Shown: in pieces, positions 1 to 64,000 of the stretch
How the letters are laid out: the number at the start of each line of letters is the position of its first letter
How positions within the stretch are numbered: the first letter of the stretch is position 1
Origin: a virus
Lineage: Duplodnaviria > Caudoviricetes
Reading direction: 5' to 3' (one strand)
IMG/VR virus record: IMGVR_UViG_3300011443_000015
Span: 2,274-66,273 of that record
Length of the DNA stretch: 64,000 nt
Notes under the pieces: generated by a model
The model's database searches: none
The model's input: only the letters and a program-made list of their open reading frames with translations
Told to the model about the DNA's origin: nothing
Made by a program: the position numbers and the translations under genes

Positions 1-108
1 CCGTGTATCGACCCACCGCCAGCCAAGGCCTGGATGGAGATGCACCGCGAAGCGGCCGGTTTCGCGGTCAATGAAGTGGCCGGGGCTGACTTTCTTGAGG
101 GGGTTCAT
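1..108 (-). CDS. Hypothetical protein, partial (runs off left edge)
   Basis: ATG at 108 overlaps the upstream stop (ATGA); frame open to the window edge. Confidence 0.4.
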   Translation of the reverse strand, partial: MNPLKKVSPGHFIDRETGRFAVHLHPGLGWRWVDTR

Positions 109-383
109 GGCTCGTGCTCTGACTTGTTGAGTCCACACTTCCAGCACAGATCCGGCGTGGACGTCGGCTGGAATGGCGGCAGAAACTTGTGATGGTCGGT
201 TAGGTGATTGAAAAGATCGTCAAATACCTGCTCGACCACGTTCCAGTCTACGAAGCCGTCTTGATGTGCGTGCCTGCGCGCGATTCTCTTGACGGCGCTC
301 CACAGGGCATGCTGGGCCAACTCCCCGCGCTGTTCTCGCGCGGACTTACGAACAATCCACAGGGCGTCGTCGTTGATGTTCAT
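105..383 (-). CDS. Hypothetical protein with C-terminal CxxC...H motif
   Basis: 92 aa ORF in the tightly packed minus-strand operon; ends CWKCGLNKSEH. Confidence 0.55.
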   Translation of the reverse strand: MNINDDALWIVRKSAREQRGELAQHALWSAVKRIARRHAHQDGFVDWNVVEQVFDDLFNHLTDHHKFLPPFQPTSTPDLCWKCGLNKSEHEP

Positions 384-385
384 GG

Positions 386-613
386 CTACGCCTTTTTCGC
401 GTCCGGGACGGTGGCGACCGGCGCGGGTGCTGGCTTCGCGACTACGACATTCGTCGGGATGGCGTCGAGCACCTCGCGCACGATCGCGCTGAGGATCTGG
501 ATCTCGTTCTTGTCGTGCGTCCCGTCCGGCGCTTCGAGCTGCACCTTCGTCGTGCTCTGGCGCGCGACGAAGTCGAGCATGGCTTTCAATTCGTTGATGC
601 GGATCTGGTTCAT
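386..613 (-). CDS. Hypothetical protein
   Basis: 75 aa, AGGAG Shine-Dalgarno upstream. Confidence 0.55.
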   Translation of the reverse strand: MNQIRINELKAMLDFVARQSTTKVQLEAPDGTHDKNEIQILSAIVREVLDAIPTNVVVAKPAPAPVATVPDAKKA

Positions 614-686
614 GATGGCTCCTGAAAATGCCCGTCTCTCCGAGCTGTCACGCCTTCACGCTGACGTTGGCGTCCCGAGAGTGTGA

Positions 687-1493
687 TTACATGTCGACGT
701 CAGCCGTCCTTGCAGGCGCTCCAACGGGCGCTCCAGCCTGCGCGTCCATCGCCTCCGTATCGAAGTCATCGTCGCCCGGATCGCGATCGATGGCCGTCGC
801 TTTGATGGTCTGCACGGCACTCCAGGCCTCCTCGCCGAGCTGGAAGTCGACCTCGCTGACCCAGCCTGCCTGCTCGACCTTGAAGATCTGATGCGGCTTG
901 GGTGTCAGCTTGACACCCGTCGAGATCTTCAGCCTGACGGCAAAGCAGTCGCGGTTGCCCATCGTCGCGAAGCCCCACAGGTTCTTCGCCGCCGTCAGCC
1001 CCGAGGACTTGAAGCTGAGCGCGATCATCTCTCGACCGGGGAGGATGACGGCCAGGAAGTCGCGGAAGAGCGTCGCGCGCGGCTTGTCGGCCTTCTTGTC
1101 GCCGCTGTTGCCCCACGCAAGACGCGGGTCGCCGATCGGCACGTTAGGATCGACCACGCCGCCGCCCTCATCCACGCTGCGAAACTCCATCGCACGCAGC
1201 GGCATCTTGCGCAGCACCTGCACGACGACCTCACGGCCGTAGACCTGCTGCGTGACCGAGTTGAAGAGGTCGCCGGGCTTCAGGTCCGGGATGCGAGCCG
1301 GGTCGCCGTCGGTGACCTGCGGCGAGAGTGCCTGCGCGAGCGCGAGGCGCGGGATGGTGATGTCGGACTGGACGGTGTCCTCGAAGCCGCGACGGCTCTT
1401 CGGGATGTAGCTGGGGGCGACCTCCATCGCTTGCGAGGTCGGCACTGCCGTGGGCACTGCCACTGCTGTGGATTCGGTCTTCTTGTCAGTCAT
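687..1493 (-). CDS. Putative single-stranded DNA-binding protein
   Basis: IPRLALAQALSPQV...PGDLFNSVT pattern I recognise from phage SSB-like proteins; acidic C-terminal tail (DDDFD...DVDM); replication-module context. Confidence 0.55.
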   Translation of the reverse strand: MTDKKTESTAVAVPTAVPTSQAMEVAPSYIPKSRRGFEDTVQSDITIPRLALAQALSPQVTDGDPARIPDLKPGDLFNSVTQQVYGREVVVQVLRKMPLRAMEFRSVDEGGGVVDPNVPIGDPRLAWGNSGDKKADKPRATLFRDFLAVILPGREMIALSFKSSGLTAAKNLWGFATMGNRDCFAVRLKISTGVKLTPKPHQIFKVEQAGWVSEVDFQLGEEAWSAVQTIKATAIDRDPGDDDFDTEAMDAQAGAPVGAPARTADVDM

Positions 1494-1553
1494 GGATTCA
1501 CGCTTTCTGATTTATTGTGTGGTGTTAATGTTGACACTCGGGTGCTTGCCGGG

Positions 1554-1691
1554 TCACGCTCCTTTCCTCGCCCACCGACCCCACGGTCCAAAGGCGTGCT
1601 TGCCCCGATGCCCCTTCTTCCGCGTGCATCGACGGTATTTGCACGTGTAATGCACCGTGGCGTCGATCTCTCGTGTCTCGCAGCGTTTCAT
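1554..1691 (-). CDS. Small basic Cys/His protein (45 aa)
   Basis: MKRC...C...CTRKKGHRGKH; TAATG coupling to the upstream gene. Confidence 0.5.
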   Translation of the reverse strand: MKRCETREIDATVHYTCKYRRCTRKKGHRGKHAFGPWGRWARKGA

Positions 1692-2221
1692 TACTCCGCT
1701 CCGTTCTTGACGAACACAACCTTGGTGTAGACATACGCCTCGGTCCCCTCCGGACACGCCTCGCCGGACAAGAGACGCTCCTTGACGATGCTGTTCATCG
1801 TGCCAGGATGCAGGGCCATCTGCCGCTCATAGCCGTTAGCGACGCCCCACTGACGCCACGCCTCGCGATCGACGACCTTCCCAGCCGGCTCGCGCTGAAT
1901 GCGGACCGTCTCGCCCGAGGCGAGCTTGATGGCGTTGTCCTTCGTGCCGTACAGACCCCACCCCGGCTCCTCGGCCTCTTGCGAGACGTCAAGCAGTTGC
2001 TCGTGCGCCGTGATGAGCAGTTGCACGGCGGATAGCTCGTCGTTGATGGCGTCCTTCAGCTTACGCAGCCGGACGTACTCGGTCGCCATCGCGACGGCGT
2101 CCTTGTTGGGGATCTCGGCCTTCGCCGCCTCGACGCGCTCCTGGTAGCTCGGGTCGCTGGCGGGCATCTTCGGCAGCGAGGGGATGATGGCGTCGTACTT
2201 GCCGGGTTTTGCGATCGCCAT
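1691..2221 (-). CDS. Phage replication-region protein (coiled coil plus LHPGTMNSIVKERL motif)
   Basis: Start reassigned to MAIAK (2221), coupled to an upstream stop; similar proteins are often next to SSB genes (recollection, not searched). Confidence 0.55.
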   Translation of the reverse strand: MAIAKPGKYDAIIPSLPKMPASDPSYQERVEAAKAEIPNKDAVAMATEYVRLRKLKDAINDELSAVQLLITAHEQLLDVSQEAEEPGWGLYGTKDNAIKLASGETVRIQREPAGKVVDREAWRQWGVANGYERQMALHPGTMNSIVKERLLSGEACPEGTEAYVYTKVVFVKNGAE

Positions 2222-2397
2222 TACTTGATCACCTCTGGCAGCACCGCGTGCATGTTCGCCGGGCCAATGAATCGGATGTCGATCCCGTACCCCATCGCGT
2301 GGGCGTAGTCGATCAGCTCGCGGTCGGTCTGGGCGAGCATCCAACCGGACTCGATCACCCGACCGTGCTTCGTCAACGTCGTCATATACCAGTTCAT
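2221..2397 (-). CDS. Hypothetical protein (58 aa)
   Basis: MNWYMTTLTK...EVIK*; coupled at both ends (ATGA and TAATG). Confidence 0.55.
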   Translation of the reverse strand: MNWYMTTLTKHGRVIESGWMLAQTDRELIDYAHAMGYGIDIRFIGPANMHAVLPEVIK

Positions 2398-2549
2398 CGA
2401 TCCTCCTCGTCGTTCAAATCGTACTCATCATATGGATCATCTTGCGCGAGCCAGGCCGGCGCCTTGTGGCCCGCGCAATAAGACAGCGCGCCTACCACCA
2501 CGACGGCACAGATGAGATACGCTAGGCCGAGCGCTTCGAGCAGGGTCAT
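2394..2549 (-). CDS. Small membrane protein
   Basis: One hydrophobic helix (LAYLICAVVVVGALSY) plus acidic tail; overlapping start and stop codons. Confidence 0.5.
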   Translation of the reverse strand: MTLLEALGLAYLICAVVVVGALSYCAGHKAPAWLAQDDPYDEYDLNDEEDR

Positions 2550-2752
2550 CAGTTCAACCCCGCAAACTTCTTCACCGTCAGGCACACCTCGCACACTTCG
2601 ATCTCCGCGTCGTGATCCGCGTCAGCGACGGCGCGTGTGGTGAACCGGGTCGTTTGTTCACACGCGAGACACGCGCCCATGTAGGTCGAGAGCACGCGGC
2701 CTTCGAGTGCGCCGATCTTTGTGCCGACGGAGTAGCGCTCTCGGAGGATCAT
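2549..2752 (-). CDS. Small Zn-finger-like protein
   Basis: Two CxxC pairs (CLAC, CEVC). Confidence 0.5.
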   Translation of the reverse strand: MILRERYSVGTKIGALEGRVLSTYMGACLACEQTTRFTTRAVADADHDAEIEVCEVCLTVKKFAGLN

Positions 2753-3030
2753 CGATAATCCTCTAGCCGCTCTTCGGCTTCCATCGGGTCCTCGGCACCA
2801 TCGAACTTCTTCAGCGCGTCGGCCAACGCCTCATCGAGTTCGGCGCTATAGCCGCCGATGCGTTCTTGCGCGAGGCGCAAGGCGTTGGGGTTTTGCTCGC
2901 TCCAGCAATCAGCATCCGCCAGCACGTCGCGTACCTGACTCGATACGGCGTCGCCGAGGCCTGCCCAGCTGTCTGCGAAGTTGATCAGTTCGGAGAGGTC
3001 TACGTCTTGGAAGGAAGCGGTCTTGGCCAT
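2749..3030 (-). CDS. Acidic hypothetical protein
   Basis: Start MAKTAS with AGGAG SD, downstream of a promoter. Confidence 0.55.
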   Translation of the reverse strand: MAKTASFQDVDLSELINFADSWAGLGDAVSSQVRDVLADADCWSEQNPNALRLAQERIGGYSAELDEALADALKKFDGAEDPMEAEERLEDYR

Positions 3031-3086
3031 GTTCTTCAGGCTCCTGGTTGCGGGCGGCGCGTGCTTGCGTCGAACCGAACAACACC

Positions 3087-3115
3087 ATAGTAGCATCAGC
3101 TAAAAAGAAAGTAAA
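3087..3115 (-). promoter_or_regulatory. Sigma70-type promoter
   Basis: TTTACT-N17-TACTAT with extended -10 TG in an AT-rich intergenic gap. Confidence 0.65.
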
Positions 3116-3152
3116 GCTTTATTTTTAACTATTTTAAACCTTTTGTTTGCTA

Positions 3153-3290
3153 TCACTTACGGGCTTCTTTTACTATGGGCTTCCTTACGCAATGGCACAA
3201 GCACCCCCACCGCCCACAATACCCCTCGGCATCCTTCACGTTCGTGTGGCCGCAGCGCGGGCAGGCGGTTGCGTTCTTCAGGCGCGGCAT
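3153..3290 (-). CDS. Cys-rich small protein (45 aa)
   Basis: MPRLKNATACPRCGH...CGRWGCLCHC; GGAGGAG SD supplied by the duplicated helicase end. Confidence 0.5.
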   Translation of the reverse strand: MPRLKNATACPRCGHTNVKDAEGYCGRWGCLCHCVRKPIVKEARK

Positions 3291-3522
3291 CACTCCTCCG
3301 TCAACGCCTTGACCGGCGGCGGCATTTAGGCACGAAGTCCGATGACGTAATTGTCAAACGTGTCTTTCAAGTGCTGACGTGCATCGCGCTCGGAGTTGAT
3401 TTCATTTGCGCTGGAGTTAAATGCCCGCGCGTCTGCCTCTGCCAACTTCCATAGGCGATACGCCTCTAACAATGCGTCGAAGTCTCCGACTGTCATTTCA
3501 CTCCTCCGTCAACGCCTTGACC
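3290..3522. repeat. 25-bp direct repeat (3290-3314 and 3498-3522)
   Basis: TCACTCCTCCGTCAACGCCTTGACC present twice; equals the last codons of the helicase (VKALTEE*). Confidence 0.9.
3326..3496 (-). CDS. Hypothetical protein (56 aa) between the direct repeats
   Basis: MTVGDFDALL...GLRA*, more AT-rich codons than its neighbours. Confidence 0.55.
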   Translation of the reverse strand: MTVGDFDALLEAYRLWKLAEADARAFNSSANEINSERDARQHLKDTFDNYVIGLRA

Positions 3523-5192
3523 CACGCCGCCGCCGTCCTGCGGGCAACGTCCTCGCCCGAGCGTCGCGCGACCAAAATATCGTGGTCAATTGTTTTCTGC
3601 CCCTTCGGACCCACAGCGACGACCTCGAAGTACGCGATGGGATGTTTTTGACCCGGGCCATACACACGGTCGAGCGTCTGCGCCGACCGCCCCGGCGAGT
3701 AGCCGCTCGACATCGTGACGCAGGTATGTGCAGCCGTCATGTCGAGCCCGAAGCTGCCAGTCCCCTCGATGCCGCCGACGAACACCGGCCCCTCGGGCGA
3801 CGTCTCGGGCTTCAGCAACGCGAGCGCCGCCAGCCGCTCCTCTTTCTTCTGACCGCCGTGGATGGCGCCCGTCTGGAACTGCGGGAACTTCTGCCGGACG
3901 ACGGTGACCATCCTAAACAGCTCCGCTCGGAAGCGCGTCCAGGCGACGAGGTGCAGGTTCGGGTCGGCCTCGAGGCGCTGCTCGATGAACCAGAGGAGGA
4001 CCTCTAGTTTCTCTCGGCCGACTTCGATCTGGTGGACAACTCCTCGTGAATAGCCACCAGCGTCGCGTGAATCGTCTGGAGCAGCATCTGCATCTGCCCC
4101 ATCCGCATGTCCAAGACCTGGAAACCCTTCTTCACCAGCGTAAAGTCTTCCTCTGTCATTGTTAGCCTCCTCGATGCCAGCGTCTTCTACTCCAGCCAAG
4201 AACCCACCCGTCACCTGCGACAGCCGCAGCGTCTTGATCGCCGCCGTCGCGGCCGTCGCCACCCGCCCGCTCGTGCCCTCTCCGCCCTCGAGCCACACGA
4301 CGAGGTCGTCGCGCATCTGCTTGTACGCCTTCCACGTTGCCGGCGTTAGGGTCGCTGTCAGCGTCACGGGGTCGAGCTTCGGTGGCAGATCGAGGCAGTC
4401 CTTCTGCAGACGCCTGACAGTGACGGGCGCGAACCGACGCTCGAGATCGTCGAGGTTCGTCCAGCCGGTGACCTCCTTGACGACCTTGCCATAACGCACC
4501 ATCGGCTTCCCGCGCTCGAGGATCGGCGACTGGATGGCGTAGCGTGCTTTGAAGAGCGAGACGAACTTGCAGTCGAGCACCGAGGGTGAGAGCAGGTTGC
4601 CCTGGCTGAAGAGATCGAGCGGGCTGTGAAAGATCGGCGTGCCGTTGAGCAGCACGACACGCCCGCACGCCTTGCGGAGCGTCATGCAGGCCTTCGTCTG
4701 CTGCGCCGAGGCGTTCTTGACGAAGCTCGACTCGTCGAGCACCAGCAGCGTCCTCGGGCCGCAGAAGGGGAGCAGCGTCGTGAGGCGCTCGTCGTTGCGC
4801 AGGAACTCGAAGTTTGTCACGATCCAGCGCAGTTGGTTGATGGCGTCCTTGCCGACGGCCGCCTCGTTCTCCCACCACTTCAGGCGGGCGTGATACTCGG
4901 CGACGCGGTTCGGGACGCGCGTCCAGGCGTGCTTAGCAATCTCGCCGAGCTGCGGGTCGTACCAGACGTCGCGGACGGGCGCGGGGGCGACGACGATGAC
5001 GCGCTCGACGTCGCCGCGCTCGAAGAGGAACTGCGCGGCGTCGCAGACGATCTTTGATTTGCCGGTCCTCATCTCGCTCGCGATCAAAGCGAACGGATGC
5101 GCCATCAGCCACGCGACGTCCTCGCGTTGGTGTTGGAAGGGTGGGAGGCGGCACGAGGAGAAGTCGAGGGACTCGTTCACAGTCGTATCCAC
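3498..5192 (-). CDS. SNF2/SF2-family DNA helicase
   Basis: Motif I (MRTGKS), II (LVLDES), III (LNGTP), C-terminal helicase domain; motif VI atypical (QTLDRVYG, last Arg absent); start may be GTG 5180. Confidence 0.9.
   Translation of the reverse strand: MDTTVNESLDFSSCRLPPFQHQREDVAWLMAHPFALIASEMRTGKSKIVCDAAQFLFERGDVERVIVVAPAPVRDVWYDPQLGEIAKHAWTRVPNRVAEYHARLKWWENEAAVGKDAINQLRWIVTNFEFLRNDERLTTLLPFCGPRTLLVLDESSFVKNASAQQTKACMTLRKACGRVVLLNGTPIFHSPLDLFSQGNLLSPSVLDCKFVSLFKARYAIQSPILERGKPMVRYGKVVKEVTGWTNLDDLERRFAPVTVRRLQKDCLDLPPKLDPVTLTATLTPATWKAYKQMRDDLVVWLEGGEGTSGRVATAATAAIKTLRLSQVTGGFLAGVEDAGIEEANNDRGRLYAGEEGFPGLGHADGADADAAPDDSRDAGGYSRGVVHQIEVGREKLEVLLWFIEQRLEADPNLHLVAWTRFRAELFRMVTVVRQKFPQFQTGAIHGGQKKEERLAALALLKPETSPEGPVFVGGIEGTGSFGLDMTAAHTCVTMSSGYSPGRSAQTLDRVYGPGQKHPIAYFEVVAVGPKGQKTIDHDILVARRSGEDVARRTAAAWVKALTEE
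4004..4159 (-). CDS. Nested out-of-frame gene inside the helicase (51 aa)
   Basis: GGAGG-N6-ATG; MTEEDFTLVKKGFQVLDMRMGQMQMLLQTIHATLVAIHEELSTRSKSAERN*; coincides with an insertion in the helicase linker. Confidence 0.55.
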   Translation of the reverse strand: MTEEDFTLVKKGFQVLDMRMGQMQMLLQTIHATLVAIHEELSTRSKSAERN

Positions 5193-5446
5193 GGTTTTAC
5201 TGCCATGACCTGCACTTCGGTACGAGCGTCAGGATACCCAGGAACTTGCACGAGGTATCCAAAGTTGATCCTGGCGATCTCTGTTGCCTCGGAGGCACTG
5301 ACAGCGAGCACCGTCTTGCGGTGCACGTTCGGTTTTGAATATGGTCCGCGTGGGCCGTTGATAATCGTGACGTCGTAACACCATCTGCCGGTGAGATAGT
5401 AGAGCACACGCCATAAACGCAGATCTCCGACCTGCGAGATCCTCAC
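5177..5446 (-). CDS. Hypothetical protein
   Basis: GTGA overlaps at both ends; protein-like C-terminal part of the longer 5177..6037 frame. Confidence 0.45.
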   Translation of the reverse strand: MRISQVGDLRLWRVLYYLTGRWCYDVTIINGPRGPYSKPNVHRKTVLAVSASEATEIARINFGYLVQVPGYPDARTEVQVMAVKPWIRL

Positions 5447-5877
5447 TGCAGCGTCACCGCCATCTGCGTATAGGTCACGCCATACCCGTCGAGCCACTCG
5501 ACGACGAGCTGAAACGTCCCGGTCGGCAGCGACGCCGGGTTCGACGGCACGAGCGCGTAACCCGTGAAGCTCGACATGTCGAAGCAGAGCTGCGAATACG
5601 CCGCCTTCACGTCCGGACGGTAGAGCGTCCGGTGGACGGTGACGGGCACGACGGTGAACCCCGACCCGGTGAAGAGCCGCACGGTGACCTGCGGGGGCTG
5701 CTGGCCGCCCTTCGCGCAGTTGAATGCCCAGCCGTGGATCGCGAACGCGTCTTTGTTGATCACCTGGTCCGCGCTGGGCAGATCGATGTGGCTGAAGAGG
5801 ACGTCGCCGCCGTTGCCTTGTGCGATTGCGGTCCATCCCGACGCGACGATCATCGCTCCGATTAATGCCTGTCTCAT
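5443..5877 (-). CDS. Exported Ig-like/surface-type domain protein
   Basis: Signal-peptide-like N-terminus; GWAF...RPDV..AY...GY pattern; two Cys. Confidence 0.55.
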   Translation of the reverse strand: MRQALIGAMIVASGWTAIAQGNGGDVLFSHIDLPSADQVINKDAFAIHGWAFNCAKGGQQPPQVTVRLFTGSGFTVVPVTVHRTLYRPDVKAAYSQLCFDMSSFTGYALVPSNPASLPTGTFQLVVEWLDGYGVTYTQMAVTLQ

Positions 5878-5966
5878 GGTCGATATCCTTTACTTTTTTG
5901 GAAACATCACAAGAATGAACGCCAACAGCAGGGCGAAGAGGATCGTCCAGAACGCGTGTTCGTAGG

Positions 5967-6818
5967 TCATGAGATCCTCTTGTCTGCTGCCTTAATCTCT
6001 TCTGGTGTCGCTGTCGGATAGATCCCCAGCTTCGCATTCTGCGCCAGTTTCCGCACGTCCTCCGGAAACGACGCCGAGAGAATCCAGTCGTAGTAACTCT
6101 TCGGCACCCGGTCCATCGGCACGTCGCGATGCTTTTTCAACATGCAGGTCGGCACGCCGTTCACCATCTTGAACGACCCGTCGGACGCCAACCACCCCGG
6201 CCACTGCAACTCGTGGAGCGCCTGGAGATCACGTGGGAGCACCTCGAAGCGCTGGAGCTGCCCGACGATCACCTCGGTCGACGCCCGCGCGTCGGTCAGG
6301 GCGCCGTGGGCCCCCTCAAGTTTTTCACCTTTGTATTTCTCGTAGAGATCCGACAACGTCCTCGGATGCGTGATCTGCTCCAGCCGTTCGCCGTCGAGAA
6401 TCTTCGCCTGACCATACTCCCACGGCACGCGCGCGAGGCCGAACTCGTAGGTCAACCGCACGAGGTCGAACCGGACATTCTTGCCGCCGAAGTCGCAGTG
6501 CGAGAAGCCGTGCGCCAGGTTGGTGGCGATCTGGTCGAAGCGCGGCGTGATGTGGAAGCGCTCGCACTGGCACTCGAGGCGCGGGCGCAGGCACGTCTGG
6601 CACGCCTCGATCATCTCGTCGGTGATGTTGTGGACCGCCGTCGACGCCGCAGGAATCGGGACGCCCGGATTGATCAGCGACCGATACTCCTTGATCAAGC
6701 CGGTCGCGTCCCAGACCTGGAAGCCGAGCTCGATGATGCGGGCCTCGGGGTGAACGCCCGTGGTTTCGGTATCGACGATGATCAAGGGGCGCGTGAGTGA
6801 GAGCAGTGTGTGGATCAT
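5967..6818 (-). CDS. DEDDh 3'-5' exonuclease (DnaQ/epsilon-like)
   Basis: IIVDTETTG, NVRFD, AHGALTDA motifs. Confidence 0.9.
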   Translation of the reverse strand: MIHTLLSLTRPLIIVDTETTGVHPEARIIELGFQVWDATGLIKEYRSLINPGVPIPAASTAVHNITDEMIEACQTCLRPRLECQCERFHITPRFDQIATNLAHGFSHCDFGGKNVRFDLVRLTYEFGLARVPWEYGQAKILDGERLEQITHPRTLSDLYEKYKGEKLEGAHGALTDARASTEVIVGQLQRFEVLPRDLQALHELQWPGWLASDGSFKMVNGVPTCMLKKHRDVPMDRVPKSYYDWILSASFPEDVRKLAQNAKLGIYPTATPEEIKAADKRIS

Positions 6819-7027
6819 GGCTTCTTTGCGTAGACAGTTCCGTCATACGAGTAGCATCTCGCACAGATCAGCGCCAGCGTCTGGAAGCACTTCGGGCAGA
6901 CTACCGGCGTCGCATGCTTGCGCCGCAGGTCTTCGATCTCGGCCGCCGCCCGCACGAACAGATCGCGGAAGATCAGCATCACGTGCTCGTCCTCGCCTTT
7001 GCGGCGGAGTTCGTCGATGATGTCCAT
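6815..7027 (-). CDS. Hypothetical protein with CxxC/CxxC
   Basis: CPKC...CARC; coupled start and stop. Confidence 0.5.
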   Translation of the reverse strand: MDIIDELRRKGEDEHVMLIFRDLFVRAAAEIEDLRRKHATPVVCPKCFQTLALICARCYSYDGTVYAKKP

Positions 7028-7254
7028 CAGATTCTCTCTACTGGGATGTTGTGGTAGTCAAGGATGTCTTGGCGACCCGCTTTGACGAGCACAGAGGCTC
7101 CCTCGGAAAGTGTCACCCGGCGTGAGCCCATCGTCATGAACTTAAGACCTGGAGTAAATTCACCGGGCTCCCACTCGTAATACTGTTGCCAAATTTTGAG
7201 TTCAGCACCCGACGGGAGGGCGACGATTTGGAGGAGGTGGTCCATAGCCATCAC
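7027..7254 (-). CDS. Hypothetical protein
   Basis: GAGGAG-TGATG coupling. Confidence 0.5.
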   Translation of the reverse strand: MMAMDHLLQIVALPSGAELKIWQQYYEWEPGEFTPGLKFMTMGSRRVTLSEGASVLVKAGRQDILDYHNIPVERI

Positions 7255-7499
7255 TCCTCGATGACTGTCGCACCAAGCGACACCAACGCCAGCATGATGA
7301 CGACCTGATTCGACAGCACGCGTGACAGCTCCGGCCTGTTCGCCTCGAACGCACGATGCCCGAAGTCTCGCGCGTTTAATTTCAACTGGAGCTCGAAAAA
7401 CTTCTCCGTGTGGTCTATCGCTTCGATGAGCCTGTCGTGCTTTTTAGTCTTCACGTGACGCCTTCGCTTTCGGATTGTCGTCGTAAGTCTTGCCGCCAT
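7251..7499 (-). CDS. Hypothetical protein
   Basis: Basic N-terminus, hydrophobic C-terminus; start uncertain. Confidence 0.45.
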   Translation of the reverse strand: MAARLTTTIRKRRRHVKTKKHDRLIEAIDHTEKFFELQLKLNARDFGHRAFEANRPELSRVLSNQVVIMLALVSLGATVIEE

Positions 7500-7580
7500 G
7501 ATGATCGATCCATTCGTCCGAGACGCGGTCATAGGCCTTCGCCGTCAGCCAGCGCCAGAAGCGGACGAGGGAACGGATGA

Positions 7581-8012
7581 TCATAGCGTTTGCGTGATCC
7601 TTCTCGTCCGCACAGGTACGTCGATCAATTTGAGAAACGCTTCGACGGTGTCGACGACGCGAATGCTTGGGTGGTCGATGTGATGGAAAATGTTCGACCG
7701 CCTGCCGACGATTACGATCTGCTTCGGAGAACTCCATGCCACGAGCCTCCGGTTCATAATGTGATAGAGCATGTAACCCAGCTCGACATGCCGCCCACCC
7801 GTGCCGGCGTTCTCAAATTCCGGCGGGTTATACGCAAGCAGCACGTCCGCCGCGTCGACGTCAGCGAGGTCGTCCCGCGCGCTGGCGTCGCTCTCGGACT
7901 CGTCTTCTCTCAGCCACCGGCTCGTCACCTCGTGGCCGACCGACTCGAGCTCCTCCATGATGCGGATCGCCTGGTCGCGGCAGGGATACGGAGCGGCGAT
8001 GTATATCTTCAT
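7581..8012 (-). CDS. Nucleoside 2-deoxyribosyltransferase-like / nucleotide N-glycosidase
   Basis: KIYIAAPY, DLADVDAADVLL, GRHVELGY motifs. Confidence 0.75.
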   Translation of the reverse strand: MKIYIAAPYPCRDQAIRIMEELESVGHEVTSRWLREDESESDASARDDLADVDAADVLLAYNPPEFENAGTGGRHVELGYMLYHIMNRRLVAWSSPKQIVIVGRRSNIFHHIDHPSIRVVDTVEAFLKLIDVPVRTRRITQTL

Positions 8013-8192
8013 GATGCTTACCTAGTAAGGTAGAACACGAGCCACGAGAGCAAGAGAACGAAAAACACCACGTAGGCGATGCGGTCTTTGGTTTCGGAGG
8101 TCACTATCGCCTCCGTACGGGTCGCCCCAGCAACGCAATCGCATAGGGCTCGATCAGCTCGAGCGGGAAGAGCCAGGAGAGCAGAGCGGTGA

Positions 8193-8375
8193 TCATACGT
8201 GATTCTCCTGCTGTCGCTTCAACCGCCGCAGCTCCTCGAAGATCTGCTCGTCGCGCGTGAAGATGTCGAGATCGAGGATGTCACGAACCTGACCCCGAAA
8301 CGTCTGCTCGAGGTTCATGTCCGGGGTGTAGCGCTTGTTGAGGTCGTTTCTTGGTTGGTCGTTTTTTACCATCAT
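8193..8375 (-). CDS. Hypothetical protein
   Basis: 60 aa, GGAGAAG SD, overlaps neighbours. Confidence 0.45.
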   Translation of the reverse strand: MMVKNDQPRNDLNKRYTPDMNLEQTFRGQVRDILDLDIFTRDEQIFEELRRLKRQQENHV

Positions 8376-8662
8376 GCTTCTCCCTTTGACAACATATCCT
8401 TGATCAAATCCGCCGTCAGCACCGACATCGAGACCCCCCGCCTCGCCGCTTCATCGCGCACGCCGTTCTTCTCCTGCTCGGTCAGGTTCACGCCGAGGAA
8501 GACATCGCGATCCGTCAGCTTACGATCGCGCTGCCAGACACCCGCCTTGCGCAGGATCTGACGCACACGCTCGTGGCTCAGCTTAAAGTGCTCCCCGCAT
8601 TCCTGCAAGGTCAGGCCGTTCACGTACAGACGGATAATCTCCTGGTTCCTCTCGACACTCAT
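8372..8662 (-). CDS. Transcription regulator: sigma70 region-4-like HTH plus ribbon-helix-helix
   Basis: GLTLQECGEHFKLSHERVRQI (HTH); LGVNLTEQEKNGVRDEAARRGVSMSVL (RHH-like). Confidence 0.7.
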   Translation of the reverse strand: MSVERNQEIIRLYVNGLTLQECGEHFKLSHERVRQILRKAGVWQRDRKLTDRDVFLGVNLTEQEKNGVRDEAARRGVSMSVLTADLIKDMLSKGEA

Positions 8663-8663
8663 T

Positions 8664-9731
8664 TCACGACCTCATCGACATAATTACGTTGAGAAAACTT
8701 GATCCGTCCGTCACCAGCAACGGCGACCTTGCGTCCTTTAAATCTAGCACAACCTGCTGCCCCTCCGCTACCTCTAAAAAGTCCAGCAGATACTGCCCAC
8801 TCAAGGTCACGCGCATCGGCTCGCCGGCATAGTCCGCCGCGACCGTCTCCTGTGCGTCCCCGACCTCCTGGCTGCTCGAGGAGACCGAGAGCATGTCGGC
8901 ATCAAGGTCGAACACCATCGACTGATTCTCAGGCGCCACCATCGCCACGCGACGCACCGCCGAGGCGAGGGCTGCACGGCCGACCGTGGCCCGACGATCG
9001 TTGTTGCGCGGGATGATGCTCTGATAGGCGGGAAACTTGCCGGCGAGCATCCGCGAGAACAGCATTCGATGACCGACGCTGAAGAAGAGATGTCGCTCGT
9101 CCTGCGAAAAGACCATCTCGCCGCCCGCGAAGAGGCCCATCAGCATGTCCAGGGCCTTGGTCGGCAGCAGCACCGAGGTGGCCGCGCCCGCCTGCGACAT
9201 GGTCGCGAGGGAGAGCCGCTTGCCGTCCGTGGCAACAAGGCCGCACACGTTGTCGGCGACGCTAAGCAGCGCGCCCTTGATGACGAAGTTCGAACCCTTG
9301 TCGGTGATGGCGTAGCGGACGCGCTTGATCATCTGTTGCAGGGCGGCGGTTGAGAAGGATGTCGGCTCCCCTGCGACCTCGGGGGCCTGGGGGAAGTCGT
9401 CAGGTGGAAGCGTCTGCAACCGCGAGCGGAACTGGCCGGAGAGGATGTGCACGTGCTTCGCGTCGGTGACAATCTGCACGTCCGTATCCGGCAGTTGCTC
9501 GACGAGGTCCAACAGACGCTTCGCGGGCAGCGTGATCACGCCGGGCTCGTCGATCTGTGCCTGACAGCCGGTGCTGAAGCCGACCTCGAGGTCGGAGGCA
9601 AAGAGGTGCAGGTGGTCGTCTGCACGCAGCAGGACGTTCATCAGGATCGGCAGCGGCGGCTTGACGGCGGCGACCTGGTTGATGAGACGAAGTTCTTGGA
9701 CGAGGGTCGTGCTGTTGACGGTGATGTTCAT
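8664..9731 (-). CDS. dnaN: DNA polymerase III beta sliding clamp homolog
   Basis: 355 aa; PILMNVLL, ASDLEV, ATDGKRL, GKFPAYQSIIP motifs. Confidence 0.92.
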   Translation of the reverse strand: MNITVNSTTLVQELRLINQVAAVKPPLPILMNVLLRADDHLHLFASDLEVGFSTGCQAQIDEPGVITLPAKRLLDLVEQLPDTDVQIVTDAKHVHILSGQFRSRLQTLPPDDFPQAPEVAGEPTSFSTAALQQMIKRVRYAITDKGSNFVIKGALLSVADNVCGLVATDGKRLSLATMSQAGAATSVLLPTKALDMLMGLFAGGEMVFSQDERHLFFSVGHRMLFSRMLAGKFPAYQSIIPRNNDRRATVGRAALASAVRRVAMVAPENQSMVFDLDADMLSVSSSSQEVGDAQETVAADYAGEPMRVTLSGQYLLDFLEVAEGQQVVLDLKDARSPLLVTDGSSFLNVIMSMRS

Positions 9732-10120
9732 ATGCCGTGTGCTTTCCTAATCTGTTCAACCAACCACCGATGATCGAAGCCCGCGCACCAGGCTTCGGGC
9801 AGCACGTCCCATGTCGTGCGCTCTAAGATGTGACGCGGGTGCACAATCACTGTGCGCTCGAGGCCCTTGCGTTCCTGCCACAACACATAGCGGCAATGTC
9901 CGCCGTTGACCGCGATGCGCGTGCAGAGCAGTGCCTGGTTGTCCGGCGAGTCGAAGTCCGGCGTTGCGTGCTTGCACTCCCAGTTCGTCTGCCGCCCTGC
10001 GCCAACGATCGAGCGGTCGGGGGCGCCTGCCGTCGCGTAGCGGAGGACGTAGAAGTTCGGACACTGACGCGCCAGCTCCTTCGTCAGGGCGGACTTGAGC
10101 TCCCCCTCGCGCTTAGACAT
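9728..10120 (-). CDS. VRR-NUC-like (PD-(D/E)xK) nuclease
   Basis: GAPDR...WECK motif; start reassigned to MSKREGELK. Confidence 0.65.
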   Translation of the reverse strand: MSKREGELKSALTKELARQCPNFYVLRYATAGAPDRSIVGAGRQTNWECKHATPDFDSPDNQALLCTRIAVNGGHCRYVLWQERKGLERTVIVHPRHILERTTWDVLPEAWCAGFDHRWLVEQIRKAHGI

Positions 10121-10334
10121 CTCTCTTCCGTTTCTTTCTACGTGCGTCAAACCCGCTCCTCCAGGCATCCCTACGACACGCAATGAGCGCCGCGTAGACC
10201 CCCTGCGTTCGAACAATGTCCATATATCGCTGAAGGACACGATCCTGTCGAACCTTGCCACTCACGAGGCCGCCCTCGCGGCCGATGACCGCACGCTGCT
10301 CGCGTGTGAAGGGGTGGTTCGTGCCCTTAGGCAT
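10113..10334 (-). CDS. Small basic protein with GREGG (KGG-like) motif
   Basis: REQRAVIGREGG; basic tail; TAATG coupling. Confidence 0.5.
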   Translation of the reverse strand: MPKGTNHPFTREQRAVIGREGGLVSGKVRQDRVLQRYMDIVRTQGVYAALIACRRDAWRSGFDARRKKRKRDV

Positions 10335-10353
10335 TACTTCGTGCCGCGTGGCA

Positions 10354-13300
10354 TTACTTCGCCTCTGCCCACGTCGCCCCCTCGGCGCACTCCCACAGAA
10401 TCGGTACCTTCAGTTGCGAGAAAGACTGTCTATTTAAAATCTCCGACACCCGCGCCAACGTCTCTGGCTCCTGCGCATCCCCCGCCACCGAGTCGTGAAT
10501 CGTTAGCCGCATCAGGAACCCCGTCGTCCTGCGCTCGGCGTGCAACTCCACGAGCTTGCGCTTCATAACATCGGCCGCGCTACCTTGAATTACTCGGTTC
10601 AAGGCTTTATAGGTTTTCCAGTTCTTCGGGAAACGCGAACGCCGTCCGAGCAGCGTGCGCACGTATCCTCGATGCGGAAGGTCTGCATGCAGTTGTCGGA
10701 TACGGTCTGCATGCTTCCCCTGCTTTTTGCAGTCTTGATCACAGACGGACTTCGCGAGATGCGAGGCCCGGGCCTGCAGATGGTCGACCTCCGGCATCAC
10801 TTGTTCGTAGATCCTTTGGATAGCCTTGGCCGGTGCAAGAAGGGGATCGTCCCACTTACGCGCGTTGTTCGGATCGCTCTGGATCTCCGCATACTGCTGC
10901 TTCGTGATGAACTCCATCATCAGCGCCAGCTTTGAGAGGCCCCCGCCGTACATCTTCATAAAGTTCATGGACTTCTGCCACGTGTACTTCATGTCGGGTT
11001 TGTGGACCTTCATCAGCGCCCACATGAACTTATGAAACGACATCCCAGGGTCCGCCTGATAGGCAGCGAGGACCTTCGGATTGTTGGCAAAGTGGGCAAA
11101 AATGCGGTACTCGATCTGCGCTGCGTCCGCGTTCAGATACTGCCCGCGCGCTGCCTTGAAGAGACGCCTCGGATAGAGATCCTCACCGAACGTCGCAAAG
11201 TGGTTGTCATGGTTCGGCACCTGCTGCACATACCCAATAGAGAACCGCCCGCTGACCGTCCCGCCATCATCCCCGCGAAGCTGGTTGATGTCGTAGTACA
11301 GCACCCCATCCGGCCCGATCTGCTTCTTGTACGCCGCGAACGTCTTGCTGTCCAGCGACGCGAGCTGCGCCGCGAGGTGGCCCTTCTTGATCAGCGGATG
11401 ATCGATTGCCCCGATGACATCCTCCGCGTAGCTCTCCGAGGGCGTCAGATGGCAGTACTCAAACATCCGCTGCCACCCCGCCGCCGTGTGCTCGAAGGCG
11501 AAGCCGACCTCGTTCGAGATCTCGTGAATCAGGGCATCGTGCCGCGTCGTGCACTCCGTGTGGTACTGCTCGAGCAGCTCGAGGTCGAGCGGCGACCCGT
11601 TCTTCTCCATCTCGACAACGGGATAGATCACCTCGTCCTCGAGCTGCCGCACGCCCTGCAGCTCCTGCGCGTCAAGCTCCGGCCACATCTTCTCGCGCAG
11701 CTGCGCGACGAGCTGGGCCTGATACTCGGCGCGTGCCGCGACCTCACCGGCGTGGTAGCCCGCCATGTTGCGCTCGTCGACACGCGGGACCTCGATGCCG
11801 CCGAGGTAGTCCTTCGCGAGCACATCGAGGGCAAACTTCTTGCGGTGATCGTCGAGCAGCGCCGCGTAGTGCATCACGTCGCTGACGGTGTTACCCTGCT
11901 CCTCGAGGTCGATGCCCCAGACGCGCGACATGTGCACGTCGAAGCGCGTGTTCACGTTCGTGATGTGCTTGCCCCGCAACTCGCGTCGCGCCCACTCCCT
12001 GACCTGCTCCTCGTCGAGGTTGCCGCCGGCAAAGCCGAAGGGCAGAAAGCACTTCAGCCCGCCGTCCAGGGTGCCGACGGTCACGCCGATCGGGCGGTCG
12101 CCGTGCACCCAGTCGAGGCCGTTGGTCTCGAAGTTGAGAACGATGTTGTCGATGCCGTCGAGCGACGGCGGGGTCTGCGCCTGCCAGTCGGGTGTCGCCG
12201 CTAGCGGCCGCGTGCCGAGAAAGTCCGCTAGCGAGCTGCCGACAGGTGAGGCGACCTCGACCCTGGGCAGCGGGCCGGGAAGCTCGACCGTAGCCAGCCC
12301 GAAGGCGAGTGCCGAGGGCGCCTCGGATGCCGCGCCTGAGGCCGCTGTTGGCCGTGTTTGGGGCGATTCCGGCCGGGCCGGGCGGATAGCCGAGTCCGTT
12401 GGGCGGGCCGCCTCCGGGCCGCCTGCCGCCGGGCCGCCTGCCGCGATGGCCTGCGCGGCCAGCTTCGGGTCACCCTTGCAGAAAATCAGCACATTCTGGT
12501 GCGTCTTCCCGAGCTTGCGCGACGTCTCGAACTGCTTCGTCACGCGAATCGGCAGCGAGCCGACGGACGTGATGAGGATCGCCTCGTTGTAGAGCGCCGC
12601 GCCCGCGCCCATGAACGACGCGCAGGTCAGCGGCACGAAGCCGCGATACAGACCCGTCTGCTTGTCGCGGTACTCACCGACCACGAAGCAGGCAAACCGG
12701 TTCGGCTTCAGCCGCGCGAGACCATTCTTGATGATTGACATGTACATCTTGACGAAGCCATTCCAGGTCATCGCCGAGAGGTCGTTCGGGTCGTCGCTGT
12801 ACTGCTCCAGATCACCATAGGGCGGGCAGGAGAACAGAAAGTCCGCCTCGGGTGCCTCGGCCAGCTTCAGGTTGCTGTCGCCGACGGCCCACTGAATGTC
12901 AGCGTCGGGGGCAATGAGCTCGCGTTGCGCCTCGTTGGCGGCGATTTGCTCGGGGCGGAGGTCGATGCCGTGATACTTGAAGCCGAGGAGGCCGGCGACG
13001 ATGCCGCGCACGCTACCGCCCGCGAATGGGTCGACGATCTGACCACCTGGTGGGCAGAACCAGCGGTAGCAGAGTTCGGTGAGGACGGGGTCGAAGATCG
13101 AGGTGCCAGAGCCCTTGTTGTCCTCCTGCTGCCAGCCATTCTCGGGTGACGCACCGAGACCCATACCAAATGTCTTACCGAACCGAGCTTCTCGTTTCTC
13201 CGGATCAGGCTCCAGCAGCGTATCCGACAGCTTCAGCAGGTTCTCACCGCGCCCCACCTCCGACTGGATGCCCATCGACAACCACGCCCGCTTCCGCTCC

Positions 13301-13551
13301 TGCCACGGCCCCTCGCGCGCGTTCAGCACCGTGAAGGGCGGGAAGTCGAAGCGCTCGCGGAGCTTGCCTGAGGCGTCTTGCTTGATCTCGTTACCAAAAA
13401 GGTCACTACCGAGCAGGTGAAACGGCTTCGCGCCACTGAAGTACTTGCTATTCGGCCCGCCGCCACCGCCGGGCTCCGCAGCCTTCGCGCGTGCGCGCGC
13501 TTCGTCGTCGAGACCGACGAAGCGGTCAGTCTGTTTGTCGAAGTCAGTCAT
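10354..13551 (-). CDS. Fusion: amino-DNA-methyltransferase plus family A DNA polymerase
   Basis: N-part DPFAGGS (SAM motif I) and FSCPPY (motif IV); ~80 aa Ala/Pro linker; degenerate 3'-5' exonuclease domain; PolA motifs TVSGRFS, DAAQIEYR (A), KSMNFMKMYG (B), IHDS (C); start ATG 13551 overlaps the PLP gene stop. Confidence 0.88.
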   Translation of the reverse strand: MTDFDKQTDRFVGLDDEARARAKAAEPGGGGGPNSKYFSGAKPFHLLGSDLFGNEIKQDASGKLRERFDFPPFTVLNAREGPWQERKRAWLSMGIQSEVGRGENLLKLSDTLLEPDPEKREARFGKTFGMGLGASPENGWQQEDNKGSGTSIFDPVLTELCYRWFCPPGGQIVDPFAGGSVRGIVAGLLGFKYHGIDLRPEQIAANEAQRELIAPDADIQWAVGDSNLKLAEAPEADFLFSCPPYGDLEQYSDDPNDLSAMTWNGFVKMYMSIIKNGLARLKPNRFACFVVGEYRDKQTGLYRGFVPLTCASFMGAGAALYNEAILITSVGSLPIRVTKQFETSRKLGKTHQNVLIFCKGDPKLAAQAIAAGGPAAGGPEAARPTDSAIRPARPESPQTRPTAASGAASEAPSALAFGLATVELPGPLPRVEVASPVGSSLADFLGTRPLAATPDWQAQTPPSLDGIDNIVLNFETNGLDWVHGDRPIGVTVGTLDGGLKCFLPFGFAGGNLDEEQVREWARRELRGKHITNVNTRFDVHMSRVWGIDLEEQGNTVSDVMHYAALLDDHRKKFALDVLAKDYLGGIEVPRVDERNMAGYHAGEVAARAEYQAQLVAQLREKMWPELDAQELQGVRQLEDEVIYPVVEMEKNGSPLDLELLEQYHTECTTRHDALIHEISNEVGFAFEHTAAGWQRMFEYCHLTPSESYAEDVIGAIDHPLIKKGHLAAQLASLDSKTFAAYKKQIGPDGVLYYDINQLRGDDGGTVSGRFSIGYVQQVPNHDNHFATFGEDLYPRRLFKAARGQYLNADAAQIEYRIFAHFANNPKVLAAYQADPGMSFHKFMWALMKVHKPDMKYTWQKSMNFMKMYGGGLSKLALMMEFITKQQYAEIQSDPNNARKWDDPLLAPAKAIQRIYEQVMPEVDHLQARASHLAKSVCDQDCKKQGKHADRIRQLHADLPHRGYVRTLLGRRSRFPKNWKTYKALNRVIQGSAADVMKRKLVELHAERRTTGFLMRLTIHDSVAGDAQEPETLARVSEILNRQSFSQLKVPILWECAEGATWAEAK

Positions 13552-14240
13552 CAGCTCCCTACGTTCCAAAAAAGAGCATCGGGCGACGCGTGCTGCTTCA
13601 TGATACTCCAGCACTTCGCGTCATAATGCCCGCACGACGGAAACGGCGGCTGAACCCATGCATTCTCCTCGTACTTCTCCGGCGCCGTCCACACCCGCGC
13701 CCTGCCAGCATCGGGCACCGCCCCGATGCGCACGACGTTGAACGCTGCTTCGGGCCACGCCAACTGCAACGCCCGCGTCAGGCACCCGCTGCCGGCGACC
13801 GACCACACCTCCTGAGGGGGCCGTATCGGCAGTCGCCGTGCGACCTCCGCCAGCGCCTCGACAAATGCTGGACAATCGAGGCCGAAGGGCAGCAGCTTCG
13901 CACCCTGCAGCGCACAGTATTCACGCGCCCGTGCCTTCACCACATTCAGATAACCGTGCGGCACCTCGTAGATCGACGCGCCCGCCTTCCAGGCCTGCTC
14001 CGTCAGGGGATACATGACCTTCCGCTTCGCGCAGAAGATCGTCGCGCGCTTGCCGTGGTCGCAAGCCGCGTAAGCGAGGGCGAGCTGCGCGTAGCCGTAG
14101 ACGGGGCTCGGGTAAACGTATTCCGTGTGCGTGTCGAAGAGCACGTGGATGGCACGGCGCTTCGTGCCGCCGAGGAGCAGGTCGTCGCGGACGACTTGGA
14201 AGCCGTCGTGCTCGGCGATGGTGGGATCAGGCAGCGTCAT
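13551..14240 (-). CDS. PLP-dependent enzyme, fold type II (ACC deaminase/D-Cys desulfhydrase-like)
   Basis: VVRDDL..GGTKRR (PLP Lys), VAGSG phosphate loop, YDAK. Confidence 0.8.
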   Translation of the reverse strand: MTLPDPTIAEHDGFQVVRDDLLLGGTKRRAIHVLFDTHTEYVYPSPVYGYAQLALAYAACDHGKRATIFCAKRKVMYPLTEQAWKAGASIYEVPHGYLNVVKARAREYCALQGAKLLPFGLDCPAFVEALAEVARRLPIRPPQEVWSVAGSGCLTRALQLAWPEAAFNVVRIGAVPDAGRARVWTAPEKYEENAWVQPPFPSCGHYDAKCWSIMKQHASPDALFWNVGS

Positions 14241-14730
14241 GTGTCTGGCTCTGACGGAGCTGAAGCTCTTTCATACCATCAAGGCGACGTTTCGCAAAGT
14301 AAACGCCAACTCGTTTCTTTTCTGTCTTCTTGTAATTCCTGTCTTTTCGTGACGCTAACGGCGATCGTTGTGCCTGCCAGCCGACCATCGTAGCGATGCC
14401 CTCTCCTAACCAAAGGCGAGCCGCTTTCGGAAGTTGCTTTTTGTCAAACTTGAGTAACATTTCAAAAGCCTTACCGGAGCACCGATAAAAGAAGCGCACA
14501 CCACGATCTGAAAGACGACCGTCAGGCAGCTTTTTCACAGTCGGATCAGTCCATTGAACACCATGACCAGAAACGTCGAAACCCCACGCACCTGGAAAAC
14601 GACGTTTGATTGCCTGTGCAATCATACAGTTTCGTGGATCGCGTCGGCCGTCTACGGCACAAGCTGTTTCATAATCGACAGGTAGGACTTGAAGTTGAAA
14701 CCGTGGTGCGATACACGATGTTTTTGACAT
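14227..14730 (-). CDS. Hypothetical protein (lower GC)
   Basis: GGAGAG SD before MSKTSC; DPRNCMIAQAIKR. Confidence 0.6.
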   Translation of the reverse strand: MSKTSCIAPRFQLQVLPVDYETACAVDGRRDPRNCMIAQAIKRRFPGAWGFDVSGHGVQWTDPTVKKLPDGRLSDRGVRFFYRCSGKAFEMLLKFDKKQLPKAARLWLGEGIATMVGWQAQRSPLASRKDRNYKKTEKKRVGVYFAKRRLDGMKELQLRQSQTHDAA

Positions 14731-14778
14731 AATCTCTCCCTTTCGTGCAGACATATTTAGATACTATCGCCGCGATCT

Positions 14779-15006
14779 TCAGGCAACATATCGCGCCCTG
14801 ACCGCCGCGACGCCGAGCGCAACAAGCGCCTCCGGGTCCTTGCCGATCTCCCGATAAAAGTCCGGCCGCTGCAGCGCCGCCCACCCACGCGTGATCGCCT
14901 CCTTCTGTTCGCCGAGGTGTGGGAACGACGCTGCCAGGCGCAGCGCCTCGCGGGCGTCGTTGTTGGCGAGGGCGGCGAGGATGCGGGTCTGCTTGCTTGG
15001 GGGCAT
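14779..15006 (-). CDS. Hypothetical early protein
   Basis: GGAG SD; amphipathic helical 75 aa. Confidence 0.55.
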   Translation of the reverse strand: MPPSKQTRILAALANNDAREALRLAASFPHLGEQKEAITRGWAALQRPDFYREIGKDPEALVALGVAAVRARYVA

Positions 15007-15029
15007 GGTTGCTACTCCAGACGGAACGC

Positions 15030-15215
15030 TCATGAGGTTCCTCCGATTCGCTGCCGAAGCAGCCTTGCTGCTTCGTTGAGCTCCCGCGTGACCTCTGCGT
15101 ATCGTGCCTTGTGCGCGGGTCGATTCTTCGTCGCGCGGTCTTTCAGCAAGAGCCCGTCACGCTCTGCGCGGAGCCCCTCGATCCTCTCACGAAGTTCGGC
15201 GATGAAGTCCCTCAT
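15030..15215 (-). CDS. Small coiled-coil protein
   Basis: Heptad-like ELRERIEGLRAERDGL. Confidence 0.5.
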   Translation of the reverse strand: MRDFIAELRERIEGLRAERDGLLLKDRATKNRPAHKARYAEVTRELNEAARLLRQRIGGTS

Positions 15216-15219
15216 CTTG

Positions 15220-15324
15220 TTACTCCGGGACGCTGACGTAGCAGGGTTTGCCGCTCGGCAAGTAAACCAAATACAAGGTCGTGCCCTCGGCGGTTGTGAT
15301 CGTCTTTGGAAGTTTCTTTGCCAT
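15220..15324 (-). CDS. 34 aa leaderless early gene
   Basis: MAKKLPKTIT...VPE*; ATG sits at the predicted +1 of the promoter at 15331-15360. Confidence 0.45.
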   Translation of the reverse strand: MAKKLPKTITTAEGTTLYLVYLPSGKPCYVSVPE

Positions 15325-15330
15325 GACGAG

Positions 15331-15360
15331 AGTGTAGCCTAAGATTAAAACGAAAGTCAA
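15331..15360 (-). promoter_or_regulatory. Early promoter
   Basis: TTGACT-N18-TACACT. Confidence 0.7.
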
Positions 15361-15372
15361 CCCCAAAGTCAT

Positions 15373-15411
15373 AAAAATAAGCCCCCGTAACTCAATAGGT
15401 TACAGGGGCTT
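15373..15411 (-). terminator. Rho-independent terminator
   Basis: 13-bp stem AAGCCCCTGTAAC/GTTACGGGGGCTT, 7-nt loop, followed by ATTTTT on the minus strand. Confidence 0.75.
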
Positions 15412-15461
15412 CGAAGTCTAGCCCCACGCGGGCCGGCCGCCTACGGCGACGGCTGCGGGGC

Positions 15462-15962
15462 CTACAGCGCCGGCTGCTCGGCCGACGCCAGCTTGGCCTT
15501 GAGGGCCGCCGTCCGCGCCTCGGCGCGGGCCACGCGCTCGGCCAGGGTCGGCTTCGGGAGCGCGGCGCGCTCTTCCTTGGTCAGCTTCACGCGGGCCACG
15601 CGCTCGGCCTTCTGCTTCGGACCTGCGAGGGCACCGTCCGCGACCTCGATGGTCTGCGCTGCCGTCTTGTTCGGGAAGGCGCTGACGCCGATGCGGATGG
15701 CGATCGCGGCGCCGGTGTAGATGGCCGAGCGTCCGCGCTTGTCGAGCCCCTTGAGGGTGAGTGTCATCTTCTGTTCTCCCGCCGGCGTTGCCGGCGATTG
15801 GGGTGGCTGAATCGCCACGTCTTCGTTCGAGGTAGAGTCTAGTGCTGGAGCCTCGGTCGGGTCAACTACTTTTTCGACGGGAGCCAGGCCAATCTTCGCG
15901 GCGACCGCACGCAGGCGTCCGCCTTTCTTCGGTTGCGGTTTCGCTGTTGCCTTCTTACTCAT
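15462..15962 (-). CDS. Basic Ala/Lys-rich protein
   Basis: GAGGAG SD; a possible second in-frame start at MTLTLKG with GGAGA SD. Confidence 0.55.
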   Translation of the reverse strand: MSKKATAKPQPKKGGRLRAVAAKIGLAPVEKVVDPTEAPALDSTSNEDVAIQPPQSPATPAGEQKMTLTLKGLDKRGRSAIYTGAAIAIRIGVSAFPNKTAAQTIEVADGALAGPKQKAERVARVKLTKEERAALPKPTLAERVARAEARTAALKAKLASAEQPAL

Positions 15963-16009
15963 CTTCACTCCTCGGCGGCGATCCTTGCCGCGCCCTCTGA
16001 ATTAACGTC

Positions 16010-16258
16010 TCAGTACTTCCCCGACCAGAACGCCTCCCGAGCCTCCTCATCCGAGGGAAACACTTGGTCCCCCTCGTCGACCTCGAAGACCTCGTCGGCG
16101 ACGATAATCACCGGCCCCGCCTCCGGGTCGTGCCGCACCTCGTGGCTCGGGCTGAAGCTCATCAACGAGCGGTAGAGGGCCCAGCCCAGACGCTCGCCGA
16201 GGCTATGGCGATAGTTGTCCATCGCCTCCTCGCTGCGGATCTCGTGCAGTTTGGTCAT
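16010..16258 (-). CDS. Hypothetical early protein
   Basis: 82 aa acidic; ATGA coupling. Confidence 0.55.
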   Translation of the reverse strand: MTKLHEIRSEEAMDNYRHSLGERLGWALYRSLMSFSPSHEVRHDPEAGPVIIVADEVFEVDEGDQVFPSDEEAREAFWSGKY

Positions 16259-16410
16259 CGGCGGCGCTCTTCGCGTTCGTCGCGCGGATCGGCGTACTGC
16301 ACACCGTCATCATCGTCCAGCTCGCGTCGTTGTTGCTGCTTTCGCAGAAGATACTCACGATCGCTTTGCTCGACGTCTGCTGCTCGCGCTGCCTTTGAAG
16401 AGGTGCTCAT
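16255..16410 (-). CDS. Hypothetical early protein
   Basis: Charged 51 aa; start uncertain. Confidence 0.45.
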   Translation of the reverse strand: MSTSSKAARAADVEQSDREYLLRKQQQRRELDDDDGVQYADPRDEREERRR

Positions 16411-16462
16411 GAGTGTCGTCATTTTAGAATCTCCTGAACGTTGCAAGCAAGAAGAGCCGCCG

Positions 16463-16663
16463 CTACCGGTTGACCGACACAAACCCCTGCCCCACCGCCG
16501 CCCGCACCTGCGCGCTGAGGTGCTTGCGCAGGGTGTAGCGGTTGCGGAAGGTGCGCACGGTCGCCTTCGGGGCCCGCGAGCCCCTCACGAGGCGGGTCAC
16601 AACACTCTGGCCGACGACCTCGAGGATCAGGGCCTTGCGGGGCGTAGCGAAGATGCGGGTCAT
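16463..16663 (-). CDS. Hypothetical early protein
   Basis: AAGGAG SD before MTRIF; downstream of a promoter. Confidence 0.5.
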   Translation of the reverse strand: MTRIFATPRKALILEVVGQSVVTRLVRGSRAPKATVRTFRNRYTLRKHLSAQVRAAVGQGFVSVNR

Positions 16664-16710
16664 GGCTTCAATCTCCTTCGTTCGGCGGTGCATCATTGCA
16701 CCGTTTTTAA

Positions 16711-16740
16711 AGTGTACGCTAACGCACACCGAAAGGTCAA
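16711..16740 (-). promoter_or_regulatory. Early promoter
   Basis: TTGACC-N18-TACACT; contains the ACGCTAACG motif. Confidence 0.7.
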
Positions 16741-17294
16741 CCCCTTTTCACCACCCCAGATTTTCTGAACCGGTCGAGGCAGGCGGCGACCGCCCCGCTG
16801 CTATACCCCGGGCAGGCAGTGGCTACGACCTTCGTCGCCGAGCCCGGCTGCGCGGCCAGGAAGGCGACGACCGCCTGCTTCAACGAGCCCGGCTCGCAGG
16901 CCGGCGAGGAGATGAGATGCCAGCCGCCCGAAGGTGCAGGGGCGGCTGCGACTTCCTGCCGAGCGGCGGCCAGCTCCCGCTCCGCCGCCGCCAGCTCCTC
17001 ACGCAACGATGATTGCGTATCCTGCTCCCTACGCACCGCCGCGAGCTCGCGCTCCGCTGCAGCCAGCTCTATCTCCGTCTTCGCTCGCTCGAGGTCCTCG
17101 ACGATCTCGACGTAGCTGTTCGCGCCGATCGACGTGCCCCGCACCGTGGCGTCGAACTCCTGGTCGCCGAGGACGACGTGCCGCTTGGCGAGGGGCACGA
17201 TGTAGGCGCGGCTGACGTTGACGTGCTCGACGCGCCAGAGCATGCGGTCGTAGCGGATGATCTGCTGCGGTTTGAGCGGGCCTTGGGCGATCAT
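16737..17294 (-). CDS. Coiled-coil protein with C-terminal winged-HTH-like domain
   Basis: Start MIAQG coupled to the upstream stop; AAAERELAA repeats; KQAVVAFL...LDRFRKSGVVKR. Confidence 0.6.
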   Translation of the reverse strand: MIAQGPLKPQQIIRYDRMLWRVEHVNVSRAYIVPLAKRHVVLGDQEFDATVRGTSIGANSYVEIVEDLERAKTEIELAAAERELAAVRREQDTQSSLREELAAAERELAAARQEVAAAPAPSGGWHLISSPACEPGSLKQAVVAFLAAQPGSATKVVATACPGYSSGAVAACLDRFRKSGVVKRG

Positions 17295-17515
17295 CACTTC
17301 ACCTTTACGATCACGCCATCCCTGACGGTCGCCTGCGCGTACCATCGGTGCGGCTGCGGGTAGTGTGGACCCTCGAGGTAGACCGTGTGCTCGCCGACCT
17401 GAATGCTGTCGGTCTTGCCGTAGGCGTCGTTCGGCTGGTAGGCGCGGACCTGACGGCCAGCGGCGACGGCGTCCTTGAGGGCTTTCTTCGAGGGAAAGTT
17501 GATGTCTGAATACAT
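17294..17515 (-). CDS. Small phage protein (NFPSKKALKDAV...LEGPHYPQPHRWYA)
   Basis: AGGAG SD; pattern I recall from other phages. Confidence 0.65.
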   Translation of the reverse strand: MYSDINFPSKKALKDAVAAGRQVRAYQPNDAYGKTDSIQVGEHTVYLEGPHYPQPHRWYAQATVRDGVIVKVK

Positions 17516-17517
17516 GA

Positions 17518-17763
17518 TCAGGCTCCTTCTTTGCTGCGCGTGATGGTGAAAGCCGGCCCGCCACCGAGGGTCGCAGGTCGCAGCGTAGTTCGGTCGCAGG
17601 GCTTCGACGAGTTGTGCCCGTGCAGGATGACGCGATTCGCCGTCGCGCGGAACGCTGGATACTCGTCGAGTAGTCGCTGCGCCTCTTCGCTCGTGAGCGG
17701 ATATGATGTTCCGGTCGCGTGAAACGTCAGGGTGAATGGGCGGCGTGCGGCGGTGATCGTCAT
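17518..17763 (-). CDS. Leaderless first early gene
   Basis: ATG at the predicted +1 of the promoter at 17770-17799. Confidence 0.55.
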   Translation of the reverse strand: MTITAARRPFTLTFHATGTSYPLTSEEAQRLLDEYPAFRATANRVILHGHNSSKPCDRTTLRPATLGGGPAFTITRSKEGA

Positions 17764-17769
17764 AAGCAG

Positions 17770-17799
17770 ACGTTAGCGTATGTTAAAAAGAAAAGTCAA
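17770..17799 (-). promoter_or_regulatory. Early promoter
   Basis: TTGACT-N18-TAACGT; overlaps the ACGCTAACG motif. Confidence 0.65.
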
Positions 17800-17872
17800 C
17801 TATCTAAATACATCCCACTTTGGCCTTGACCTTCTGCATATTCTATGAACCAAGCTCGACCATACTTCCCCC

Positions 17873-17901
17873 TTGCCCGACCGCCTTGGTCGTGCTAGGG
17901 T
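17873..17901 (+). promoter_or_regulatory. Rightward promoter for the primase operon
   Basis: TTGCCC-N17-TAGGGT with extended TG. Confidence 0.4.
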
Positions 17902-18043
17902 ATCGCCTTCCAAGCCTCGTGGTGCGCGGCTCGGGGCTGCCCAGCCCTGGTCGCTACTAAGTCTTGTTCGTGCGCTGCCTTGCGCGCGGCGGGGGCCACG
18001 CGGCTGTTTCTTGCGAGGCAACCACGCTGTGGAACTATCCTTG

Positions 18044-18268
18044 ATGGCCGCACCTCGGCCACGCACACCCGTCTCGTTTTTCACCTGGCTCGGGGCGCAG
18101 GACGAGCGCCAGGACGCGGTCGGCGCCTTCGCGCGCCTCGCCCTGCGCGACCGCGTCTGTCCTAAGCACAGCAACCGACTGCACCTCTTCTTGCTGCGCT
18201 ACGAGCACCTTCCCGAGCACCGCTCGGGTATCAAGGCGGCGCATCGTGAGTGGAGGGCTGCCCGATGA
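18044..18268 (+). CDS. YozE-like (SAM-fold) small protein
   Basis: SFFTWL...D.VG.FAR.A..D..CPK pattern; ATGA coupling to the primase. Confidence 0.55.
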   Translation: MAAPRPRTPVSFFTWLGAQDERQDAVGAFARLALRDRVCPKHSNRLHLFLLRYEHLPEHRSGIKAAHREWRAAR

Positions 18269-20367
18269 GCGCAACACAGCCATCCGCCCACGACATCGTC
18301 CGCACCTACTTCGACAAACGCTTCCACGTCGTCTTCTGGCCCGATAAGGGTGAGCAGAAGGGCCCCATCGAGGAGGGCTGGAAGACCAAACCGTTTGTTC
18401 TCGACGACTTCAAACCACAAACACGCGTCGGCGTCATCACCGGTCAGGAAATAGCGCCGGGCAGGTATCTGCACGACATCGATATCGACTGGGCGCCGGG
18501 CTACAAGATCGCGCTGAACTTCCTGCCCAAGACGGAGTTCGTCTACGGCCGCGCCTCGAAGCAGGTGAGCCACTGCTTCTATACCCTCCCCGAGGCCCTG
18601 GCCAACATCGTCTTTCGCGACCCGGTCGACAAGACCACCCTACTGGAGATTCGCGGCACGAAGGAGGACGGCTCGCTGGGCTTCCAGTCGATGGTGCCGC
18701 CCTCGGTGTGGGAGAAGGACGGCAAACGCGAGCCGCTAGAGTTCCGAGCCTTTAAGGACCCTGCGCACTTCGTTGACGTCAACCACTTCAAGCAGCGCGC
18801 AACGCTCGGCGCGATCGGCATGCTCCTCGCGAAGCGCCTCGGGACGAACGGCTTCGGCCACGAGGTGCGCCTCGCGTGGGCAGGCTACCTGCTGCGCGCG
18901 TCGATCCCGGTTGATGACCTGGTGCTGATGGGCGAGGCGATTAGTATCTATTGCAACAACCGCGAGATCGTCGACGTCCGCCGCTCGGTCGAGAGCACTG
19001 CCGCCGCGCTCAATAGCGAGGGTGGCAAGAAGGTGCGCGGCGGCCCCGCGCTGGCGAAGCTGCTCGGCGGGGAGGTCGGCAAGAAAATCATTACGCAGAT
19101 TAACGCCTGGCTCGGCCGCGATTCGGACTTTATCCGTTCGCAGGACGGGGTCATCATCAAGGACAACCAGGAAAACGTGCGGCGGGCCGTCCGCCTGCTG
19201 GGCGTCGAGTTGGCGTACCAAGAGTTCGCTGACAAGACCCTTGTTCGCGAGGGCGAGGGCCTGCAACGCCCGCTCGACGATCGCACAATGAATAACCTGT
19301 GGCTGCGCGTCGACCGCGACTATCGGTTCCGACCGTCGTTTGTCTTCTTCGAGAAGGTGCTGACCGACAGCGCCTACGACAACGCGTTCCACCCGGTGCG
19401 CGACTATCTGCACAACGTTGTGTGGGATGGCACGCCGAGAATCGACACATGGCTGGCAACCTACGGCGGCGCGGAGGACCTGCAGGAGAGCAGCGAGTCA
19501 CGCACCTATCTCGAGGCGGTCAGCAGCATTGTGCTTATTGCTGCTGTTCGACGCGTGCTGCACCCCGGCTGCAAGTATGACGAGATGCTGGTGCTCGAGG
19601 GGCAGCAGGGCATCAGCAAGTCGACCGCGCTGCGCGCCCTGTGCCCGCAGGATGAGTGGTTCTCGGATGACCTGCCGCTGAACTGCGACGCGAAGGAAAT
19701 CATCGAGCGGACGCTGGGCAAGTGGATCATCGAGGCATCGGACCTCGTTGGTGGGCGCAAGGCGGACCGCGATCATCTGAAGTCGATGATGTCGCGGCAG
19801 ATTGACGGGCCGGCACGCATGGCCTACGCACATCAGCCGGTGGAGCGACAGCGGCAATTTATCATCATCGGCACAACGAACTCTGCAGAGTATCTTGTGG
19901 ATACGACGGGCGCACGTCGTTTCTGGCCCGTCAAGGTGCAGCGGTTTGATGTCGAGGGCATCCGCCGCGATCGAGATCAGATCTGGGCCGAGGCGGTGAG
20001 GCGCGAGGCGACAGGTGAGAGCATTCGGCTTCCCGAGGGGTTGTGGGAGGCCGCTGGTGAGCACCAGGAGAAGCGTCGTGAGGTCGATGCGTGGGAGGAT
20101 GCGCTTGACGACTTTATTCGTGGGGTGGCTGGGTCTGCTACAGGCCGCCAACAGATGCCAGCAGAAGCGTTATGGAATGCCTTGAGTGTACCAATTGAAA
20201 GGCGCGATCGGTTCGGTGCTAAGCGAATCTCGGAAATAATGCAACGACGTGGTTTTACTCGTACAAATGTGCGGGATAAGGATCGAGTGGTGACTGGGTA
20301 TGTGAGGCAGACGACGCCTAACTACTTCAAGTACCAAGATAAGAAAGCAGAAGATTCGGATATGTGA
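18265..20367 (+). CDS. Primase-polymerase plus VirE/VapE-family helicase
   Basis: N-terminal Prim-Pol (HDIDID); P-loop LEGQQGISKST, WIIEASDL, GTTN, TGARRFWPV. Confidence 0.9.
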   Translation: MSATQPSAHDIVRTYFDKRFHVVFWPDKGEQKGPIEEGWKTKPFVLDDFKPQTRVGVITGQEIAPGRYLHDIDIDWAPGYKIALNFLPKTEFVYGRASKQVSHCFYTLPEALANIVFRDPVDKTTLLEIRGTKEDGSLGFQSMVPPSVWEKDGKREPLEFRAFKDPAHFVDVNHFKQRATLGAIGMLLAKRLGTNGFGHEVRLAWAGYLLRASIPVDDLVLMGEAISIYCNNREIVDVRRSVESTAAALNSEGGKKVRGGPALAKLLGGEVGKKIITQINAWLGRDSDFIRSQDGVIIKDNQENVRRAVRLLGVELAYQEFADKTLVREGEGLQRPLDDRTMNNLWLRVDRDYRFRPSFVFFEKVLTDSAYDNAFHPVRDYLHNVVWDGTPRIDTWLATYGGAEDLQESSESRTYLEAVSSIVLIAAVRRVLHPGCKYDEMLVLEGQQGISKSTALRALCPQDEWFSDDLPLNCDAKEIIERTLGKWIIEASDLVGGRKADRDHLKSMMSRQIDGPARMAYAHQPVERQRQFIIIGTTNSAEYLVDTTGARRFWPVKVQRFDVEGIRRDRDQIWAEAVRREATGESIRLPEGLWEAAGEHQEKRREVDAWEDALDDFIRGVAGSATGRQQMPAEALWNALSVPIERRDRFGAKRISEIMQRRGFTRTNVRDKDRVVTGYVRQTTPNYFKYQDKKAEDSDM

Positions 20368-20660
20368 CGCGAACAACGCGAACACGCTAACGTCATCCGT
20401 AGGTTAGCGACGCCGGGCCTGAAACGGTATCGCTAACGGGGATTAAGTAATAGCAGGGAAAAGACTTAGGCGTCAAAAACCCCTGTTAGCGTTAGCGTGT
20501 TAGCTCCGTTTCCAAGACTTCGATCGGGGAGTTAACTGACACCGTGACCGTACCTGCTGTATTCAGTGTTTGTTACTACGCTAACTAACACTAACACTAG
20601 TAACACTCTAACGAATCAAACACTTACGGCGTTCGCGTTGTGCGCCTCGTTAGCGTCCCC
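20368..20660. repeat. Putative replication origin with (C)GCTAAC/ACGCGAAC iterons
   Basis: Non-coding, ~10 GCTAAC/GTTAGC copies in both orientations, a CTAACA tandem run, inverted terminal motifs; directly after the primase. Confidence 0.6.
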
Positions 20661-20734
20661 CGCTAGCCGCCTGCCAGCCCCGCCAGTAGCACAATCTTTT
20701 ATCCAATCTCAACCGATTTCCCTTGACTTTGCCC

Positions 20735-20764
20735 TTGCATTAGGCTAGCGGGCGGCTCTAGTAT
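20735..20764 (+). promoter_or_regulatory. Promoter for the packaging operon
   Basis: TTGCAT-N18-TAGTAT, 12 nt before the terS ATG. Confidence 0.5.
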
Positions 20765-20776
20765 CTAGGGGCCACC

Positions 20777-21127
20777 ATGCAGAGCCTCGCGGACTTCCTC
20801 GGCGTGAACCCCCTGCCCGATGCACCGCAGGAGCCGACGCTGGTCGACATCACCGACCCGGCAGCCTTCGCGCGTGCCGTGCTTGAGTCCCGCGAGTTCC
20901 GTCAATACATCGTGACCGGCCTGACCCTCGGGAACCTGCCAGGCTTCACGTCGATCCTTCAGCGGTTGATGGATGCCGCCGGCAACTGGCCGAAGGCGAC
21001 GAGCCGCATCGAGCACACCGGCAAGGATGGCGATCCGATTGTCACCGAGGTCCGCCGCGTGATTGTGCGCGCCGAAACCTCGTTTGATGATGAGAAGGCC
21101 GACGAGCGTCCTGTAACGACCCACTGA
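20777..21127 (+). CDS. terS: Terminase small subunit
   Basis: Position upstream of TerL; C-terminal IEHTGKDGDPI. Confidence 0.7.
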   Translation: MQSLADFLGVNPLPDAPQEPTLVDITDPAAFARAVLESREFRQYIVTGLTLGNLPGFTSILQRLMDAAGNWPKATSRIEHTGKDGDPIVTEVRRVIVRAETSFDDEKADERPVTTH

Positions 21128-21159
21128 GATCGAAAGGCCAGGGCATCACAAGGAAAGGC

Positions 21160-22374
21160 ATGGCGCGCGCGATTGACATCCCGCTCCCTGAGGTCTTCGA
21201 ACCCCTGCTTGCCCCCAGCCGCTACAAAGGCATCTATGGAGGCCGTGGCGGCGCGAAGTCTCATTTCTTCGCTGACCAGCTTATTGACGAGAGCCTTCGG
21301 CACCCAGGCCTCCGCTGCGTCTGCGTTCGCGAATATCAGGTCAGCCTCGAGCAATCTGTCAAGCGACTGCTCGAGGACAAGATCAACGCCTACGGCCTCG
21401 GCCGGGAGTTTCGCGTCATGAACTCCTGCATCGAGACGCCGGGCGACGGGATCATCATTTTCCAGGGCATGCAGTCGCATACCGCCGAATCCATCAAGTC
21501 GCTGGAAGGCTACGACCGCGCGTGGGTCGAGGAGGCACAGAACCTCTCGCAGCGCTCGCTCGATCTCCTGCGTCCGACCATCCGCGAGGAGGGCTCGGAG
21601 CTGTGGTTCTCGTGGAACCCACGCCTGGCGACGGACCCCGTCGATAACCTCCTGCGTCACAACCCACCGGCCGGCGCGCTCGTTGTCCGCTCCTCGTATC
21701 GCGACAATCCCTTCTTCCCCGAGGTGCTCCGCAAGGAGATGGAGTGGGATCGCGGACGCGACCCCGAGAAGTACGCGCACGTGTGGCTCGGCGAGTACGA
21801 GCGGCACAGCGAGTCGCGCGTCTTCAAGAACTGGCGGGTCGAGGAGTTCGAGACGCAGAGCGACGCGATGTTCCTCTATGGTGGTGACTGGGGCTTCAGC
21901 GTCGACCCCTCGGTGCTCGTTAGGTGCTACGTCGTCGGCCGCAAGCTGTTCATCGACCACGAGGCGTACCGCGTCGGCGTCGAGATCGACCACCTCCCGA
22001 TGCTGTTCGACCAAGTGCCTGGCTGTCGCGATTGGACGATCACCGCAGATAGCGCGCGGCCCGAGACGATCAGTTATCTGCAGCGGCACGGCTTCCCGAA
22101 GATGGTTGCTGCTGTCAAGGGCAAGGACAGCGTCAAAGAGGGCGTCATCTTCCTGCAGAACTTCGACATCGTCATTCACCCGCGCTGCGTGCACACCATC
22201 GACGAGTTCACGATGTACTCGTTCAAGGTTGACAAGATGACGGGGCTCGTCTCGCCGGTGCTCGAGGACAAGAAGAACCACGTCATCGACTCGGTGCGCT
22301 ACGCCGTCGAGCGACTACGCGCGAACGTATTTGATTATGCCGCCGTCGGCATGTCGAGTCCTGCCACATGGTAG
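21160..22374 (+). CDS. terL: Terminase large subunit (PBSX/SPP1-like)
   Basis: GGRGGAKS Walker A, WVEEAQ Walker B, GGDWGF nuclease, NHVIDSVRY. Confidence 0.95.
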   Translation: MARAIDIPLPEVFEPLLAPSRYKGIYGGRGGAKSHFFADQLIDESLRHPGLRCVCVREYQVSLEQSVKRLLEDKINAYGLGREFRVMNSCIETPGDGIIIFQGMQSHTAESIKSLEGYDRAWVEEAQNLSQRSLDLLRPTIREEGSELWFSWNPRLATDPVDNLLRHNPPAGALVVRSSYRDNPFFPEVLRKEMEWDRGRDPEKYAHVWLGEYERHSESRVFKNWRVEEFETQSDAMFLYGGDWGFSVDPSVLVRCYVVGRKLFIDHEAYRVGVEIDHLPMLFDQVPGCRDWTITADSARPETISYLQRHGFPKMVAAVKGKDSVKEGVIFLQNFDIVIHPRCVHTIDEFTMYSFKVDKMTGLVSPVLEDKKNHVIDSVRYAVERLRANVFDYAAVGMSSPATW

Positions 22375-22547
22375 TGCGACCCGCGCAGCGACCCGGCGAG
22401 ACCATCCAGGGCTGCCTCTCGCTGCGACCGTGGTATCGTCTGGATGTCGACACGTTCGTGCGGGTCTACAAGAACAATCGCTGGTGGTATGGGCGCACGC
22501 GCGCGGCGGTGCTGGCGTTCTATGTAGCGAGGCTTGACATCCGATGA
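22374..22547 (+). CDS. Small basic protein (57 aa)
   Basis: GTG start overlaps the terL stop; stop overlaps the portal ATG. Confidence 0.45.
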   Translation: MRPAQRPGETIQGCLSLRPWYRLDVDTFVRVYKNNRWWYGRTRAAVLAFYVARLDIR

Positions 22548-24493
22548 GTGATGATAACGGCATCGGCACGCCATCCAACGCCTCAGAGCAGGCGGAGTTC
22601 CGCGCGCTCCAAGCCGAGCTGAAGCTCCTCGACACCAACGTGACGTTGGCGCGCATGGCGTTCGCGCGCAGCGCGGGCCTGACGTTCAACAACGCGCGCG
22701 ACATGTATGGGGTTCTCGGCTACAAGGACCTCATCACGGTCAGCGATTACCGCTCACGCTATCAGCGCGGCGGCGTAGCAGGCCGCATCGTCGACGTGTT
22801 CCCGAACGCCACGTGGCGCGGCTCGATGGAGTTGATCGAGGATGCCGACCTCGAGGACTACACGACGTTCGAGCAGGCGTGGGCGGACCTCGACCAGCGC
22901 TTGCAGATCCAGGCCAAGCTGCTGCGTGTCGATAAGCTCGCGGGGTTGAGCACCTACGCCGTGCTGCTCATCGGTGCGCCAGGCGACCTCGAGCAGGAGC
23001 TGCCCAAGGGGCGGCCCGAGCAGTTGCTCTATCTCACGCCGTTCGCCGGTGGCGGCGGCCCGCAGACGACGAACAACCTGCAGGTCAACCAGACGGTGGC
23101 TGACGGTGCCGACGCATCGATCTTCGAGTATGACCTTGACCCGAAGAGTAAGCGCTTCGGGATGCCGAAGTCCTATCAGCTGAAGCGGCTCGACATCGGC
23201 ACGGCACTGCCGAGGCCCGTCCACTGGTCGCGCGTCGTGCACGTCGCTGAGGGCCTACTCGACGATGAGGTCTTTGGGCAGCCCGTGCTCGAGCGCGTGT
23301 GGAACCTGCTCGATGACCTCGACAAGATCGCCGGCGGCGGCTCGGAGGCGTTCTGGTTGCGCGCGAACCAGGGCATGCACATCGACGTCGACAAAGACAT
23401 GGTGTTGTCGGGGCCTGAGGGCGAGAAGACGGTCGCTGATCTGAAAGCGCAGGCCGAGGCCTACAAGCACCACCTGACGCGCTGGCTGCGCACGCGCGGC
23501 GTGTCGGTCGAGACCCTCGGCTCCGATGTCGCGAACTTCGCCAACCCGCAGGACGCGATCATCACCTTGATCGCCGGCGCGAAGGGCATCCCGAAGCGCA
23601 TCCTGACGGGCTCGGAGATGGGCGAGCTCGCCTCGAGCCAGGACCGCGACAACTGGAAGGATCAGATCAATGGCCGGCAGACGGGCTACGCTGGACCTTA
23701 CATTGTGCGACCTCTTGTGGATCGACTGGTGGCTTACGGATACCTGCCTACGCCAAAGGACGGCGCGGACAAGTACGAGGTCCGGTGGCCGCAGATCCAG
23801 ACGCTGACCGAGCAAGAGAAGGTCTCGGGCGCGCAGGGCTGGGCGTCGGTCAATCAGACCTATGGCGAGGTGGTCTACACCGATGCTGAGATTCGCGATA
23901 AGTGGTCGGGCCTGATGCCGCTATCCGACGAGCAGCGTGCGGAGATCGATGAGCGAGCTGCGGAGAAGCTGAAGCAGCAACAGGAGGCGATGGCGGCCGC
24001 GAAGCCTGATGGTGGTGCTGAAGACGAGGACGAGGAGAAGAATCCGTTCTCGCGTGCTGCCTCCGCCTACGAGCCGCAGCCTGGCGACGAGGAGCTGGTG
24101 CGCGTGCTAGCGGAGGCGATCGAGTGCGGCAACGCGGATGTGGTCGCGCAGATCGTGGGGCTGCACGCCGACCATGATCAATCAGATCATGGTAACCGTG
24201 ATGGAGCGAGTGGAGGTAATTCTAGCGGACGCGATGATCGTGAGATCCAGGAAGCGGTAAAGGACAAGCCCGTTGGAACCGTCGTGCTGAAGTCGAAGTA
24301 TGGCGAAGTGAAGATTTCCAATCCACGGGCTGGTCGGCTTAGCTTTAGAGGCTACCGTAAGAATGGCGAGGCGATGCCCGCCAAGAGTACGCTACGCGAG
24401 GCGAAGGAATCACTGCGAGAGCCGACGAACCCCGAGATGTTCCGCAGCGGCTACTTACGCGAGGACGTCGCGTGGAAGGAGCTGAAGTCATGA
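22544..24493 (+). CDS. Portal protein with C-terminal extension
   Basis: Position and size; RIVDVFPNATW, VHWSRVV, GIPKRILTG pattern; extension after LHADHDQSDHG. Confidence 0.85.
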   Translation: MSDDNGIGTPSNASEQAEFRALQAELKLLDTNVTLARMAFARSAGLTFNNARDMYGVLGYKDLITVSDYRSRYQRGGVAGRIVDVFPNATWRGSMELIEDADLEDYTTFEQAWADLDQRLQIQAKLLRVDKLAGLSTYAVLLIGAPGDLEQELPKGRPEQLLYLTPFAGGGGPQTTNNLQVNQTVADGADASIFEYDLDPKSKRFGMPKSYQLKRLDIGTALPRPVHWSRVVHVAEGLLDDEVFGQPVLERVWNLLDDLDKIAGGGSEAFWLRANQGMHIDVDKDMVLSGPEGEKTVADLKAQAEAYKHHLTRWLRTRGVSVETLGSDVANFANPQDAIITLIAGAKGIPKRILTGSEMGELASSQDRDNWKDQINGRQTGYAGPYIVRPLVDRLVAYGYLPTPKDGADKYEVRWPQIQTLTEQEKVSGAQGWASVNQTYGEVVYTDAEIRDKWSGLMPLSDEQRAEIDERAAEKLKQQQEAMAAAKPDGGAEDEDEEKNPFSRAASAYEPQPGDEELVRVLAEAIECGNADVVAQIVGLHADHDQSDHGNRDGASGGNSSGRDDREIQEAVKDKPVGTVVLKSKYGEVKISNPRAGRLSFRGYRKNGEAMPAKSTLREAKESLREPTNPEMFRSGYLREDVAWKELKS

Positions 24494-25635
24494 CTCCGAC
24501 CCACGCAGCTCACCTCCTGATCCTCGCGGCGCGGGAGGCGGGAACGTTGCGCGCGGCGGCGTTCAACCCCGATCAAGAGCGCGATGATCATGGACGGTGG
24601 ACGGACGGCGACTTTCCTTCAGAAACAAAGATATCAGACGCGCGCACCAAGTCGGAAGCAACCCTCGTAAAGCAGGTGACTGTCGTCGTGCGCCGTGAAG
24701 CAAAGACGCATAACCAAAGGTTACTAAAGGCAGAGCGTGTAACACCCGAGCAGCTCGAGAAAGCAGTTGCGGCAACTACGCAATTATTGCTCGAAGATGA
24801 AAATCAAACCATCGGGCAGGCTCTTGGTGTTCGCGATAGTCATGTGGCCGATGCAGTCGCTGATGCATTAAGCAACTTCCGTGGTGCGTCTGCACGTGCC
24901 GAAACCCCCCTCCACGCCACCGCCGACCGCCACGTCCCCGTCCTTAGCGTCGCCCTCCGCTACGCGTTCGCCGTCGCGCGCAAGGCACTGAAGGCCAACC
25001 CTCGTGACGCGGACAAGGCCATCGCCGCCCTCGAGAAGGCCCTCGAGTCCGTGCTGCCGGCGACGCTGCTCAAGGTTTACGATGCGGGTGGTGTGACGGG
25101 TGCGGGGATGTTGCAGCAGCAATTGCGCGGTGCTGAGGACTTCCGCACCGCCAAGAAAAAGAAGAAGCGAGCTGGTGTAGGTTTCGAGTTCAACCACGTA
25201 GCGCAACACGCGGTCGCCTGGGCGGCCAAGCACGCAGCGGAGCTCATCACGGGTATTCTCGAGACGACCCGCGAGCGCATCAACGCGGCGACGGTAGACG
25301 TGCTTGAGGCCGGCGACTGGGACGCGCATCTCGACGAGATTCTCGCGGCCGTCGGCGATGAGGACCGCGCTGACCTGATCGCGCGTAACGAGACGATGGT
25401 TGCCGTGCACGAAGGACAACGGGAAGCGTGGGGACAGGCGGTCGAAGCGGGACTTCTGACTGGCGACGAAGAACGTGAGTGGATCGTAGTCGGGGATGAA
25501 AAGGTGTGTCCGATCTGCGAGGGGCTTGAGGGCAAGCACGCAAAGCTCGGGCAGGCTTACGTCAGCGATGAAGGTGAATCGTATGATGGACCGCCCGCAC
25601 ATGTCTCTTGTCGGTGTTCAGAAGGGATCGTTTAA
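24490..25635 (+). CDS. MuF/gp7-like head morphogenesis protein with N-terminal insert
   Basis: RADLIARNE...EWIVVGDEKVCPIC...PPAHVSCRCS. Confidence 0.85.
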   Translation: MTPTHAAHLLILAAREAGTLRAAAFNPDQERDDHGRWTDGDFPSETKISDARTKSEATLVKQVTVVVRREAKTHNQRLLKAERVTPEQLEKAVAATTQLLLEDENQTIGQALGVRDSHVADAVADALSNFRGASARAETPLHATADRHVPVLSVALRYAFAVARKALKANPRDADKAIAALEKALESVLPATLLKVYDAGGVTGAGMLQQQLRGAEDFRTAKKKKKRAGVGFEFNHVAQHAVAWAAKHAAELITGILETTRERINAATVDVLEAGDWDAHLDEILAAVGDEDRADLIARNETMVAVHEGQREAWGQAVEAGLLTGDEEREWIVVGDEKVCPICEGLEGKHAKLGQAYVSDEGESYDGPPAHVSCRCSEGIV

Positions 25636-25766
25636 TGCCGAACATATTTCTCGTCTTCTCGTTCGTCTGTTTCCTCATCGCGGCCTGGCAGGACAATACC
25701 GTCTGGAATCGCCTGATCGCGGTCGGGTTGGCGGCCTACGTCGCCTCGGTGGGGTTGATTCGGTGA
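25635..25766 (+). CDS. Small two-TM membrane protein (holin-like candidate)
   Basis: MPNIFLVFSFVCFLIAAW...LIAVGLAAYVASVGLIR*; TAATG coupling. Confidence 0.5.
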   Translation: MPNIFLVFSFVCFLIAAWQDNTVWNRLIAVGLAAYVASVGLIR

Positions 25767-25795
25767 TCGTCGATGAACAACTGACGAAAGGACAC

Positions 25796-26287
25796 ATGCC
25801 TCTCAGTCCCGCCGCATTGCATCAGATGATGGTCGCGTTAGACGAGAAGCATGTCGATGGGCACAAGCGCACACGCGAGGAGTTGACGTACTTGAAGAAT
25901 CAACTCGATCAGGGGCTGCAGTCCGTACGAGCCGAAATGGCGATGACGCGCACGGAGATCGCGACGTATGTCGCGACGCCGGTCGACGTCACGAAGATCG
26001 TGCTCTCGCCGAAGATCGTGTTCACGATCGTGGTGGTCGTGCTCTCGATCTACGGCACCATCTGGGCCTCGACCTACGGGTTGGGGTCGGACATTCGGGA
26101 CATCATCACGCGGATCGATGCACAGAAGACGGCGATGGAATCGGCCGTCAAGTTGCAGGATCTGCGGGCAGAGACCGTGAAGTCAGCGATCGACGACGTG
26201 AAGCGGCGCCAGGAGACCCAGGCGATCGAGCTTCAGAGCCTGAAGGAAGCGGTCTTGACAGGCAAGGCCCCGTCGAATCGCCAGTAA
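25796..26287 (+). CDS. Membrane-anchored coiled-coil protein
   Basis: TM segment IVFTIVVVVLSIYGTIWA flanked by heptads; start could be GTG 25763. Confidence 0.6.
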   Translation: MPLSPAALHQMMVALDEKHVDGHKRTREELTYLKNQLDQGLQSVRAEMAMTRTEIATYVATPVDVTKIVLSPKIVFTIVVVVLSIYGTIWASTYGLGSDIRDIITRIDAQKTAMESAVKLQDLRAETVKSAIDDVKRRQETQAIELQSLKEAVLTGKAPSNRQ

Positions 26288-26369
26288 CTCGAAGAGACGC
26301 GTGATGCCAACACCAGATATGCGAGATCTCATCACGCGTGATCCCCGTGTGGGGAGAAGGAGACACGTC

Positions 26370-26741
26370 ATGCCAACACCAGCAGAAGACAAAGCCAAGA
26401 GCGACAAAGCCGAAGCCGAGAAGACGGCGGCGGTAACGGGCGCACAGGCGGTCGCGGACGCGGTCAACAAGGTCGCGGCGGCGGCGGTCGATGCCGCGAA
26501 GACGGCGGCCGGCAAGACCATTCCGGATGTGATCGTGACGGGCACGCCGGGCGGGAAGTTCGAGATTCGCGGCGACGGGTTCTCGTCGAGCGGCTCGGTG
26601 CTCATCGGCGGCGTCGCGCAGCAGACCTACGAATGGGGTGCGCAGTACATTCGCGGTAAGCTCGATGCGAACGTCGTGAGTGGCGACGTGGTCGTGCAGA
26701 TCGACAAGGACACGAAGCGCGTCGGGTATTTGAAGGTGTGA
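26370..26741 (+). CDS. IPT/TIG-like domain protein with Ala/Lys-rich N-terminus
   Basis: FEIRGDGFSSSGSVLIGG...W; GGAGAAGGAG SD. Confidence 0.6.
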   Translation: MPTPAEDKAKSDKAEAEKTAAVTGAQAVADAVNKVAAAAVDAAKTAAGKTIPDVIVTGTPGGKFEIRGDGFSSSGSVLIGGVAQQTYEWGAQYIRGKLDANVVSGDVVVQIDKDTKRVGYLKV

Positions 26742-26753
26742 TTGTTTTTGTAC

Positions 26754-26782
26754 TAGACACAGCATTATTGTTGTGCTAGACT
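26754..26782 (+). promoter_or_regulatory. Promoter for the capsid operon
   Basis: TAGACA-N17-TAGACT with extended TG in an AT-rich gap. Confidence 0.55.
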
Positions 26783-26876
26783 CGGGGGCGGCCGCAAGGT
26801 TGCCCCGCATTTTCCTTTAATTTCTAGATTTGTAGCAGGCCGCGCCCGGTCACGCGCGGCGGGTTGAGAGACCTCT

Positions 26877-28793
26877 ATGCCTGGTAAACATCACCACACC
26901 GACAAGTGGCGTCGCTGCGTCGACGAGGTCGTCGGCAAGGGCCATGATGAGTCCTCCGCGTCGGCTATCTGCACGACGTCGCTGCAGACGGCGGGGGAGG
27001 CGATCTTCGAGGGGCTTGCTGCGTGCAGCGAGGCGGAAATCAAGCTGCTGCATGCTGATCATGACCAGAAGAGTCACGGTGGAGATGGAGGCGGGGGTGA
27101 CAACAAGGGTGGCGGAGATAAGAGCGGCAGCAAGCGAGAGTCGGGAAAAAGCCCTACAGGAAAGAAGTTGTCTAAGAAACAGATGCTTCAGGAGGATGCG
27201 GAGCGTGTACGTCAGGGCAAGGAACCCATCCACAAGGAAGCACTGAACGATCTCTATAAGGAATCAATCAAGAAGCGCAGTCCGACGTTACGCGAAAACT
27301 CTTATGCAGCTTGGGTGGAGGAAGAAGACGAGATGAGGCACCTCCACCTCCTCGGTGCCACCGGCCCCGTGCGCTACGAGATGCACAACAACCGCAAGCA
27401 CATGATCATCCCGATCATCGCGCTGATGGAGGGCGTTATTCACCCGGTGAACGCCGAGACGCCGGAGTTCGTCCCGCTCGAGACGCTCAAGAAGGCAGCA
27501 GCCTCGTGGGTCGGCAAGCCGGTGATGCTCCAGCACCCGAAGCGCGACGGGAAGCAGTGCTCGGCCAGCGACCCCGAGCTGCGCGCGTCGGCGGGCCTTG
27601 GCGTCATCGCGAAGAGCTACGTCGAAGGCCGCAAGATGCTCCAGGAGGTCTGGATCGACGACGAGCGCGCGAAGAAGCTCCACCCCGAGATGCACGAGCG
27701 ACTGGCGGCTGGCGCGACCGAGGAGGTCAGCGTCGGTGCCTACGTCATCGCCGAGGCGAGGGACGGCGAGTTCAACGGTAAACGGTTCAAGGCACAGTGG
27801 CTTGAGACGCAGGGTGATCATCTGGCGTTCTTGCCCGGCGGTCGCGGTGCGTGCTCCTGCGACATGGGGTGTGGGACGCATCGCGTAGCCTCAAGCCTCG
27901 TTAGCCTGCACGCTGATCATGACCAGAAGAGTCATGGCGGTGGGGGTGGCGGGGAAAAAGATACGTACTCTGGCAAGCCCTCAAATCATCCAACGATCCC
28001 CCTGCCAGACGGACCCGATAATGGATCTGCGGTTTACACCTTGAAGCCTTTGAAGGGCGACAAGCGTTCGGAGCAGTTGGCACAAGTACGTAAGGAGCCC
28101 GACGGCTCTTACTATGGCGCCGCTGACAAGTTTGACTTTTCTGCTAAAGACGCAAGGGCCATGCGTGACAAACTTCGCGAGTTTGGTGCCACCTACGCCG
28201 GATGGGAGCAGAGAGACAACGAGGCGAACCAAGCGCCTGTGCACCTCGTAACGGCAGAATCCCTCGAGGTGCTGCCTGTTGATGATTTCACCTCTAGCAT
28301 CCTTCAGATTTTGGCGGGCAAGACGCCTGGTCAACTGAAGAAGGACAAAGAGTGCGCCCTCTGCAAGGGCCTCGGCAACCTCGGGGGCAACCCCTGCGAG
28401 GCGTGCGACGGTGAGGGGAACATGAAGACGGCCGGGGTCACGAGTCTTGCAGGTGCTCGTCACTCTGCCGCTGACATCAAGATGATCCAAACCGTTCACG
28501 ATCATGCAGCAGCACTCGGTGCTATGTGCTCGCGGAAGAATTTGGAGACAGCTTCGGCTATATCGCCGGAGTCCTGCGGATGCCACGGCGAGCAGGAACG
28601 CGCGGCGCAGGAACGCGTACGGCGTGAGGGCACAAGATGGGCGCTATACAGCGCCGACGGGAAGCGGGTTTTGGCTCGGCATAATACCGAAGCAGACGCA
28701 AGGGAACAGCTCGAGGCGGTCAACGCACGGGCAAAATCGTCGTGTGGTTGTCACGAAAAGCACGAGCACGAACATCAGGCAGCGGCAGTTTAG
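26877..28793 (+). CDS. Prohead protease (DUF2213-like) with multiple accessory modules
   Basis: PVMLQHP, EVSVGAY, DHLAFL..GRGACS..GCG; extra modules: KWRRCV..AIC, DnaJ-like Zn finger, IQTVHDHA..LGAMC, RWALYSADG. Confidence 0.8.
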   Translation: MPGKHHHTDKWRRCVDEVVGKGHDESSASAICTTSLQTAGEAIFEGLAACSEAEIKLLHADHDQKSHGGDGGGGDNKGGGDKSGSKRESGKSPTGKKLSKKQMLQEDAERVRQGKEPIHKEALNDLYKESIKKRSPTLRENSYAAWVEEEDEMRHLHLLGATGPVRYEMHNNRKHMIIPIIALMEGVIHPVNAETPEFVPLETLKKAAASWVGKPVMLQHPKRDGKQCSASDPELRASAGLGVIAKSYVEGRKMLQEVWIDDERAKKLHPEMHERLAAGATEEVSVGAYVIAEARDGEFNGKRFKAQWLETQGDHLAFLPGGRGACSCDMGCGTHRVASSLVSLHADHDQKSHGGGGGGEKDTYSGKPSNHPTIPLPDGPDNGSAVYTLKPLKGDKRSEQLAQVRKEPDGSYYGAADKFDFSAKDARAMRDKLREFGATYAGWEQRDNEANQAPVHLVTAESLEVLPVDDFTSSILQILAGKTPGQLKKDKECALCKGLGNLGGNPCEACDGEGNMKTAGVTSLAGARHSAADIKMIQTVHDHAAALGAMCSRKNLETASAISPESCGCHGEQERAAQERVRREGTRWALYSADGKRVLARHNTEADAREQLEAVNARAKSSCGCHEKHEHEHQAAAV

Positions 28794-28844
28794 GCCGCAG
28801 TTAGCGAACGCCGCTGATGCGGCTACATCACAGGAGTCAGAGCA

Positions 28845-29408
28845 ATGGAAAAAACAGCAAGGGCGGAACTGATCGCTGCGCTGGTCACGGACAAGCACAG
28901 CGGATTCGCGGATGGCGACGAAGCCATTCTGGAAGCGGCATCCGACGAGCGCCTCGAGCGCTTCCGGTCGGCGGCGGACGCCAGCCGGTCGGCGTCGAAC
29001 GATCGCGGACGCCTCGAGACCGACTTCCGCAACACGTCGGCGCGCCTCAAGGTCGCTGAGGAGCGCATCAAGGCGGCCGAGCAGCCGATGTCCGAGGAAG
29101 AGTTCCTGCAGAAGGCGCCCGAGGCGTTCAAGGCTGTGCTCGTCGAGCACAAGACGCTTGAGGATGGCATGCGCGCGTCGCTCGTCAGCCAGCTCAAGGA
29201 TCTCGGGGCGAATACCGAGGCGGAGCTGAAGACGAAGTCGATCGACGAACTGAAGACGCTCGCCGCATACGCGCGCGTCCCGGTGCCGGACTTCAGCGGT
29301 CGCGGGCTGCCGAAGGAGCGCGACATGCGCGCTGCGCAGACCTACGCGGCGCCCGACCCGTACGCGGCGGCGCTCGATCAGATCCGTGGTTCAAAGACGG
29401 TCAACTAG
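28845..29408 (+). CDS. Capsid scaffolding protein
   Basis: Helical and charged; between protease and capsid genes. Confidence 0.7.
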   Translation: MEKTARAELIAALVTDKHSGFADGDEAILEAASDERLERFRSAADASRSASNDRGRLETDFRNTSARLKVAEERIKAAEQPMSEEEFLQKAPEAFKAVLVEHKTLEDGMRASLVSQLKDLGANTEAELKTKSIDELKTLAAYARVPVPDFSGRGLPKERDMRAAQTYAAPDPYAAALDQIRGSKTVN

Positions 29409-29483
29409 GAGTCGACAGGCACTCGAGCGGTGGTCGTGGGACACCAAAGCTCGTAGGTTGGCCGGTCAAGGAGAAGCAGGAAC

Positions 29484-29921
29484 ATGGCGATCACCAGGAA
29501 CAACCCGAACACCGTGTACTTGGGTGGCTCACGCACCCAGATCGGGGATCTCGCGGCTGCGGCCACGATCTACCCCGGCGCGCTCGTCGCGCGTGACAAC
29601 GTCGGCGGCACGATCCGCTGGAAGCTCGCGGCGGCCGACATCGCGGGTCCGCCCGCCGTCGCCACGGATCAGTCGATGCTCAACAAGGGCGTCGACGACA
29701 CCTACGCCACGGGCGATCTGATGGAGGTCTCGATCCTCCACAAGGGCGCGCACGCGTGGATGTTCATCGCGTCGGGGTCGGCGGTCGAGGCGGGCGACCT
29801 GCTCGGCTCGTTGGGCACCTCGGGTCAGTTGAAGCTCTCGGCGACGGTCGCCCTCTTCACGGCGCTCGAAAACAAGACGGCCACTGCAGCATTGACGCGC
29901 ATCCGCGTCGAGGCCCTCTAA
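29484..29921 (+). CDS. Head decoration/cement protein
   Basis: AAATIYPGALV...GDLLGS pattern, directly before the MCP. Confidence 0.65.
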   Translation: MAITRNNPNTVYLGGSRTQIGDLAAAATIYPGALVARDNVGGTIRWKLAAADIAGPPAVATDQSMLNKGVDDTYATGDLMEVSILHKGAHAWMFIASGSAVEAGDLLGSLGTSGQLKLSATVALFTALENKTATAALTRIRVEAL

Positions 29922-29961
29922 GCCGCGAGGCTTAGATTCGCTCAGACAAGGAGAAAATGCG

Positions 29962-31053
29962 ATGTCAAAAGAAATGCGATTCATGGCGGGCAGCCCGGAC
30001 AACTGGCAGGGGACATCTCCCCTGACGAACGTCGTCATGCGGGCGCTGCAGGAAGCGGGCGGATGGTCGATCGAGGCCATGCGGCGTCCCGGCTTCCGGA
30101 TGATGGAAGCGGTGGAGAGCGACAATGTGTTCCGTGCGCTCGCCCCGATGCAGGACAAAGCACAGGTCGCCATCGATCGTGCGGTCGTCGAGGTCGGCCT
30201 CCAGCGGCTGACGTTCGCGGCCGACATCATGGCGGCGGGCCTCACCTACACCCTGACGGACCCGCTCAGCATCGCGCAGCTCGAGTGGAACTCGGCCAGC
30301 AAGATCGGCGCAGCCCAGCGCACCATGAGCCCCTCGGCTCGCGGTGAGAACAAGCTGCCGATCGTCACGCCAAACCGTTTGCCCATCTACCTCACGACGG
30401 ACGGGTTCGAGATCGACATCCGCACGCTGAAGACCTCGCAGCGGATCGGGACGCCGCTCGACGTGAGCATCGTCAAGCAGTGCGTGCGCGCGGTGAACGA
30501 GGCGATCGAGGATGCGGCGATCAACGGTGCAACGACACTCGACGGTCAGGCACTGGCGGTCGCTGGCTACTCGGCGCCCGGGCTGCTGAACGCGCCGAAC
30601 GCGGAGTCAGAAACGCTGACAGCGGCGGCGTGGTCGACGACCCCGGTCGGCTCGACGGTCTTCAGCCAGACGATGGCGATGATCGCGGACCTGCAGGGGA
30701 ACAAGAAGTTCGGCCCCTACCGCCTCTACGTGCCGACCGTGGTCGGCAACGCGCTCGACAGCGACTACAACGCGACGAACAATGCACAGGGCCTCACGAT
30801 TCGACAGCGCCTGCTGCAGATCGAGAGCCTCCAGGCGGTGCGCGTCGCCGACTTGCTGCCTTCGACGAAGGTGGCCTTGGTTCAGATGACGTCCGACGTC
30901 ATTGACATGGTCGTCGGTCAGCCGCCGACGGTCATCCCGTGGACGAGCCTGGATGGCTTCACCATCCACAACCTCGTTATGGCCATCATGATTCCGCGTG
31001 TCCGTTCGGACTACAACGGCGACAGCGGGATCTGCATCGGGACGCTCACGTAA
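29962..31053 (+). CDS. Major capsid protein (HK97 fold, encapsulin/Linocin-like)
   Basis: 363 aa; GLLNAP, GPYRLYVP, strong SD. Confidence 0.85.
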   Translation: MSKEMRFMAGSPDNWQGTSPLTNVVMRALQEAGGWSIEAMRRPGFRMMEAVESDNVFRALAPMQDKAQVAIDRAVVEVGLQRLTFAADIMAAGLTYTLTDPLSIAQLEWNSASKIGAAQRTMSPSARGENKLPIVTPNRLPIYLTTDGFEIDIRTLKTSQRIGTPLDVSIVKQCVRAVNEAIEDAAINGATTLDGQALAVAGYSAPGLLNAPNAESETLTAAAWSTTPVGSTVFSQTMAMIADLQGNKKFGPYRLYVPTVVGNALDSDYNATNNAQGLTIRQRLLQIESLQAVRVADLLPSTKVALVQMTSDVIDMVVGQPPTVIPWTSLDGFTIHNLVMAIMIPRVRSDYNGDSGICIGTLT

Positions 31054-31144
31054 AGAGCACAGGACAGCCGGCGGCGAGGAGCACTCACGCCGGCTGTCTC
31101 AGGCAGGCACTCGACAACAAAGCACCGCCGAAGAAAGGATAGAG

Positions 31145-31411
31145 ATGGACCCGCAACCGAAAGACGATACCGCGTCCGATGCGACCGCGATCGATCAACG
31201 GAGTCCTCGATATCTCCTTCGGCGGTCTTTTGTGCCGAAAGAGTTCAAAACAGCAAAGGGGACGATCGTCTTTCGGACGACGGACGACGAGGTCTATGCG
31301 CGACTGGCAGATGGGTCCATTCGACGGGCGCATCCGAAGGCGAATGGGAAAGACGCGCGGAAGGCGCGAGCACTCGCGCGTAAGGTGCAGGTAGTGAAGC
31401 GTGCGCGATGA
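31145..31411 (+). CDS. Hypothetical basic protein
   Basis: AAGGA SD; coupled to the next gene. Confidence 0.5.
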   Translation: MDPQPKDDTASDATAIDQRSPRYLLRRSFVPKEFKTAKGTIVFRTTDDEVYARLADGSIRRAHPKANGKDARKARALARKVQVVKRAR

Positions 31412-31722
31412 CGCTCGCGTGCATGCGTGCGCGGATCACGATGCTGGAAGCCGAATTGGTGACGCTGCGCGAGCAAGCACATCTCAAGGTGTTACGAGAC
31501 GCGTTGGAAGAGATCGTGCCGACAGCAGTCGTTGTTCCTCAACGGGCGGGAAGCGTGCTCCGGCTGGTCGCTCATGGCTCTCGACTACTGGCGTTACCGC
31601 GCCCGTGTTGGAAATGCGGGATTGTGTTCACACCGACCGTGCGGAATCAATACAAGTATTGCAGCGTCGCGTGTCGGTTGGATAGACGGGTAGGCTTTTC
31701 CTATGTGTCGCATACTGCGTAG
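31408..31722 (+). CDS. Hypothetical protein with CxxC...YCSxxC finger
   Basis: PCWKCG...YCSVACR. Confidence 0.5.
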   Translation: MTLACMRARITMLEAELVTLREQAHLKVLRDALEEIVPTAVVVPQRAGSVLRLVAHGSRLLALPRPCWKCGIVFTPTVRNQYKYCSVACRLDRRVGFSYVSHTA

Positions 31723-32920
31723 CACGCTCGCGCTGTTGCTACTCCTGGCATCTTCTGCCTTCGCCGAGACGACGGTCCGCGTCTCTCAGGCGGGATGGGC
31801 AGAGGTCCGTTGGGACGCGAGCGTCGCGACGCCGAACGTGACCATCGCAAAATACCTCGTCGGGATTCGCACGGCGTCGACGCCGGAGGTGATCGCCGAC
31901 GCGGGATTGTCACTCACGTATCGGATCGATGGGCTGCAGGGCGGCGTGGCGTATACGGTTCGTGTGTTCGCTGAGTCGACCGCGCTGGTGCGCAGCGCGT
32001 CCTCGAACGAGGTGACGTTCACGCTCGAGACGACGGTGCCAGACACGACGCTCCCGTCGGCACCGACTGGGCTCCAGGGGTCCGGCGCGTCGCTGGTGCA
32101 GATCAATTTGAGCTGGGTCGCGGCGACTGACAATGTTGCGGTGACCGGATATGGGATCTTTCGCAACACGCTGAAGATCGCCGACGTGACGACGACGACG
32201 ACCTTTTCCGACACGAATTTGCTCCCGGCGACGACCTACGGTTATACCGTCCAGGCGCGCGACGCGGCGGGGAATCTCTCGCCGATGACGGCGACGGTTT
32301 TTGTGGCGACGCTCGGCGATACGACGGCACCGTCGCAGCCGACGCTCCTGCAGGCGGTCCCCACGATGACGACGGTGCAGTTGTCGTGGGACGAATCGAT
32401 CGACAACGTCGGTGTCGCCGGCTATCGTATCCTCCGCAACGGCTCGCAGATCGCGGTGACCAGTGCGGTGACCTACCTGGACACCGCGCTCACGGCCGGG
32501 ACGAACTACACGTATAGCGTTGCTGCGTTCGATGTCGTGGGCAATACGTCACCCGCAACGCCAATCACCGCGCAGACGCTCCCGTCGACCCCCTCTCCGT
32601 GCATGGCGAACGGGAAGCCCTACACGATTGGTATCGCGATCGCGAACTGGACGAAGCGCGTCACGATCTCGTCGGCAACGGGGCCGCGCGGGCGCGTCGA
32701 CTTCTCGCTGCAGAACTCGTTTCCCGTCGTGCTCGTGCAGGTCAAGTTCGGCACGCAGGTGATCGGCGAGATCCCCGCGTCGGATCTGAGAGACGTGCTG
32801 GCGATGGGCTTCTCGACGCCGCGCGTGCCTGGGGTCTATAGCCTCTTCATCACGGCGAAAGATGCCGGTGGCTGCGTCACGACGACGACGATTGCTCGAA
32901 CCGTTACCGTGGTTCCGTAA
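31703..32920 (+). CDS. Secreted fibronectin type III repeat protein
   Basis: Signal peptide (LALLLLLASSAFA|ET); three FN3 units (PSAPT..L.W...TDNV.VTGY...RN..Y.Y.V.A.D). Confidence 0.85.
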   Translation: MCRILRSTLALLLLLASSAFAETTVRVSQAGWAEVRWDASVATPNVTIAKYLVGIRTASTPEVIADAGLSLTYRIDGLQGGVAYTVRVFAESTALVRSASSNEVTFTLETTVPDTTLPSAPTGLQGSGASLVQINLSWVAATDNVAVTGYGIFRNTLKIADVTTTTTFSDTNLLPATTYGYTVQARDAAGNLSPMTATVFVATLGDTTAPSQPTLLQAVPTMTTVQLSWDESIDNVGVAGYRILRNGSQIAVTSAVTYLDTALTAGTNYTYSVAAFDVVGNTSPATPITAQTLPSTPSPCMANGKPYTIGIAIANWTKRVTISSATGPRGRVDFSLQNSFPVVLVQVKFGTQVIGEIPASDLRDVLAMGFSTPRVPGVYSLFITAKDAGGCVTTTTIARTVTVVP

Positions 32921-33361
32921 GTGAAGATCACCATCGATGTCGATTGTTGTTGCCACAAGCCAACGCGGGTCCCTGTTGTGTTCTGGATGTACGGACCTAT
33001 CCAAGAACAAGAAGGTCTTCAAGGTCCAGTTTTCGAGGTTCCCATGACGCAGCTCACAGAAACACAGCAGGTCTCCGGCACGGTCACGCCGGTCACCGCA
33101 AAGGGAAGCCCCGCCGAGGTGCAGGCGTCGGTCTTCTCGTCGTCGGACACGTCGGTCCTGGAGGTGATTCAGGACACGGTCGACCCGCTCAAGTTTGTCG
33201 CGAAGGCCGTCGCTCCGGGGGCGGCGCAGGTGCAGTGGAACGCAGACGCGGATCTGGGCGACGGTGTGGTCCCGATCAGCGCAGTCGGTGACATCACCGT
33301 GGTTGCGGGGATGGCCGTGGGCGGAACGATCACGTTCGGAACGCCGGAAGAGCAGGCGTAG
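32921..33361 (+). CDS. Ig-like (Big_2-type) structural protein
   Basis: FSSSDTSVLEV...AVAPGAAQV; start may be MTQL (~33045). Confidence 0.6.
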   Translation: MKITIDVDCCCHKPTRVPVVFWMYGPIQEQEGLQGPVFEVPMTQLTETQQVSGTVTPVTAKGSPAEVQASVFSSSDTSVLEVIQDTVDPLKFVAKAVAPGAAQVQWNADADLGDGVVPISAVGDITVVAGMAVGGTITFGTPEEQA

Positions 33362-33426
33362 GATTCTGCTCTCCGAAGGTGATAGGTCATCTTCGGTGGG
33401 TTCACCTCACAGGAAAGGGTTCAACG

Positions 33427-34059
33427 ATGTCATTCAAGCAGGGTGAGAAGATCATCACTCATGACGGAAAGGTCCACTTCGTCAAGAAGGATGGGCAACT
33501 TCCGAAGATGAGGCGGGGGAAAGACGAAGTCTCCAGCATTCGCGGCTTCATTCGCGGCGCGCTGGTGGACTGCATTTCAGGCGAGAAGAATCTCGGCGAC
33601 TGGCACGAGAACGTCATCACGACCTACGGCCACGGCATGGTCGTGCGGAACTACGCCGGCCTGGCCTCGTCGGCCTCGTCGGTCGCGGCGACGGTCACCT
33701 CGGACATGGGCTTCGCCCGGTTCTGGGGCATCGGCTACATGACGCAGGCGCAGTCGTCGAACTTCTCGTCGATGTCGGCGATCGACTCGACCGAGTGGGG
33801 CCTCCACTCGACGGGTGGCGTCAGCCGCGCGACGGTCAGCGTCGGGTCGCAACTGCTCTCCGGCACCTGGTCGCTCTCGCAGAGCTTCCAATATGCCTCC
33901 ACGCACATCTCGCACGCGCAAACGGTGAACTGCATCGCGCAGTATCACACCTCGTCGGTCGGTGCGGGTACGGCACACACGCTCGCCACGTTCGCGTCGT
34001 CGACGAAAGGCACGACGCAGGCACTCAACGTCACCTACAACTTCGTGTTCAGCACCTAA
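33427..34059 (+). CDS. Putative structural (collar/fibre-base) protein, Ser/Thr-rich
   Basis: ENVITTYG..GIG..EW..RATV..LNVTYNF pattern. Confidence 0.55.
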   Translation: MSFKQGEKIITHDGKVHFVKKDGQLPKMRRGKDEVSSIRGFIRGALVDCISGEKNLGDWHENVITTYGHGMVVRNYAGLASSASSVAATVTSDMGFARFWGIGYMTQAQSSNFSSMSAIDSTEWGLHSTGGVSRATVSVGSQLLSGTWSLSQSFQYASTHISHAQTVNCIAQYHTSSVGAGTAHTLATFASSTKGTTQALNVTYNFVFST

Positions 34060-34112
34060 CGGGTTCACGATCGGAAAACCAGCGCGAAACGCGCAACTGT
34101 GTGGGGCAGTTC

Positions 34113-34328
34113 ATGGCAAAACAGCAGAAGAAAAAAGAGGAGAGCACCTCGCTTGACCTGGGGTTATTGGATGACGGCACGGTGGTGATGCAGTTCGGCC
34201 GCCTCGTCAAACAGATGACCTTCACCGCAGCCCAGGCGAGAGCGCTCGGCGTCGGACTGATCGAGAACGCGACACACAGCGATTCTCGCTTGCGGGTCAA
34301 TTCGAACCTGCCGGTGAGGAAGATGTGA
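34113..34328 (+). CDS. Hypothetical protein
   Basis: 71 aa; GTGA coupling to the methyltransferase. Confidence 0.5.
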   Translation: MAKQQKKKEESTSLDLGLLDDGTVVMQFGRLVKQMTFTAAQARALGVGLIENATHSDSRLRVNSNLPVRKM

Positions 34329-34831
34329 CGCCGCGCCTCAAGACGCTCCTGACCAAGAAGAAAGGGATCTTGCTCGACATCTCCTTCGGCGGCAAGCCGC
34401 AGCCACGTAGCGTGACGCTCGGGCCGAAGGGTGATCTGAAACAAGATCCGCGCACGACACCGTTTCCACTCCCGGACAACTCCGTGCACACAGCGGTCGT
34501 GACCCACGTGTTGGAGTTTCTCCCACCGGAGAAATTCTTCCCGTGGTTCGACGAGCTGTGGCGGGTGATGCAGCCGGAGGGCGGCGTCTACGTCAGCGGT
34601 CCGTATGGCGGTGACGAGTCGTTCGGCTGGCTCTCGGACCCGACCCACAAGACGCGGGTGTTGGAGCAGAGCTTCACGTGGCTCGACCCGCGCACGCCGC
34701 TCTACAAGGAACATCCGAACGTCGGGCGACGGATTCCGAAGCCGTGGTGGCCGCTGACGCTGGCCCGCGTGCCGGGGACCGAAGGAACGATCTCCTACAA
34801 CGTGCTGCTTCAGAAGCGGGTGAAGCCATGA
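34325..34831 (+). CDS. Class I SAM methyltransferase (type 11-like)
   Basis: LLDISFGG, FPLPDNSV...HVLEF, ELWRVMQPEG, DPTH. Confidence 0.8.
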   Translation: MTPRLKTLLTKKKGILLDISFGGKPQPRSVTLGPKGDLKQDPRTTPFPLPDNSVHTAVVTHVLEFLPPEKFFPWFDELWRVMQPEGGVYVSGPYGGDESFGWLSDPTHKTRVLEQSFTWLDPRTPLYKEHPNVGRRIPKPWWPLTLARVPGTEGTISYNVLLQKRVKP

Positions 34832-35661
34832 CCCCGAAGACTGAAGAGTTCGTTCCGCTCACCGTCGTCGAAGCGGAAGCCGAGATCACGCTCGAGGCGA
34901 TGGCCGCGCGGATTCAGAAGACCCGCGACGAGCACGCGGACGTGCTCCAGAAGTATCACGAGATCTGGTACAACGCCGAGCACACGTGGGTCTATACGCA
35001 CTTCCTCGGCATCGGTCTGATGAAGTGCCCGAACGACCTGTGGATCTATCAGGCCCTGATGACGAACCTCCGGCCGATGACCGTCATCGAGACGGGGACC
35101 TACTCCGGTGGGTCAGCGCTCTGGTTCGCGTTTCTGATGGACATGCTGAGGATCGACGGTGGTCGCGTCTTCACCGTCGACATCAAGGACCAGCGGAAGA
35201 ATCCGCTCGTGCTACATCCGCGCATCACCTACCTGGCCGGGAACTCGGCGAGGCCTGAACTGGTCGACGCGATCAAACACACCATGCCGAAGGGGCCGGT
35301 GCTTGTCTGCCTTGACTCCGACCATTCCGCCGAGCATGTCCACAACGAGCTCGAACTCTACGCGCCGCTTTGCAAGGTCGGCGACTGGCTTGTCGTCGAG
35401 GACACGAATATCGGGTGGAGTGACAAAGTCGATCATGTGCCAGTGGCTCCAGGCGGGCGCTGCTCGTGCGGAGCGGACTGGCCGGACGCGTCTTCGAAGT
35501 GCCCGAAGGACAAGGGCGACCAAGGCGCGCGTGGCGGCTTGATCCAGTACATGGACAAGCACCCGGGCGAGTGGCGACAGGACATCTTGTCGGAGCGGTA
35601 TCTCCTCACGATGCATCCAGGTGGTTGGATGCAGCGCATCGCGGAGTGCAGCCATGTCTAA
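34828..35661 (+). CDS. CmcI/rhamnosyl O-methyltransferase-like
   Basis: KCPNDLWIYQ, VIETGT..GGSA, LDSDHSAEHV, LVVEDT. Confidence 0.88.
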   Translation: MTPKTEEFVPLTVVEAEAEITLEAMAARIQKTRDEHADVLQKYHEIWYNAEHTWVYTHFLGIGLMKCPNDLWIYQALMTNLRPMTVIETGTYSGGSALWFAFLMDMLRIDGGRVFTVDIKDQRKNPLVLHPRITYLAGNSARPELVDAIKHTMPKGPVLVCLDSDHSAEHVHNELELYAPLCKVGDWLVVEDTNIGWSDKVDHVPVAPGGRCSCGADWPDASSKCPKDKGDQGARGGLIQYMDKHPGEWRQDILSERYLLTMHPGGWMQRIAECSHV

Positions 35662-36400
35662 GCCCATCACGGCGGACATGCCGCTCACGAAGATGAACAT
35701 TATCAATCCCGACATGCAGATCCGCCACGAGATCACGGCGAGCCTGCGTGCTCACGGGAACCTGATCTACGACTTCACGCGCGCGTGGTATGCGTCGCCC
35801 TACACGTTCCAGGGCACGAAGTTCATGGGCTTCGAGGCGTGCAAGATCCCGCTCGACCTCTGGGTGCTGCAGGATCTGTTCTGCCAGTACAAGTTCCAGA
35901 CGGTCGTCGAGACGGGCACGGCCGGCGGCGGCACGACGCTCTGGTATGCGGTGCTGATGGACCTGCTCGGGATCGACGGGCATATCTACAGCATCGACCT
36001 CGACGACACGCCGACGCGGCCGACGCACCCTCGGATCACCTACCTCTACGGGAGCAGTATCGACCCGGCGATCGCGGCGCGCGTCGAGTTGAAGGGGCCG
36101 GTGCTGCTGAACCTTGATAGCAATCACCTCGCGTCGCACGTCCTCGCCGAGCTCGAGCTGTGGGCGCCACGTGTGCCGGTCGGGGACTGGTTGCTGGTCG
36201 AGGACACGAACGGGTCGCCGGTCATCGAAGACCCGCTCACCGGACAACTCGAACAGGTGGAGGGGCCGATGGCAGCGGTGATGGAGTATCTCGCGAAGCA
36301 CCCCGGCGAGTTCTTGCGCGACGTCGTGTGCGAGCGCTACTGGCTAACGATGAACCCCCACGGGTGGCTGCAGCGTGTGCGGGGGTGTGAGCATGGCTAA
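35654..36400 (+). CDS. CmcI/rhamnosyl O-methyltransferase-like (paralog 2)
   Basis: KIPLDLWVLQ, VVETGT.GGG, LDSNHLASHV, LLVEDT. Confidence 0.88.
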   Translation: MSKPITADMPLTKMNIINPDMQIRHEITASLRAHGNLIYDFTRAWYASPYTFQGTKFMGFEACKIPLDLWVLQDLFCQYKFQTVVETGTAGGGTTLWYAVLMDLLGIDGHIYSIDLDDTPTRPTHPRITYLYGSSIDPAIAARVELKGPVLLNLDSNHLASHVLAELELWAPRVPVGDWLLVEDTNGSPVIEDPLTGQLEQVEGPMAAVMEYLAKHPGEFLRDVVCERYWLTMNPHGWLQRVRGCEHG

Positions 36401-36575
36401 ACTCTATCCTCCGACAGGACTCGGTGAAGGAATGGGACATCCGATCCCGGGAGGTGTCGCTGGTCCAATTCTCGATGGAAAATTCGTCCACACGGACGAG
36501 TATTTCAAGAGATATCCGCCAAAGGATCGCGCGAACTACTGGCAGTGGCGCGTCGTGCTACAGGGGTCCGAGTAA
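36393..36575 (+). CDS. Small hypothetical protein in the modification cassette
   Basis: 60 aa, coupled to both neighbours. Confidence 0.5.
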   Translation: MAKLYPPTGLGEGMGHPIPGGVAGPILDGKFVHTDEYFKRYPPKDRANYWQWRVVLQGSE

Positions 36576-37396
36576 TGGCTAAGAAAAAGGCCACGATGCT
36601 CGCCCTGACGCCCGTCCACCCGGCGCCAGGCAAGGACAGCGTGCAGGTGTTGCTCGGCACGCCGACGCTCGGCACCGTCCATATCAACTGGTACAACGCG
36701 ATGGTCGGCATGGTAACGCCGCCGAACTGGTCCGTCGTCCGGAGCACGCCGACCGGCTACACCGTGGCCGACGCGCAGAACCTGCTTGTCGATAATTTCC
36801 TGCGGGGTCCGTTTCGCGCCCTCATCTTGATCGAGGACGACACGTGCCCGCCGCCCGAGACGATCCTGGTGTTCGACCGCTGGTTCTGGAAGATGGAGCG
36901 CCGCAAGGCGCCGCCTGTGGTCAGCGGCCTCTACCACATCAAGGGCTCGGCGGAGATCCGTCGCGGGAAGAAGGGTGGCATCGAACTGCTCGGTCCGGAG
37001 CCGCTCGCCTATCGCGGGGGCGGCACACGCGCCTATCGCGATTGGCAATACGGTGACGTCATCTGGGTCAGCGGCGTGCCGACCGGGGCGTTGCTGCTCC
37101 ACCGCTCGATCCTCGAGGCGTGGGCGCGCGAGGACGATGTCGAGACCTACACGCTGCCCGGCTATCCGTTTCCGGTGAAGAAGATCTTCCAGTCGCCGGC
37201 GCGGGTCTGGATGGAGGACGGCGGCACGCACGTCGCCTCAGGGACGTCGGACCTCTGGTGGTCGGACCAGACCATCAAGCGCGGACTCATGGCGAAGGCG
37301 GGCTACGCGTCGCTTCAGAAGAAGCCGTTTCCCTACATCATCGACACGAGCCTCGTCTTCAAGCACGTCGACCGGACGACGGGGGTGATGTACTAG
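36575..37396 (+). CDS. GT-A (GT2-like) glycosyltransferase
   Basis: GTP, ADAQN, LIEDD (DxD), VSGLY, TGALLLHRSIL, DTSLVFKH. Confidence 0.75.
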   Translation: MAKKKATMLALTPVHPAPGKDSVQVLLGTPTLGTVHINWYNAMVGMVTPPNWSVVRSTPTGYTVADAQNLLVDNFLRGPFRALILIEDDTCPPPETILVFDRWFWKMERRKAPPVVSGLYHIKGSAEIRRGKKGGIELLGPEPLAYRGGGTRAYRDWQYGDVIWVSGVPTGALLLHRSILEAWAREDDVETYTLPGYPFPVKKIFQSPARVWMEDGGTHVASGTSDLWWSDQTIKRGLMAKAGYASLQKKPFPYIIDTSLVFKHVDRTTGVMY

Positions 37397-38863
37397 ATGG
37401 CCGACATCTCTGTCAACGTCGTGAAGTCGAGCGGCGTCTCTCCCATCGAGGGGAGCGACGACTTGATTACGTTGTCCATCTCTGGTGGCGATCTGGTCAA
37501 CAGCCAGAATCAGATCGTGCGGTTACGCGGTGTGAACACTGAGGGCGTCGCGAACTTCAGGGCGTTCTACACGGGGGGCATCAACGCGTATATCGACCGC
37601 ATCGTCGGCTTCGACTCGACGGCGACCAAGTGGAACCCCAACGTCGTGCGGCTCAACTTCGAGCGGTATCCCTGCGCGGACCCGCCGCGCCTCTATCAGC
37701 CCGGCGACCCGCGCATTCCCTACTGCATTCCAGACACGTCGCAGTTCCCTGCCTGGCCCTCGTCGTCGACGGTGATTGAAGGGGCGGTCTACAAGTCCGG
37801 TGGCGTGCGCTATAGCGCCGCGAAGCGGCTCTGGCGGGCGGACATGGGGCAGGCGTGGAACCTGGGACATTTCGAAGTCGGCGACCGCGTCGTGGGCGTG
37901 ATCGATACGACCCATGTCTACGAGTGCATCTCGTTCGGCACGGATCTGTCGGGCGACTGGGGCGGTGGCCCTTCCGGCACCACGAGTCCGCAGACGGACG
38001 TGCTCGGGAACACCTGGAACTACATCGGCGAATGGGGTCTCACTGGGTCGTCGGAGCCCTTCAGTGGCGGCATCGACATGGAGGACTTCTACGGCGAGTG
38101 GTATATGGACGAGCGCGCCACGTGGACGCTGGTGGGTCCGGACCTCACGCCCGAGGAAGCCGAGACGGCGTGGACGACGTTCACCACGACGGTGCTCGAT
38201 CCGACCGTGCAGCGGTGCATCGACAACAACCTCTATTGCTTTATCTGCGACTTCGACTTCGGTCCAGCGGATCTTCCGCTGCGCACCGCCCGCATGATGG
38301 AGTTCTGGGATCGCGTCTCGCAGGGGCCGTGGAAGAACCACCCGCGCGTACTCTTCGATCTGTGGAACGAGAGCGAGGACCTTGGCGGGTTCAGCGGCTC
38401 GACCTGGACCAATCAGAAACCCTACATCCAGGACGCCGTCGACATGATCCGCGCGAACGGTGCCGATAATGTCATCCTCGTCACGACGCCGCAGTTCTGC
38501 GCCTATGTCGATCTGGCGACGGCCGACCCGTTGACAGGCACGAACATCATGTATGCGAACCACACATACAGCGCCTATGGCGACTTGATTAGCCGCACGG
38601 CGACCGCGCTCGCGACCGGGCAGGCCGTCTTCGTGTCGGAGTGGGGATCGAACCAAGAGACGGACGAGACGATCACCGACACGTTCGTCAACGACCTGAT
38701 GGAGATTGTCGAAGAGGATCGCGGTTCAACGGCGCCAGCCGCTGGCTGGGCAGCGTGGGCGTTTAGTCAGTATTGGTCACCCGTGTTTTTTACCGACGGT
38801 CTCTACACAGTGCCGAACTATTACGGCATTTCAGTGCGCAACCTATTTGACGAGTTTGCCTAA
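37397..38863 (+). CDS. GH5-family glycoside hydrolase with inserted carbohydrate-binding-like modules
   Basis: RLRGVN, NVVRL, DLWNES (acid/base), HTY, VSEWG (nucleophile), W..WAF. Confidence 0.8.
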   Translation: MADISVNVVKSSGVSPIEGSDDLITLSISGGDLVNSQNQIVRLRGVNTEGVANFRAFYTGGINAYIDRIVGFDSTATKWNPNVVRLNFERYPCADPPRLYQPGDPRIPYCIPDTSQFPAWPSSSTVIEGAVYKSGGVRYSAAKRLWRADMGQAWNLGHFEVGDRVVGVIDTTHVYECISFGTDLSGDWGGGPSGTTSPQTDVLGNTWNYIGEWGLTGSSEPFSGGIDMEDFYGEWYMDERATWTLVGPDLTPEEAETAWTTFTTTVLDPTVQRCIDNNLYCFICDFDFGPADLPLRTARMMEFWDRVSQGPWKNHPRVLFDLWNESEDLGGFSGSTWTNQKPYIQDAVDMIRANGADNVILVTTPQFCAYVDLATADPLTGTNIMYANHTYSAYGDLISRTATALATGQAVFVSEWGSNQETDETITDTFVNDLMEIVEEDRGSTAPAAGWAAWAFSQYWSPVFFTDGLYTVPNYYGISVRNLFDEFA

Positions 38864-39978
38864 TGGTAGATCTTCACGCGCGCGTCGGCGGTTTCGGCCG
38901 TAGCCGAATGATGATACAGGGCATATCAGGCACGTCTGGGGTGTGGACCAACGTCACGCCAGGCGACATGATTCTCGATCCCGATGGGACACCTGGTGGC
39001 GCGACGAACAACTACGGCTGTCAAGGTGTGTTCTCTGCGAACCTTGTTGATCTCCCGCAGCGCATGTATATGGCTGCGACCTATCAGAAGTTATGGGTGT
39101 CCGAGAACTATGGGGCCACGTGGACGCCTGTTACGATCACCGGCTCGAATCCATTCGCTGACGGCCGGCCGAACATGCGAGTCGCGCCGGACGGGAGCTA
39201 TCTCCTGACCACGGCGCTGTATCCGATCAACGGGCTGAGCAATGGCGTGTGGAAGTCGGTCGACGCTGGTGCGACGTGGACCAGGTATAGCCCTGGCGCC
39301 CCGAACGGTGATGATATCGGGTCCATAGATATCCTCTATTCTGACAAGACACGCGTCCTTTGCTCGTCTCATAGCGATAGCGGTGGTGGTAATTATCATT
39401 TCTATGAATCGGTTGACTCTGGGGCGACGTGGACGGATCAAGGCGCGATGCCGAACGGCGACGCGCATATGCGATTCATCAGTGCTGATTATCTTCTATC
39501 GCTTGGCGGTGGTGACAATGGGTCTGGCCCTGGAACCTACCGAGGCACGCGGTCTGGCTCCTCGTGGCCGTGGACATGGAGCTGGTCCTCGGTTGCCCTT
39601 CAGCAGCACTGGCATAGCGACTCTCAGATCTTTATCGATCCTGTGACGGGCTACATCTATACCGGTGGCGGGATCGGTATCGAGCGTAGCACGAACAACG
39701 GCGCGAGCTTTTCACTGATCGAGTCGACGTGGTCGGGCGGGATCGTGGCGACGGATAGCACGATCTACAGTTCGGCCAGTTATGCGACGCACGGCACCTT
39801 CGGTCCTTATTTACAGAGCGCACCGCGAAGCCCCGGCACATCATGGAGCGACGATGCCAGTGGCGCATCGGGTTCGTTGAATAACGGCTGGATTCATGCG
39901 GACGCGGTCACGGACGGATCGCGTTGGGCGATTGTGACTGGCAACTGGAACGCGGGCGCGTGGAGGTATATCGAATAA
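38863..39978 (+). CDS. Asp-box (BNR) beta-propeller, GH74/sialidase-like
   Basis: SENYGATW, SVDAGATW, SVDSGATW, STNNGASF. Confidence 0.75.
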   Translation: MVDLHARVGGFGRSRMMIQGISGTSGVWTNVTPGDMILDPDGTPGGATNNYGCQGVFSANLVDLPQRMYMAATYQKLWVSENYGATWTPVTITGSNPFADGRPNMRVAPDGSYLLTTALYPINGLSNGVWKSVDAGATWTRYSPGAPNGDDIGSIDILYSDKTRVLCSSHSDSGGGNYHFYESVDSGATWTDQGAMPNGDAHMRFISADYLLSLGGGDNGSGPGTYRGTRSGSSWPWTWSWSSVALQQHWHSDSQIFIDPVTGYIYTGGGIGIERSTNNGASFSLIESTWSGGIVATDSTIYSSASYATHGTFGPYLQSAPRSPGTSWSDDASGASGSLNNGWIHADAVTDGSRWAIVTGNWNAGAWRYIE

Positions 39979-40604
39979 TGGCGGTAGTCTTCTCTGACGA
40001 TTTCAACCGCGCCGATGGGAGTCCAGGGGCGAACTGGACCGGCTATTTTTCGACGTGGGCAATTGCCTCCAATCAAGTGACGGTGTCAACGGGGGCGACG
40101 CCAACGGGCAACCAGTTGGAATACACCGGATCGGGCAGCAGTCTGGCGGACTGCTCCGTCGCGGTCAAGCACATTTCCACGGCGTCAAATCCTGGCGGTG
40201 TGACGGCGCGGCGGGCGTCCGGTGTGGATACCCATTACATTTGGCGCGTGTATACCGATGGCGGCTGGGAGTTGTGCCGGAAGATCACGGGTTCGATCAC
40301 CGTGGTCCTCAACGACGGCGGCACGAAGCTCACGCTCGTCTCTGGCGCGATCATTAAGTTGACAGTGACGGGCAGCGGCGCGACGGTCACGCTTGACATG
40401 AACTACAACGGCGTTGCCGTGACGACGTACAACGACACGGACGGCTCGCGGATCACGGTCGCAGGCGTGTCGGGGATCTATGGTCATGTTGACGGGACGA
40501 TCTTTGATGACTTTGTGTTAGACGATCTCACCGTCGGTGGCAACGATCTCAGCACGGTCGTCGGTCGCGCTCTCGGCAGAGGCGCGAGCCCGATCTCAGC
40601 GTAG
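39978..40604 (+). CDS. Lectin-like beta-sandwich virion protein
   Basis: FSDDFNRADG..GANW ... FDDFVL; start reassigned to the TAATG overlap. Confidence 0.6.
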   Translation: MAVVFSDDFNRADGSPGANWTGYFSTWAIASNQVTVSTGATPTGNQLEYTGSGSSLADCSVAVKHISTASNPGGVTARRASGVDTHYIWRVYTDGGWELCRKITGSITVVLNDGGTKLTLVSGAIIKLTVTGSGATVTLDMNYNGVAVTTYNDTDGSRITVAGVSGIYGHVDGTIFDDFVLDDLTVGGNDLSTVVGRALGRGASPISA

Positions 40605-40609
40605 GAGGC

Positions 40610-40768
40610 ATGATGGATGAAGTCGCTATTGGCATGGCCGAAGAATTGTTCGTCAAGCTCACGTCACCCGTGATCCAGGTCCGTGCATCGGTGGCGAACA
40701 CCGTTGAGATTACCTGGATCACCGAAACCGGTGAAGTGCTTCGTGTGCAGCAGGTGACGTTCGAATAA
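40610..40768 (+). CDS. Small beta-rich protein (52 aa)
   Basis: AGGAGG SD; contains EVLRV, resembling the next gene's repeat. Confidence 0.5.
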   Translation: MMDEVAIGMAEELFVKLTSPVIQVRASVANTVEITWITETGEVLRVQQVTFE

Positions 40769-40776
40769 ACCGTTAG

Positions 40777-43701
40777 ATGGCCATCACCTACATTTCCCCA
40801 TCGGCGCTGTCCGGCACGACGGACTCCACGACGCTGAACATCACCCTGCCGACCGTGCAGGCGGGCGATGTCATGCTGTTGGAGTATGTCCATCGTGGCG
40901 CGACGGCCGGCACGTTGGGTGGGGTAGGGGGTTCGGGTTGGAACAATAAGCTCTCTCGGGACTTTGCGACGGCGACGTTCAGCGCCCACCTCTACTGGAA
41001 GCGGTGCGACGGCTCGGAGAGTGGTGACGCGCTCACGGTCACCGGCTTAACGAACTCGTGCGCAGGCTGCGTGACGGTCTATCGCGGCGTCAAGAGCACG
41101 GGCGATCCCTTCGAAGCCGCGACGGCCGAGGATAACGCGTCGGCCGACGAGTCGCACGCCGCTATCACGACGACGACCCCCGGCGCTTGGGTGGGGCTGA
41201 CGGTCGGCAATTCGCCTGACGTCGCAGTGACCTCGCCGAGCACGACCTCGCCAGGCGCGTTGACGCAGCGTGCAGAGCGGCTGAACACGACCGGCACCGA
41301 CACGTCGATCTGCAGCAATTCCGCAGAAAAGGCCACAGCCGGATCGACGGGGGCGTTGACGTGGTCGGTATCCCCGAACGGGCCCTCGGCCTCGTTCGCG
41401 TGGGCGTTGACACCGGAGTTGCTAGCAACACCGACGGAGTCATTGAAAGTCGGGGACGTGATCGTCAATGTCCTATTGACGGTCTTGCTGGCCACGGTGC
41501 CCTCAGAAGTTGTCAAGATCACTGACGAGGTCCAGGCACAGTTAGTCAATCAAGATCTCCTGGCGTCGACGACTGAGGGAGTCAAGGTCGGCGCGAGCGG
41601 CTTCGCCGAGATGGTCCAGTTCGCGGAACTGGTCAAGATTGGTGACGGGCCGGCCGTTGGCGAACTCGTCACTGATACCGGCGATCTCTCGCGGAACATT
41701 CCGGCTGAGTCCCTTCGGGTCATTGACGACCCGGTGCTGGCCACGCGGGACCTGTCGCGGGATGTTACTGCAGAATCCCTTCGCGTCATCGATGGACCTG
41801 TTGAACCCGCGATAGCCGGTAACGATCTCGTACGCTCACTGACGGAATCCGTCAAGGTTGGCGCGAGCGGTTTCGCGGAGATGGTCCAGTTCGCGGAACT
41901 GGTCCGCATTTCTGATGGTCCCGTCTCGGCCCAGCTCTTTGCGCTGGGTGACCTCGAGGTCTCGAAAACAGAGTCGCTCAGGATCAGCGACATCGGCTGG
42001 GCGGAGATCGGTATCGACGAGACGCTGAAGGTCGCAGATGCGATCACGGTTGCGATCGATCCCGAGCAGGCGAGTCCGTCGGAGTCGCTCAAGGTTGTCG
42101 ATACCGTTACGGTGTCGATTAATCCTGAGCAAGCCAGCCTGTCAGAATCGCTCAAGGTTGTCGATCAGCTTCTTGGACCGACGATCGATCCGGAGCAGAC
42201 GGCACTCACGGAATCGCTCAAGGTCGTCGATACCGTTACGGTCTCGCTGAACCCCGAGCAAGCCAGTCCGTCGGAATCGCTCAAGGTCGTTGACCAGATT
42301 CTTGGACCGACACTCGATCCGGAGCAGACGGCCTTCACAGAGTTGCTCAAGGTCGTCGATGTCGTCGTCGTCACGCTCGACCCAGAACAGGCCGCATTCT
42401 CTGAGTCGCTCAAGGTTGTCGATACCGTCGTCGTTTTTATCAATCCGGAGCAGGCCACCCCATCCGAATCGCTCAAGGTTGTTGACGAGATCAGCGTCGC
42501 GCGGATCGATGCGGGATCGTTAACGGTCACGCTCGACGAGATCTATAAGGTCTCGGACGTCCCGAATCTCACCCTCAATCCCGAGCAGGCCACGGCGACC
42601 GAGTCGCTCAAGGTCGTGGACGCGGTTAGCGCCACGATTGCTGAGGCGAATCTGGCCGTCAGTCTTTCTGAGAGCCTGAAGGTCGCCGACGAAGGCGAAG
42701 TCGAGTTCGTCAAGGACGAAACGATCCGCATCGTTGAGCAACTGACCGTTGTCCTCGGCGGCGCCCTCACGACGAGTCTCTCAGAGTCCCTCAAGGTCTC
42801 GGACACGATCTCCGCGTCGCTGAATCAGCTCTCGGTGAGCCTCTCGGAGAGCCTCAAGGTTGACGATTCGGGCCAGGCGGAACTCGTCCAGTTCGAGTCG
42901 ATCCGCATCTCGGATGTGCTCCTCGCCGAGATGCAGACGCCGACGGATCTCTATGCGACCGTCGCAACAGAGTCCCTGAAGGTTGTCGATGCGGTGAGTG
43001 CGGCGATCCAGCTCGCCGTCGCGATCAGCACCGAATCGCTGAAGGTTGTTGACACGCTCTCGAGTCCGTGGCTCGACCCGATTCAGACGATTGTCACCGA
43101 GGCGCTCAAGGTCGTCGATCAGAATCCGCCGACGGTGGCGGAGGCCTCGACGCTCCTTGTCAATCTCGTCGAGTCGCTCAAGGTCGTCGACAGTACGCCG
43201 GTCGGACGGCTCAATCCGATTCAGGTGTCGGTCGCAGAAGAAGTACTACAGGTCGTCGACAGCACGCCGGTCGGACGGCTCAACCCGCTCCAGATTGCCA
43301 TTTCGGAATCGCTGAAGGTTGTGGACGGCCCGCCGATTCCGGCCTCGGGCACGACGCTGGTTGCCAACCCGACCGAGATCGTCAAGGTCGTCGACACGGC
43401 GCTGACCACGCTCGACCCGGAGGAGACAAGCCGCACCGAGTCGCTCAAGGTCGTCGACGCGCTGAGCATCACACTCGACCCCGAGCAGGCAGCGCTCAGC
43501 GAGTTGCTCGGGGTGGCGGACAGTCTGACTGTTGCACTCAGCCATCTCGAAGTGACTCTCACGGAATCGCTGAAGGTCGCGGACCTCCAGCCACGCTTCG
43601 GCGGGCCGGCGATCATCGACTCGACGGGTTCCTACATCACGGTGATTGATTCTGTCGGTTCCTATGTCACCACGATCGACATCGTTGGGGAGTATCTCTA
43701 A
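40777..43701 (+). CDS. Long repetitive fibre/shaft protein (~34 ESLKVVD-type repeats)
   Basis: N-terminal ~210 aa beta-domain, then 14-26 aa repeats; Ser/Thr/Val/acidic rich. Confidence 0.8.
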   Translation: MAITYISPSALSGTTDSTTLNITLPTVQAGDVMLLEYVHRGATAGTLGGVGGSGWNNKLSRDFATATFSAHLYWKRCDGSESGDALTVTGLTNSCAGCVTVYRGVKSTGDPFEAATAEDNASADESHAAITTTTPGAWVGLTVGNSPDVAVTSPSTTSPGALTQRAERLNTTGTDTSICSNSAEKATAGSTGALTWSVSPNGPSASFAWALTPELLATPTESLKVGDVIVNVLLTVLLATVPSEVVKITDEVQAQLVNQDLLASTTEGVKVGASGFAEMVQFAELVKIGDGPAVGELVTDTGDLSRNIPAESLRVIDDPVLATRDLSRDVTAESLRVIDGPVEPAIAGNDLVRSLTESVKVGASGFAEMVQFAELVRISDGPVSAQLFALGDLEVSKTESLRISDIGWAEIGIDETLKVADAITVAIDPEQASPSESLKVVDTVTVSINPEQASLSESLKVVDQLLGPTIDPEQTALTESLKVVDTVTVSLNPEQASPSESLKVVDQILGPTLDPEQTAFTELLKVVDVVVVTLDPEQAAFSESLKVVDTVVVFINPEQATPSESLKVVDEISVARIDAGSLTVTLDEIYKVSDVPNLTLNPEQATATESLKVVDAVSATIAEANLAVSLSESLKVADEGEVEFVKDETIRIVEQLTVVLGGALTTSLSESLKVSDTISASLNQLSVSLSESLKVDDSGQAELVQFESIRISDVLLAEMQTPTDLYATVATESLKVVDAVSAAIQLAVAISTESLKVVDTLSSPWLDPIQTIVTEALKVVDQNPPTVAEASTLLVNLVESLKVVDSTPVGRLNPIQVSVAEEVLQVVDSTPVGRLNPLQIAISESLKVVDGPPIPASGTTLVANPTEIVKVVDTALTTLDPEETSRTESLKVVDALSITLDPEQAALSELLGVADSLTVALSHLEVTLTESLKVADLQPRFGGPAIIDSTGSYITVIDSVGSYVTTIDIVGEYL

Positions 43702-44066
43702 TGGCGACAACCGTCACGATCGGTGGAAGCGGCACGCTGTTCGTCGGGGAAGACAAGCTCTTTCGGCACGAGACGCTCGACGCGAACAGCCTCCCCGTCG
43801 ACATGACGGGATGGGATGTGCGGTTCGACGTGCGCACGACCGATGCGTCCACGACGGTGATCTTCGGCAAGACGGCCTCGATCATCGGCGTCTACAACCC
43901 CGTGCGGGCCACGAATACACAACGGGCGATCGTGAGTCTGAGCGATACGGAGATGAACACCGTGAAGGGGAAGACGTATCGGCACAGTTGGAAACGGATG
44001 GACGACGGCGTCGAGACCGTGCTCGCGCGTGGCCCCTTCGTTGTTGAGAAAGCGACGGCCCCATAA
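43701..44066 (+). CDS. BppU-N-like fibre attachment protein
   Basis: DMTGW..RFDVR...Y...LARGPFVV pattern. Confidence 0.55.
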   Translation: MATTVTIGGSGTLFVGEDKLFRHETLDANSLPVDMTGWDVRFDVRTTDASTTVIFGKTASIIGVYNPVRATNTQRAIVSLSDTEMNTVKGKTYRHSWKRMDDGVETVLARGPFVVEKATAP

Positions 44067-44845
44067 TGGCGACACTTGTAGCAACGGCGGGCGCCACGAA
44101 CGCGAACAGCTACCCGACGCTGGCCGAGGCGCTCGACTACTTCGAGCGGCGGACGACGGTAGACGGGTGGGAGAACGGCGATCAGGAAGTGCTCTTGATG
44201 ATGGCGACGCGCGTGCTCGACGCGATGGCGCGCCCGCACAAGACCTTCGTCCCCGAGCAGGGCGGCGTCCCCGCGCACTGGATCACGAGCCCGACATGGA
44301 CCGGCGCGCCGGCCTCGACGACACAGAAGCTCGCGTGGCCCCGGTCGGGAATGTATGACGCGAATGGCAATTCGCTCGACTGGGGGATCACGGGCATCTC
44401 GCAGGCGGTGGCGCCCGTCATCACGACAGACCGGGCACACGGGCTGACGACGTCCGACGAGGTCTTCATCTACGGGTCGGATAGCGACCCGCTCGTCGAT
44501 GGCGCCTACGCGGTCACTGTCCTCTCGGCGACGACGTTTTCCATCCTGGCCACGGTCACGACGGCGGGCACAACCGGCACGATGACGGTGGTCCCGGCGG
44601 ACCTGAAGGACGCGACGGCGGAGCTCGCCGGCGCGCTCGGCACGACGGACACGACGCTCGACAGCGACATCATCATCCAGGGCATCACGTCGCTCAAGGC
44701 GGGCAGCGTGTCGATGTCCTTCAAGGACATGATCGAGAAGCACGTGCTCCCAGACATGATCTGGAACATGATGCCCTCGTCGTGGTTCACCGACGAGGTC
44801 TACAGTTACGTCAACTCTGCGCTCTTTGATGTGGTGTCCGAATGA
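44066..44845 (+). CDS. Head-tail adaptor (DnaT-like) with inserted beta-barrel
   Basis: ANSY.TLAEA..YF, QKLAWPR; insert ITGISQA..VITT..AHGL. Confidence 0.7.
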   Translation: MATLVATAGATNANSYPTLAEALDYFERRTTVDGWENGDQEVLLMMATRVLDAMARPHKTFVPEQGGVPAHWITSPTWTGAPASTTQKLAWPRSGMYDANGNSLDWGITGISQAVAPVITTDRAHGLTTSDEVFIYGSDSDPLVDGAYAVTVLSATTFSILATVTTAGTTGTMTVVPADLKDATAELAGALGTTDTTLDSDIIIQGITSLKAGSVSMSFKDMIEKHVLPDMIWNMMPSSWFTDEVYSYVNSALFDVVSE

Positions 44846-45228
44846 GCCTGCTCGACACGCTCCGCAAAGGCGTGCTGACGATCGACAAGGCGACGAAGTC
44901 GCTCCAGACGTCGGTCAGCTACGTGAAGAACTCCGCGCATGACGAGTATGGGGCGCCGGCGACCGTCGCGGCGGCCACGACCCTGAAGGCGATTGTCGAC
45001 TACCGGCACGTGCCCGTCCGGAGCAAGGAAGGGATCACGGTGATGGCGTCTGCCACGCTGACGCTGCTCAACGTCCAGGAAGTCTACGACGCGACGGGCG
45101 GACTCGGCGTCGACACAGACGACGAGTTCACGCTGCCCGACGGGAGCAAGAGCAAGGTGATCAGCGTCGGCGGCTTCATGGACGCGGGCACGTATGGCCC
45201 GATTCCGCTCACGATCTATCTAGGCTGA
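44842..45228 (+). CDS. Head closure/stopper protein
   Basis: HDEYG..., DDEFTLPDG; synteny. Confidence 0.6.
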   Translation: MSLLDTLRKGVLTIDKATKSLQTSVSYVKNSAHDEYGAPATVAAATTLKAIVDYRHVPVRSKEGITVMASATLTLLNVQEVYDATGGLGVDTDDEFTLPDGSKSKVISVGGFMDAGTYGPIPLTIYLG

Positions 45229-45992
45229 TGAAGAACGTCACCATCTGTCTCGTCTACTTCCGGAGCTTGGGGTTGCAGAACCTCGAGGCGGCGCTCTACT
45301 CCGTGAAGCGACAGGACATGACGCGAGTCAATTCGATCGTGGTGGTGGACAACAATACGGACGATTCGATCGCGTCGATACAGGCCGTGATTGATAAAAC
45401 GGATTTTCGCGTGCCGGTGTGCTTCTCGTCGTTCAAGCACCACGACCCGACGAAGACGCACGCGTGGTCGACGAACGCCGCCGTGGAACGGTCAGACACC
45501 TCGTGGGTGTTCTTCACCAGGGCGGACTATCTGCTGGCGTTCGACGCGGTCGAGACGTGCGTCGCCGCGATTCGCCATGAGAATCAGTTCATCGTCGGCG
45601 GCTACTACGACGTCGGCCTCGATGTGTATCGCTGCGAGCAGACGACGTGGCGCACGGACGGGCCGGTCGCGCTGCGTCCACACGGGCGGGAGTTCGACCA
45701 CGTGATGATCGACTCCGGCGTGTGGCTGACGACGCGCGAGGTCTTCAACCGCGTTGGCGGGATGGACGAAACAATGACGGTCTGGGGCCATGCGCAGACG
45801 GTGTTCCAACACAAGATCTACCAGGCGGGCGTGGAGTTCACGCGCGTGCCATCTGTCGTCTTTTACCACACGGCTCACGGCTACGAGACGCCTCGCGATC
45901 ATAGCGCGGCGACCGTGCAACTGCAGTCGATGGGCTTGAACATTCGCGAACTGTGGGCGCGTTACGACGGCCCGGATAACCCGTACCGATGA
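45228..45992 (+). CDS. GT-A (GT2/GT7-like) glycosyltransferase
   Basis: IVVVDN, NAAV, RAD (DxD variant), VGGMDE...WG, FYH. Confidence 0.8.
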   Translation: MKNVTICLVYFRSLGLQNLEAALYSVKRQDMTRVNSIVVVDNNTDDSIASIQAVIDKTDFRVPVCFSSFKHHDPTKTHAWSTNAAVERSDTSWVFFTRADYLLAFDAVETCVAAIRHENQFIVGGYYDVGLDVYRCEQTTWRTDGPVALRPHGREFDHVMIDSGVWLTTREVFNRVGGMDETMTVWGHAQTVFQHKIYQAGVEFTRVPSVVFYHTAHGYETPRDHSAATVQLQSMGLNIRELWARYDGPDNPYR

Positions 45993-46705
45993 GACCCTAC
46001 ACACGCGCGCTCGATCCGCAGGACTACCGCTACCTGAAACATGCGGAGCCCATCGCCGATTTCCAACGGGCGATGACGGTGGCGCACTGCATCTCGCACC
46101 CGCACAAGATCTGGGAAAACGCGTCGATCATGCAGCAGCTCGACGAGCTCGAGGTGCCGAAGACGGCGAAGATCCTCGACGTCGGCAGCGGTGGGATGTT
46201 CTTTCCGCCCTACCTCGCGTCGGTCTGCGGCTATCGCGACCTCGAACTGACGGACTCGATGTCGAACATGGACATCAACCTCTACGTGCAGTCGCAGTGC
46301 CGCGCCTACGGGATTCAGATGAAGGTGCATTCACTCTTCGCCGAGGACATGTCGGCGCTTCCGTCCGAGGGATGGGACGTGGTGATGTGCATCTCGGTCA
46401 TCGAGCATATCGCCCGCGCGAACCACGACGCCGCGTTGCGCGAACTGTGGCGCCTGACGAAGCCTGGCGGGTTGATCTTTCTCACGTCGGACTACTTCCG
46501 CAGCGAGCACGGTAGCTTCCAGCAGGCGCAGTATGACGCGTCGCCCTACAAGGCCGGGCAAGAGACGTGCTATCACAAAGAGTTCGTGTTGGATATTCCT
46601 AACAAGATCGACGTGGAGTTCGTGGGCGACACCGACCTCGACTATCGCGGGGATTTCGTCCACAACTATTCGTTTGTCAACATTTGTCTGCGGAAGGTGG
46701 CCTAG
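45989..46705 (+). CDS. Class I SAM methyltransferase
   Basis: ILDVGSG, DVVMCISVIEH, LTKPGG. Confidence 0.85.
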   Translation: MRPYTRALDPQDYRYLKHAEPIADFQRAMTVAHCISHPHKIWENASIMQQLDELEVPKTAKILDVGSGGMFFPPYLASVCGYRDLELTDSMSNMDINLYVQSQCRAYGIQMKVHSLFAEDMSALPSEGWDVVMCISVIEHIARANHDAALRELWRLTKPGGLIFLTSDYFRSEHGSFQQAQYDASPYKAGQETCYHKEFVLDIPNKIDVEFVGDTDLDYRGDFVHNYSFVNICLRKVA

Positions 46706-48306
46706 TGGGAATCATCAAGATGGCGTCGTCGAGCTACCAGATGAGCGACCAGAGCGTCTGCGGCGCGGTCGAGACCTCGGGCCTGCCGATCCTGCCCGTC
46801 GGTCGGAAGAAGATCCACTGCGTGCTGCCGTCCTCGCCGTGGCTCGCCGACTCGAAGACCAACATCCCGCTAGGAGTGCTCTATGTCGCAGGACTGCTCC
46901 GAGAACAAGGTCATGACGTGGTCGTTACCTCCATGCTCGACAAGCGCTACGAGGGGAATATCCATCTCCCCGACGACGTCATGGACGCTGACGTGCACAT
47001 GTTCGGATTTTGTACTCCTCAGTTCGGCGAAGCCCTTGAGCTCGCCGCCTACATCAAGGACCGCAATCCGGAGGCGCTTCTCGTCGCTGGTGGCCCGCAT
47101 CCTTCATACGAGCCGAAAGAAACCAAGGCTGCCGGTCGGCAGGCACAGTATCACGTCAAAGGCGTTCTGCCCGAGCGTCGTGACTACGCTCCGCAGGACG
47201 GCACTGGCCCGCTCTTCGACACGGTGGTAGTCATGGAAGGGGAGCGCGTCACGCTGCAGCTCCTCTCCGACTGGAATCAAGGCAAGCTCCAGCCCTTCTA
47301 CTACGGCGACAAGGCCGATGCGATGGACCTCGACATGATCCCCTTCCCGGCGTGGGATCTGCTCCCCGACGATCACATCTACAACGACGGCGTCGCGGTG
47401 ATGAAGAAGCCCTACATCGAGAGCCGCGTGCGGGCCGGGAAGTTTCCCGTGATGTCGCTCATCGGCACGCGCGGGTGCCCCTACAAGTGCACGTATTGCT
47501 CGACGCCGTGGATCGGCCAGAAGCCGCGCTACCGCTCGCCGCAGAACGTCATCGCGGAGATGAAGGCGGTGATGGACAAGGGCGTCCACATGTTCAAGTT
47601 CCAGGACGACACCTACACCCTGCACAAGACGAAGCTCCGGGAGCTCGCCACGGCGGTGCATGCAGAGTTCGGCTATGGCACGTTCGCGTCACGCATTCAC
47701 ACGCGCGTGAACACGATGGACGATCACGTGGCTGAGAGCTTGAAGCTGATGAACTGCAAGGTCACCTGCTTCGGGATCGAAAGCGGATCACAGAAGGTAC
47801 TTGATGCGAATCAAAAGGGTACGAAAGTTCAGCAGAATACGGATGCTGTCCGACGTGCTAAAGAGCATGGGTTCTATACCATCGCGTTTCTTGTCATCGG
47901 TATGGCTGGTGAAACGCTGGAAACGATGCGCGAGACGCAAGAGTGGCTCCTCAGCGTTAAGCCCTATCTGGATAGCTGCAACCTGGCCGTCGGCATCCCG
48001 TATCCCGGCAGTCGGTGGTGGACGCACCCGCACGAGAGCGGGATCGACATCGTGGACTACAACTATGACAACCAGTGGATCGTCGGCTTCTCGGATCGGG
48101 ACGAGATCCTTGTTCGCCCGCATGGCGCGACGGTCGAGGAAATGTTCCAGATCAAGAACGAGATGTTTCATTTCCTTGTTGAGCACGGGTGGGCGAAAGC
48201 CGAATGGCAAGAGGATGTCCGCATCCGCCGCGCACAGGAAGCTGCCGCGCAGTCAGGTGTCCTTCCCTCCGCCGCCGCGAGCACGCTGACCTACGCCGGG
48301 CACTGA
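46705..48306 (+). CDS. B12-binding radical SAM enzyme (class B methyltransferase-like)
   Basis: PLGVLYVAGLL..GH.V, GGPH (B12 domain); RGCPYKCTYC (CxxxCxxC); FGIESGS; PYPGS. Confidence 0.92.
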   Translation: MGIIKMASSSYQMSDQSVCGAVETSGLPILPVGRKKIHCVLPSSPWLADSKTNIPLGVLYVAGLLREQGHDVVVTSMLDKRYEGNIHLPDDVMDADVHMFGFCTPQFGEALELAAYIKDRNPEALLVAGGPHPSYEPKETKAAGRQAQYHVKGVLPERRDYAPQDGTGPLFDTVVVMEGERVTLQLLSDWNQGKLQPFYYGDKADAMDLDMIPFPAWDLLPDDHIYNDGVAVMKKPYIESRVRAGKFPVMSLIGTRGCPYKCTYCSTPWIGQKPRYRSPQNVIAEMKAVMDKGVHMFKFQDDTYTLHKTKLRELATAVHAEFGYGTFASRIHTRVNTMDDHVAESLKLMNCKVTCFGIESGSQKVLDANQKGTKVQQNTDAVRRAKEHGFYTIAFLVIGMAGETLETMRETQEWLLSVKPYLDSCNLAVGIPYPGSRWWTHPHESGIDIVDYNYDNQWIVGFSDRDEILVRPHGATVEEMFQIKNEMFHFLVEHGWAKAEWQEDVRIRRAQEAAAQSGVLPSAAASTLTYAGH

Positions 48307-48307
48307 G

Positions 48308-49000
48308 ATGTATACCAAGGTCTCCGTTCTCGTCCCGACGCGTCACCGGATCGATCGTCTGCAGACGCTCCTCGCGTCGTTTGAGCGGACGGTTGACGGG
48401 AGCGAGGCGGAGCTTGTCTTCCGCGTCGACGAGGACGACGCTGAGACGAGGGCGTTTATCAACGGCTTGTCCCACCCATGCGTGATGGTCGTCGCGCCGC
48501 GCGGGCGCGGCTACGCGGACATGCCGTTGTTCTTCAATCAGTCCGCAGAACGCGCCACGGGCGACGTCTTGATGTGCGGCAACGACGACATGATCTTCCA
48601 GACCGTCGGGTGGGCGAGGTCTATACTCGACGTGGCGAACGTGTATCCTGACGGGCTCTTTGACCTCGGGGTCTCGACGCTCAACACCGACAATTTCCCC
48701 TTTTCCATTGTCTCGAAGAAGGCCGCCGAGCGGATGGGGTTTCTCTGGGACCCGCGCGTGTTCTGGGGGGACATCTTCTTGCGCGATGTCATGTCCCACT
48801 TCGGCCGGTGCTTCCTGCTGCCCAACGTTCAAGTCGATCACGATTGGGCAGGGTTCAGACCTGACAAGGTCTACCTGGAACAGCTCGCGCCGGGCGAGGC
48901 GACCAAAGACATCCTGCGGCGCAACCCGAACTATTGGACGGAGGTCCATCGTGTGGCGGTGAATGAGGCGGTTGACAGACTGAGAGGGCTACTCGCATGA
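48308..49000 (+). CDS. GT-A (GT2-like) glycosyltransferase
   Basis: VLVPTR, VDEDD, GNDD (DxD), FPFSIVS, WGD, DHDW. Confidence 0.8.
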   Translation: MYTKVSVLVPTRHRIDRLQTLLASFERTVDGSEAELVFRVDEDDAETRAFINGLSHPCVMVVAPRGRGYADMPLFFNQSAERATGDVLMCGNDDMIFQTVGWARSILDVANVYPDGLFDLGVSTLNTDNFPFSIVSKKAAERMGFLWDPRVFWGDIFLRDVMSHFGRCFLLPNVQVDHDWAGFRPDKVYLEQLAPGEATKDILRRNPNYWTEVHRVAVNEAVDRLRGLLA

Positions 49001-49650
49001 CGGCTGACGTGGGACGAAAGCCAATCAACATCTGCGTGCCCGTGCTGAAACGATACGACTTGCTCCGAGAGTTGGTGAAGTCCTGTCGGAGCAGCAACAC
49101 GCGGCCGGACCACTATTACATCATCGACAACGGGCAGAACCGCCCGGCGTTGATGAAGGCGCTCGGCGACTTCGACATCACCATCAAGGTGCATACGCCG
49201 ACGAAACCGCTCGGCGTCGCGGAATCGTGGAACTGGTTCTTGGCGAAGGTGCCGGAGGAGCGGGTCATCGTGAACGATGACATCACGTTCGGCCCCGACT
49301 CGCTCGATCTGCTCCTGGCGTCGAGCGCCGACCTCGTGTGGGCGGCCGGCTGTGGGTTCTCGTGCTTCGTGCTTCGGGATAGTTGCGTGGAGAAGCTCGG
49401 CACCTTCGACGAGACGATCTCGCCTGGCTACGGCTACTACGAGGACGAGGACTACCTCCAGCGCCTCGACGGGCGCGGCACGCGGGCGCCCTCGGCGACG
49501 TCGGAGAGCGTCAGCGCGGGCGTGAAGCACTACAAGAGCGCCACGCTGGAGGCGAGTCGGCATACGGAGCTGCTCGAGCATCATCGGAAGTTCAAGATCG
49601 CGCAGGCGAACTACGCCAAAAAGTGGGGACTGGAAGAGGCGTTCAAATGA
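48997..49650 (+). CDS. GT-A (GT2-like) glycosyltransferase
   Basis: IIDNG, GVAESWN, VNDD, GTFDE, YYEDEDY. Confidence 0.85.
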   Translation: MTADVGRKPINICVPVLKRYDLLRELVKSCRSSNTRPDHYYIIDNGQNRPALMKALGDFDITIKVHTPTKPLGVAESWNWFLAKVPEERVIVNDDITFGPDSLDLLLASSADLVWAAGCGFSCFVLRDSCVEKLGTFDETISPGYGYYEDEDYLQRLDGRGTRAPSATSESVSAGVKHYKSATLEASRHTELLEHHRKFKIAQANYAKKWGLEEAFK

Positions 49651-49883
49651 TTTCCAAAGCCGAACGCGCGCACATCGTAGAACTGAAGAAGTGGTCCATC
49701 GAGGCACGTGCCGCGATGGAGAAGCTACAAGCAAATCCACTGCTGGCACCGCTCCTGAAGCGTATTGCTTCAGATGAAGATGCTGCACTCCTCTTCAAAA
49801 ATGTCGATTGGTTGGTCGCACTGATCGAGCGTGAAGAACATCGGTATGGCGTCAGGGCTCTGACGAAGGCATCGCAACGATGA
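49647..49883 (+). CDS. Hypothetical helical protein
   Basis: 78 aa, ATGA overlaps at both ends, lower GC. Confidence 0.5.
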   Translation: MISKAERAHIVELKKWSIEARAAMEKLQANPLLAPLLKRIASDEDAALLFKNVDWLVALIEREEHRYGVRALTKASQR

Positions 49884-50413
49884 GCTGCATCACGTTCATC
49901 GTCCCCACGGTCGGGCGCCCGTCGTTGATCAAGACGCTGCAGTCGATCGAGACCTATCCGGGTGACGAGATTCTGTTGGTGAGCAACTCGTTTCGCGTCG
50001 CTGACCCACGCATCACCTACATCGACTGTCCACCTGGAAATGATTGGGGACACACGGAGCGGACGTTTGCGACGCCGCAGGCACGGTGTTCGTACATCGC
50101 GCACATCGACGACGACGACGTGTATACGCCGGGGGCGCGGGCGTTGATGCAGGACGTGATCGAGAAGTCGCCGGGTCGGCCGGCGATGTTTCGGATGCGG
50201 TTTCCGAACGGGATCACGCTCTGGGCGGACAAGGAGATCACGTGCGGCAATGTCGGCACGCCGATGTTCCTCCTGCCGAACGAGCAGTGGCGGTTTCGTC
50301 CGTGGGAGCCGTTCGTGGGCGGCGACTGCAAGTTTCTCGAACTGACCGGGTGGACGGCGGATGACTTTGCATGGCGTCCCGAGATCACGGTGCTCTTGGG
50401 GCATAACACTTAG
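49880..50413 (+). CDS. GT-A (GT2-like) glycosyltransferase, short
   Basis: FIVPTVGR, HIDDDD, GGD. Confidence 0.8.
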   Translation: MSCITFIVPTVGRPSLIKTLQSIETYPGDEILLVSNSFRVADPRITYIDCPPGNDWGHTERTFATPQARCSYIAHIDDDDVYTPGARALMQDVIEKSPGRPAMFRMRFPNGITLWADKEITCGNVGTPMFLLPNEQWRFRPWEPFVGGDCKFLELTGWTADDFAWRPEITVLLGHNT

Positions 50414-50426
50414 CGTGGGGCTAACG

Positions 50427-50717
50427 ATGAATACTAACAACATACGATTGACGCACTATCCGGACAGGGGATTTGTCGGCGCCGTAAAGACCGAGATCAA
50501 CGGCATCGAATTACAAGAAGTTCGCGAGATCAAGCTGCTGTGCCCTATTGATGGTCTCGCGACGCTTGAAGTAGAGCAATTCGTGGGACCGGACATCGAT
50601 GTAACGCTGGAAGGCCTCGTCTATCCAAAGATCGTGTTCGTCGATGACTCCTTCGAGCTTCATGTCGAACATGCGTCGCCGACTGGGCCGACGCGCTACT
50701 GGGTAACACGCCGATGA
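50427..50717 (+). CDS. Hypothetical protein
   Basis: 96 aa, lower GC. Confidence 0.45.
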   Translation: MNTNNIRLTHYPDRGFVGAVKTEINGIELQEVREIKLLCPIDGLATLEVEQFVGPDIDVTLEGLVYPKIVFVDDSFELHVEHASPTGPTRYWVTRR

Positions 50718-51955
50718 AGAAACTCTTGTTCGTCGGCGATAGTCCGGAGTGTCCGAGCGGCTTCGGCCGCGCGACGCGGGAGATCCTCGATCGGGTGCGC
50801 GATCGGTATGACGTCACGGTGCTCGGCATCAATCATCGAGGCGATCCGGGCACGGTGCCGTATCCGGTCTACGTCGCGGCGGCCGGCGGGGATGCGTTCG
50901 GGATCGGGCGTCTGCTCTGGATGTGCGACGTCGTGAAGCCCGACGTGGTGGTCATTCAGCAGGACGGCTGGTATTTCCCCTACTACGTGAACGCGCTCCG
51001 GAAGCGGAAGCCGAACTACGAGTACGAGTCGCCCGTGGCCGCAAGCCTCCCGATCGTCGCGGCGGTGGCGGTCGACGGCAAGAACTTTTCCGGCGAGTGG
51101 ATCGAGAACGTGACGCTCGCCATCTTCTGGACGAAGTTCGCCGAGTCCGAGGCGCGGCAGGGCGGCTACATCGGCCCGTCGAAGGTCATCCCGCTCGGGG
51201 TCGATACGGACATGTTCTATCCGGTCCCGCGCGAGGGCGCGCTCGAGCGCCAGCGGATGGGGACGCTCAAGAACGCGTTCATCGTCGGCAACGTCAACCG
51301 CAACCAACCCCGGAAGCGGTGGGACCTGACGATCAAATACTTCGCCGAGTGGGTGCATTCGTTCAAGGTCAAGGACGCGCGACTGTTTCTCCACTCGGCA
51401 CCGACCGGCGACTGCAGCGTCAACATCGAGAGCCTCTGCCGCTACTACGGCGTGCTCAACCAGGTCGTGATCTACACGCCGGAGCCGTTCTACGGCAAGG
51501 CCGATGAGGACATGCGGGACGTCTACAACTGCTTCGACGTGCTGATGTCGACGACGCAGGGCGAGGGGATGGGCCTGACGGCGATGGAGGCGATGGCCTG
51601 CGGCGTGCCGTGTATCCTGCCGGACTGGTCCGCGTTCGGCGACTGGGCGAAGGGCGCGGCCGCGCTGATCCCGTGCACCTCGACCGCGCTGCAGTCCTTC
51701 TCACCCTCGGTGAACGTGATCGGCGGCGTGGCGGACGAGAAGCAGTTCGTCGCCGCGCTCGACCTGATGTATCGCGAGAAGGACCACCGGCTGAACGTCG
51801 GACAGTATGGGCGGGGACGCGTCTGCGAGTCGCGGTTCCAGTGGAAGACGATCGGGGATCAGTGGATCGAGGCGCTCGACTCGCTCTTCGTCGAGAAGCC
51901 CGTCGTGTCGACGGAGATCTGGCAAGACCTGAAGGCGACGGAGGTGCAGGTCTAA
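50714..51955 (+). CDS. GT-B (GT4) glycosyltransferase
   Basis: SGFGR, IPLGVD..FYP, NRNQPRK, EGMGLTAMEAMACG (EX7E). Confidence 0.9.
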   Translation: MKKLLFVGDSPECPSGFGRATREILDRVRDRYDVTVLGINHRGDPGTVPYPVYVAAAGGDAFGIGRLLWMCDVVKPDVVVIQQDGWYFPYYVNALRKRKPNYEYESPVAASLPIVAAVAVDGKNFSGEWIENVTLAIFWTKFAESEARQGGYIGPSKVIPLGVDTDMFYPVPREGALERQRMGTLKNAFIVGNVNRNQPRKRWDLTIKYFAEWVHSFKVKDARLFLHSAPTGDCSVNIESLCRYYGVLNQVVIYTPEPFYGKADEDMRDVYNCFDVLMSTTQGEGMGLTAMEAMACGVPCILPDWSAFGDWAKGAAALIPCTSTALQSFSPSVNVIGGVADEKQFVAALDLMYREKDHRLNVGQYGRGRVCESRFQWKTIGDQWIEALDSLFVEKPVVSTEIWQDLKATEVQV

Positions 51956-52344
51956 TGGAAGGCGCACCGCAGATGGTTGCAAATATCAAGCTCGTGGCGC
52001 GGGAATTTCCTAAGCGCACGGCATCCGCCCTCTATCTGGAAGCCCAGATCGAAGTGACGGAGATGAAAAAGCGGACGCCGGTCGATACGACGCCGAATGC
52101 GCCGCATCCTGGCAACCTGCGGAACTCGCTCCACGCCGAACATCCAGAGATCAGCGACAGGATGATCTCCGTGACGATCGCGAGCGGCATGCAGGCCATG
52201 TATGCGATCTTCGTCCACGAGAACCCGGACGCGTATCACCCGATTGGGGAGTGGAAGTTCATGGAGTCGGTGTTAAACGAAAGCCGCTCGACGATGGCGG
52301 CGCGACTCGCGAGTCGACTTGACTTGAACAAGGTGACGCTCTAA
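51955..52344 (+). CDS. HK97 gp10-like neck protein
   Basis: KRTPVD...GNLRNS...YAIFVHE...KFMES. Confidence 0.8.
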   Translation: MEGAPQMVANIKLVAREFPKRTASALYLEAQIEVTEMKKRTPVDTTPNAPHPGNLRNSLHAEHPEISDRMISVTIASGMQAMYAIFVHENPDAYHPIGEWKFMESVLNESRSTMAARLASRLDLNKVTL

Positions 52345-55300
52345 TGCCGACGTTTGGCAGGACCTCGATCGGTTCGTCGTTCAATAACTTCCCCCATAAC
52401 GACGACAACAGCGCGTGCATGTTCGCGCTGTCCGAGGCGGGGCTCGTCCGGAAGCTCACGGTCTACTACAAAGGCACGAGCACGTCGCCACTCCATGAAG
52501 CTGGCCTCGTGCGGGCGTCGATCTATAACGAAGCCTCGAACCTGCCGACGTCCCTGATCGCGACGACGACCGAGGTCACGGTGACGACGGCCGACGGCTG
52601 GGTCGACTTCCCCTTCGCGACGCCGGTCTCGCTGGCGGCGGGGAACTATTTTCTGAACGTCTGCTCCGCGCTCCGCAAGGTCGGAGCGATGTCGACGGCG
52701 GGCACGAATCGGCTCTGCATGGGCACCTACGCGAACGCGCAGTTGACGACGTGGGGCTCGGAGGGCAACGACGCCTCGTCCACGAACCAGAAGTCGATCT
52801 ACGCGACGTATGACCTACCGGGCGTCGGGAGCGCGACGGGCACGGGCACGGCGTCGGGCGTCGGGTCGACGGCGGGCATGCAGACGGCGGTGGGGTTGGC
52901 AGAGGGCGAAGCCGAGGCCCTCGGCGTGTCGGCGCTCACCACCGTGTTCGGCAAGACGGACATCGGTGCCGCGTTCAATAACTTCCCGGCGCCGGATGAC
53001 AAGTCGGTCTGTCTCTTCAATCTCCCGATCAACGGCAACGTCCAGAAGCTCACGATCTACTTCAAGGGCACGAACGCCAGCCATCAGGGTGGGCTCGCGC
53101 AGGGGCTCATCTACAGCGTGACGGGCGGCGAGCCCGACGTGCTGATCGCGTCGAGTGACGTGACGACCGTCCCGGACGGCGTGGATGGGTGGCTCGACTT
53201 CCCGTTCGCGAGCGAGGTGCCACTCACCGCTGGCGACTACTACATCGGCATCATCGCGCATAACCGCCTCTATGGCGCGATGGACGTCGCCGGGACGAAT
53301 CGGCGCAATGACAATCCCTACGACGGGAGCACGCTGTTCGCGAGCAACCCGTTCGGCACCGCCGCGTCCACGTCGAATCAGAAATCGGTCTACGCCACCT
53401 ACAGTACGGGCGAGACGACGACGGAGGGCGCCGGCGTCGCAGCGGGCACCGGCGCGGCTGAGGCGCGGACGCCGTCGCTGGCGGTCGCCGCCGCGACCGG
53501 CGTGGGCGAAGCGCTCGGCATCGCCTACGTGCAGAGCGGCGTGAACCTCTCGCGGGTCGGGTCGGCGTCGGCGTCCGGGTCGACACTCACGATCCCGGCG
53601 CACATCGCTGGGGACCTGATTGTCGCCTACGCCTACCGCGACGGGAGCACCGTCCCGACGAGGCCGTCCGGATGGACCCTCATCCGCGAGGGGACCGGCT
53701 CGAGCACGGCGGCGGTGTTGGCGTATCAGGTCGCGACGGGCGCCGGCACCGCCTTCGGCACCTGGACAAGCGCGAACGTCGTCGCGTGCCTCGTCTATCG
53801 GGGCAGCGATGCGTCGGCCGCGAGCCCCATCGGCGTGTTCGACATGGACGCGGGCACGACGGCGACCATGACCTATGCGACCCTGCCGCTCTCGCGCGTC
53901 GATGGGTCGTCCTGGGTGGCCGGGTTTGCGGGCATCAGCCTCGGCACCTCCGACGTGCAGACGGCGCCGACGGGGATGGTCAATCAGACCTCCGCCGCGA
54001 ACGGCAGCATCGCGAAGATCGCGGCGCACGACACGAACGCGGCCGTGAACGTCTGGGGCCTCCAGACCGTGACGCTGAATGGCGCGGCTCCGTGGCGCTC
54101 GATCACGGTGGAAATTCTCGGGACGTTGGGTGGCACGCCGCCTGTGGAGCTCGGGGTGCAGATCGCCCGCCCGGTCAGCGACATCGCGACCGACAACTGG
54201 GTGCCGTCGTTCGGCACGCAGCTCGCGCCGCTCATCGACGAGGTCGCGCCCGTCGATAGCGATTTCATTCAGACCGTCGCCGCGCCGACGACCGACACGG
54301 CGATCGTGCTCCTGTCGCCCCTGACGACGCCGCAGATCACGTCGCCCTACACGATCCGCGTGCGCGCCCGGACGGTGACCGCTGGGACGACGGTGCACGT
54401 GGCGTCCGGCGGCAACATTCAAGCGGCGATCAATGCGGCGGCGGACGGGAGCATTATCACGCTCGCGCCGGACACGATCTACGACCTCGGCGCCTCGCCG
54501 CTGCTCCTCACGAAGCCCATCACGCTGATGACGCAGGGCTGGTCTTTTAACGGCCGCGTCGGGCTCGCGCAGAAGTCCTCGATGGCGCAGATCCAGATGC
54601 TCGGCGGCAATCAGGTGATCATTGTGCGCGGGGGAACCGCGACCGACGTCACGTTGAAGGGGTTGCATATCGCCGGTCCTGGGAACGTGATCGTGAACTT
54701 GGGTGAGAACGATTCGACCCAAACCTCGTATGACCAGATGCCGACGCGCTGCACGGTCGATCAGTGCATCGTGTCCGGCGTGGTGACCGGTGGCAACAAT
54801 ACCGGGTATCACGGTGTGATGCTGCACTGCGCCTACGGGAACGTCTACCGTAGCTACATCTACAACATCTATCGTCCGGGGACGGACTCCACCGGGGTCG
54901 GTGGATGCAACGGCACCGGGCCGTACAACATCGTGGACAACTTCATCTCGGCGGCCTCTGAAAACATCCTGTTTGGCGGCGTGACCCCGCAGATTCCCTA
55001 CAACATCCCTGCTGACATGCTCATCGAGGGGAACACGCTGGAAAAAGACGCGGCGTGGCAGGCCAACACCTCGGTCGCCATCAAGAACATGGTCGAGTTC
55101 AAGACGGGCAGACGAGCGATGGTCCGGAACAACATCATCGGGTATCAGTGGTTCTCCGCTCAAGGGTATTCGCTCGTCGTGACGCCCTCGCAATACAGCG
55201 GTCCTCCCTGGCAGATCTGCGAAGACATCACGTTCGAGCGGAACACGATCGGACCGACGTGCGGTGGCCTGAATCTCCTTGGGCACGGACAAAATCAAGA

Positions 55301-55817
55301 TGTGCCAGGGAGAGCGACGCTCGTCCCTGAGCGGATCACGGTTCGAGATAACTGGTTCATCGTAGACAAGGACGCCTACTTGCCTGGGCAGAGTCAGGGG
55401 CAGGGCTGGTTCTTCATGATTGGGAGCGGGATGAAAGACCTCGTCATCGAATACAACACCGTCGAGATGCGCGGCGGTGGCAATCAATGGGTGACGGGCA
55501 ACCCAAATAGCGAGGGCGGCTTTCCCACCGGACACGTCCTGCGCGGCAACCTGATTCATAGCTACGGCACCTACGGGACGTTCCTCTCGGTGGTCGTGAG
55601 CGGTGTGCGCGCGAATCGGACGCGTGGTGAATATTTCTTCGATTACTTCCCGGGCGCGATCTGCGAAAGCAACGCGCTCATCGGTCCGCAGGCGAGCGCG
55701 ATGGGACCCAGGTTGCCAGGCAACCTGCACGGGTCGACCACGGCGTATCCTGCCAGTCTCATCGTGAATGGCTACGGCACAGGCACCTTAGCCGGGTATG
55801 GTCGTCGTCCTGTATAG
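52344..55817 (+). CDS. Multidomain fibre/spike with C-terminal right-handed beta-helix (lyase-like)
   Basis: Two tandem FGxTxIG domains, Ala/Gly linkers, third beta-domain, then IQAAINAA..G..I.L and parallel-beta-helix repeats. Confidence 0.75.
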   Translation: MPTFGRTSIGSSFNNFPHNDDNSACMFALSEAGLVRKLTVYYKGTSTSPLHEAGLVRASIYNEASNLPTSLIATTTEVTVTTADGWVDFPFATPVSLAAGNYFLNVCSALRKVGAMSTAGTNRLCMGTYANAQLTTWGSEGNDASSTNQKSIYATYDLPGVGSATGTGTASGVGSTAGMQTAVGLAEGEAEALGVSALTTVFGKTDIGAAFNNFPAPDDKSVCLFNLPINGNVQKLTIYFKGTNASHQGGLAQGLIYSVTGGEPDVLIASSDVTTVPDGVDGWLDFPFASEVPLTAGDYYIGIIAHNRLYGAMDVAGTNRRNDNPYDGSTLFASNPFGTAASTSNQKSVYATYSTGETTTEGAGVAAGTGAAEARTPSLAVAAATGVGEALGIAYVQSGVNLSRVGSASASGSTLTIPAHIAGDLIVAYAYRDGSTVPTRPSGWTLIREGTGSSTAAVLAYQVATGAGTAFGTWTSANVVACLVYRGSDASAASPIGVFDMDAGTTATMTYATLPLSRVDGSSWVAGFAGISLGTSDVQTAPTGMVNQTSAANGSIAKIAAHDTNAAVNVWGLQTVTLNGAAPWRSITVEILGTLGGTPPVELGVQIARPVSDIATDNWVPSFGTQLAPLIDEVAPVDSDFIQTVAAPTTDTAIVLLSPLTTPQITSPYTIRVRARTVTAGTTVHVASGGNIQAAINAAADGSIITLAPDTIYDLGASPLLLTKPITLMTQGWSFNGRVGLAQKSSMAQIQMLGGNQVIIVRGGTATDVTLKGLHIAGPGNVIVNLGENDSTQTSYDQMPTRCTVDQCIVSGVVTGGNNTGYHGVMLHCAYGNVYRSYIYNIYRPGTDSTGVGGCNGTGPYNIVDNFISAASENILFGGVTPQIPYNIPADMLIEGNTLEKDAAWQANTSVAIKNMVEFKTGRRAMVRNNIIGYQWFSAQGYSLVVTPSQYSGPPWQICEDITFERNTIGPTCGGLNLLGHGQNQDVPGRATLVPERITVRDNWFIVDKDAYLPGQSQGQGWFFMIGSGMKDLVIEYNTVEMRGGGNQWVTGNPNSEGGFPTGHVLRGNLIHSYGTYGTFLSVVVSGVRANRTRGEYFFDYFPGAICESNALIGPQASAMGPRLPGNLHGSTTAYPASLIVNGYGTGTLAGYGRRPV

Positions 55818-55828
55818 GAGAGTGTGGA

Positions 55829-56257
55829 ATGTCCAAAGGCAATACGTTCGAGAACGATCTCTGCTTGCTCATCTTCAATGCCACGGCGATCGCGAACATC
55901 GCCGACAACGCGGCGTCCTCGCCACTGACGTCGCTCTACGTGGCACTGCACTCGGCGGACCCCGGTGAGGCGGGTGTCCAGAACACGTCCGAGATCGCCT
56001 ACACCTCGTACGCGCGCGTGGCGGTGACGCGCAACGGCGCCGGATGGACGGTCTCGTCGGGCTCGGTGTCGCCAGCCGCGAACATCGACTTCCCGGCGGG
56101 CACGGGCGGCTCGGGCACGGCGACGCACTTCAGCGTGGGAGTGGCCTCGTCGGGCGCGACCAAACTGCTCTACTCGGGCACGGTGACGCCGAACATCGTG
56201 TGCGGCAACGGCGTGACGCCTCGTCTGACCACGGCGACGACGATCACCGAGGACTAA
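55829..56257 (+). CDS. Conserved phage structural protein
   Basis: LYVALHSADPGEAG..EIAY.SYARVAV..IDFP pattern. Confidence 0.65.
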   Translation: MSKGNTFENDLCLLIFNATAIANIADNAASSPLTSLYVALHSADPGEAGVQNTSEIAYTSYARVAVTRNGAGWTVSSGSVSPAANIDFPAGTGGSGTATHFSVGVASSGATKLLYSGTVTPNIVCGNGVTPRLTTATTITED

Positions 56258-56258
56258 G

Positions 56259-56369
56259 GTGATCTGGTTCCGCCTCTGGTGGACGGCGATACGTCATGGG
56301 CTCTGGCGGGAGCCGGGGAACGCAGCGTGGTCCTTCTGGATTACGCTGAAACTCGCGGTGTTCCTGTAA
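56259..56369 (+). CDS. Trp-rich 36 aa peptide
   Basis: MIWFRLWW...AVFL*; TAATG coupling to the next gene. Confidence 0.35.
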   Translation: MIWFRLWWTAIRHGLWREPGNAAWSFWITLKLAVFL

Positions 56370-56737
56370 TGGGCATCCACACGAAGCTCGACGCGCTGTA
56401 TGACCGAGTCCCGCGCATCGCGTGCAAGGGACTCTGCACGGCGGACTGCGGCGAGATCAGCATGTCGCGGGTCGAGGCGCGGCGGCTGCAGCAGAAGACC
56501 GGCACCTGGCCGATCTTCGACGTCGCGCGGCAGCGGTGCGGGTATCTGCAGGACGAGCGGTGCCGCGTCTACCGGTGGCGTCCGCTTATCTGCCGCGTCT
56601 ACGGGGTGCATGAGGAGATGCCGTGTCCGTTTGGGTGCGTGCCTGAGCGGGTGCTGTCGGAGTCGGAGTATGTCCGGTTGTATGAGATGCGCGAAGCGAT
56701 TGTCGGAACAGCACGGTATGACGCGAGGAGTCAGTGA
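56369..56737 (+). CDS. YkgJ/FliB-family Cys-cluster (Zn or Fe-S) protein
   Basis: CKGLCTADC...C.YL...C.VY..RPLICR.YG..CPFGC. Confidence 0.75.
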   Translation: MGIHTKLDALYDRVPRIACKGLCTADCGEISMSRVEARRLQQKTGTWPIFDVARQRCGYLQDERCRVYRWRPLICRVYGVHEEMPCPFGCVPERVLSESEYVRLYEMREAIVGTARYDARSQ

Positions 56738-56925
56738 TGCCCATCGTTGATGGTGTCGGAACAGGCACGTCCGTTGTGCGAACGCCGCTGACACAGCGGA
56801 TCGAGATGGCGCAGACAAAAGCGGTGCGCGATGCGTTGGACGAAGGCGTCCCGGTGAGCCACACCGAGGAACTGCTCCGACGAAAAGACGAGGCTCGTCG
56901 GGCGGTGCTCGAGGAGGCTGAGTGA
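56737..56925 (+). CDS. Hypothetical protein
   Basis: GAGGAG SD, coupled. Confidence 0.45.
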   Translation: MPIVDGVGTGTSVVRTPLTQRIEMAQTKAVRDALDEGVPVSHTEELLRRKDEARRAVLEEAE

Positions 56926-57326
56926 TGTTCCTCGAGGAGATAGCCGCGAGGCTCGTCGCTCAGGGGGTGGGCACCCTGAGTTCCAACATCTTCCTCGGGT
57001 CGCGAGCCGCGATCCCGAGCGGGGATGGGCCGTATCTGTCCCTGATCGAGACAGGCGGCAGTGCGCCGACGCATATCCAGAACACAGCGGTGGCGAACAC
57101 GCAACGACCGACGGCGCAGATCGCGGTGAGAGCGAAGAAGTACAACATCGCGCGCACGATGGCCAACGCGGCCTACGTGGCGCTCGACGGGATCTCGAAT
57201 ACAACGCTGAGTGGGACGTTCTATTTAAGTATCAGAGCGCGGCAGGAGCCGACTGATATCGGTCTCGATACCATCGAACGTGTGTTGATCACGTTCAATA
57301 TCGAAGTAGAGAAGCTACCGTCTTGA
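56922..57326 (+). CDS. Tail terminator protein
   Basis: P..QI.VRA..Y..A...Q.P..IG.D...R...FN pattern; precedes the tail tube. Confidence 0.75.
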   Translation: MMFLEEIAARLVAQGVGTLSSNIFLGSRAAIPSGDGPYLSLIETGGSAPTHIQNTAVANTQRPTAQIAVRAKKYNIARTMANAAYVALDGISNTTLSGTFYLSIRARQEPTDIGLDTIERVLITFNIEVEKLPS

Positions 57327-57373
57327 GGTAATTCTGCCTCGCGAGGTCGCCGTCTCTTATAAAGGAGAAGCGC

Positions 57374-57817
57374 ATGCCACTCAGCGGACACGGAACACAC
57401 ATCTATCGGGCGCCGATCGCGACGCCCACCACCTTCACGGAGATCGCCGAGGTCGGCGACATCACGCTGCCCGGACTCGATCACAACGAGTTCGACGCCC
57501 TCAACCACAACACGAACATCGACGCCTACGTGCTCGGCGTGCTCCGGAGGGATTTGTTCACGATCAAGCTGAACTTCCTCCCCTCCGACGGCACGCACGA
57601 TCACCTCACGGGGTTGATCAAGGCGACGATCACGAATCCGCCTCCGATGGACGGCTTCAAGATCATCTTCCCCGACCTCGTGAACACGTGGGTCGCGAGC
57701 GGGCAGGTGAAGTCCGTGAACAACATCGTCGCACCCGTCGACGGACTCTCGACGGCGGACGTCGGCATTCGGTTCAGCGGGCGCATGGTTATCAACGGGG
57801 TGTTGATCGGCGTCTAG
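57374..57817 (+). CDS. Major tail tube protein
   Basis: 147 aa; FTEIAEVGDIT.P, FKIIFPD, strong SD. Confidence 0.8.
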   Translation: MPLSGHGTHIYRAPIATPTTFTEIAEVGDITLPGLDHNEFDALNHNTNIDAYVLGVLRRDLFTIKLNFLPSDGTHDHLTGLIKATITNPPPMDGFKIIFPDLVNTWVASGQVKSVNNIVAPVDGLSTADVGIRFSGRMVINGVLIGV

Positions 57818-57824
57818 GTGTGAA

Positions 57825-57899
57825 GAGGAGTCCTAGAGCCGTCGAGCGCTTCCACGCAGTGGGGGTCTTGACAGGCCTGGCCGTAACTCTAGGCTCCTC
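57825..57899 (+). ncRNA. Candidate structured RNA element
   Basis: GAGGAG-CCTAGAG/CTCTAGG-CTCCTC outer stem enclosing two further stems. Confidence 0.3.
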
Positions 57900-57914
57900 A
57901 GTGGGTGAATTTAC

Positions 57915-57947
57915 CACAGGTTGATGCAATTTTAACCTGTGTTTTCT
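57915..57947 (+). terminator. Rho-independent terminator after the tail tube gene
   Basis: CACAGGTTGA/TTAACCTGTG stem plus TTTTCT. Confidence 0.65.
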
Positions 57948-58067
57948 GTCCCACGCAGCGCACGGCGCTCCCTCTGCTGGTCTCAGGGCGCCGGGTGTCA
58001 GAGGAGATCAGCACACTCTCTGTGTGGGCAATTTCGCCTCACGAGTTCTCTTATACAGGGGAACGAC

Positions 58068-58430
58068 ATGGCAGACGCAACAGAAGACATTTACGGATCG
58101 GTCGATGACATGGTGGCGGACGGGGCCTCCGAGGTCGAGTACGCCGTCATCGACGGGTTCAAAGAAGGCAAGAAGATCCGCATCGGCTCCGTCAACGCCG
58201 GCGACATGATCGAGTGGTCGGAGGCGAACGAAGGCGAAGCCAAACGCACCGCCGGATTGCGGCTGGTCCTCAAGAGCCTCGTCGACAAGACCGGCAAGCG
58301 CATCGGCGTGCCGACGGACCTTCCGAAGCTCCGCACCATGCGGCATAACATCACCGAGCGGATCGTCAAGGAGATTCTGAAGCTGAACGGCATGAACGTG
58401 AAGCAGGACGACGCGGCAAAAAAAGACTGA
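58068..58430 (+). CDS. Tail assembly chaperone (gpG-like)
   Basis: Between tube and tape measure; ends in slippery A AAA AAG. Confidence 0.8.
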   Translation: MADATEDIYGSVDDMVADGASEVEYAVIDGFKEGKKIRIGSVNAGDMIEWSEANEGEAKRTAGLRLVLKSLVDKTGKRIGVPTDLPKLRTMRHNITERIVKEILKLNGMNVKQDDAAKKD

Positions 58431-58825
58431 AGAGGTCGCCACGGCGCCTCTTTGCGCACAAGTTGGCGGTGAAGCTCGGGAAGGTCAACGTCGAGCGCGA
58501 CATTCTCCGAGCGCTCACCGCCAAGCAGTTCCGTGGGTGGGAGCACTTCGAAGAACTGTATCCGTCGATTGGGGAAGAGCGGCTGGACTATCGGCTCGCG
58601 GCGATCGTGCAGATGCTCTACAACATCAATCGCGGGAAGGACCAGAAGGCGCTCTCGATACAAGACTTTCTCTTGTTCGCCGAGAAGGAAAAGAAGCCGG
58701 AGCAGACGCCGGAGCAGAAGTTCAAGATCCTGCAACTCTGGGCGGCGGCGATGGCGAATGACGGGCCGCCGCTCGCGCCGCAGGAGACCGACGCGATTGT
58801 CAAAGCCCGCGCTGCCACGAAGTAG
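58419..58825 (+). CDS. -1 frameshift extension of the chaperone (gpGT-like)
   Basis: AAAAAAG at 58419-58425; the -1 frame is open (RLKRSPRRLFAHKLAVKLG...). Confidence 0.75.
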
Positions 58826-58840
58826 ATACATGAGGACTCG

Positions 58841-61800
58841 ATGGACATAGGCTCACTCACCGGCCAGATCGTGCTCGAGGATCAGTTGTCGGGCGCGTTG
58901 AATAACGCCTCGAAATCTGTGACGGACTTCGCCAAGGAGTATGACGGGCTAGTCGGTGGGATGGCCCTCGGGTCCGCAGCCATCATCGCGGCGGTAGGTG
59001 CCGTCACGGGTGCCATCATCGCGTTAGGCAATAGAGGGGCTGATGTCAACGACGTCAGAGATACGTTTGAGAAGTTTTCTGGCAGTGCGGAGAACGCCGC
59101 AGACACCTTGAAGCAGATGCAGGATGGTGTGAAGAATACCGTCACCGACTTCGACCTCATGAAGGCGTCGTCAAAGTTGCTTGCTGCTGATGTCAAGCTC
59201 ACGGCTGATCAGTTTGGGACATTGTCGAAAGCGTCCTTCGTGCTGCAGAACCAGGGGCTTGGCGACACGAAGGAGATGATGGACCTGCTGTCGCAGGCGA
59301 TGCTCACCGGCAGGACGCGGTCGTTGGAGATGAAGATCGGCAAGATTGATCTCACGAAGGCGACGCAGGATTACGCCAAGAGCCTTGGCGTAGAGGTCGC
59401 AGACCTGACGAATGCGCAGGAGCTCGAGATCAAAAGGGCTGGCATCCTCGATACCCTCAATAAGAAGGTGAAAGAGGCTGGTGATCAACAGCGCGACTTT
59501 GGCGAGACGATGGAAGCGGCGATCATCTGGATCAAGAACTGGGGCGATGAACTATCGAGTCGCGTGGCGGAATCTCCTCGCGTGATGGCAGCGGTCCATA
59601 ACATCGAGACCGCCATTCAGAAGGCCTTCGGGGGAGAGTCGAAGACGATCATGGATCTGGCCGTCGGGACGATCGAGAACATCGCGGACATCGTCGCTCG
59701 AGACGGTCCGAAGATCATTCAGTTCGGCTCTGACGTCGTCGCGAAGTTCAAGGAGTGGTATGACTGGGCCGTCAAGATTCGGACCGAGCTAGAGAACCTG
59801 CAGAAATTCATGAAGTACCTCGGCCCGAACGCGATGGCGAACATGTGGAAGGATGCGACAGGCACCGACCAGAGTCCCGTAGGGGACTGGAAGCCGCCTG
59901 CCTGGGAGGGCGTGACGCCGTCCGTGCCGCCACCTGCACCGGTCGTCAAGCCGCCGACTACGCCAGACATCGCAGAGGAGACCAAGTCCGCAAAGGCATA
60001 CCGGCTCGCGATCAAGGCGTTGCAGGATGACTTGTTCGGGAATACCGCTATTGAGGGTGCGAAGAAATACACGACGGCGCTCAAGGATATGAGCAATCTT
60101 CACAAGCTCAATGCAGAGCAGGTTACGACCGTTCACGAAGCCGTGTCGGAGGGGATCGCAGCGTACGAGCGGCAGGGGAGGGTCGCACCGCTTGCGATGA
60201 AGAACCTCTATGTTGCGACCGCACAGGCGATTCCGTCCGTCGTAGGACTCGGGAAGGAGTTCGAGAACCTGGGGAAGAAGATTGCGGTCTCGATGCCGAT
60301 CTACGTGATCGATGGACTTGGGAAGTCGATCGAGGGGCTCGGGAAGACGTTTGACGCTGCGGAGGGTTACGCGGACATGTACGCGAAAAACTGGAAGCAG
60401 CGCGATGATGACATGCGCAACAACTCCAGGACGACCCTTCTCAACATCGCGAAGGACGCGCAGGAGACCTACCGCCGGATGGAAGCGAACCCTGCAGAGT
60501 ACAGCAAGGCGACGCGGCGGCACTTCAAGCAGATCGCCGAGGACGCGATGCACGCGGCCGAGGGCACGAAGTCCGCGTGGCAGCAGACCTACGACGCGCT
60601 GGGAAACATCGCCACGATCCTCGACAACATCTCTGGCAAGTTCGCAGAGGTGGGTGCGATGGCAGCCAGGACCGCGATATCAGCGATGGAGGCGTTTGCC
60701 AAGCAGGACTACATTGGGATGGCCGTGTCGATCGCGACCGGAGCGGCCGCCATTCTTCAGAAGCTCTTTGGCGGCGTCTCGAAAGCCGTGCAGGAAGCGA
60801 GAGACGCTGTTGACAAGTTTGGCGACAGTCTCTCGGACTCACTCACCGAAGCCCAGAAGCTCGAGGCGGGCGGCGTGAAGTGGAAGGAGACCGTCATCGC
60901 CGTCCGTGACGCCTACCTGCTCGTCGGGCGGACCGCCTCGGAAGCGGAGAACGTGGTCAGCCGCCTCTGGGACACGAGCAACCCCGCCCGGTCGAAGGCC
61001 GCCCAGAAAGAGATCGAGATCAACATGGCGCTGGCGAAGAACATCAGCAGCGTCCGGACGCTCGTGCAGGAATACCTCGGCGCGGGCAAGACGATCCCCG
61101 CCGCGCTCCAGGCGAACATCGACAAGCTCGTGCGTATGGGCCAACTGACCGCCGAGAACGCCGCCGCGATGCTCGACCTGAAGGACAAGGCCGTCCCCTC
61201 CTACGACGACGTAAAGGCCGCCGCCGAACGCTACGGCATCGTGGTCGAGACCCTCGGCAACGCCGTCCAGGGGTTGCAGGTGACCGAGATCGCCAATCAG
61301 ATGATCGCCGACTGGGAGTTGATGGAACTCGCCGGGGCGGACATGACCGTCGTGATGCAGGGCATGCGCGACGAGGTGCTGAAGCTCATCACCGACGCGG
61401 CGAAGTTCGGGACCGCGCTGCCCGCCGCGATGAAGCCGATCATCGCGCGGATGGACGAGGCGGGCTACTTCACCGACGAGTTCGGGAACAAGCTCGTCGA
61501 TGTCTCGCAGCTCACGTTTGCCGAGACGCTCGAGGAGAAGATCACGCGCATCGTCGATGCGATGCTCCTCCTCGCCGACGTCATCACGAACAAAGTTGGC
61601 GGGGCGCTCGACGACATTGGCAACCGCACCTACAACCCGCGCATCAACCCTCGGTATGAGGGGCCGAGCGCGCCTGCCGATCCGGAATACATGGCGGGCG
61701 GCGGCAAAGTCTTGGCGTGGCGTCCGCGCGGGAGCGACACGGTCCCAGCGATGCTGACACCAGGCGAGACCGTCACGCCGAAGGGCGGCGTGGCGCCGGG

Positions 61801-61906
61801 ACAGGGCGGGGGCACGGTCATCATCGAGATCGACAAACGACAGATCGCGGAAATCGTGGTGCCGGAAATGCCGCGCGTCTTGGCTCGGTATAGATTGGGG
61901 CGTTAA
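58841..61906 (+). CDS. Tape measure protein
   Basis: 1021 aa helical, MDIGSLTGQI start, position. Confidence 0.9.
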   Translation: MDIGSLTGQIVLEDQLSGALNNASKSVTDFAKEYDGLVGGMALGSAAIIAAVGAVTGAIIALGNRGADVNDVRDTFEKFSGSAENAADTLKQMQDGVKNTVTDFDLMKASSKLLAADVKLTADQFGTLSKASFVLQNQGLGDTKEMMDLLSQAMLTGRTRSLEMKIGKIDLTKATQDYAKSLGVEVADLTNAQELEIKRAGILDTLNKKVKEAGDQQRDFGETMEAAIIWIKNWGDELSSRVAESPRVMAAVHNIETAIQKAFGGESKTIMDLAVGTIENIADIVARDGPKIIQFGSDVVAKFKEWYDWAVKIRTELENLQKFMKYLGPNAMANMWKDATGTDQSPVGDWKPPAWEGVTPSVPPPAPVVKPPTTPDIAEETKSAKAYRLAIKALQDDLFGNTAIEGAKKYTTALKDMSNLHKLNAEQVTTVHEAVSEGIAAYERQGRVAPLAMKNLYVATAQAIPSVVGLGKEFENLGKKIAVSMPIYVIDGLGKSIEGLGKTFDAAEGYADMYAKNWKQRDDDMRNNSRTTLLNIAKDAQETYRRMEANPAEYSKATRRHFKQIAEDAMHAAEGTKSAWQQTYDALGNIATILDNISGKFAEVGAMAARTAISAMEAFAKQDYIGMAVSIATGAAAILQKLFGGVSKAVQEARDAVDKFGDSLSDSLTEAQKLEAGGVKWKETVIAVRDAYLLVGRTASEAENVVSRLWDTSNPARSKAAQKEIEINMALAKNISSVRTLVQEYLGAGKTIPAALQANIDKLVRMGQLTAENAAAMLDLKDKAVPSYDDVKAAAERYGIVVETLGNAVQGLQVTEIANQMIADWELMELAGADMTVVMQGMRDEVLKLITDAAKFGTALPAAMKPIIARMDEAGYFTDEFGNKLVDVSQLTFAETLEEKITRIVDAMLLLADVITNKVGGALDDIGNRTYNPRINPRYEGPSAPADPEYMAGGGKVLAWRPRGSDTVPAMLTPGETVTPKGGVAPGQGGGTVIIEIDKRQIAEIVVPEMPRVLARYRLGR

Positions 61907-61932
61907 CCATGCTTCATGTGGTAGGCAGTTAA

Positions 61933-64000
61933 ATGTCTTTTGTCATCGAACTCCGGCAAGGCGCGACGCTCATCGCCTCGCGCACGCCATCCCTGACGAC
62001 ATCGCTCACGACCTTCGAATACGACCTGACCGGACCCGAGCGGGCGCTCATCACCGACTGGACGTTGCTCCGGTTTCACTTCATCGGGGATACCGATCAG
62101 ACGCAGGTCACGTGGGCCGAGTTCGAGATCCCGGGGTCGGGCGCGGCCGGCGCGTCGGCTGGCACGGGCACCGCCACGGGCATCTCGGCGGCGGTGCTCG
62201 GCCTCCAGAGCGCGGTCGGGAGCGCAGCGGGAGCCGCCACGGTCCTCGGCGGCGTGCTCTATCGGGGAGACGCCGCAGGCACCTCGACGGTCACGGGTGT
62301 CGGGTTCTCTCTGACGATCGTCGTGGGCCTGTCGGTCGGCACGTCAGCGGTGACCGCGTTCTCGGTGGCGGGCGCGGTGACGGCGGCAGTCGCCGCCTCG
62401 ACGAGCGTCGCGGCCGTGCTCGGCATCGCGCAGGCCACGGGGATCATCGGCGTCAACCCGATCGTCGGGTCGGCGGCGGGGTCCGCGACGGTGCTCGGCA
62501 ATGCGCTGTCGGGGAACATCCTGACGATCGCCGGGGTCGAGTTCGTCTACAAGATGGACTCGTGCACGATCACGGAATCCTACCAAGGCGTGAACACGCT
62601 GCAGTGCACGATCTGGTATCCGACATTGCCGACAGCGGTGCCGTTCGGGCGCGGCGATGAGCTCATCATGACCGAGGATGGGACGCGCATCTTCGGGGGC
62701 TATATCGACACGGTCGAGGCGATGGGCATCGGCGGCGAGGTGCCGAACGCCGTCGAGTATCGCATCAGCGCGGGGGACTATAAGACCCTCGCCGAGTTCC
62801 GCAACGTCATCGACGGCGGCTTCCCGGCTGGCTTCGTCCTCCAGACCGCCTTCGCCAACACCGCCGCGTATCTGCAGCCCTACGGGGTGACCGTCGATAC
62901 GGACGTGAGTCTCGCGCCGCCCGTCCTCCCGCTGCTGCTCTACGATGTCCGGACAATCCGCTCCGTGTGGGACGAGTTCTGCGACATCACCGGCTACATC
63001 TGGACGATCGACTACTACAAGCACGCGACGATCTCGCTGCCAGGTCTGATTCGGGCGCCGTTCGATGTGGGGTTTAGTCAGACGGCGTTCATCGGGCCGC
63101 CCTATCGCTACCTGATTCAGCAGGCGGAGTATTACAACTATCTGCCGGAAGGCGATGCGCGACTTCAGACGTGGTTCACCGAACTGACGTTGGCCGTCTA
63201 CAACGCGGTCATGGACACGCTCGACAGTTACCACGCCACGATCATTCAGAACATGCCAGCGGATGAGCGCGCGGCGTTCGACACGGCGTTCCTCGAGGCG
63301 TATGCGAACGGGTTTCTCGCCGAGGATCTCAACTTCCTCATTCAGCAGGCGGAATATTATCAATACCTCCAGGCGGACGATCCTCGACTGAAGACGTGGT
63401 TCTACGCCTACACCCTCACGACCTATGAGGCGGGGATCGCGTCGATTGCCGGCAGCTTGACGTCGATCATTAACGCGATGGGGGCAGAGGAGAAGACCGC
63501 GTTCAACGTCGCCTATAACAACGCGACCGTCCTGGGGGCCGTCGCGGCGACAGATCAACTCGGCGACATCACGGTCAACCCGTCAGAGATCGAGTACGCG
63601 AACCGGGTGATCGTGCGCTGGGGTGACGGAGCGAAAGAGATCGAGGATGATCTCGGTGGACTGACGGACGGCGTGCAGACCGCGTTTCCGCTGACCTACT
63701 CCAACCTGATCGCGCATCGCGGCTACGTCATGCTGAATGGCGTGTACGAGACGTTCTCGATCGGCGGGGGCGGCACGTGGGACTATGACCCGACCACGAA
63801 TATCGTGACTCGGTTGTCGGCGCCGGCCGCTGGGTCCGCGATCGTCTTCACGTATACGTCGCAGTTTCCGCAGTCCTCGATTGCCACGGCGTGGAGCGAG
63901 GTCGAAACGATCCCCTTGAAGGAAGTCGTCCTGCTGTATCCGGACGTCTTCAGTCCCGTCACGGCACAGGCCATCGCCGAGGCGTGGTTGCCCCGCTATG
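61933..64000 (+). CDS. Tail tip/hub protein with N-terminal extension, partial
   Basis: Open frame to the window edge (absent from the ORF track); GDEL..EDGTRIFGGYID, ANRVIVR hub-like motifs; internal 75 aa duplication. Confidence 0.75.
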   Translation, partial: MSFVIELRQGATLIASRTPSLTTSLTTFEYDLTGPERALITDWTLLRFHFIGDTDQTQVTWAEFEIPGSGAAGASAGTGTATGISAAVLGLQSAVGSAAGAATVLGGVLYRGDAAGTSTVTGVGFSLTIVVGLSVGTSAVTAFSVAGAVTAAVAASTSVAAVLGIAQATGIIGVNPIVGSAAGSATVLGNALSGNILTIAGVEFVYKMDSCTITESYQGVNTLQCTIWYPTLPTAVPFGRGDELIMTEDGTRIFGGYIDTVEAMGIGGEVPNAVEYRISAGDYKTLAEFRNVIDGGFPAGFVLQTAFANTAAYLQPYGVTVDTDVSLAPPVLPLLLYDVRTIRSVWDEFCDITGYIWTIDYYKHATISLPGLIRAPFDVGFSQTAFIGPPYRYLIQQAEYYNYLPEGDARLQTWFTELTLAVYNAVMDTLDSYHATIIQNMPADERAAFDTAFLEAYANGFLAEDLNFLIQQAEYYQYLQADDPRLKTWFYAYTLTTYEAGIASIAGSLTSIINAMGAEEKTAFNVAYNNATVLGAVAATDQLGDITVNPSEIEYANRVIVRWGDGAKEIEDDLGGLTDGVQTAFPLTYSNLIAHRGYVMLNGVYETFSIGGGGTWDYDPTTNIVTRLSAPAAGSAIVFTYTSQFPQSSIATAWSEVETIPLKEVVLLYPDVFSPVTAQAIAEAWLPRY

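Follow-up and report, generated by a model that had tools for sequence, protein, structure and literature searches.

A 51-codon gene (product P0002) lies wholly within the longer gene of an SNF2-family helicase (P0001) in the phage genome studied here, on the same strand and in another reading frame, at the low-complexity stretch that joins the two RecA-like lobes of the helicase. We put at roughly 0.85 the probability that this hitherto unannotated embedded gene is real, and give the same figure to our best explanation, a pre-existing small phage gene that now sits in the +1 frame of a permissive linker, complete with a ribosome-binding site of its own, and is probably translated separately. 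The window (the whole stretch of DNA analysed, 64 000 nt) covers most of a 66-kb IMG/VR viral record from an uncultured phage that is present in groundwater and freshwater-sediment samples. In it the helicase gene runs from 3498 to 5192 on the minus strand and translates as a single uninterrupted frame of 564 aa, and the small gene, supported by profile matches, GC composition and AF2 modelling, occupies 4004–4159 (−).

The start signals were found exactly where the original prediction had placed them: a Shine-Dalgarno (SD)-like GGAGG at 4166–4170 (−) is followed after a 6-nt spacer by an ATG at 4157–4159, and the frame closes with a TAG at 4004–4006. The distance between the two starts (5192 − 4159 = 1033, or 1 modulo 3) puts the small ORF in the +1 frame relative to the helicase. 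Alternative-frame ORFs of this size are common in the window, which belongs to a 62% G+C genome, and even the helicase gene holds one of 238 codons. Since a 51-codon alternative-frame ORF is by itself unremarkable at 62% G+C, the case rests on comparative and compositional evidence. The 238-codon ORF (4162–4878, −) starts with GTG, overlaps the helicase N-lobe out of frame and is typical of GC-rich coding DNA; GC3 over that region keeps to the helicase frame, so this ORF is most likely no gene.

A homologous ATG-started ORF, in the same +1 frame and at the same place, is present in nine helicases including that of the window; the other carriers are loci L006, L002, L090, L091, L092, L093, L098 and L099, of which L006 (ORF at 3977–4105) and L002 (ORF at 4058–4183) are the closest relatives. 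All nine copies have an SD-like purine run 5–9 nt before the ATG. None of the nine carriers, which are independent assemblies, has its helicase frame interrupted, and the insertion has thus left the helicase unbroken, as had been proposed; nor does the nested frame contain stops in any of the nine, an outcome named beforehand as one that would speak against a gene. Nested copies are mutually ~30–50% identical, and a P0002 profile matches the +1-frame and free-standing ORFs of relatives with 78–99 bits. These matches are hard to reconcile with a fortuitous ORF in an alternative frame of GC-rich coding sequence, to which the abundance of long alternative-frame ORFs in the window would otherwise lend some credit. 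An assembly or frameshift artefact fares no better: three other studies yielded contigs with the identical sequence here, which rules out misassembly, and contigs of four DNA runs are identical over the nested gene with zero variants. We consider a chance ORF or artefact to be vanishingly improbable.

The conserved N-terminus of the small protein leaves a trace in the helicase frame, an R-x-R-D-D-x-E-G-like shadow motif. Nested genes in L090, L091 and L092 were predicted from this motif before the DNA was inspected, and all three loci carry the ORF; L098 and L099 gave merely weak matches to the shadow profile, yet also carry it. L093 was found through a 42-aa protein that had been called separately by NCBI. 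Helicases with other linkers showed no such +1-frame ORF, and no in-frame version of the small protein was present in the ~120 helicases searched. Embedded genes of this kind go unannotated because gene callers forbid fully embedded same-strand ORFs. At L093 (1–1100 of a 1.8-kb NCBI MAG contig) the helicase N-lobe as called is not in frame with the linker and C-lobe; a frameshift or indel lies upstream, while the linker itself reads through, and it is this upstream frameshift or indel that led to the small ORF being annotated separately, as a gene of 42 aa.

The host gene is recognizable as an SNF2-family helicase by its N-terminal ATPase domain and C-terminal RecA-like lobe. SNF2-rel_dom (PF00176) matches residues 21–305 with an E-value of 3.4e-10 and 39.9 bits against a Pfam cut-off of 24.9, and Helicase_C at residues 411–510 falls below its Pfam cut-off (15.5 versus 23.5 bits). 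The AF2 model of P0001, computed from an alignment of 97 homologues (A1), has a mean pLDDT of 83 and a pTM of 0.77, with confident alternating strands and helices flanking the linker on either side. The gene belongs to a replication module that includes a beta clamp (8664–9731) and a DEDDh exonuclease (5967–6818). Database homologues of the helicase number 949 at E ≤ 0.001; megablast against GenBank phages returned no match, and tblastn only relatives below 30% identity.

Both lobes are highly conserved in A1; between them, two near-invariant anchors enclose a linker of 34 to 135 aa that cannot be aligned family-wide. At 77 aa between anchors, the linker of the window is of ordinary length. 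The low-complexity insertion described in the original prediction does fall in this hypervariable inter-lobe stretch of the 97 homologues. Its helicase-frame read-through (residues 341–385; 4038–4172, −; delimited by AF2, A1 and GC3) is G/D/A/R/S-rich and is the sole internal segment of P0001 with pLDDT below 50, modelled without secondary structure; the same nucleotides hold the SD and about 40 codons from the start of the small ORF. G+C content is 0.53–0.57 in the insert versus 0.62–0.72 in its flanks. A true dual-coding overlap follows at 4004–4037 (−), where the tail and stop of the small gene, its last ~10 codons, run over the conserved start of the C-lobe (residues 386–396). This overlap includes the near-invariant helicase columns G392, R393, K395 and L396 of A1 as well as a strand (387–390) and a helix (from 394) in the AF2 model. 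The C-terminal tails of the small proteins are non-conserved, varying in both length and sequence.

We compared the three frames over a 35-codon ungapped core of seven nested copies. Mean amino acid identity is 0.40 in the small-ORF frame, 0.28 in the helicase frame and 0.29 in the third frame, and the corresponding BLOSUM62 scores per column are 1.99, 0.76 and 0.13; stops per copy number zero in the first two frames and 1–7 in the third. Composition follows the same division. GC3 in the helicase frame is 0.73–1.00 in every 90-nt window from the gene start to the insert, falls to 0.20–0.37 over 4157–4023, where the +1 frame reaches 0.83–0.87, and is high again past the insert, dipping only at the gene's 3′ end. 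In GC content by codon position (0.50/0.31/0.82) the small ORF is like real genes of this phage, and its GC3 of 0.82 compares with 0.83 for the helicase overall. Both frames are thus kept open in relatives, and the sequence comparisons indicate protein-level constraint on the embedded one.

The helicase frame has left a mark of a different kind. A codon ending in T before an AA, AG or GA codon produces a stop in the helicase frame, and such codons are absent from all 141 sites of this type in the nine nested copies, against 40 of 286 (14%) at other sites of the nested ORFs (Fisher p = 5e-8) and 6 of 61 (10%) at the equivalent sites of free-standing copies. Conservation of the linker in the helicase frame had been named in advance as evidence against a nested gene, and a subset of homologues does share the motif described above; that part stood, but the motif proved to be a frame shadow of the small protein. 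In free-standing copies the same shadow motif stands, together with stop codons, in the −1 frame, which is untranslated there, and the apparent conservation of the helicase frame is therefore a by-product.

A further possibility is that the small gene was inserted but is now silent, so that the helicase frame alone matters. Nucleotide differences by codon position are indeed less gene-like in nested copies (0.49/0.35/0.50) than in free-standing ones (0.55/0.20/0.68), a flattening of positional divergence that such a fossil would show. However, ATG, SD and open frame are kept in all nine copies despite identities of ~30–50%, the hydrophobic heptad positions of the product are conserved, the GC3 of the small ORF matches the coding bias of the genome, and a decaying frame would gather stops like the third frame. 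We regard a silent relic as very improbable.

Free-standing homologues were sought, as had been suggested, and occur in no fewer than five further phage contexts, each time as an ordinary small gene. A scan of IMG/VR for a degenerate pattern of the aligned peptides recovered L007, L008 and L009, where a 46-aa homologue is intergenic, between a 185-aa ORF and a 78-aa ORF, near a glycosyltransferase-rich region. L094 lies downstream of a UvrD-like helicase and an 84-aa gene, L095 and L096 just upstream of a Glycos_transf_2 gene, and L097, P0131 and P0134 among small genes. The helicase locus that shares the 65.9-kb record of L007 (L003/L011) has a linker of 50 aa and no ORF in it. In all, about 17 family members were found. 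Among 1.84 billion cluster representatives the profile picked out nine hits of 35–67 aa, to which the contexts of L094–L097, P0131 and P0134 belong; a word-index protein search with P0002 returned no match beyond P0002 itself, metagenome-contig scans with family alignments A3 and A6 produced no confirmed match, and locus searches with sub-alignments A6 and A7 added none to the known loci. The window contains one copy by profile search. A weak tblastn match of P0002 at 44815–44946 was rejected, as it lies in the antisense frame of real genes.

Among five whole records searched, three have exactly one copy (nested in G000 and G001, and free-standing in G002, whose 50-aa helicase linker is empty) and two CheckV-complete records have none. 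With one copy per carrier record, nested or free, and none in the two complete records, the small gene is accessory and has alternative genome locations. Run SRR14194027 holds both a free-standing copy (L096, beside the glycosyltransferase gene) and a nested one (L099, in a helicase), which could represent two phages or one phage with two paralogues. Two different free-standing copies directly adjoin glycosyltransferase-like genes (L007:2433–2990 and L095:384–917), and such genes are abundant in the phage of the window according to the notes accompanying the original prediction; this neighbourhood may be fortuitous or may hint at function.

The copies are alike in DNA from the SD and ATG onward but not upstream, and the linker module that precedes the unit varies from one helicase to the next. 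A helicase tree that left out the linker columns included six carriers (two more were recognized later); on it the nested trait requires five changes for these six, and several of them pair, with strong support, with sister helicases that lack the gene and have unrelated linkers. From the onset of similarity at the SD/ATG, the varied upstream modules and the patchy tree distribution we infer that an existing gene was inserted and that the linker was subsequently exchanged; the patchiness could also reflect repeated loss.

The opposite direction, in which the ORF was born in the helicase linker by de novo overprinting and copies were later exported to free-standing sites, draws on the finding that all copies come from one related phage group having this helicase, on the few codons that separate the ends of six of the seven first-checked nested ORFs from the C-lobe start (maybe one old event), and on overprinting being the usual origin proposed for viral overlapping genes (PMC8227390, PMC3494269). 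Yet the helicase-frame GC3 of 0.20–0.37 shows no trace of past selection on that reading, the conserved unit has its own SD and begins abruptly after unrelated upstream linker modules, free-standing copies stand in at least four or five different neighbourhoods, and the ORF is absent from most helicase linkers. Birth in the linker consequently appears improbable to us, though less so than a silent relic. A patchy, in-frame enzyme-gene insertion also recalls inteins and self-splicing introns, and the insert might be removed from the helicase mRNA or protein as a group I/II intron or an intein. The insert is, however, only ~170 nt, no Rfam match at E ≤ 1 was found within 3700–4500, neither frame contains intein or nuclease domains, and the free-standing copies are plain small genes. 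With neither the splicing domains nor the catalytic RNA structure that define such elements, a self-splicing element can be given next to no credence.

The linker itself behaves as a cassette mosaic. In-frame modules recur elsewhere in the A1 linker columns (~337–391 of P0001; L015, L026, L093, L092): a ~25-aa acidic/leucine module common to many helicase homologues, a short P-G-V-T-H-D-I-D-G-like module and a CxxC...CxxC zinc-ribbon-like insert, and some helicase linkers combine a module with the nested gene. Contigs of freshwater-metagenome relatives (run X6) match the helicase on the C-lobe side as far as ~4021 and, on the N-lobe side, from ~4237 onwards; past these points, which may be the natural boundaries of an exchangeable linker cassette, they turn unlike the window. 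At L090 a second +1-frame linker ORF of 27 codons (1838–1921, +) directly follows the coiled-coil gene; it has AGGAGG-N5-ATG upstream, a strongly hydrophobic, membrane-helix-like product and a stop that overlaps the conserved C-lobe start. These two tandem embedded ORFs, both preceded by a strong SD, suggest that the linker can collect small genes.

The amphipathic, coiled-coil character proposed for the product is borne out by modelling. AF2 predicts P0002 (14 family members) as a single helix over residues 3–50 with a pLDDT of 95, and positions 6, 9, 13, 16, 20, 23, 27, 30 and 34 are at least 86% L/I/V/M/F in the 14 members, a 3-4 heptad pattern; Gly12-Phe13 is invariant in the family. A continuous helix with conserved a/d heptad hydrophobics corresponds to a predicted coiled coil, although a predicted helix says little about oligomeric state in so short a peptide. 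PDB sequence matches were only marginal and to GCN4 or designed coiled coils, the ESM Atlas returned unnamed viral clusters only (scores ≤0.90), and no consistent Pfam or PHROG family emerged for P0002 and its homologues beyond scattered single-member hits (best E 0.007). Our best guess is that the peptide forms a coiled-coil oligomer or modulates a host or phage protein by helix docking. The earlier suggestion that it might regulate the helicase loses ground as an obligatory link, which is disfavoured by the unrelated genes adjoining the free-standing copies.

We postulate that ~170 nt of the helicase gene are probably read twice. To ribosomes translating the helicase the insert would be a disordered spacer of ~45 aa between the RecA-like lobes, whereas initiation at the internal GGAGG-N6-ATG would yield a 51-aa peptide of its own. 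Selection acts mainly on the small-gene frame; the helicase frame has merely to stay open, and does so through avoidance of T-ending codons before AA, AG or GA codons. The peptide, with its heptad (a/d) stripe, would most likely form a coiled-coil oligomer or dock on a helical partner, as an accessory protein that needs no tie to the helicase. Insertion of the existing gene into the permissive linker could have been followed by cassette-like exchange or loss via the conserved flanks. We also entertain, tentatively and as something rather unlikely, the broader idea that the linker is a regular landing pad for out-of-frame accessory genes that carry their own ribosome-binding sites, are protected from deletion by the helicase frame and are swapped as cassettes between phages. 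If so, deletion protection would stem from the need for an in-frame helicase and swaps from recombination in the conserved flanks, and the overlap would have arisen by gene insertion with the host linker as the new reading, the reverse of classical overprinting.

Several implications follow. An overlap may arise through insertion of an existing gene in a disordered linker and not just by de novo overprinting, and low-complexity, hypervariable linkers of phage enzymes may hide independent genes, whose frame shadows can pass for conserved linker motifs. Comparative evidence can be strong enough to establish an embedded gene without experiments, its translation being deduced, and the nested and free-standing copies provide natural controls for the effect of dual coding on synonymous sites.

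Length variation between RecA-like lobes is also a feature of the major insertion region of Snf2-family ATPases, to which we liken the phage helicase linker by description. This region, as set out by Flaus et al. in 2006, reportedly varies in length between the lobes and takes large insertions, and the known insertions are said to be in-frame protein modules, not separately translated out-of-frame genes. The nearest described parallel is the out-of-frame HNH insertion in the DNA methylase of mycobacteriophage ShiLan (Arsenault, Gosselin and Gogarten 2025, PMC11855218). In both cases a hidden same-strand ORF in another frame covers almost all of the insertion, the in-frame reading is predicted to loop off the host fold, and the insertion is patchy among related phages (PMC11855218). 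The hidden ORF of ShiLan, however, is an HNH homing endonuclease, from which the mobility of that insertion follows, whereas P0002 and its homologues are 40–60-aa coiled-coil-like peptides with no nuclease motif; the ShiLan ORF has a GTG start and no detectable ribosome-binding site, in contrast to the clear SD and ATG of P0002 (PMC11855218). P0002 differs further in having free-standing homologues and a host site that is a naturally hypervariable inter-lobe linker. Tested against ShiLan, our insert therefore agrees in form and patchiness but is no homing endonuclease.

The Rz/Rz1 spanin genes of lambda and its relatives, which occur in embedded, overlapped or separated arrangements according to Kongari et al. 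2018 (PMC6139136), offer a parallel in architecture. One gene may lie wholly within the +1 frame of the other on the same strand, as P0002 does in the helicase, and the alternative arrangements resemble the nested and free-standing states of the P0002 family. Rz1 is an outer-membrane lipoprotein that works with the product of its host gene; unlike Rz1, the small gene implies no functional pairing with the helicase, because its free-standing copies adjoin unrelated genes. Overprinted viral genes, finally, encode two proteins from the same nucleotides in different frames, with one partner disordered or low-complexity and weakly constrained (PMC8227390, PMC3494269). In the classical situation the embedded ORF is novel and lineage-restricted, whereas P0002 has homologues that are ordinary genes. 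Given these homologues outside the overlap (L007–L009, L094–L097, P0131 and P0134), P0002 does not qualify as a de novo overprinted gene, and the newer of the two readings is more likely the helicase linker segment than the embedded ORF.

Follow-up and report, generated by a model that had tools for sequence, protein, structure and literature searches.

Phage DNA modification is usually divided into a pre-replicative mode, which relies on altered dNTP pools, and a post-replicative mode, in which free enzymes act on duplex DNA. The window analyzed here, a stretch of 64,000 nucleotides from the caudoviricete record IMGVR_UViG_3300011443_000015, holds an open reading frame in which a methyltransferase-like domain runs on into a family A DNA polymerase, which raises the question of whether such a fusion is real and, if so, whether it brings base modification to the replication fork.

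One reading frame for a transferase and a polymerase

The fusion ORF (10354..13551, minus strand) extends from an ATG at 13551 to a stop codon at 10354..10356 and encodes a protein of 1065 aa (118.1 kDa) composed of a CPPY transferase domain, a disordered linker and a family A DNA polymerase. The ATG overlaps the stop codon of an upstream 229-aa gene (TGATG) and is preceded by an AGGGAG Shine-Dalgarno sequence. A first-pass annotation had reported that no stop codon separates the two domains, and the frame is indeed open throughout; the motifs it had quoted from the N-terminal part were located at residues 174-180 (DPFAGGS), at residues 240-246 (FSCPPYG) and ending at residue 361 (HQNVLIFCKGD). 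Its failure to find a convincing internal start was likewise reproduced, as no in-frame ATG, GTG or TTG occurs between residues 355 and 481 and both GTGs flanking this gap lack a Shine-Dalgarno sequence. Production of a separate polymerase from an internal translation start was ruled out on this basis. AlphaFold (AF2) predicted two folded modules with residues 372-449 disordered between them.

A search for the two-domain architecture across Logan, ENA, JGI and NCBI assemblies recovered the same in-frame fusion in at least 22 metagenomic orthologues (41-72% identity), with linkers that range from 61 to 300 aa and are always A/P-rich; recurrence on this scale excludes chance or an indel error as its origin. 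Thus, although the linker has a G+C content of 76%, a sequencing or assembly indel that erased a stop codon between two genes is a negligible concern, given that these independent orthologues are all in frame with linkers of differing sequence and length, that a second contig (P0002) encodes an identical protein across the linker, and that a separate polymerase would have no start codon.

The annotation knew of no characterized phage with this architecture. The fusion was absent from 50,697 cultured-phage records, where the separate halves alone gave matches, and no natural fusion of a methyltransferase (MTase)-like domain with a polymerase was found in the literature, Iyer et al. 2013 lying outside the scope covered; an artificial MTase::PolI precedent has been published. 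The annotation had also named split genes in close relatives as evidence against a fusion. The enzyme is unfused in the relative L008/L009, where it lies 3 kb from polA and is not adjacent to it, but this is not the same gene split in two.

The polymerase module (residues 456-1065; 10357..12186, minus strand) scores 88.4 bits with PF00476 (DNA_pol_A) from about residue 456 (cut-off 34.3; E 6e-25), also matches phrog_17 (E 8e-56) and contains polymerase motifs A (DAAQIEYR), B (K..NF...YG) and C, the last being HDS rather than HDE. The Exo I motif is degenerate (NFE, not DxE) and does not provide the DxE carboxylates of Klenow-type proofreading; it reads NFA in 12 of 21 fused orthologues, and the Asn is present in 19 of the 21. 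The window also encodes a separate DEDDh exonuclease (5967..6818) and a phage DnaN beta sliding clamp (8664..9731, minus strand) that accompanies the polymerase in syntenic position at all related loci. The best solved relative of the polymerase is 7pbk (E 5e-23), which represents the DpoZ-type family A polymerases and has the HDS motif C in common with it at only ~25-27% identity; matches in cultured phages include one annotated as DpoZ. These DpoZ-like matches suggested a 2-aminoadenine (Z) genome, a possibility that was rejected as no PurZ (PF00709) was found in the 66-kb record.

The CPPY transferase domain

Residues 44-370 (12442..13422, minus strand) form a SAM-dependent amino-methyltransferase-fold domain that matches phrog_12517 (E 4e-95) and phrog_498, "DNA methyltransferase" (E 6e-70). 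Its AF2 core was modeled with pLDDT values of 80-98, and Foldseek returned TrmN (3tma) as the top match, with all top matches being class I methyltransferases. The Rossmann core (residues 153-371) has the class I SAM-binding fold with motif I, DPFAGGS (13012..13032, minus strand), which 113 of 120 stand-alone relatives retain unchanged. Motif IV, FSCPPYG (12814..12834, minus strand), follows, and its CPPY is invariant in the fusions and in the 120 stand-alone relatives. Together with a conserved FPPF..W.ERKR.W in the N-terminal region, DPFAGGS followed by FSCPPYG constitutes the signature of the CPPY family. Among fusions, the catalytic motifs do not vary, and the transferase domain, at 63-79% identity, is better conserved than the exo domain (50-77%).

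The Cys of CPPY replaces the D/N/S of amino-MTases, so that the domain departs from the (D/N/S)PP(Y/F/W) motif IV of the PF01555 type, and the CPPY motif aligns with DPPYG of Trm-G10. Motif IV comes after motif I, an order that is permuted with respect to the beta-class model of Pfam. The match to N6_N4_Mtase (PF01555) fell below cut-off (22.7 vs 26.7 bits) and involved the motif I end of the profile alone; for orthologue P0010, which scored 39.8 bits, the N-terminal part of the profile matched after motif I, in permuted order. NCBIfam gave no model for this domain or for the PLP protein described below, and the ESM Atlas gave no usable match.

Both the best sequence match and the best fold match among solved structures are tRNA m2G methyltransferases (Trm-G10, 5e71; TrmN, 3tma), which, together with the sub-threshold Pfam DNA-methylase match, would suit a domain that acts on RNA (primers or tRNA) or that serves the polymerase as a non-catalytic nucleic-acid-binding or processivity module. 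We consider this improbable. Thousands of relatives retain the SAM motif and motif IV without change, and fold searches that keep chain order trivially favor RNA methyltransferases, which are not permuted. In addition, members of the CPPY family adjoin terminase or replication genes and, in cultured phages, are fused to ParB DNA-binding domains, which indicates that DNA is the probable substrate. A phage DNA dioxygenase is activated by a ParB homologue (PMC13229309).

The CPPY enzyme was also found without this polymerase in 80 other phage loci. Along with the unfused enzyme of L008/L009, this implies that tethering is not required for its activity, and the arrangement in L008/L009 identifies the fusion as a derived and not a universal state.

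Tether, boundary peptide and cassette exchange

The transferase and polymerase are joined by an Ala/Pro/Gly-rich tether (residues 371-439; 12235..12441, minus strand), delimited by its sequence and by AlphaFold pLDDT values below 50 at residues 372-449. The first-pass estimate of an Ala/Pro linker of ~80 aa agrees with the length of about 70-80 residues found here, and the linker is kept in the orthologues. It contains a weakly conserved ALxFAL-like peptide (12295..12312, minus strand), and AlphaFold placed a short helix at residues 441-444 of the otherwise disordered stretch. The polymerase module begins with the short linear motif SLADFLG (12214..12234, minus strand), a candidate docking peptide at the cassette-exchange boundary. 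As SLAxFLG, this motif recurs in nearly all of 121 close PolA homologues, stand-alone polymerases included, ~17 aa ahead of the exo domain and with a conservation of 15-20 out of 21. The peptide also opens a 116-aa gene product encoded at 20777..21127.

The N-terminal extensions of these 121 homologues were classed using reference-domain searches, as single-linkage BLAST clustering was dropped after low-complexity linkers had lumped everything together. CPPY domains head 25 of the polymerases, TAGT (TET-associated glycosyltransferase) domains 43, a second methylase-like domain with SPPY 12 and a ParB domain 1, with ~19 carrying no such extension. The TAGT heads were assigned through PF20691 (E 2e-37), TAGT having reportedly been defined by Iyer et al. 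in 2013; no TET/5mYOX gene appeared in the 7-10 kb around two TAGT-PolA genes. The SPPY domain had no sequence match among solved structures. On a polymerase-domain tree built by a quick search with SH-aLRT support only, the CPPY label requires 13 changes, at least 11 of which are imposed by branches whose SH-aLRT support is 95 or higher, and CPPY forms are sister to TAGT forms (SH-aLRT 97 and 99) and to the ParB form (99). For three of the four sister pairs whose heads differ, SLAxFLG is the point at which homology begins. Judged from these sequence comparisons, which are new here for the 121 close homologues, the polymerase N terminus is a swap slot for DNA-modification cassettes that is bounded by SLAxFLG. 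The presence of other DNA-modifying enzymes at the same slot in relatives suggests that viral DNA is marked while it is being copied, and the first-pass proposal of a modifying activity tethered to the polymerase gains comparative support from the four kinds of modification module that share this one N-terminal position.

Fork coupling would be lost if the single chain were translated and its halves then worked apart, either because the linker is cleaved or because the fusion merely secures co-expression. The tether could be cleaved after translation: it is a long, disordered stretch whose length varies from 61 to 300 aa. The enzyme also works unfused in most phages. However, the linker shows no conserved cleavage motif, and co-expression explains the fusion poorly when operon coupling (TGATG) is already used next door. 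The repeated recruitment of four unrelated modification modules to exactly one position also argues against independent halves, and we regard this scenario as unlikely, if somewhat less so than action on RNA.

With moderate confidence, we instead favor a model in which a SAM-dependent DNA-base transferase (CPPY) is tethered to the replicative family A polymerase as an exchangeable cassette with a PLP partner, bringing modification to the fork. The flexible Ala/Pro tether would join the transferase to the polymerase N terminus, and SLAxFLG may dock on a shared partner, the phage-encoded DnaN clamp being the most plausible one. The whole region ahead of SLAxFLG is an exchangeable cassette, replaced by TAGT, the second methylase-like domain or ParB in sister phages. 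Held at the fork, the modifying enzyme would mark phage DNA, whether template or nascent, during its synthesis, and the marked DNA would be expected to escape host nucleases. The PLP enzyme accompanies the CPPY cassette, and its probable role is in that modification step or in the one that follows.

The PLP partner and related modification systems

The 229-aa gene upstream of the fusion (13551..14240, minus strand) encodes a fold-type-II PLP-enzyme-like protein (phrog_7093, E 3e-34), and the TGATG overlap couples the two genes translationally. It lies directly upstream in all five fusion loci examined (the others being L002, L004, L093 and L094) and also in unfused relatives. More broadly, a PLP gene adjoins the CPPY enzyme, in either order, in 19 of 80 IMG/VR loci, while no PLP gene is within reach in the other 61, whose enzymes show the same invariant motifs. 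A PLP domain is nested inside the CPPY enzyme of Erythrobacter phages R6L (gp1) and ZS04 and inside Pam4 gp70, where it matches PALP with 35.5 bits (cut-off 35). The 229-aa protein has no NCBIfam model and no PDB sequence match. It is similar to M6 gp52 (BLASTP E 9e-6, both phrog_7093), the alignment running through to a common C-terminal FWN(V/I)G end, but identity is only 21% over 150 residues and the partner here is a SAM enzyme. M6 gp52 and ViI gp226 are PLP-dependent decarboxylases of amino-acid:thymine conjugates in polymeric DNA (Lee et al. 2021, PMC8989533). The window proteins that were scanned included neither a 5-hmdU kinase nor an amino-acid:DNA transferase.

Because the CPPY enzyme of these fusion loci is always paired with a PLP enzyme, and because that enzyme is a remote homologue of a decarboxylase acting on DNA, the mark may not be a plain methyl group. 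The tethering could be the same while the CPPY domain transfers the 3-amino-3-carboxypropyl group of SAM, or another amine-bearing group, to the base, which the PLP enzyme would then trim, e.g., by decarboxylation. The polymerase would in that case be equipped for hypermodification instead of methylation. The upstream position of the PLP gene in fused and unfused forms, its adjacency in 19 of the 80 loci, the nested domains of the Pam4, R6L and ZS04 enzymes, the kinship to a proven decarboxylase (PMC8989533) and the motif IV Cys in place of D/N/S throughout the CPPY family are all consistent with such chemistry. Conversely, M6 gp52 is no more than a remote relative of the PLP protein, which might have an accessory or structural role, and the core enzyme may simply methylate, given the 61 loci with no PLP gene in reach. 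Taken together, we view non-methyl chemistry as a possible but less likely option. A still more speculative extension is a plug-in system, in which a polymerase with a docking peptide accepts recombinable hypermodification cassettes, and the PLP gene and CPPY domain make a non-methyl, SAM-derived amino(carboxy)propyl-type base mark on DNA leaving the polymerase; if true, this would be a polymerase-tethered hypermodification machine and a DNA mark not yet described.

For the tethered transferase that we favor, the closest functional parallels are the plasmid orphan m6A methyltransferases M.EcoGIX and M.BceJIII, which associate with E. coli Pol I (Fomenkov et al. 2020, PMC7736820). The likeness lies in a promiscuous anti-restriction DNA-modifying enzyme partnered with a family A polymerase, an association that is covalent here, in one ORF and in at least 22 orthologues. 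In engineered MTase::PolI fusions (130-132 kDa), neither activity was lost, and methylation rose ~4-fold with nick translation; a natural fusion is not mentioned in that paper (PMC7736820). M.EcoGIX and M.BceJIII are beta-class enzymes with DPPY, naturally separate proteins that use the host Pol I, whereas the fusion described here is natural, has CPPY, places motif I before motif IV and involves the phage's own polymerase, which sets it apart from the published description.

Further members of the CPPY family are encoded by the ParB-CPPY genes, some with a nested PLP domain, of Erythrobacter phage vB_EliS_R6L (gp1), Pseudanabaena phage Pam4 (gp70) and Microcystis phage Mae-JY30, which show 52-64% identity to the enzyme here, with DPFAGGS and FSCPPYG, and whose PLP partner is 48-51% identical to the PLP protein here. 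There, an N-terminal ParB targets the enzyme with no polymerase link, while the present protein has no ParB and its C terminus continues into PolA. No biochemical characterization of the ParB-CPPY enzymes was found in the literature. A connection also exists to TET/5mYOX-glycosyltransferase clusters (PMC8256090; bioRxiv 10.1101/2023.12.21.572611), since TAGT also heads sister polymerases of this clade, but the window's own protein carries a CPPY enzyme and not TAGT. In those studies, DNA polymerase genes lie beside modification genes by adjacency only (Burke et al. 2021, PMC8256090; bioRxiv 10.1101/2023.12.21.572611); "fused" and "fusion" are absent from the preprint, and the sole "fusion" in PMC8256090 concerns eukaryotic methyltransferases.

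The fusion is thus a natural counterpart of the MTase::PolI fusions that were engineered to stabilize M.EcoGIX activity, which makes MTase-polymerase coupling directly testable with one recombinant protein. The CPPY-PLP pair is abundant and uncharacterized, and its chemistry could be assayed conveniently on primed templates by way of the polymerase fusion; the modular boundary at SLAxFLG may help to build polymerases that write modifications. Overall, if a natural link between base modifier and polymerase has been recruited repeatedly with four enzyme types, it would represent a third, co-replicative mode of phage DNA modification, which would explain how phage DNA is marked before host nucleases meet it.

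A conserved transferase-polymerase fusion

The longest minus-strand frame across the fusion gene (10354..13551, -) runs from 13614 to 10354, and its likely start is the ATG at 13551, which is preceded by AGGGAG and shares bases with the preceding gene's stop codon (TGATG). The resulting product has 1065 aa and a computed mass of 118.1 kDa. PHROG profiles placed a 'DNA methyltransferase' family (phrog_12517, E 4e-95; phrog_498, E 6e-70) on residues 56-370, a SAM-transferase-fold part referred to here as the CPPY domain, and a DNA polymerase on residues 468-1064. With Pfam, DNA_pol_A scored far over its cut-off and N6_N4_Mtase slightly under, the match being confined to the profile's motif I end. 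AlphaFold, using an alignment of 21 fused orthologues, predicted two confident modules, with pLDDT below 50 for residues 372-449 except for a four-residue helix (441-444). The first-pass annotation had described one ORF joining a methyltransferase-like domain to a family A polymerase (PolA) without a convincing internal polymerase start; all motifs it quoted were found in the ORF, and no in-frame ATG, GTG or TTG occurs in residues 355-481.

Searching 5.8 billion proteins for the two-domain architecture recovered the same in-frame form in at least 22 other proteins (41-72% identity) from Logan, ENA, JGI and NCBI assemblies, which bears out the single ORF. An indel artefact as the source of the fusion appears to be excluded by this orthologue comparison, because linkers vary among the fused orthologues and a protein from a second contig (P0002) is identical across the linker. 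DPFAGGS (motif I) and FSCPPYG (motif IV) are kept in all fused orthologues, whose linkers span 61-300 residues and are Ala/Pro-rich in every case, and the transferase domain (63-79% identity) is more conserved than the exonuclease-like domain (50-77%). The fused form was absent from all 50,697 cultured phage records, in line with the earlier remark that the architecture is not familiar from characterized phages. Judged from sequence comparison, the fusion is real, conserved and without description in the literature searched.

Genomic setting and polymerase module

The source record is a 66.3-kb IMG/VR entry estimated to be 78% complete, of which the window covers 64 kb. Its minus-strand replication module (SNF2 helicase, DEDDh exonuclease, sigma-70 region 4 protein, DnaN clamp, fusion gene and PLP-like gene) is faced by plus-strand VapE primase-helicase, terminase and portal genes, and the module backbone recurs in all related loci retrieved. 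The polA-dnaN interval is a variable island, holding an unannotated 177-aa gene in the window (9728-10261, -), Methyltransf_21, UDG-like and MT-A70 genes in a phage whose polymerase carries a TET-associated glycosyltransferase (TAGT; L095:10756-12731), and Dam in an unfused relative (L008:4804-7325). A weak nucleoside 2-deoxyribosyltransferase-like gene (7581-8012, -; PF05014, E 0.0016), with synteny kept in related loci L002 and L095, may be linked to nucleotide or base metabolism. No PurZ was found in the 66.3-kb record.

Polymerase motifs A and B are canonical, and motif C reads HDS, as it does in the best solved relative (7pbk). Exo I reads NFE in the window (12118-12138, -) and NFA in most fused orthologues, which makes proofreading by the polymerase's own exonuclease-like domain doubtful; proofreading may instead be supplied in trans by the separate RNase_T/DEDDh exonuclease (5967..6818, -).

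In nearly all homologues the peptide (S/T)LAxFLG lies ~17 residues before the exonuclease-like domain, and stand-alone polymerases start with it. SLAxFLG is similar to clamp-docking peptides and the phage's own DnaN is encoded next door, making the clamp a candidate partner, as we infer. The SLADFLG-type peptide is kept in ~100 polymerase homologues. Within the window, QSLADFLG / SSLADFLG is found where the polymerase module begins (12214-12234, -) and in the gene that immediately precedes the large terminase (20777-21127, +; 116 aa), where it forms residues 2-9.

The 121 closest polymerase homologues were sorted by N-terminal module against reference domains, yielding 43 with TAGT (PF20691, E 2e-37 in P0029), 25 with the CPPY domain, 12 with a second methylase-like domain, SPPY (weak PF01555 motif IV matches), one with ParB_N, ~19 with extensions of <120 residues and 21 whose extensions had no assigned class. 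When a maximum likelihood tree was built from just the polymerase portion (69 rows) by an IQ-TREE quick search with SH-aLRT support, the CPPY label required 13 changes, at least 11 of these forced by branches with support of at least 95, and none of 500 label shuffles gave as few changes; the label is therefore clustered, yet far from a single origin. Sister pairs combined CPPY with TAGT (P0019/P0040, support 97; P0021/P0110, 99) or with ParB (P0012/P0077, 99). Of four heterologous sister pairs compared, three have pairwise homology that starts at most 4 residues from (S/T)LAxFLG and, since this peptide also opens stand-alone polymerases, the polymerase module starts there. Whatever precedes (S/T)LAxFLG has been exchanged many times. 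In P0021/P0110, homology reaches ~250 residues upstream of SLAxFLG, so some long 'linkers' include an additional shared segment. Two homologues (P0015, 1572 aa; P0119, 1335 aa) contain LAGLIDADG/intein-type Pfam families, the P0015 insertion sitting between motifs I and IV of the CPPY domain. In a further CPPY-PolA phage, a 761-aa protein (L094:8304-10589) unites ResIII/Helicase_C with an N6_N4 methylase domain, another case in which a methylase is joined to a replication-type motor.

The CPPY enzyme and its PLP partner

The CPPY family is very large (at least 8000 matches) and consists mostly of stand-alone proteins of 300-360 aa, all with DPFAGGS followed by FSCPPYG; compared with the beta-class Pfam model, this motif order is permuted. 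By sequence and fold, the best solved matches are tRNA m2G methyltransferases with DPPYG, Trm-G10 (5e71) and TrmN (3tma), which mainly mirror the common motif order and class I fold. ParB-fused members in cultured phages (Erythrobacter phages R6L and ZS04, Listeria B054, mycobacteriophages and Pam4) point to DNA as the likely substrate. Our literature search found 'CPPY' alongside methyltransferase in no paper.

Directly upstream of the fusion gene lies a 229-aa fold-type-II PLP-enzyme-like gene (13551..14240, -; phrog_7093, E 3e-34), and a homologue occupies this position in all five fusion loci examined, some of them distant from each other on the polymerase tree. In the closest unfused relative (L008/L009) polA is followed, after ~3 kb occupied by other genes, by the PLP gene, the CPPY gene and dnaN. 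Among 80 IMG/VR loci with a CPPY enzyme, none with a fusion-type polymerase, 19 contain a PLP homologue, mostly adjoining the enzyme gene and usually downstream; the two genes occur adjacent in either order. In Pam4 gp70 the CPPY enzyme even contains a PLP domain, inserted between its motifs I/II and III/IV (Pfam PALP 35.5 bits, cut-off 35), and the enzymes of Erythrobacter phages R6L and ZS04 show the same nesting. This linkage and nesting identify the PLP gene plus CPPY domain as the moving cassette. In one phage contig an IS605-type TnpB gene lies between the PLP and CPPY genes (L010:6595-7671). The PLP-like protein is a remote homologue (BLASTP E 9e-6) of Pseudomonas phage M6 gp52, a purified PLP-dependent decarboxylase whose substrate is an amino-acid:thymine conjugate in polymeric DNA (PMC8989533). 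The mark made by the cassette may accordingly go beyond simple methylation, although most CPPY family members keep identical motifs without a PLP partner.

Proposed modification at the replicative polymerase

In the fusion, the covalent link is conserved, the tether is unstructured and the catalytic motifs are intact. The boundary between the modules is precise, and four kinds of DNA-modification module have been repeatedly recruited to the one polymerase position. ParB homologues are known to activate a phage DNA dioxygenase (PMC13229309), and the ParB-polymerase variant fits with this. M.EcoGIX and M.BceJIII offer the nearest experimental parallel: these enzymes modify single-stranded DNA and are recovered together with Pol I, and they stayed active over three purification columns only when engineered as MTase::PolI fusions, with methylation up ~4-fold with nick translation (Fomenkov et al. 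2020, PMC7736820). There the fusion was engineered, whereas here it is natural, and that paper makes no mention of a natural MTase-polymerase fusion. As the first-pass annotation had proposed for the fork, the tether would hold the CPPY enzyme within range of DNA at the polymerase, and modification would thereby be coupled to synthesis, ahead of host nuclease attack. Overall, comparison supports well the reading of the fusion as a putative co-replicative DNA-modification device.

Follow-up and report, generated by a model that had tools for sequence, protein, structure and literature searches.

The uncultured phage record IMGVR_UViG_3300011443_000015 (about 66 kb; completeness of about 78% according to CheckV) encodes 11 enzymes predicted to add or methylate sugars, which we propose to form a phage-encoded, late, cytoplasmic system for glycosylation and glycan tailoring. 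Its most likely substrates are virion proteins, a reading that we favor with modest confidence, the acceptors named below being candidates. This reading draws on the location of the genes in a late head-tail operon in two unrelated lineages, on the link between the first gene cassette and a fibre gene, and on the lack of membrane or lipid-carrier enzymes. The system would be an enlarged form of the virion glycosylation known in mycobacteriophages, complemented by a B12-dependent radical enzyme. The initial annotation had treated the genes as a single system of two cassettes. Genome comparison indicates instead that they are two evolutionary units: cassette 1 is part of a portable fibre module, comprising a 210-aa protein, a small methyltransferase (MTase), one or two CmcI-like enzymes, a GT-A glycosyltransferase, and a repeat fibre, and cassette 2 is a hypervariable island located before the neck gene.

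The window analyzed spans 64,000 nucleotides (positions 2,274 to 66,273 of the record). All coordinates refer to this window, and every gene located below is on the + strand. The 11 enzymes were all recovered at the places initially proposed, in reading frames supported by GC3; two of them, the fifth GT-A enzyme and the first MTase, were downgraded to probable, owing to the lack of a Pfam match and to a sub-threshold score, respectively. Hydropathy did not exceed 1.45 in any 19-residue window of the 11 enzymes. Thus, none of them has a predicted membrane span, in agreement with the solubility originally attributed to them. Their interleaving with structural genes was also confirmed, the enzymes being translationally coupled to the fibre, adaptor, and neck genes: between the fibre gene (40777) and a tail gene (52344), all successive genes are joined by stop/start overlaps (ATGA, TAATG, or TGATG), implying that the enzymes are made together with the neck and tail proteins. 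Promoter- and terminator-like sites, including internal ones, were not detected above chance. Both cassettes lie within the morphogenesis operon, at a distance from the replication module, which is encoded by the opposite strand.

Cassette 1 (34.3-37.4 kb) begins with a probable small class I SAM MTase (34325-34831), which scored 19.2 bits against Methyltransf_11 (cut-off of 21.2) and aligned with the MTase of cassette 2 with a probability of 87.8% in hhalign. This protein contains the conserved motifs D-I-S-x-G-G (DiS.GG) and VHTAvvTHVLE, and its gene overlaps the next one by ATGA. The following two genes encode paralogues of the CmcI/rhamnosyl O-methyltransferase family (RMNT_CmcI, PF04989; cut-off of 23.2 bits). 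Enzyme 1 (34828-35661) scored 141.6 bits (E = 3.5e-41) and enzyme 2 (35654-36400) 124.8 bits (E = 5e-36). Enzyme 1 also reached 120.9 bits against the NCBIfam model RhmsylMtase, whose equivalog cut-off is 400, and matched the structure of CmcI in the PDB (E = 9e-8); a tblastn search of 50,697 cultured phage records returned no match to it. Relatives have one or two CmcI-like copies, the second being present only in L021, L027, and L032. The last enzyme (36575-37396) is probably a divergent GT-A glycosyltransferase. It has no direct Pfam match and was assigned by transitive homology, as the distant members among its 292 homologues, which include GT-MTase fusions, match Glycos_transf_2 or Anp1 over the aligned part. 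The motifs LIEDDTCPP (DxD-like) and GT.DL..S are invariant, and this is the most conserved cassette-1 protein (68-87% identity across 17 viral contigs).

Cassette 1 is always preceded by the gene for a Ser/Thr-rich protein of 210 residues (33427-34059; 24% S+T), which was syntenic and 50-93% identical in every cassette-1 locus found. These loci comprise 17 viral contigs with GC contents of 42-66%, and the module was retained in contigs in which it occupies another place in the genome. A homologous repeat fibre was present downstream in all loci whose sequence extends far enough. In the window, this fibre (40777-43701) is built of 30 or more repeats, each of about 21-23 residues, with the core [S/T]-E-S-L-K-V-V-D, within which the Ser/Thr positions are fixed, and it is a candidate acceptor for cassette 1. 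The 210-aa protein has no match in Pfam or PHROG, and its AF2 model has a pLDDT of 34.8. The nearest named Atlas cluster, which provides a lead only, is a podophage fibre gp80 domain; the protein may be a fibre-related virion component or an acceptor. Mucin-like Ser/Thr tracts or C-terminal tags were not found on the capsid, tube, and connector proteins. Two further genes between the cassettes were absent from the initial annotation. They encode a protein with a GH5 cellulase domain (37397-38863; PF00150, E = 2.8e-21) and a BNR/Asp-box protein (38863-39978; weak Sortilin-Vps10/BNR matches), are coupled via TAGATG and TAATG junctions, and likely specify virion-borne depolymerases that stand outside the glycosylation chemistry.

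Cassette 2 (45.2-52.0 kb) had been placed between head-closure and neck genes. The neck border holds: the gene at 51955-52344 encodes a Neck1/tail-completion protein (phrog_5, E = 7.7e-7, with a weak HK97-gp10-like match) and has a TAATG overlap on each side. Upstream, the island is bordered by an Ad1 head-tail adaptor (44066-44845; phrog_477, E = 8e-20), and the head-closure label of the following 128-aa protein (44842-45228) is based on position only; ATGA and TGATG overlaps are associated with this pair. The island starts with a core of five genes interrupted by accessory ones. GT2a (45228-45992) is a GT-A glycosyltransferase (PF00535, E = 1.5e-10; Glyco_transf_7C, E = 1.6e-6) whose profile matched chondroitin synthase in the PDB (E = 3.9e-7). 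It is followed by a class I SAM MTase (45989-46705; Methyltransf_11, E = 3e-10, and related families) and by a radical SAM enzyme with a B12-binding domain (46705-48306; PF04055, 2e-21; PF02310, 9.3e-12). GT2b (48308-49000) is a weaker, GT-A-like assignment, since its PF00535 score of 20.7 bits is below the cut-off; its profile retrieved only GT-A structures (TarP, DPMS, and PglI; best E = 0.007), and an NDD motif is invariant. GT2d (49880-50413) is a short GT-A enzyme with a weak Pfam match, an invariant DDDD motif, and a profile match to PglI in the PDB (E = 2.7e-9). The other two glycosyltransferases are GT2c (48997-49650), a GT-A accessory of lineage A with a PF00535 score above the cut-off (25.9 bits), and its partner GT4 (50714-51955), which has a GT-B fold (Glyco_trans_1_4, 44 bits; Glycos_transf_1, 37 bits). 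The island also contains a 78-aa ORF (49647-49883), coupled by ATGA on both sides and present as a 43% identical copy in L002, and a 96-aa ORF (50427-50717) overlapping GT4 by ATGA. Neither matched a family.

The radical SAM enzyme carries the CxxxCxxC motif (CPYKCTYC, residues 258-265), and 241 of its 533 positions are invariant. Identity among core-bearing phages is 79-95% at the amino acid level, with saturation of synonymous sites. Homologues with at least 49% identity populate more than 115 metagenomic clusters, some with inteins, and identity then falls sharply to 38%, which marks the edge of the family. Cultured phage records contained a single distant match, in another genomic context. 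The enzyme belongs to a separate family, whose members found here come from viral and metagenomic contigs only. It corresponds to no named equivalog, all named NCBIfam models scoring far below their cut-offs. The best solved relative was AprD4 (E = 1.4e-15), which acts as a diol dehydratase and not as a methylase. The phage enzyme shares its architecture, an N-terminal B12-binding-type domain and a CxxxCxxC core, with AprD4 and the class B (cobalamin-dependent) radical SAM enzymes of sugar tailoring, including the sugar C-methylases GenK and GenD1. It is probably a sugar C-methylase or another radical sugar-tailoring enzyme. A role in sugar C-methylation is supported by L030 and L044, in which the radical SAM slot is occupied, in synteny, by a TylC3-type NDP-hexose C-methyltransferase (Methyltransf_13 and Methyltransf_14). 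Together with the strong CmcI/rhamnosyl-O-MTase matches, this replacement agrees with the O- and C-methylated glycan envisaged at the outset.

Among relatives, the neck slot accommodates at least four enzyme sets, always ending with GT4 followed by Neck1. In lineage A, GT4 directly precedes Neck1 in every relative examined, and GT2c and GT4 are the only enzymes common to all of them. This variability resembles the O-antigen-type diversification of an exposed glycan. The core GT2a-MTase-radical SAM-GT2b-GT2d is likewise located among the head-tail genes of a second lineage (B), whose capsid is unrelated; in L005, the cassette follows the genes for a phrog_10 capsid and an adaptor and precedes those for a CgeB-like glycosyltransferase and the major tail protein. 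In eight of the ten lineage-B records, the core was present without cassette 1 or the fibre. Thus, the cassettes are not one unit, and the fibre cannot be the universal target of the core.

In the mechanism that we propose, the soluble GT-A and GT4 enzymes would use host NDP-sugars to build an oligosaccharide on one or several structural proteins before or during assembly. The sugars would be O-methylated in a SAM-dependent manner by the two CmcI/rhamnosyl-O-MTase-type and the two class I MTases, and the radical SAM enzyme would introduce a radical modification, most likely C-methylation. The repeat fibre or the 210-aa protein would be the likeliest acceptor for cassette 1. In keeping with the initial annotation, which had reported neither TET/hydroxymethylase nor NDP-sugar genes, the 66-kb record had no match to Tet_JBP, Thymidylat_synt, Epimerase, or NTP_transferase, although absent genes could sit in the missing part of this incomplete record.

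An unlikely alternative is late modification of a host glycopolymer or surface protein (wall teichoic acid, EPS, S-layer, pilin, or flagellin), which could mask receptors, block superinfection, or prevent re-adsorption of the progeny to debris. Solubility does not exclude such a target since TarP-like soluble GT-A enzymes of prophages modify host wall polymers, and the best solved relative of the GT2b profile is TarP itself, a wall-teichoic-acid GlcNAc-transferase. The GT2d matches include GmaR, a flagellin O-GlcNAc transferase, and the GH5 and BNR proteins indicate that the phage deals with host glycans. However, the search for integrase or lysogeny genes in the 66-kb record gave no match, and the genes are coupled translationally to the adaptor and neck genes, unlike a moron. 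Two lineages that differ in their structural proteins use the same slot, and none of the enzymes is a membrane protein; no priming- or flippase-type match was detected among the proteins scanned.

It is quite improbable that the product is a free methylated oligosaccharide or a glycosylated small molecule, or that the radical SAM enzyme and the MTases act directly on protein residues. CmcI is an antibiotic-tailoring enzyme, and the radical SAM enzyme has natural-product and protein-modifying enzymes among its nearest characterised relatives (AprD4, PhpK, the glutamine C-methyltransferase of MCR, and RiPP C-methyltransferases), but scaffold-forming or export genes were not found, the genes are inside the neck operon, and a sugar-specific family replaces the radical SAM enzyme in a syntenic relative. 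The least probable alternative is hypermodification of phage DNA, the glycosyltransferases generating glycosylated bases and the MTases and the radical SAM enzyme tailoring the DNA-linked sugars. Phage GT-A and GT-B enzymes glycosylating 5hmC are widespread, some in clusters near structural genes (bioRxiv 10.1101/2023.12.21.572611). In the same study, about 65% of the GT contigs lacked thymidylate-synthase or TET/JBP partners, and DNA was deemed a less likely target for these. Thymidylate-synthase homologues and TET/JBP were lacking not only here but also in five further core-bearing records, one of them 92% complete, the TET search at the strict threshold being devoid of a positive control. 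The cassettes are also remote from the replication module.

Decoration of virion proteins has precedents. According to articles citing Freeman et al. (2023, Cell Host Microbe 31:1216), the virions of Che8, Corndog, and Myrna are glycosylated, with sugars on capsid proteins (PMC12363180, PMC11256854). As in the present phage, soluble glycosyltransferases are encoded in the structural operon; in Corndog, an MTase and three glycosyltransferases (gp35-38) are located between portal and capsid. Sugars are reportedly also present on the tail-tube proteins of such phages. The present enzymes have no BLAST similarity to gp35-38, number 11 instead of four, and have candidate acceptors only. Their repertoire is extended by O-MTases of the CmcI type and by the B12-domain radical SAM enzyme, and their genes are distributed over two sites, one linked to the fibre and the other in the neck slot. 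In Cluster J mycobacteriophages, an insertion of 8-10 genes encoding five predicted glycosyltransferases and SAM MTases interrupts the structural operon at a capsid/connector site and varies between relatives (Pope et al., 2013, PMC3706429). That block includes a Ser/Thr kinase and neither a radical SAM nor a CmcI-type enzyme, and its function was not shown in that report. The figure of about three enzymes initially given for mycobacteriophages is thus too low.

The glycans of chlorovirus PBCV-1 are N-linked. This eukaryotic giant virus likewise performs autonomous capsid glycosylation with cytoplasmic GT-A enzymes; the GT-A and O-methyltransferase domains of a64r presumably attach a terminal rhamnose to the capsid-protein glycan and subsequently methylate it, and a radical SAM enzyme is not mentioned in the excerpt of that article (PMC4691112). 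True homologues were found in the cyanosiphovirus S-CBS4, a Synechococcus phage, also inside the structural module: gp14 is 31% identical to GT4 (E = 3e-38), and gp15, annotated as a galactosyl transferase, is 28% identical to GT2c (E = 6e-13). The S-CBS4 set comprises only three genes (gp14-gp16, the last encoding a SAM MTase) and occupies the portal/head-protease slot.

The source record (66,273 bp, GC of about 62%) is a single viral record, estimated by CheckV to be about 78% complete. Replication genes encoding a Pol III beta-clamp homologue and an RNase_T-type exonuclease are located on the minus strand in the left side of the window, and a VapE-like protein is encoded on the plus strand (18250-20367). 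To the right of the replication genes lies a long plus-strand morphogenesis operon, which encodes, in order, the terminase (21160-22374), the portal (22544-24493), a MuF-like protein, a protease fusion, a decoration protein (29484-29921), the capsid (29962-31053), an Fn3 protein, two small proteins, cassette 1 (34325-37396), GH5 and BNR proteins, a 974-aa repeat fibre (40777-43701), the adaptor Ad1, a 128-aa protein, cassette 2 (45228-51955), Neck1, a 1157-aa tail protein, tube candidates (one of them at 57374-57817), and the tape measure. The cassettes are thus placed between the capsid and fibre genes and between the adaptor and neck genes, respectively. Megablast of the region against 50,697 cultured phage records gave no DNA-level match, and no cultured phage had a portal more than 35% identical to the one encoded here. 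All junctions in the series of genes that starts with the fibre gene and ends with the tail gene were overlaps of the type ATGA, TAATG, or TGATG, and promoter- or terminator-like sites were not enriched across the region. These results indicate that the enzymes are co-produced with the adaptor and neck proteins.

The Fn3 protein (31703-32920, plus strand), encoded downstream from the capsid gene and ahead of cassette 1, contains three Fn3 domains and has a signal-peptide-like N-terminus (MCRILRSTLALLLLLASSAFA, hydropathy 1.59), which is unexpected for the product of a head module; it is missing from some relatives (contigs L025 and L026). The gap before cassette 1 contains a possible 66-codon ORF (MAKQQKKKEE..., 34128-34328, plus strand), the end of which overlaps, by GTGA, the start of the first cassette gene, a small methyltransferase (MTase) gene; the corresponding gap is 150-1100 nt long in relatives. 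Between the cassettes, and translationally coupled to them, are the genes for a GH5 cellulase-domain protein and a BNR/Asp-box protein (37397-39978, plus strand), which are likely virion-borne glycan depolymerases. Among related loci, no homologue of the GH5 gene was detected, and the only contig with a homologue of the BNR gene was that from which L022, L030, and L044 were taken.

The initial annotation attributed eleven apparently soluble enzymes to the two cassettes. All eleven were found in place by family or profile matches, some of the calls being weaker than others, and none contained a hydrophobic 19-mer scoring above 1.45 on the Kyte-Doolittle scale, i.e. no predicted membrane spans. 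In cassette 1, the two CmcI-like O-MTases were firmly assigned to RMNT_CmcI (PF04989; 141.6 and 124.8 bits for a gathering score of 23.2). Their assignment as equivalogs of the mycobacterial rhamnosyl O-methyltransferase (NF045824) was rejected, with scores of 120.9 and 107.8 bits for a cut-off of 400. In cassette 2, firm calls were obtained for the glycosyltransferase GT2a (45228-45992), a Methyltransf_11 enzyme (45989-46705), a Radical_SAM enzyme with a B12-binding domain (rSAM, 46705-48306), GT2c (48997-49650), GT2d (49880-50413; match of its family profile to PglI, E 2.7e-9), and GT4 (50714-51955; Glyco_trans_1_4 and Glycos_transf_1, 44.0 and 37.0 bits for cut-offs of 27 and 26.4). GT2b (48308-49000) fell under the Pfam cut-off, although its profile matched GT-A structures only and its NDD motif was invariant. 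The small MTase (34325-34831) scored 19.2 bits for a cut-off of 21.2 and was related by hhalign to the MTase at 45989-46705 with a probability of 87.8%. Among the small enzyme families, pairwise hhalign was so insensitive that even the true GT2s were left unrelated. Five proteins are therefore predicted to adopt the GT-A fold, three firmly (GT2a, GT2c, and GT2d) and two probably (GT2b and the product of 36575-37396).

The last of these proteins (273 aa, cassette 1) had no Pfam match in any of 14 family members, and its profile matched nothing in the PDB. Searching 1.8 billion proteins with the profile recovered 292 homologues, and in the distant ones Glycos_transf_2 or Anp1 matches coincided exactly with the aligned part. 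Because of these matches, and of a motif, LIEDDTCPP (including EDD), that is invariant in the family, the protein is probably a divergent GT-A enzyme. AlphaFold2 models of this protein and of the 210-aa protein encoded at 33427-34059 were too poor to be used (pLDDT of 38.7 and 34.8), the alignments comprising 14-15 sequences. Fusions are frequent among the distant homologues, the partner being a Methyltransf_11 domain or a second GT2 domain, as in database proteins P0216, P0217, P0229, P0264, P0268, and P0134, in which the former is C-terminal and the latter lies in front, at the N-terminus. The fusions to Methyltransf_11 mirror the separate, neighbouring glycosyltransferase and MTase genes of the window.

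Cassette 2 occupies a slot between the genes for the 128-aa protein and Neck1, and in relatives of the same lineage this slot carries at least four enzyme sets, all of the relatives being metagenomic fragments. Type I, GT2a-MTase-rSAM-GT2b-GT2c-GT2d-GT4, was found in the window and in L002, L003, L014, and L051. In type II (L030/L044), the rSAM of this set is replaced by a 412-aa protein combining Methyltransf_13 and Methyltransf_14, the architecture of TylC3/NDP-hexose C-methyltransferases. Type III (L033, L037, and L057) comprises a SPASM-type radical SAM enzyme, GT2c, a Methyltransf_24 enzyme, and GT4; type IV (L049) comprises a GT2, an unknown protein, a Methyltransf_24-like protein, a second GT2, GT2c, GT2d, and GT4. 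In these relatives, GT4 was always directly upstream from Neck1 and an empty slot was not seen. A search for further replacements of the TylC3 type yielded no contig beyond that of L030/L044 (IMGVR_UViG_3300047471_000325).

The rSAM (PF04055, 77.3 bits) carries a CxxxCxxC motif, CPYKCTYC, at residues 258-265, the three cysteines of which are invariant in 11 sequences, and an N-terminal B12-binding domain (PF02310, residues 54-142, 45.3 bits for a cut-off of 32.1) that provides a predicted cobalamin site. Membership in named radical SAM subfamilies (HpnJ, PhpK, BchE, AprD4, GenK-like, and others) was rejected, since the best NCBIfam scores were 105-110 bits for cut-offs of 480-600; the best solved relative was the sugar diol-dehydratase AprD4. 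The rSAM of the window is 79-95% identical to those of the relatives compared, versus 47-85% for the flanking glycosyltransferases (47-64% when the comparison is with a second lineage, lineage B). Identity at the third position of conserved four-fold codons was 0.40-0.52 in all comparisons, indicating that the high amino acid identity reflects strong purifying selection rather than recent transfer. Among the 11 sequences, 241 of the 533 positions were invariant. More than 115 clusters of the protein database were at least 49% identical to the rSAM, after which identity dropped to 38%; the longest of the corresponding contigs reached about 123 kb. No cellular relative emerged when 185,579 species genomes were scanned by pattern. 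Inteins, detected as Hint, Intein_splicing, or LAGLIDADG matches, were present in at least seven rSAM clusters (P0005, P0045, P0053, P0061, P0073, P0089, and P0096), and the intein-containing rSAM of contig L015 (7955-10813, plus strand) is encoded by a single in-frame ORF (952 aa). Inteins usually reside in highly conserved proteins, and their presence thus fits the extreme conservation of the rSAM. They were also found within distant homologues of the cassette-1 GT-A enzyme (P0144, P0157, and P0192).

The only match to the rSAM in a cultured phage was in Streptomyces phage SF3 (L043, 26181-27680 of the record), at 26% identity. The SF3 gene, which also encodes a B12-domain radical SAM protein, adjoins thymidylate kinase and NUDIX genes near an integrase gene, an unrelated context of nucleotide metabolism, and probably has a different function. 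The best clue to the role of the rSAM of the window is its replacement in type II by a member of a sugar C-methyltransferase family, which suggests that it may tailor a sugar carbon. It is conceivable, although we would not rate it an even chance, that this phage-specific family performs radical chemistry, probably C-methylation, on a virion glycan coat. If so, a radical SAM step would for the first time be part of the tailoring of virion glycans, and infectious or protected particles would depend on the cobalamin and Fe-S supply of the host. The family resides in a diversifying, O-antigen-like island within the head-tail operon of two unrelated soil-phage lineages.

In the second of these lineages, B, the core GT2a-MTase-rSAM-GT2b-GT2d again lies inside the head-tail block, in a background of a phrog_10-type capsid and distinct adaptor and major tail proteins. 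Accompanying the lineage-B core are an extra GT2 and two CgeB-like GT-B proteins (PF13524, E 1e-12 to 1e-16; 12990-14153 in L005, 7715-8632 and 14667-15770 in L006, 5987-7315 and 14980-16209 in L009). These paralogues flank the core, one being encoded directly before the major tail gene; CgeB has been linked to spore-surface glycosylation in Bacillus. Upstream from the lineage-B cassette is a conserved gene for a 200-aa protein (7113-7718 in L006, plus strand; same cluster in L004, L007, L011, L013, and L015). Its weak MptE/MAF_flag10-like match (E 0.0017, below the cut-off) is a lead, this domain being found in flagellin glycosyltransferases.

Cassette 1 is distributed differently. Its GT-A enzyme is 68-87% identical in 17 IMG/VR contigs and its CmcI-like enzyme 50-57% identical in six. 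All cassette-1 contigs, the GC content of which spans 0.42-0.66, keep the order 210-aa protein, small MTase, one or two CmcI genes, and GT-A. Record G007 has about 16 kb, and G006 about 28 kb, between the cassette and the cassette-2 core; in G007, the cassette is upstream from a putative terminase-portal-capsid block (position-based calls) and not between the capsid and adaptor genes. In its behaviour, cassette 1 is therefore a portable fibre module that carries tailoring enzymes of its own. In the window, the fibre contains at least 30 repeats of 21-23 residues with the core [S/T]-E-S-L-K-V-V-D, and about 70% of the repeats have Ser/Thr at two fixed positions. The initial annotation had treated the two cassettes as one system and had suggested a survey of its co-occurrence with Ser/Thr-repeat fibres. 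Such an association held for cassette 1, which was followed by a homologous repeat fibre and a 121-aa protein wherever the downstream sequence sufficed, but not for the core: eight of the ten lineage-B records, in which positive controls worked, contained neither the cassette-1 GT-A gene nor the repeat fibre. Thus, the cassettes are separable, and the repeat fibre is ruled out as a target common to all copies of the core.

We favour, with modest confidence, glycosylation of virion proteins as the function of the system. This reading is based on co-expression with neck genes, on the recurrence of the core among the head-tail genes of two lineages whose structural proteins are unrelated, on the link between cassette 1 and a fibre module, and on the diversification of the island, together with the absence of membrane spans from the enzymes and the fact that no integrase was found. 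Glycosylation of DNA would call for partner enzymes, and the reported lack of a TET or hydroxymethylase gene was borne out, since neither a thymidylate-synthase homologue nor a TET/JBP dioxygenase was matched in the roughly 78%-complete record or in five other core-bearing records (incomplete, one at 92%), in a search that had no positive control for TET at the strict threshold. This absence fits the criteria proposed in a preprint for DNA-glycosylating phage glycosyltransferases (bioRxiv 10.1101/2023.12.21.572611). The acceptor is the least secure element of the reading: structural proteins of either lineage showed no mucin-like Ser/Thr tracts, the capsid, tube, and connector proteins lacked Ser/Thr-rich tails, and no convincing Gly-Thr/Ser C-terminal tag was found on virion proteins. 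Under the virion-protein reading, the acceptors would be Ser/Thr residues of virion proteins, O- and C-methylation would follow glycosylation, and the donors would be host NDP-sugars; the claim that genes for NDP-sugar synthesis are missing agrees with the lack of any Epimerase or NTP_transferase match.

To our knowledge, self-glycosylation has been proven only in a few mycobacteriophages, in which it shields virions from antibodies. The glycosylated virions are those of Che8, Corndog, and Myrna (Freeman et al., 2023, as cited in PMC12363180 and PMC11256854). These phages and the window share the presence of glycosyltransferase genes, with or without an MTase gene, in or beside the virion structural operon. 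Corndog encodes an MTase and three glycosyltransferases between portal and capsid. BLASTP of all window proteins against Corndog gp34-41, which include the enzymes gp35-38, gave nothing below E 0.01. Cluster J phages carry an insertion of 8-10 genes, including five glycosyltransferase genes and MTase genes, between capsid and connector (PMC3706429). The set of eleven had been presented as much more elaborate than the approximately three enzymes of mycobacteriophages; the count stands, but comparison with Corndog and Cluster J makes its size a matter of degree, not of kind. In the cyanosiphovirus S-CBS4, gp14 and gp15 are true homologues of GT4 and GT2c of the window and are encoded with an MTase between portal and head protease. 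By tblastn, the CmcI-like protein and GT2a had no match in 50,697 phage records. CmcI-type O-MTases and the B12-domain rSAM family are essentially absent from cultured phages; they are new here, as are the fibre-linked cassette and the diversification of an island with a non-orthologous C-methylase swap.

The cassettes suggest that self-glycosylation has a wide distribution among uncultured phages that differ greatly in GC content, with a chemistry richer than known (O-methyl and probably C-methyl sugars, radical SAM steps) and with enzyme sets that vary like bacterial surface-antigen loci. Confirmation would add a new sugar-tailoring family to the radical SAM enzymes and would change models of the virion surface with respect to host range, stability in the environment, and recognition by the immune system. 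Within the lineage of the window, the capsid of L025 is 93% identical and the rSAM of L003 95% identical, yet GC content ranges from 0.42 to 0.66 (0.42 in L028, 0.51 in L003, and 0.62 in the window), which implies either hosts that differ widely in composition or rapid amelioration.
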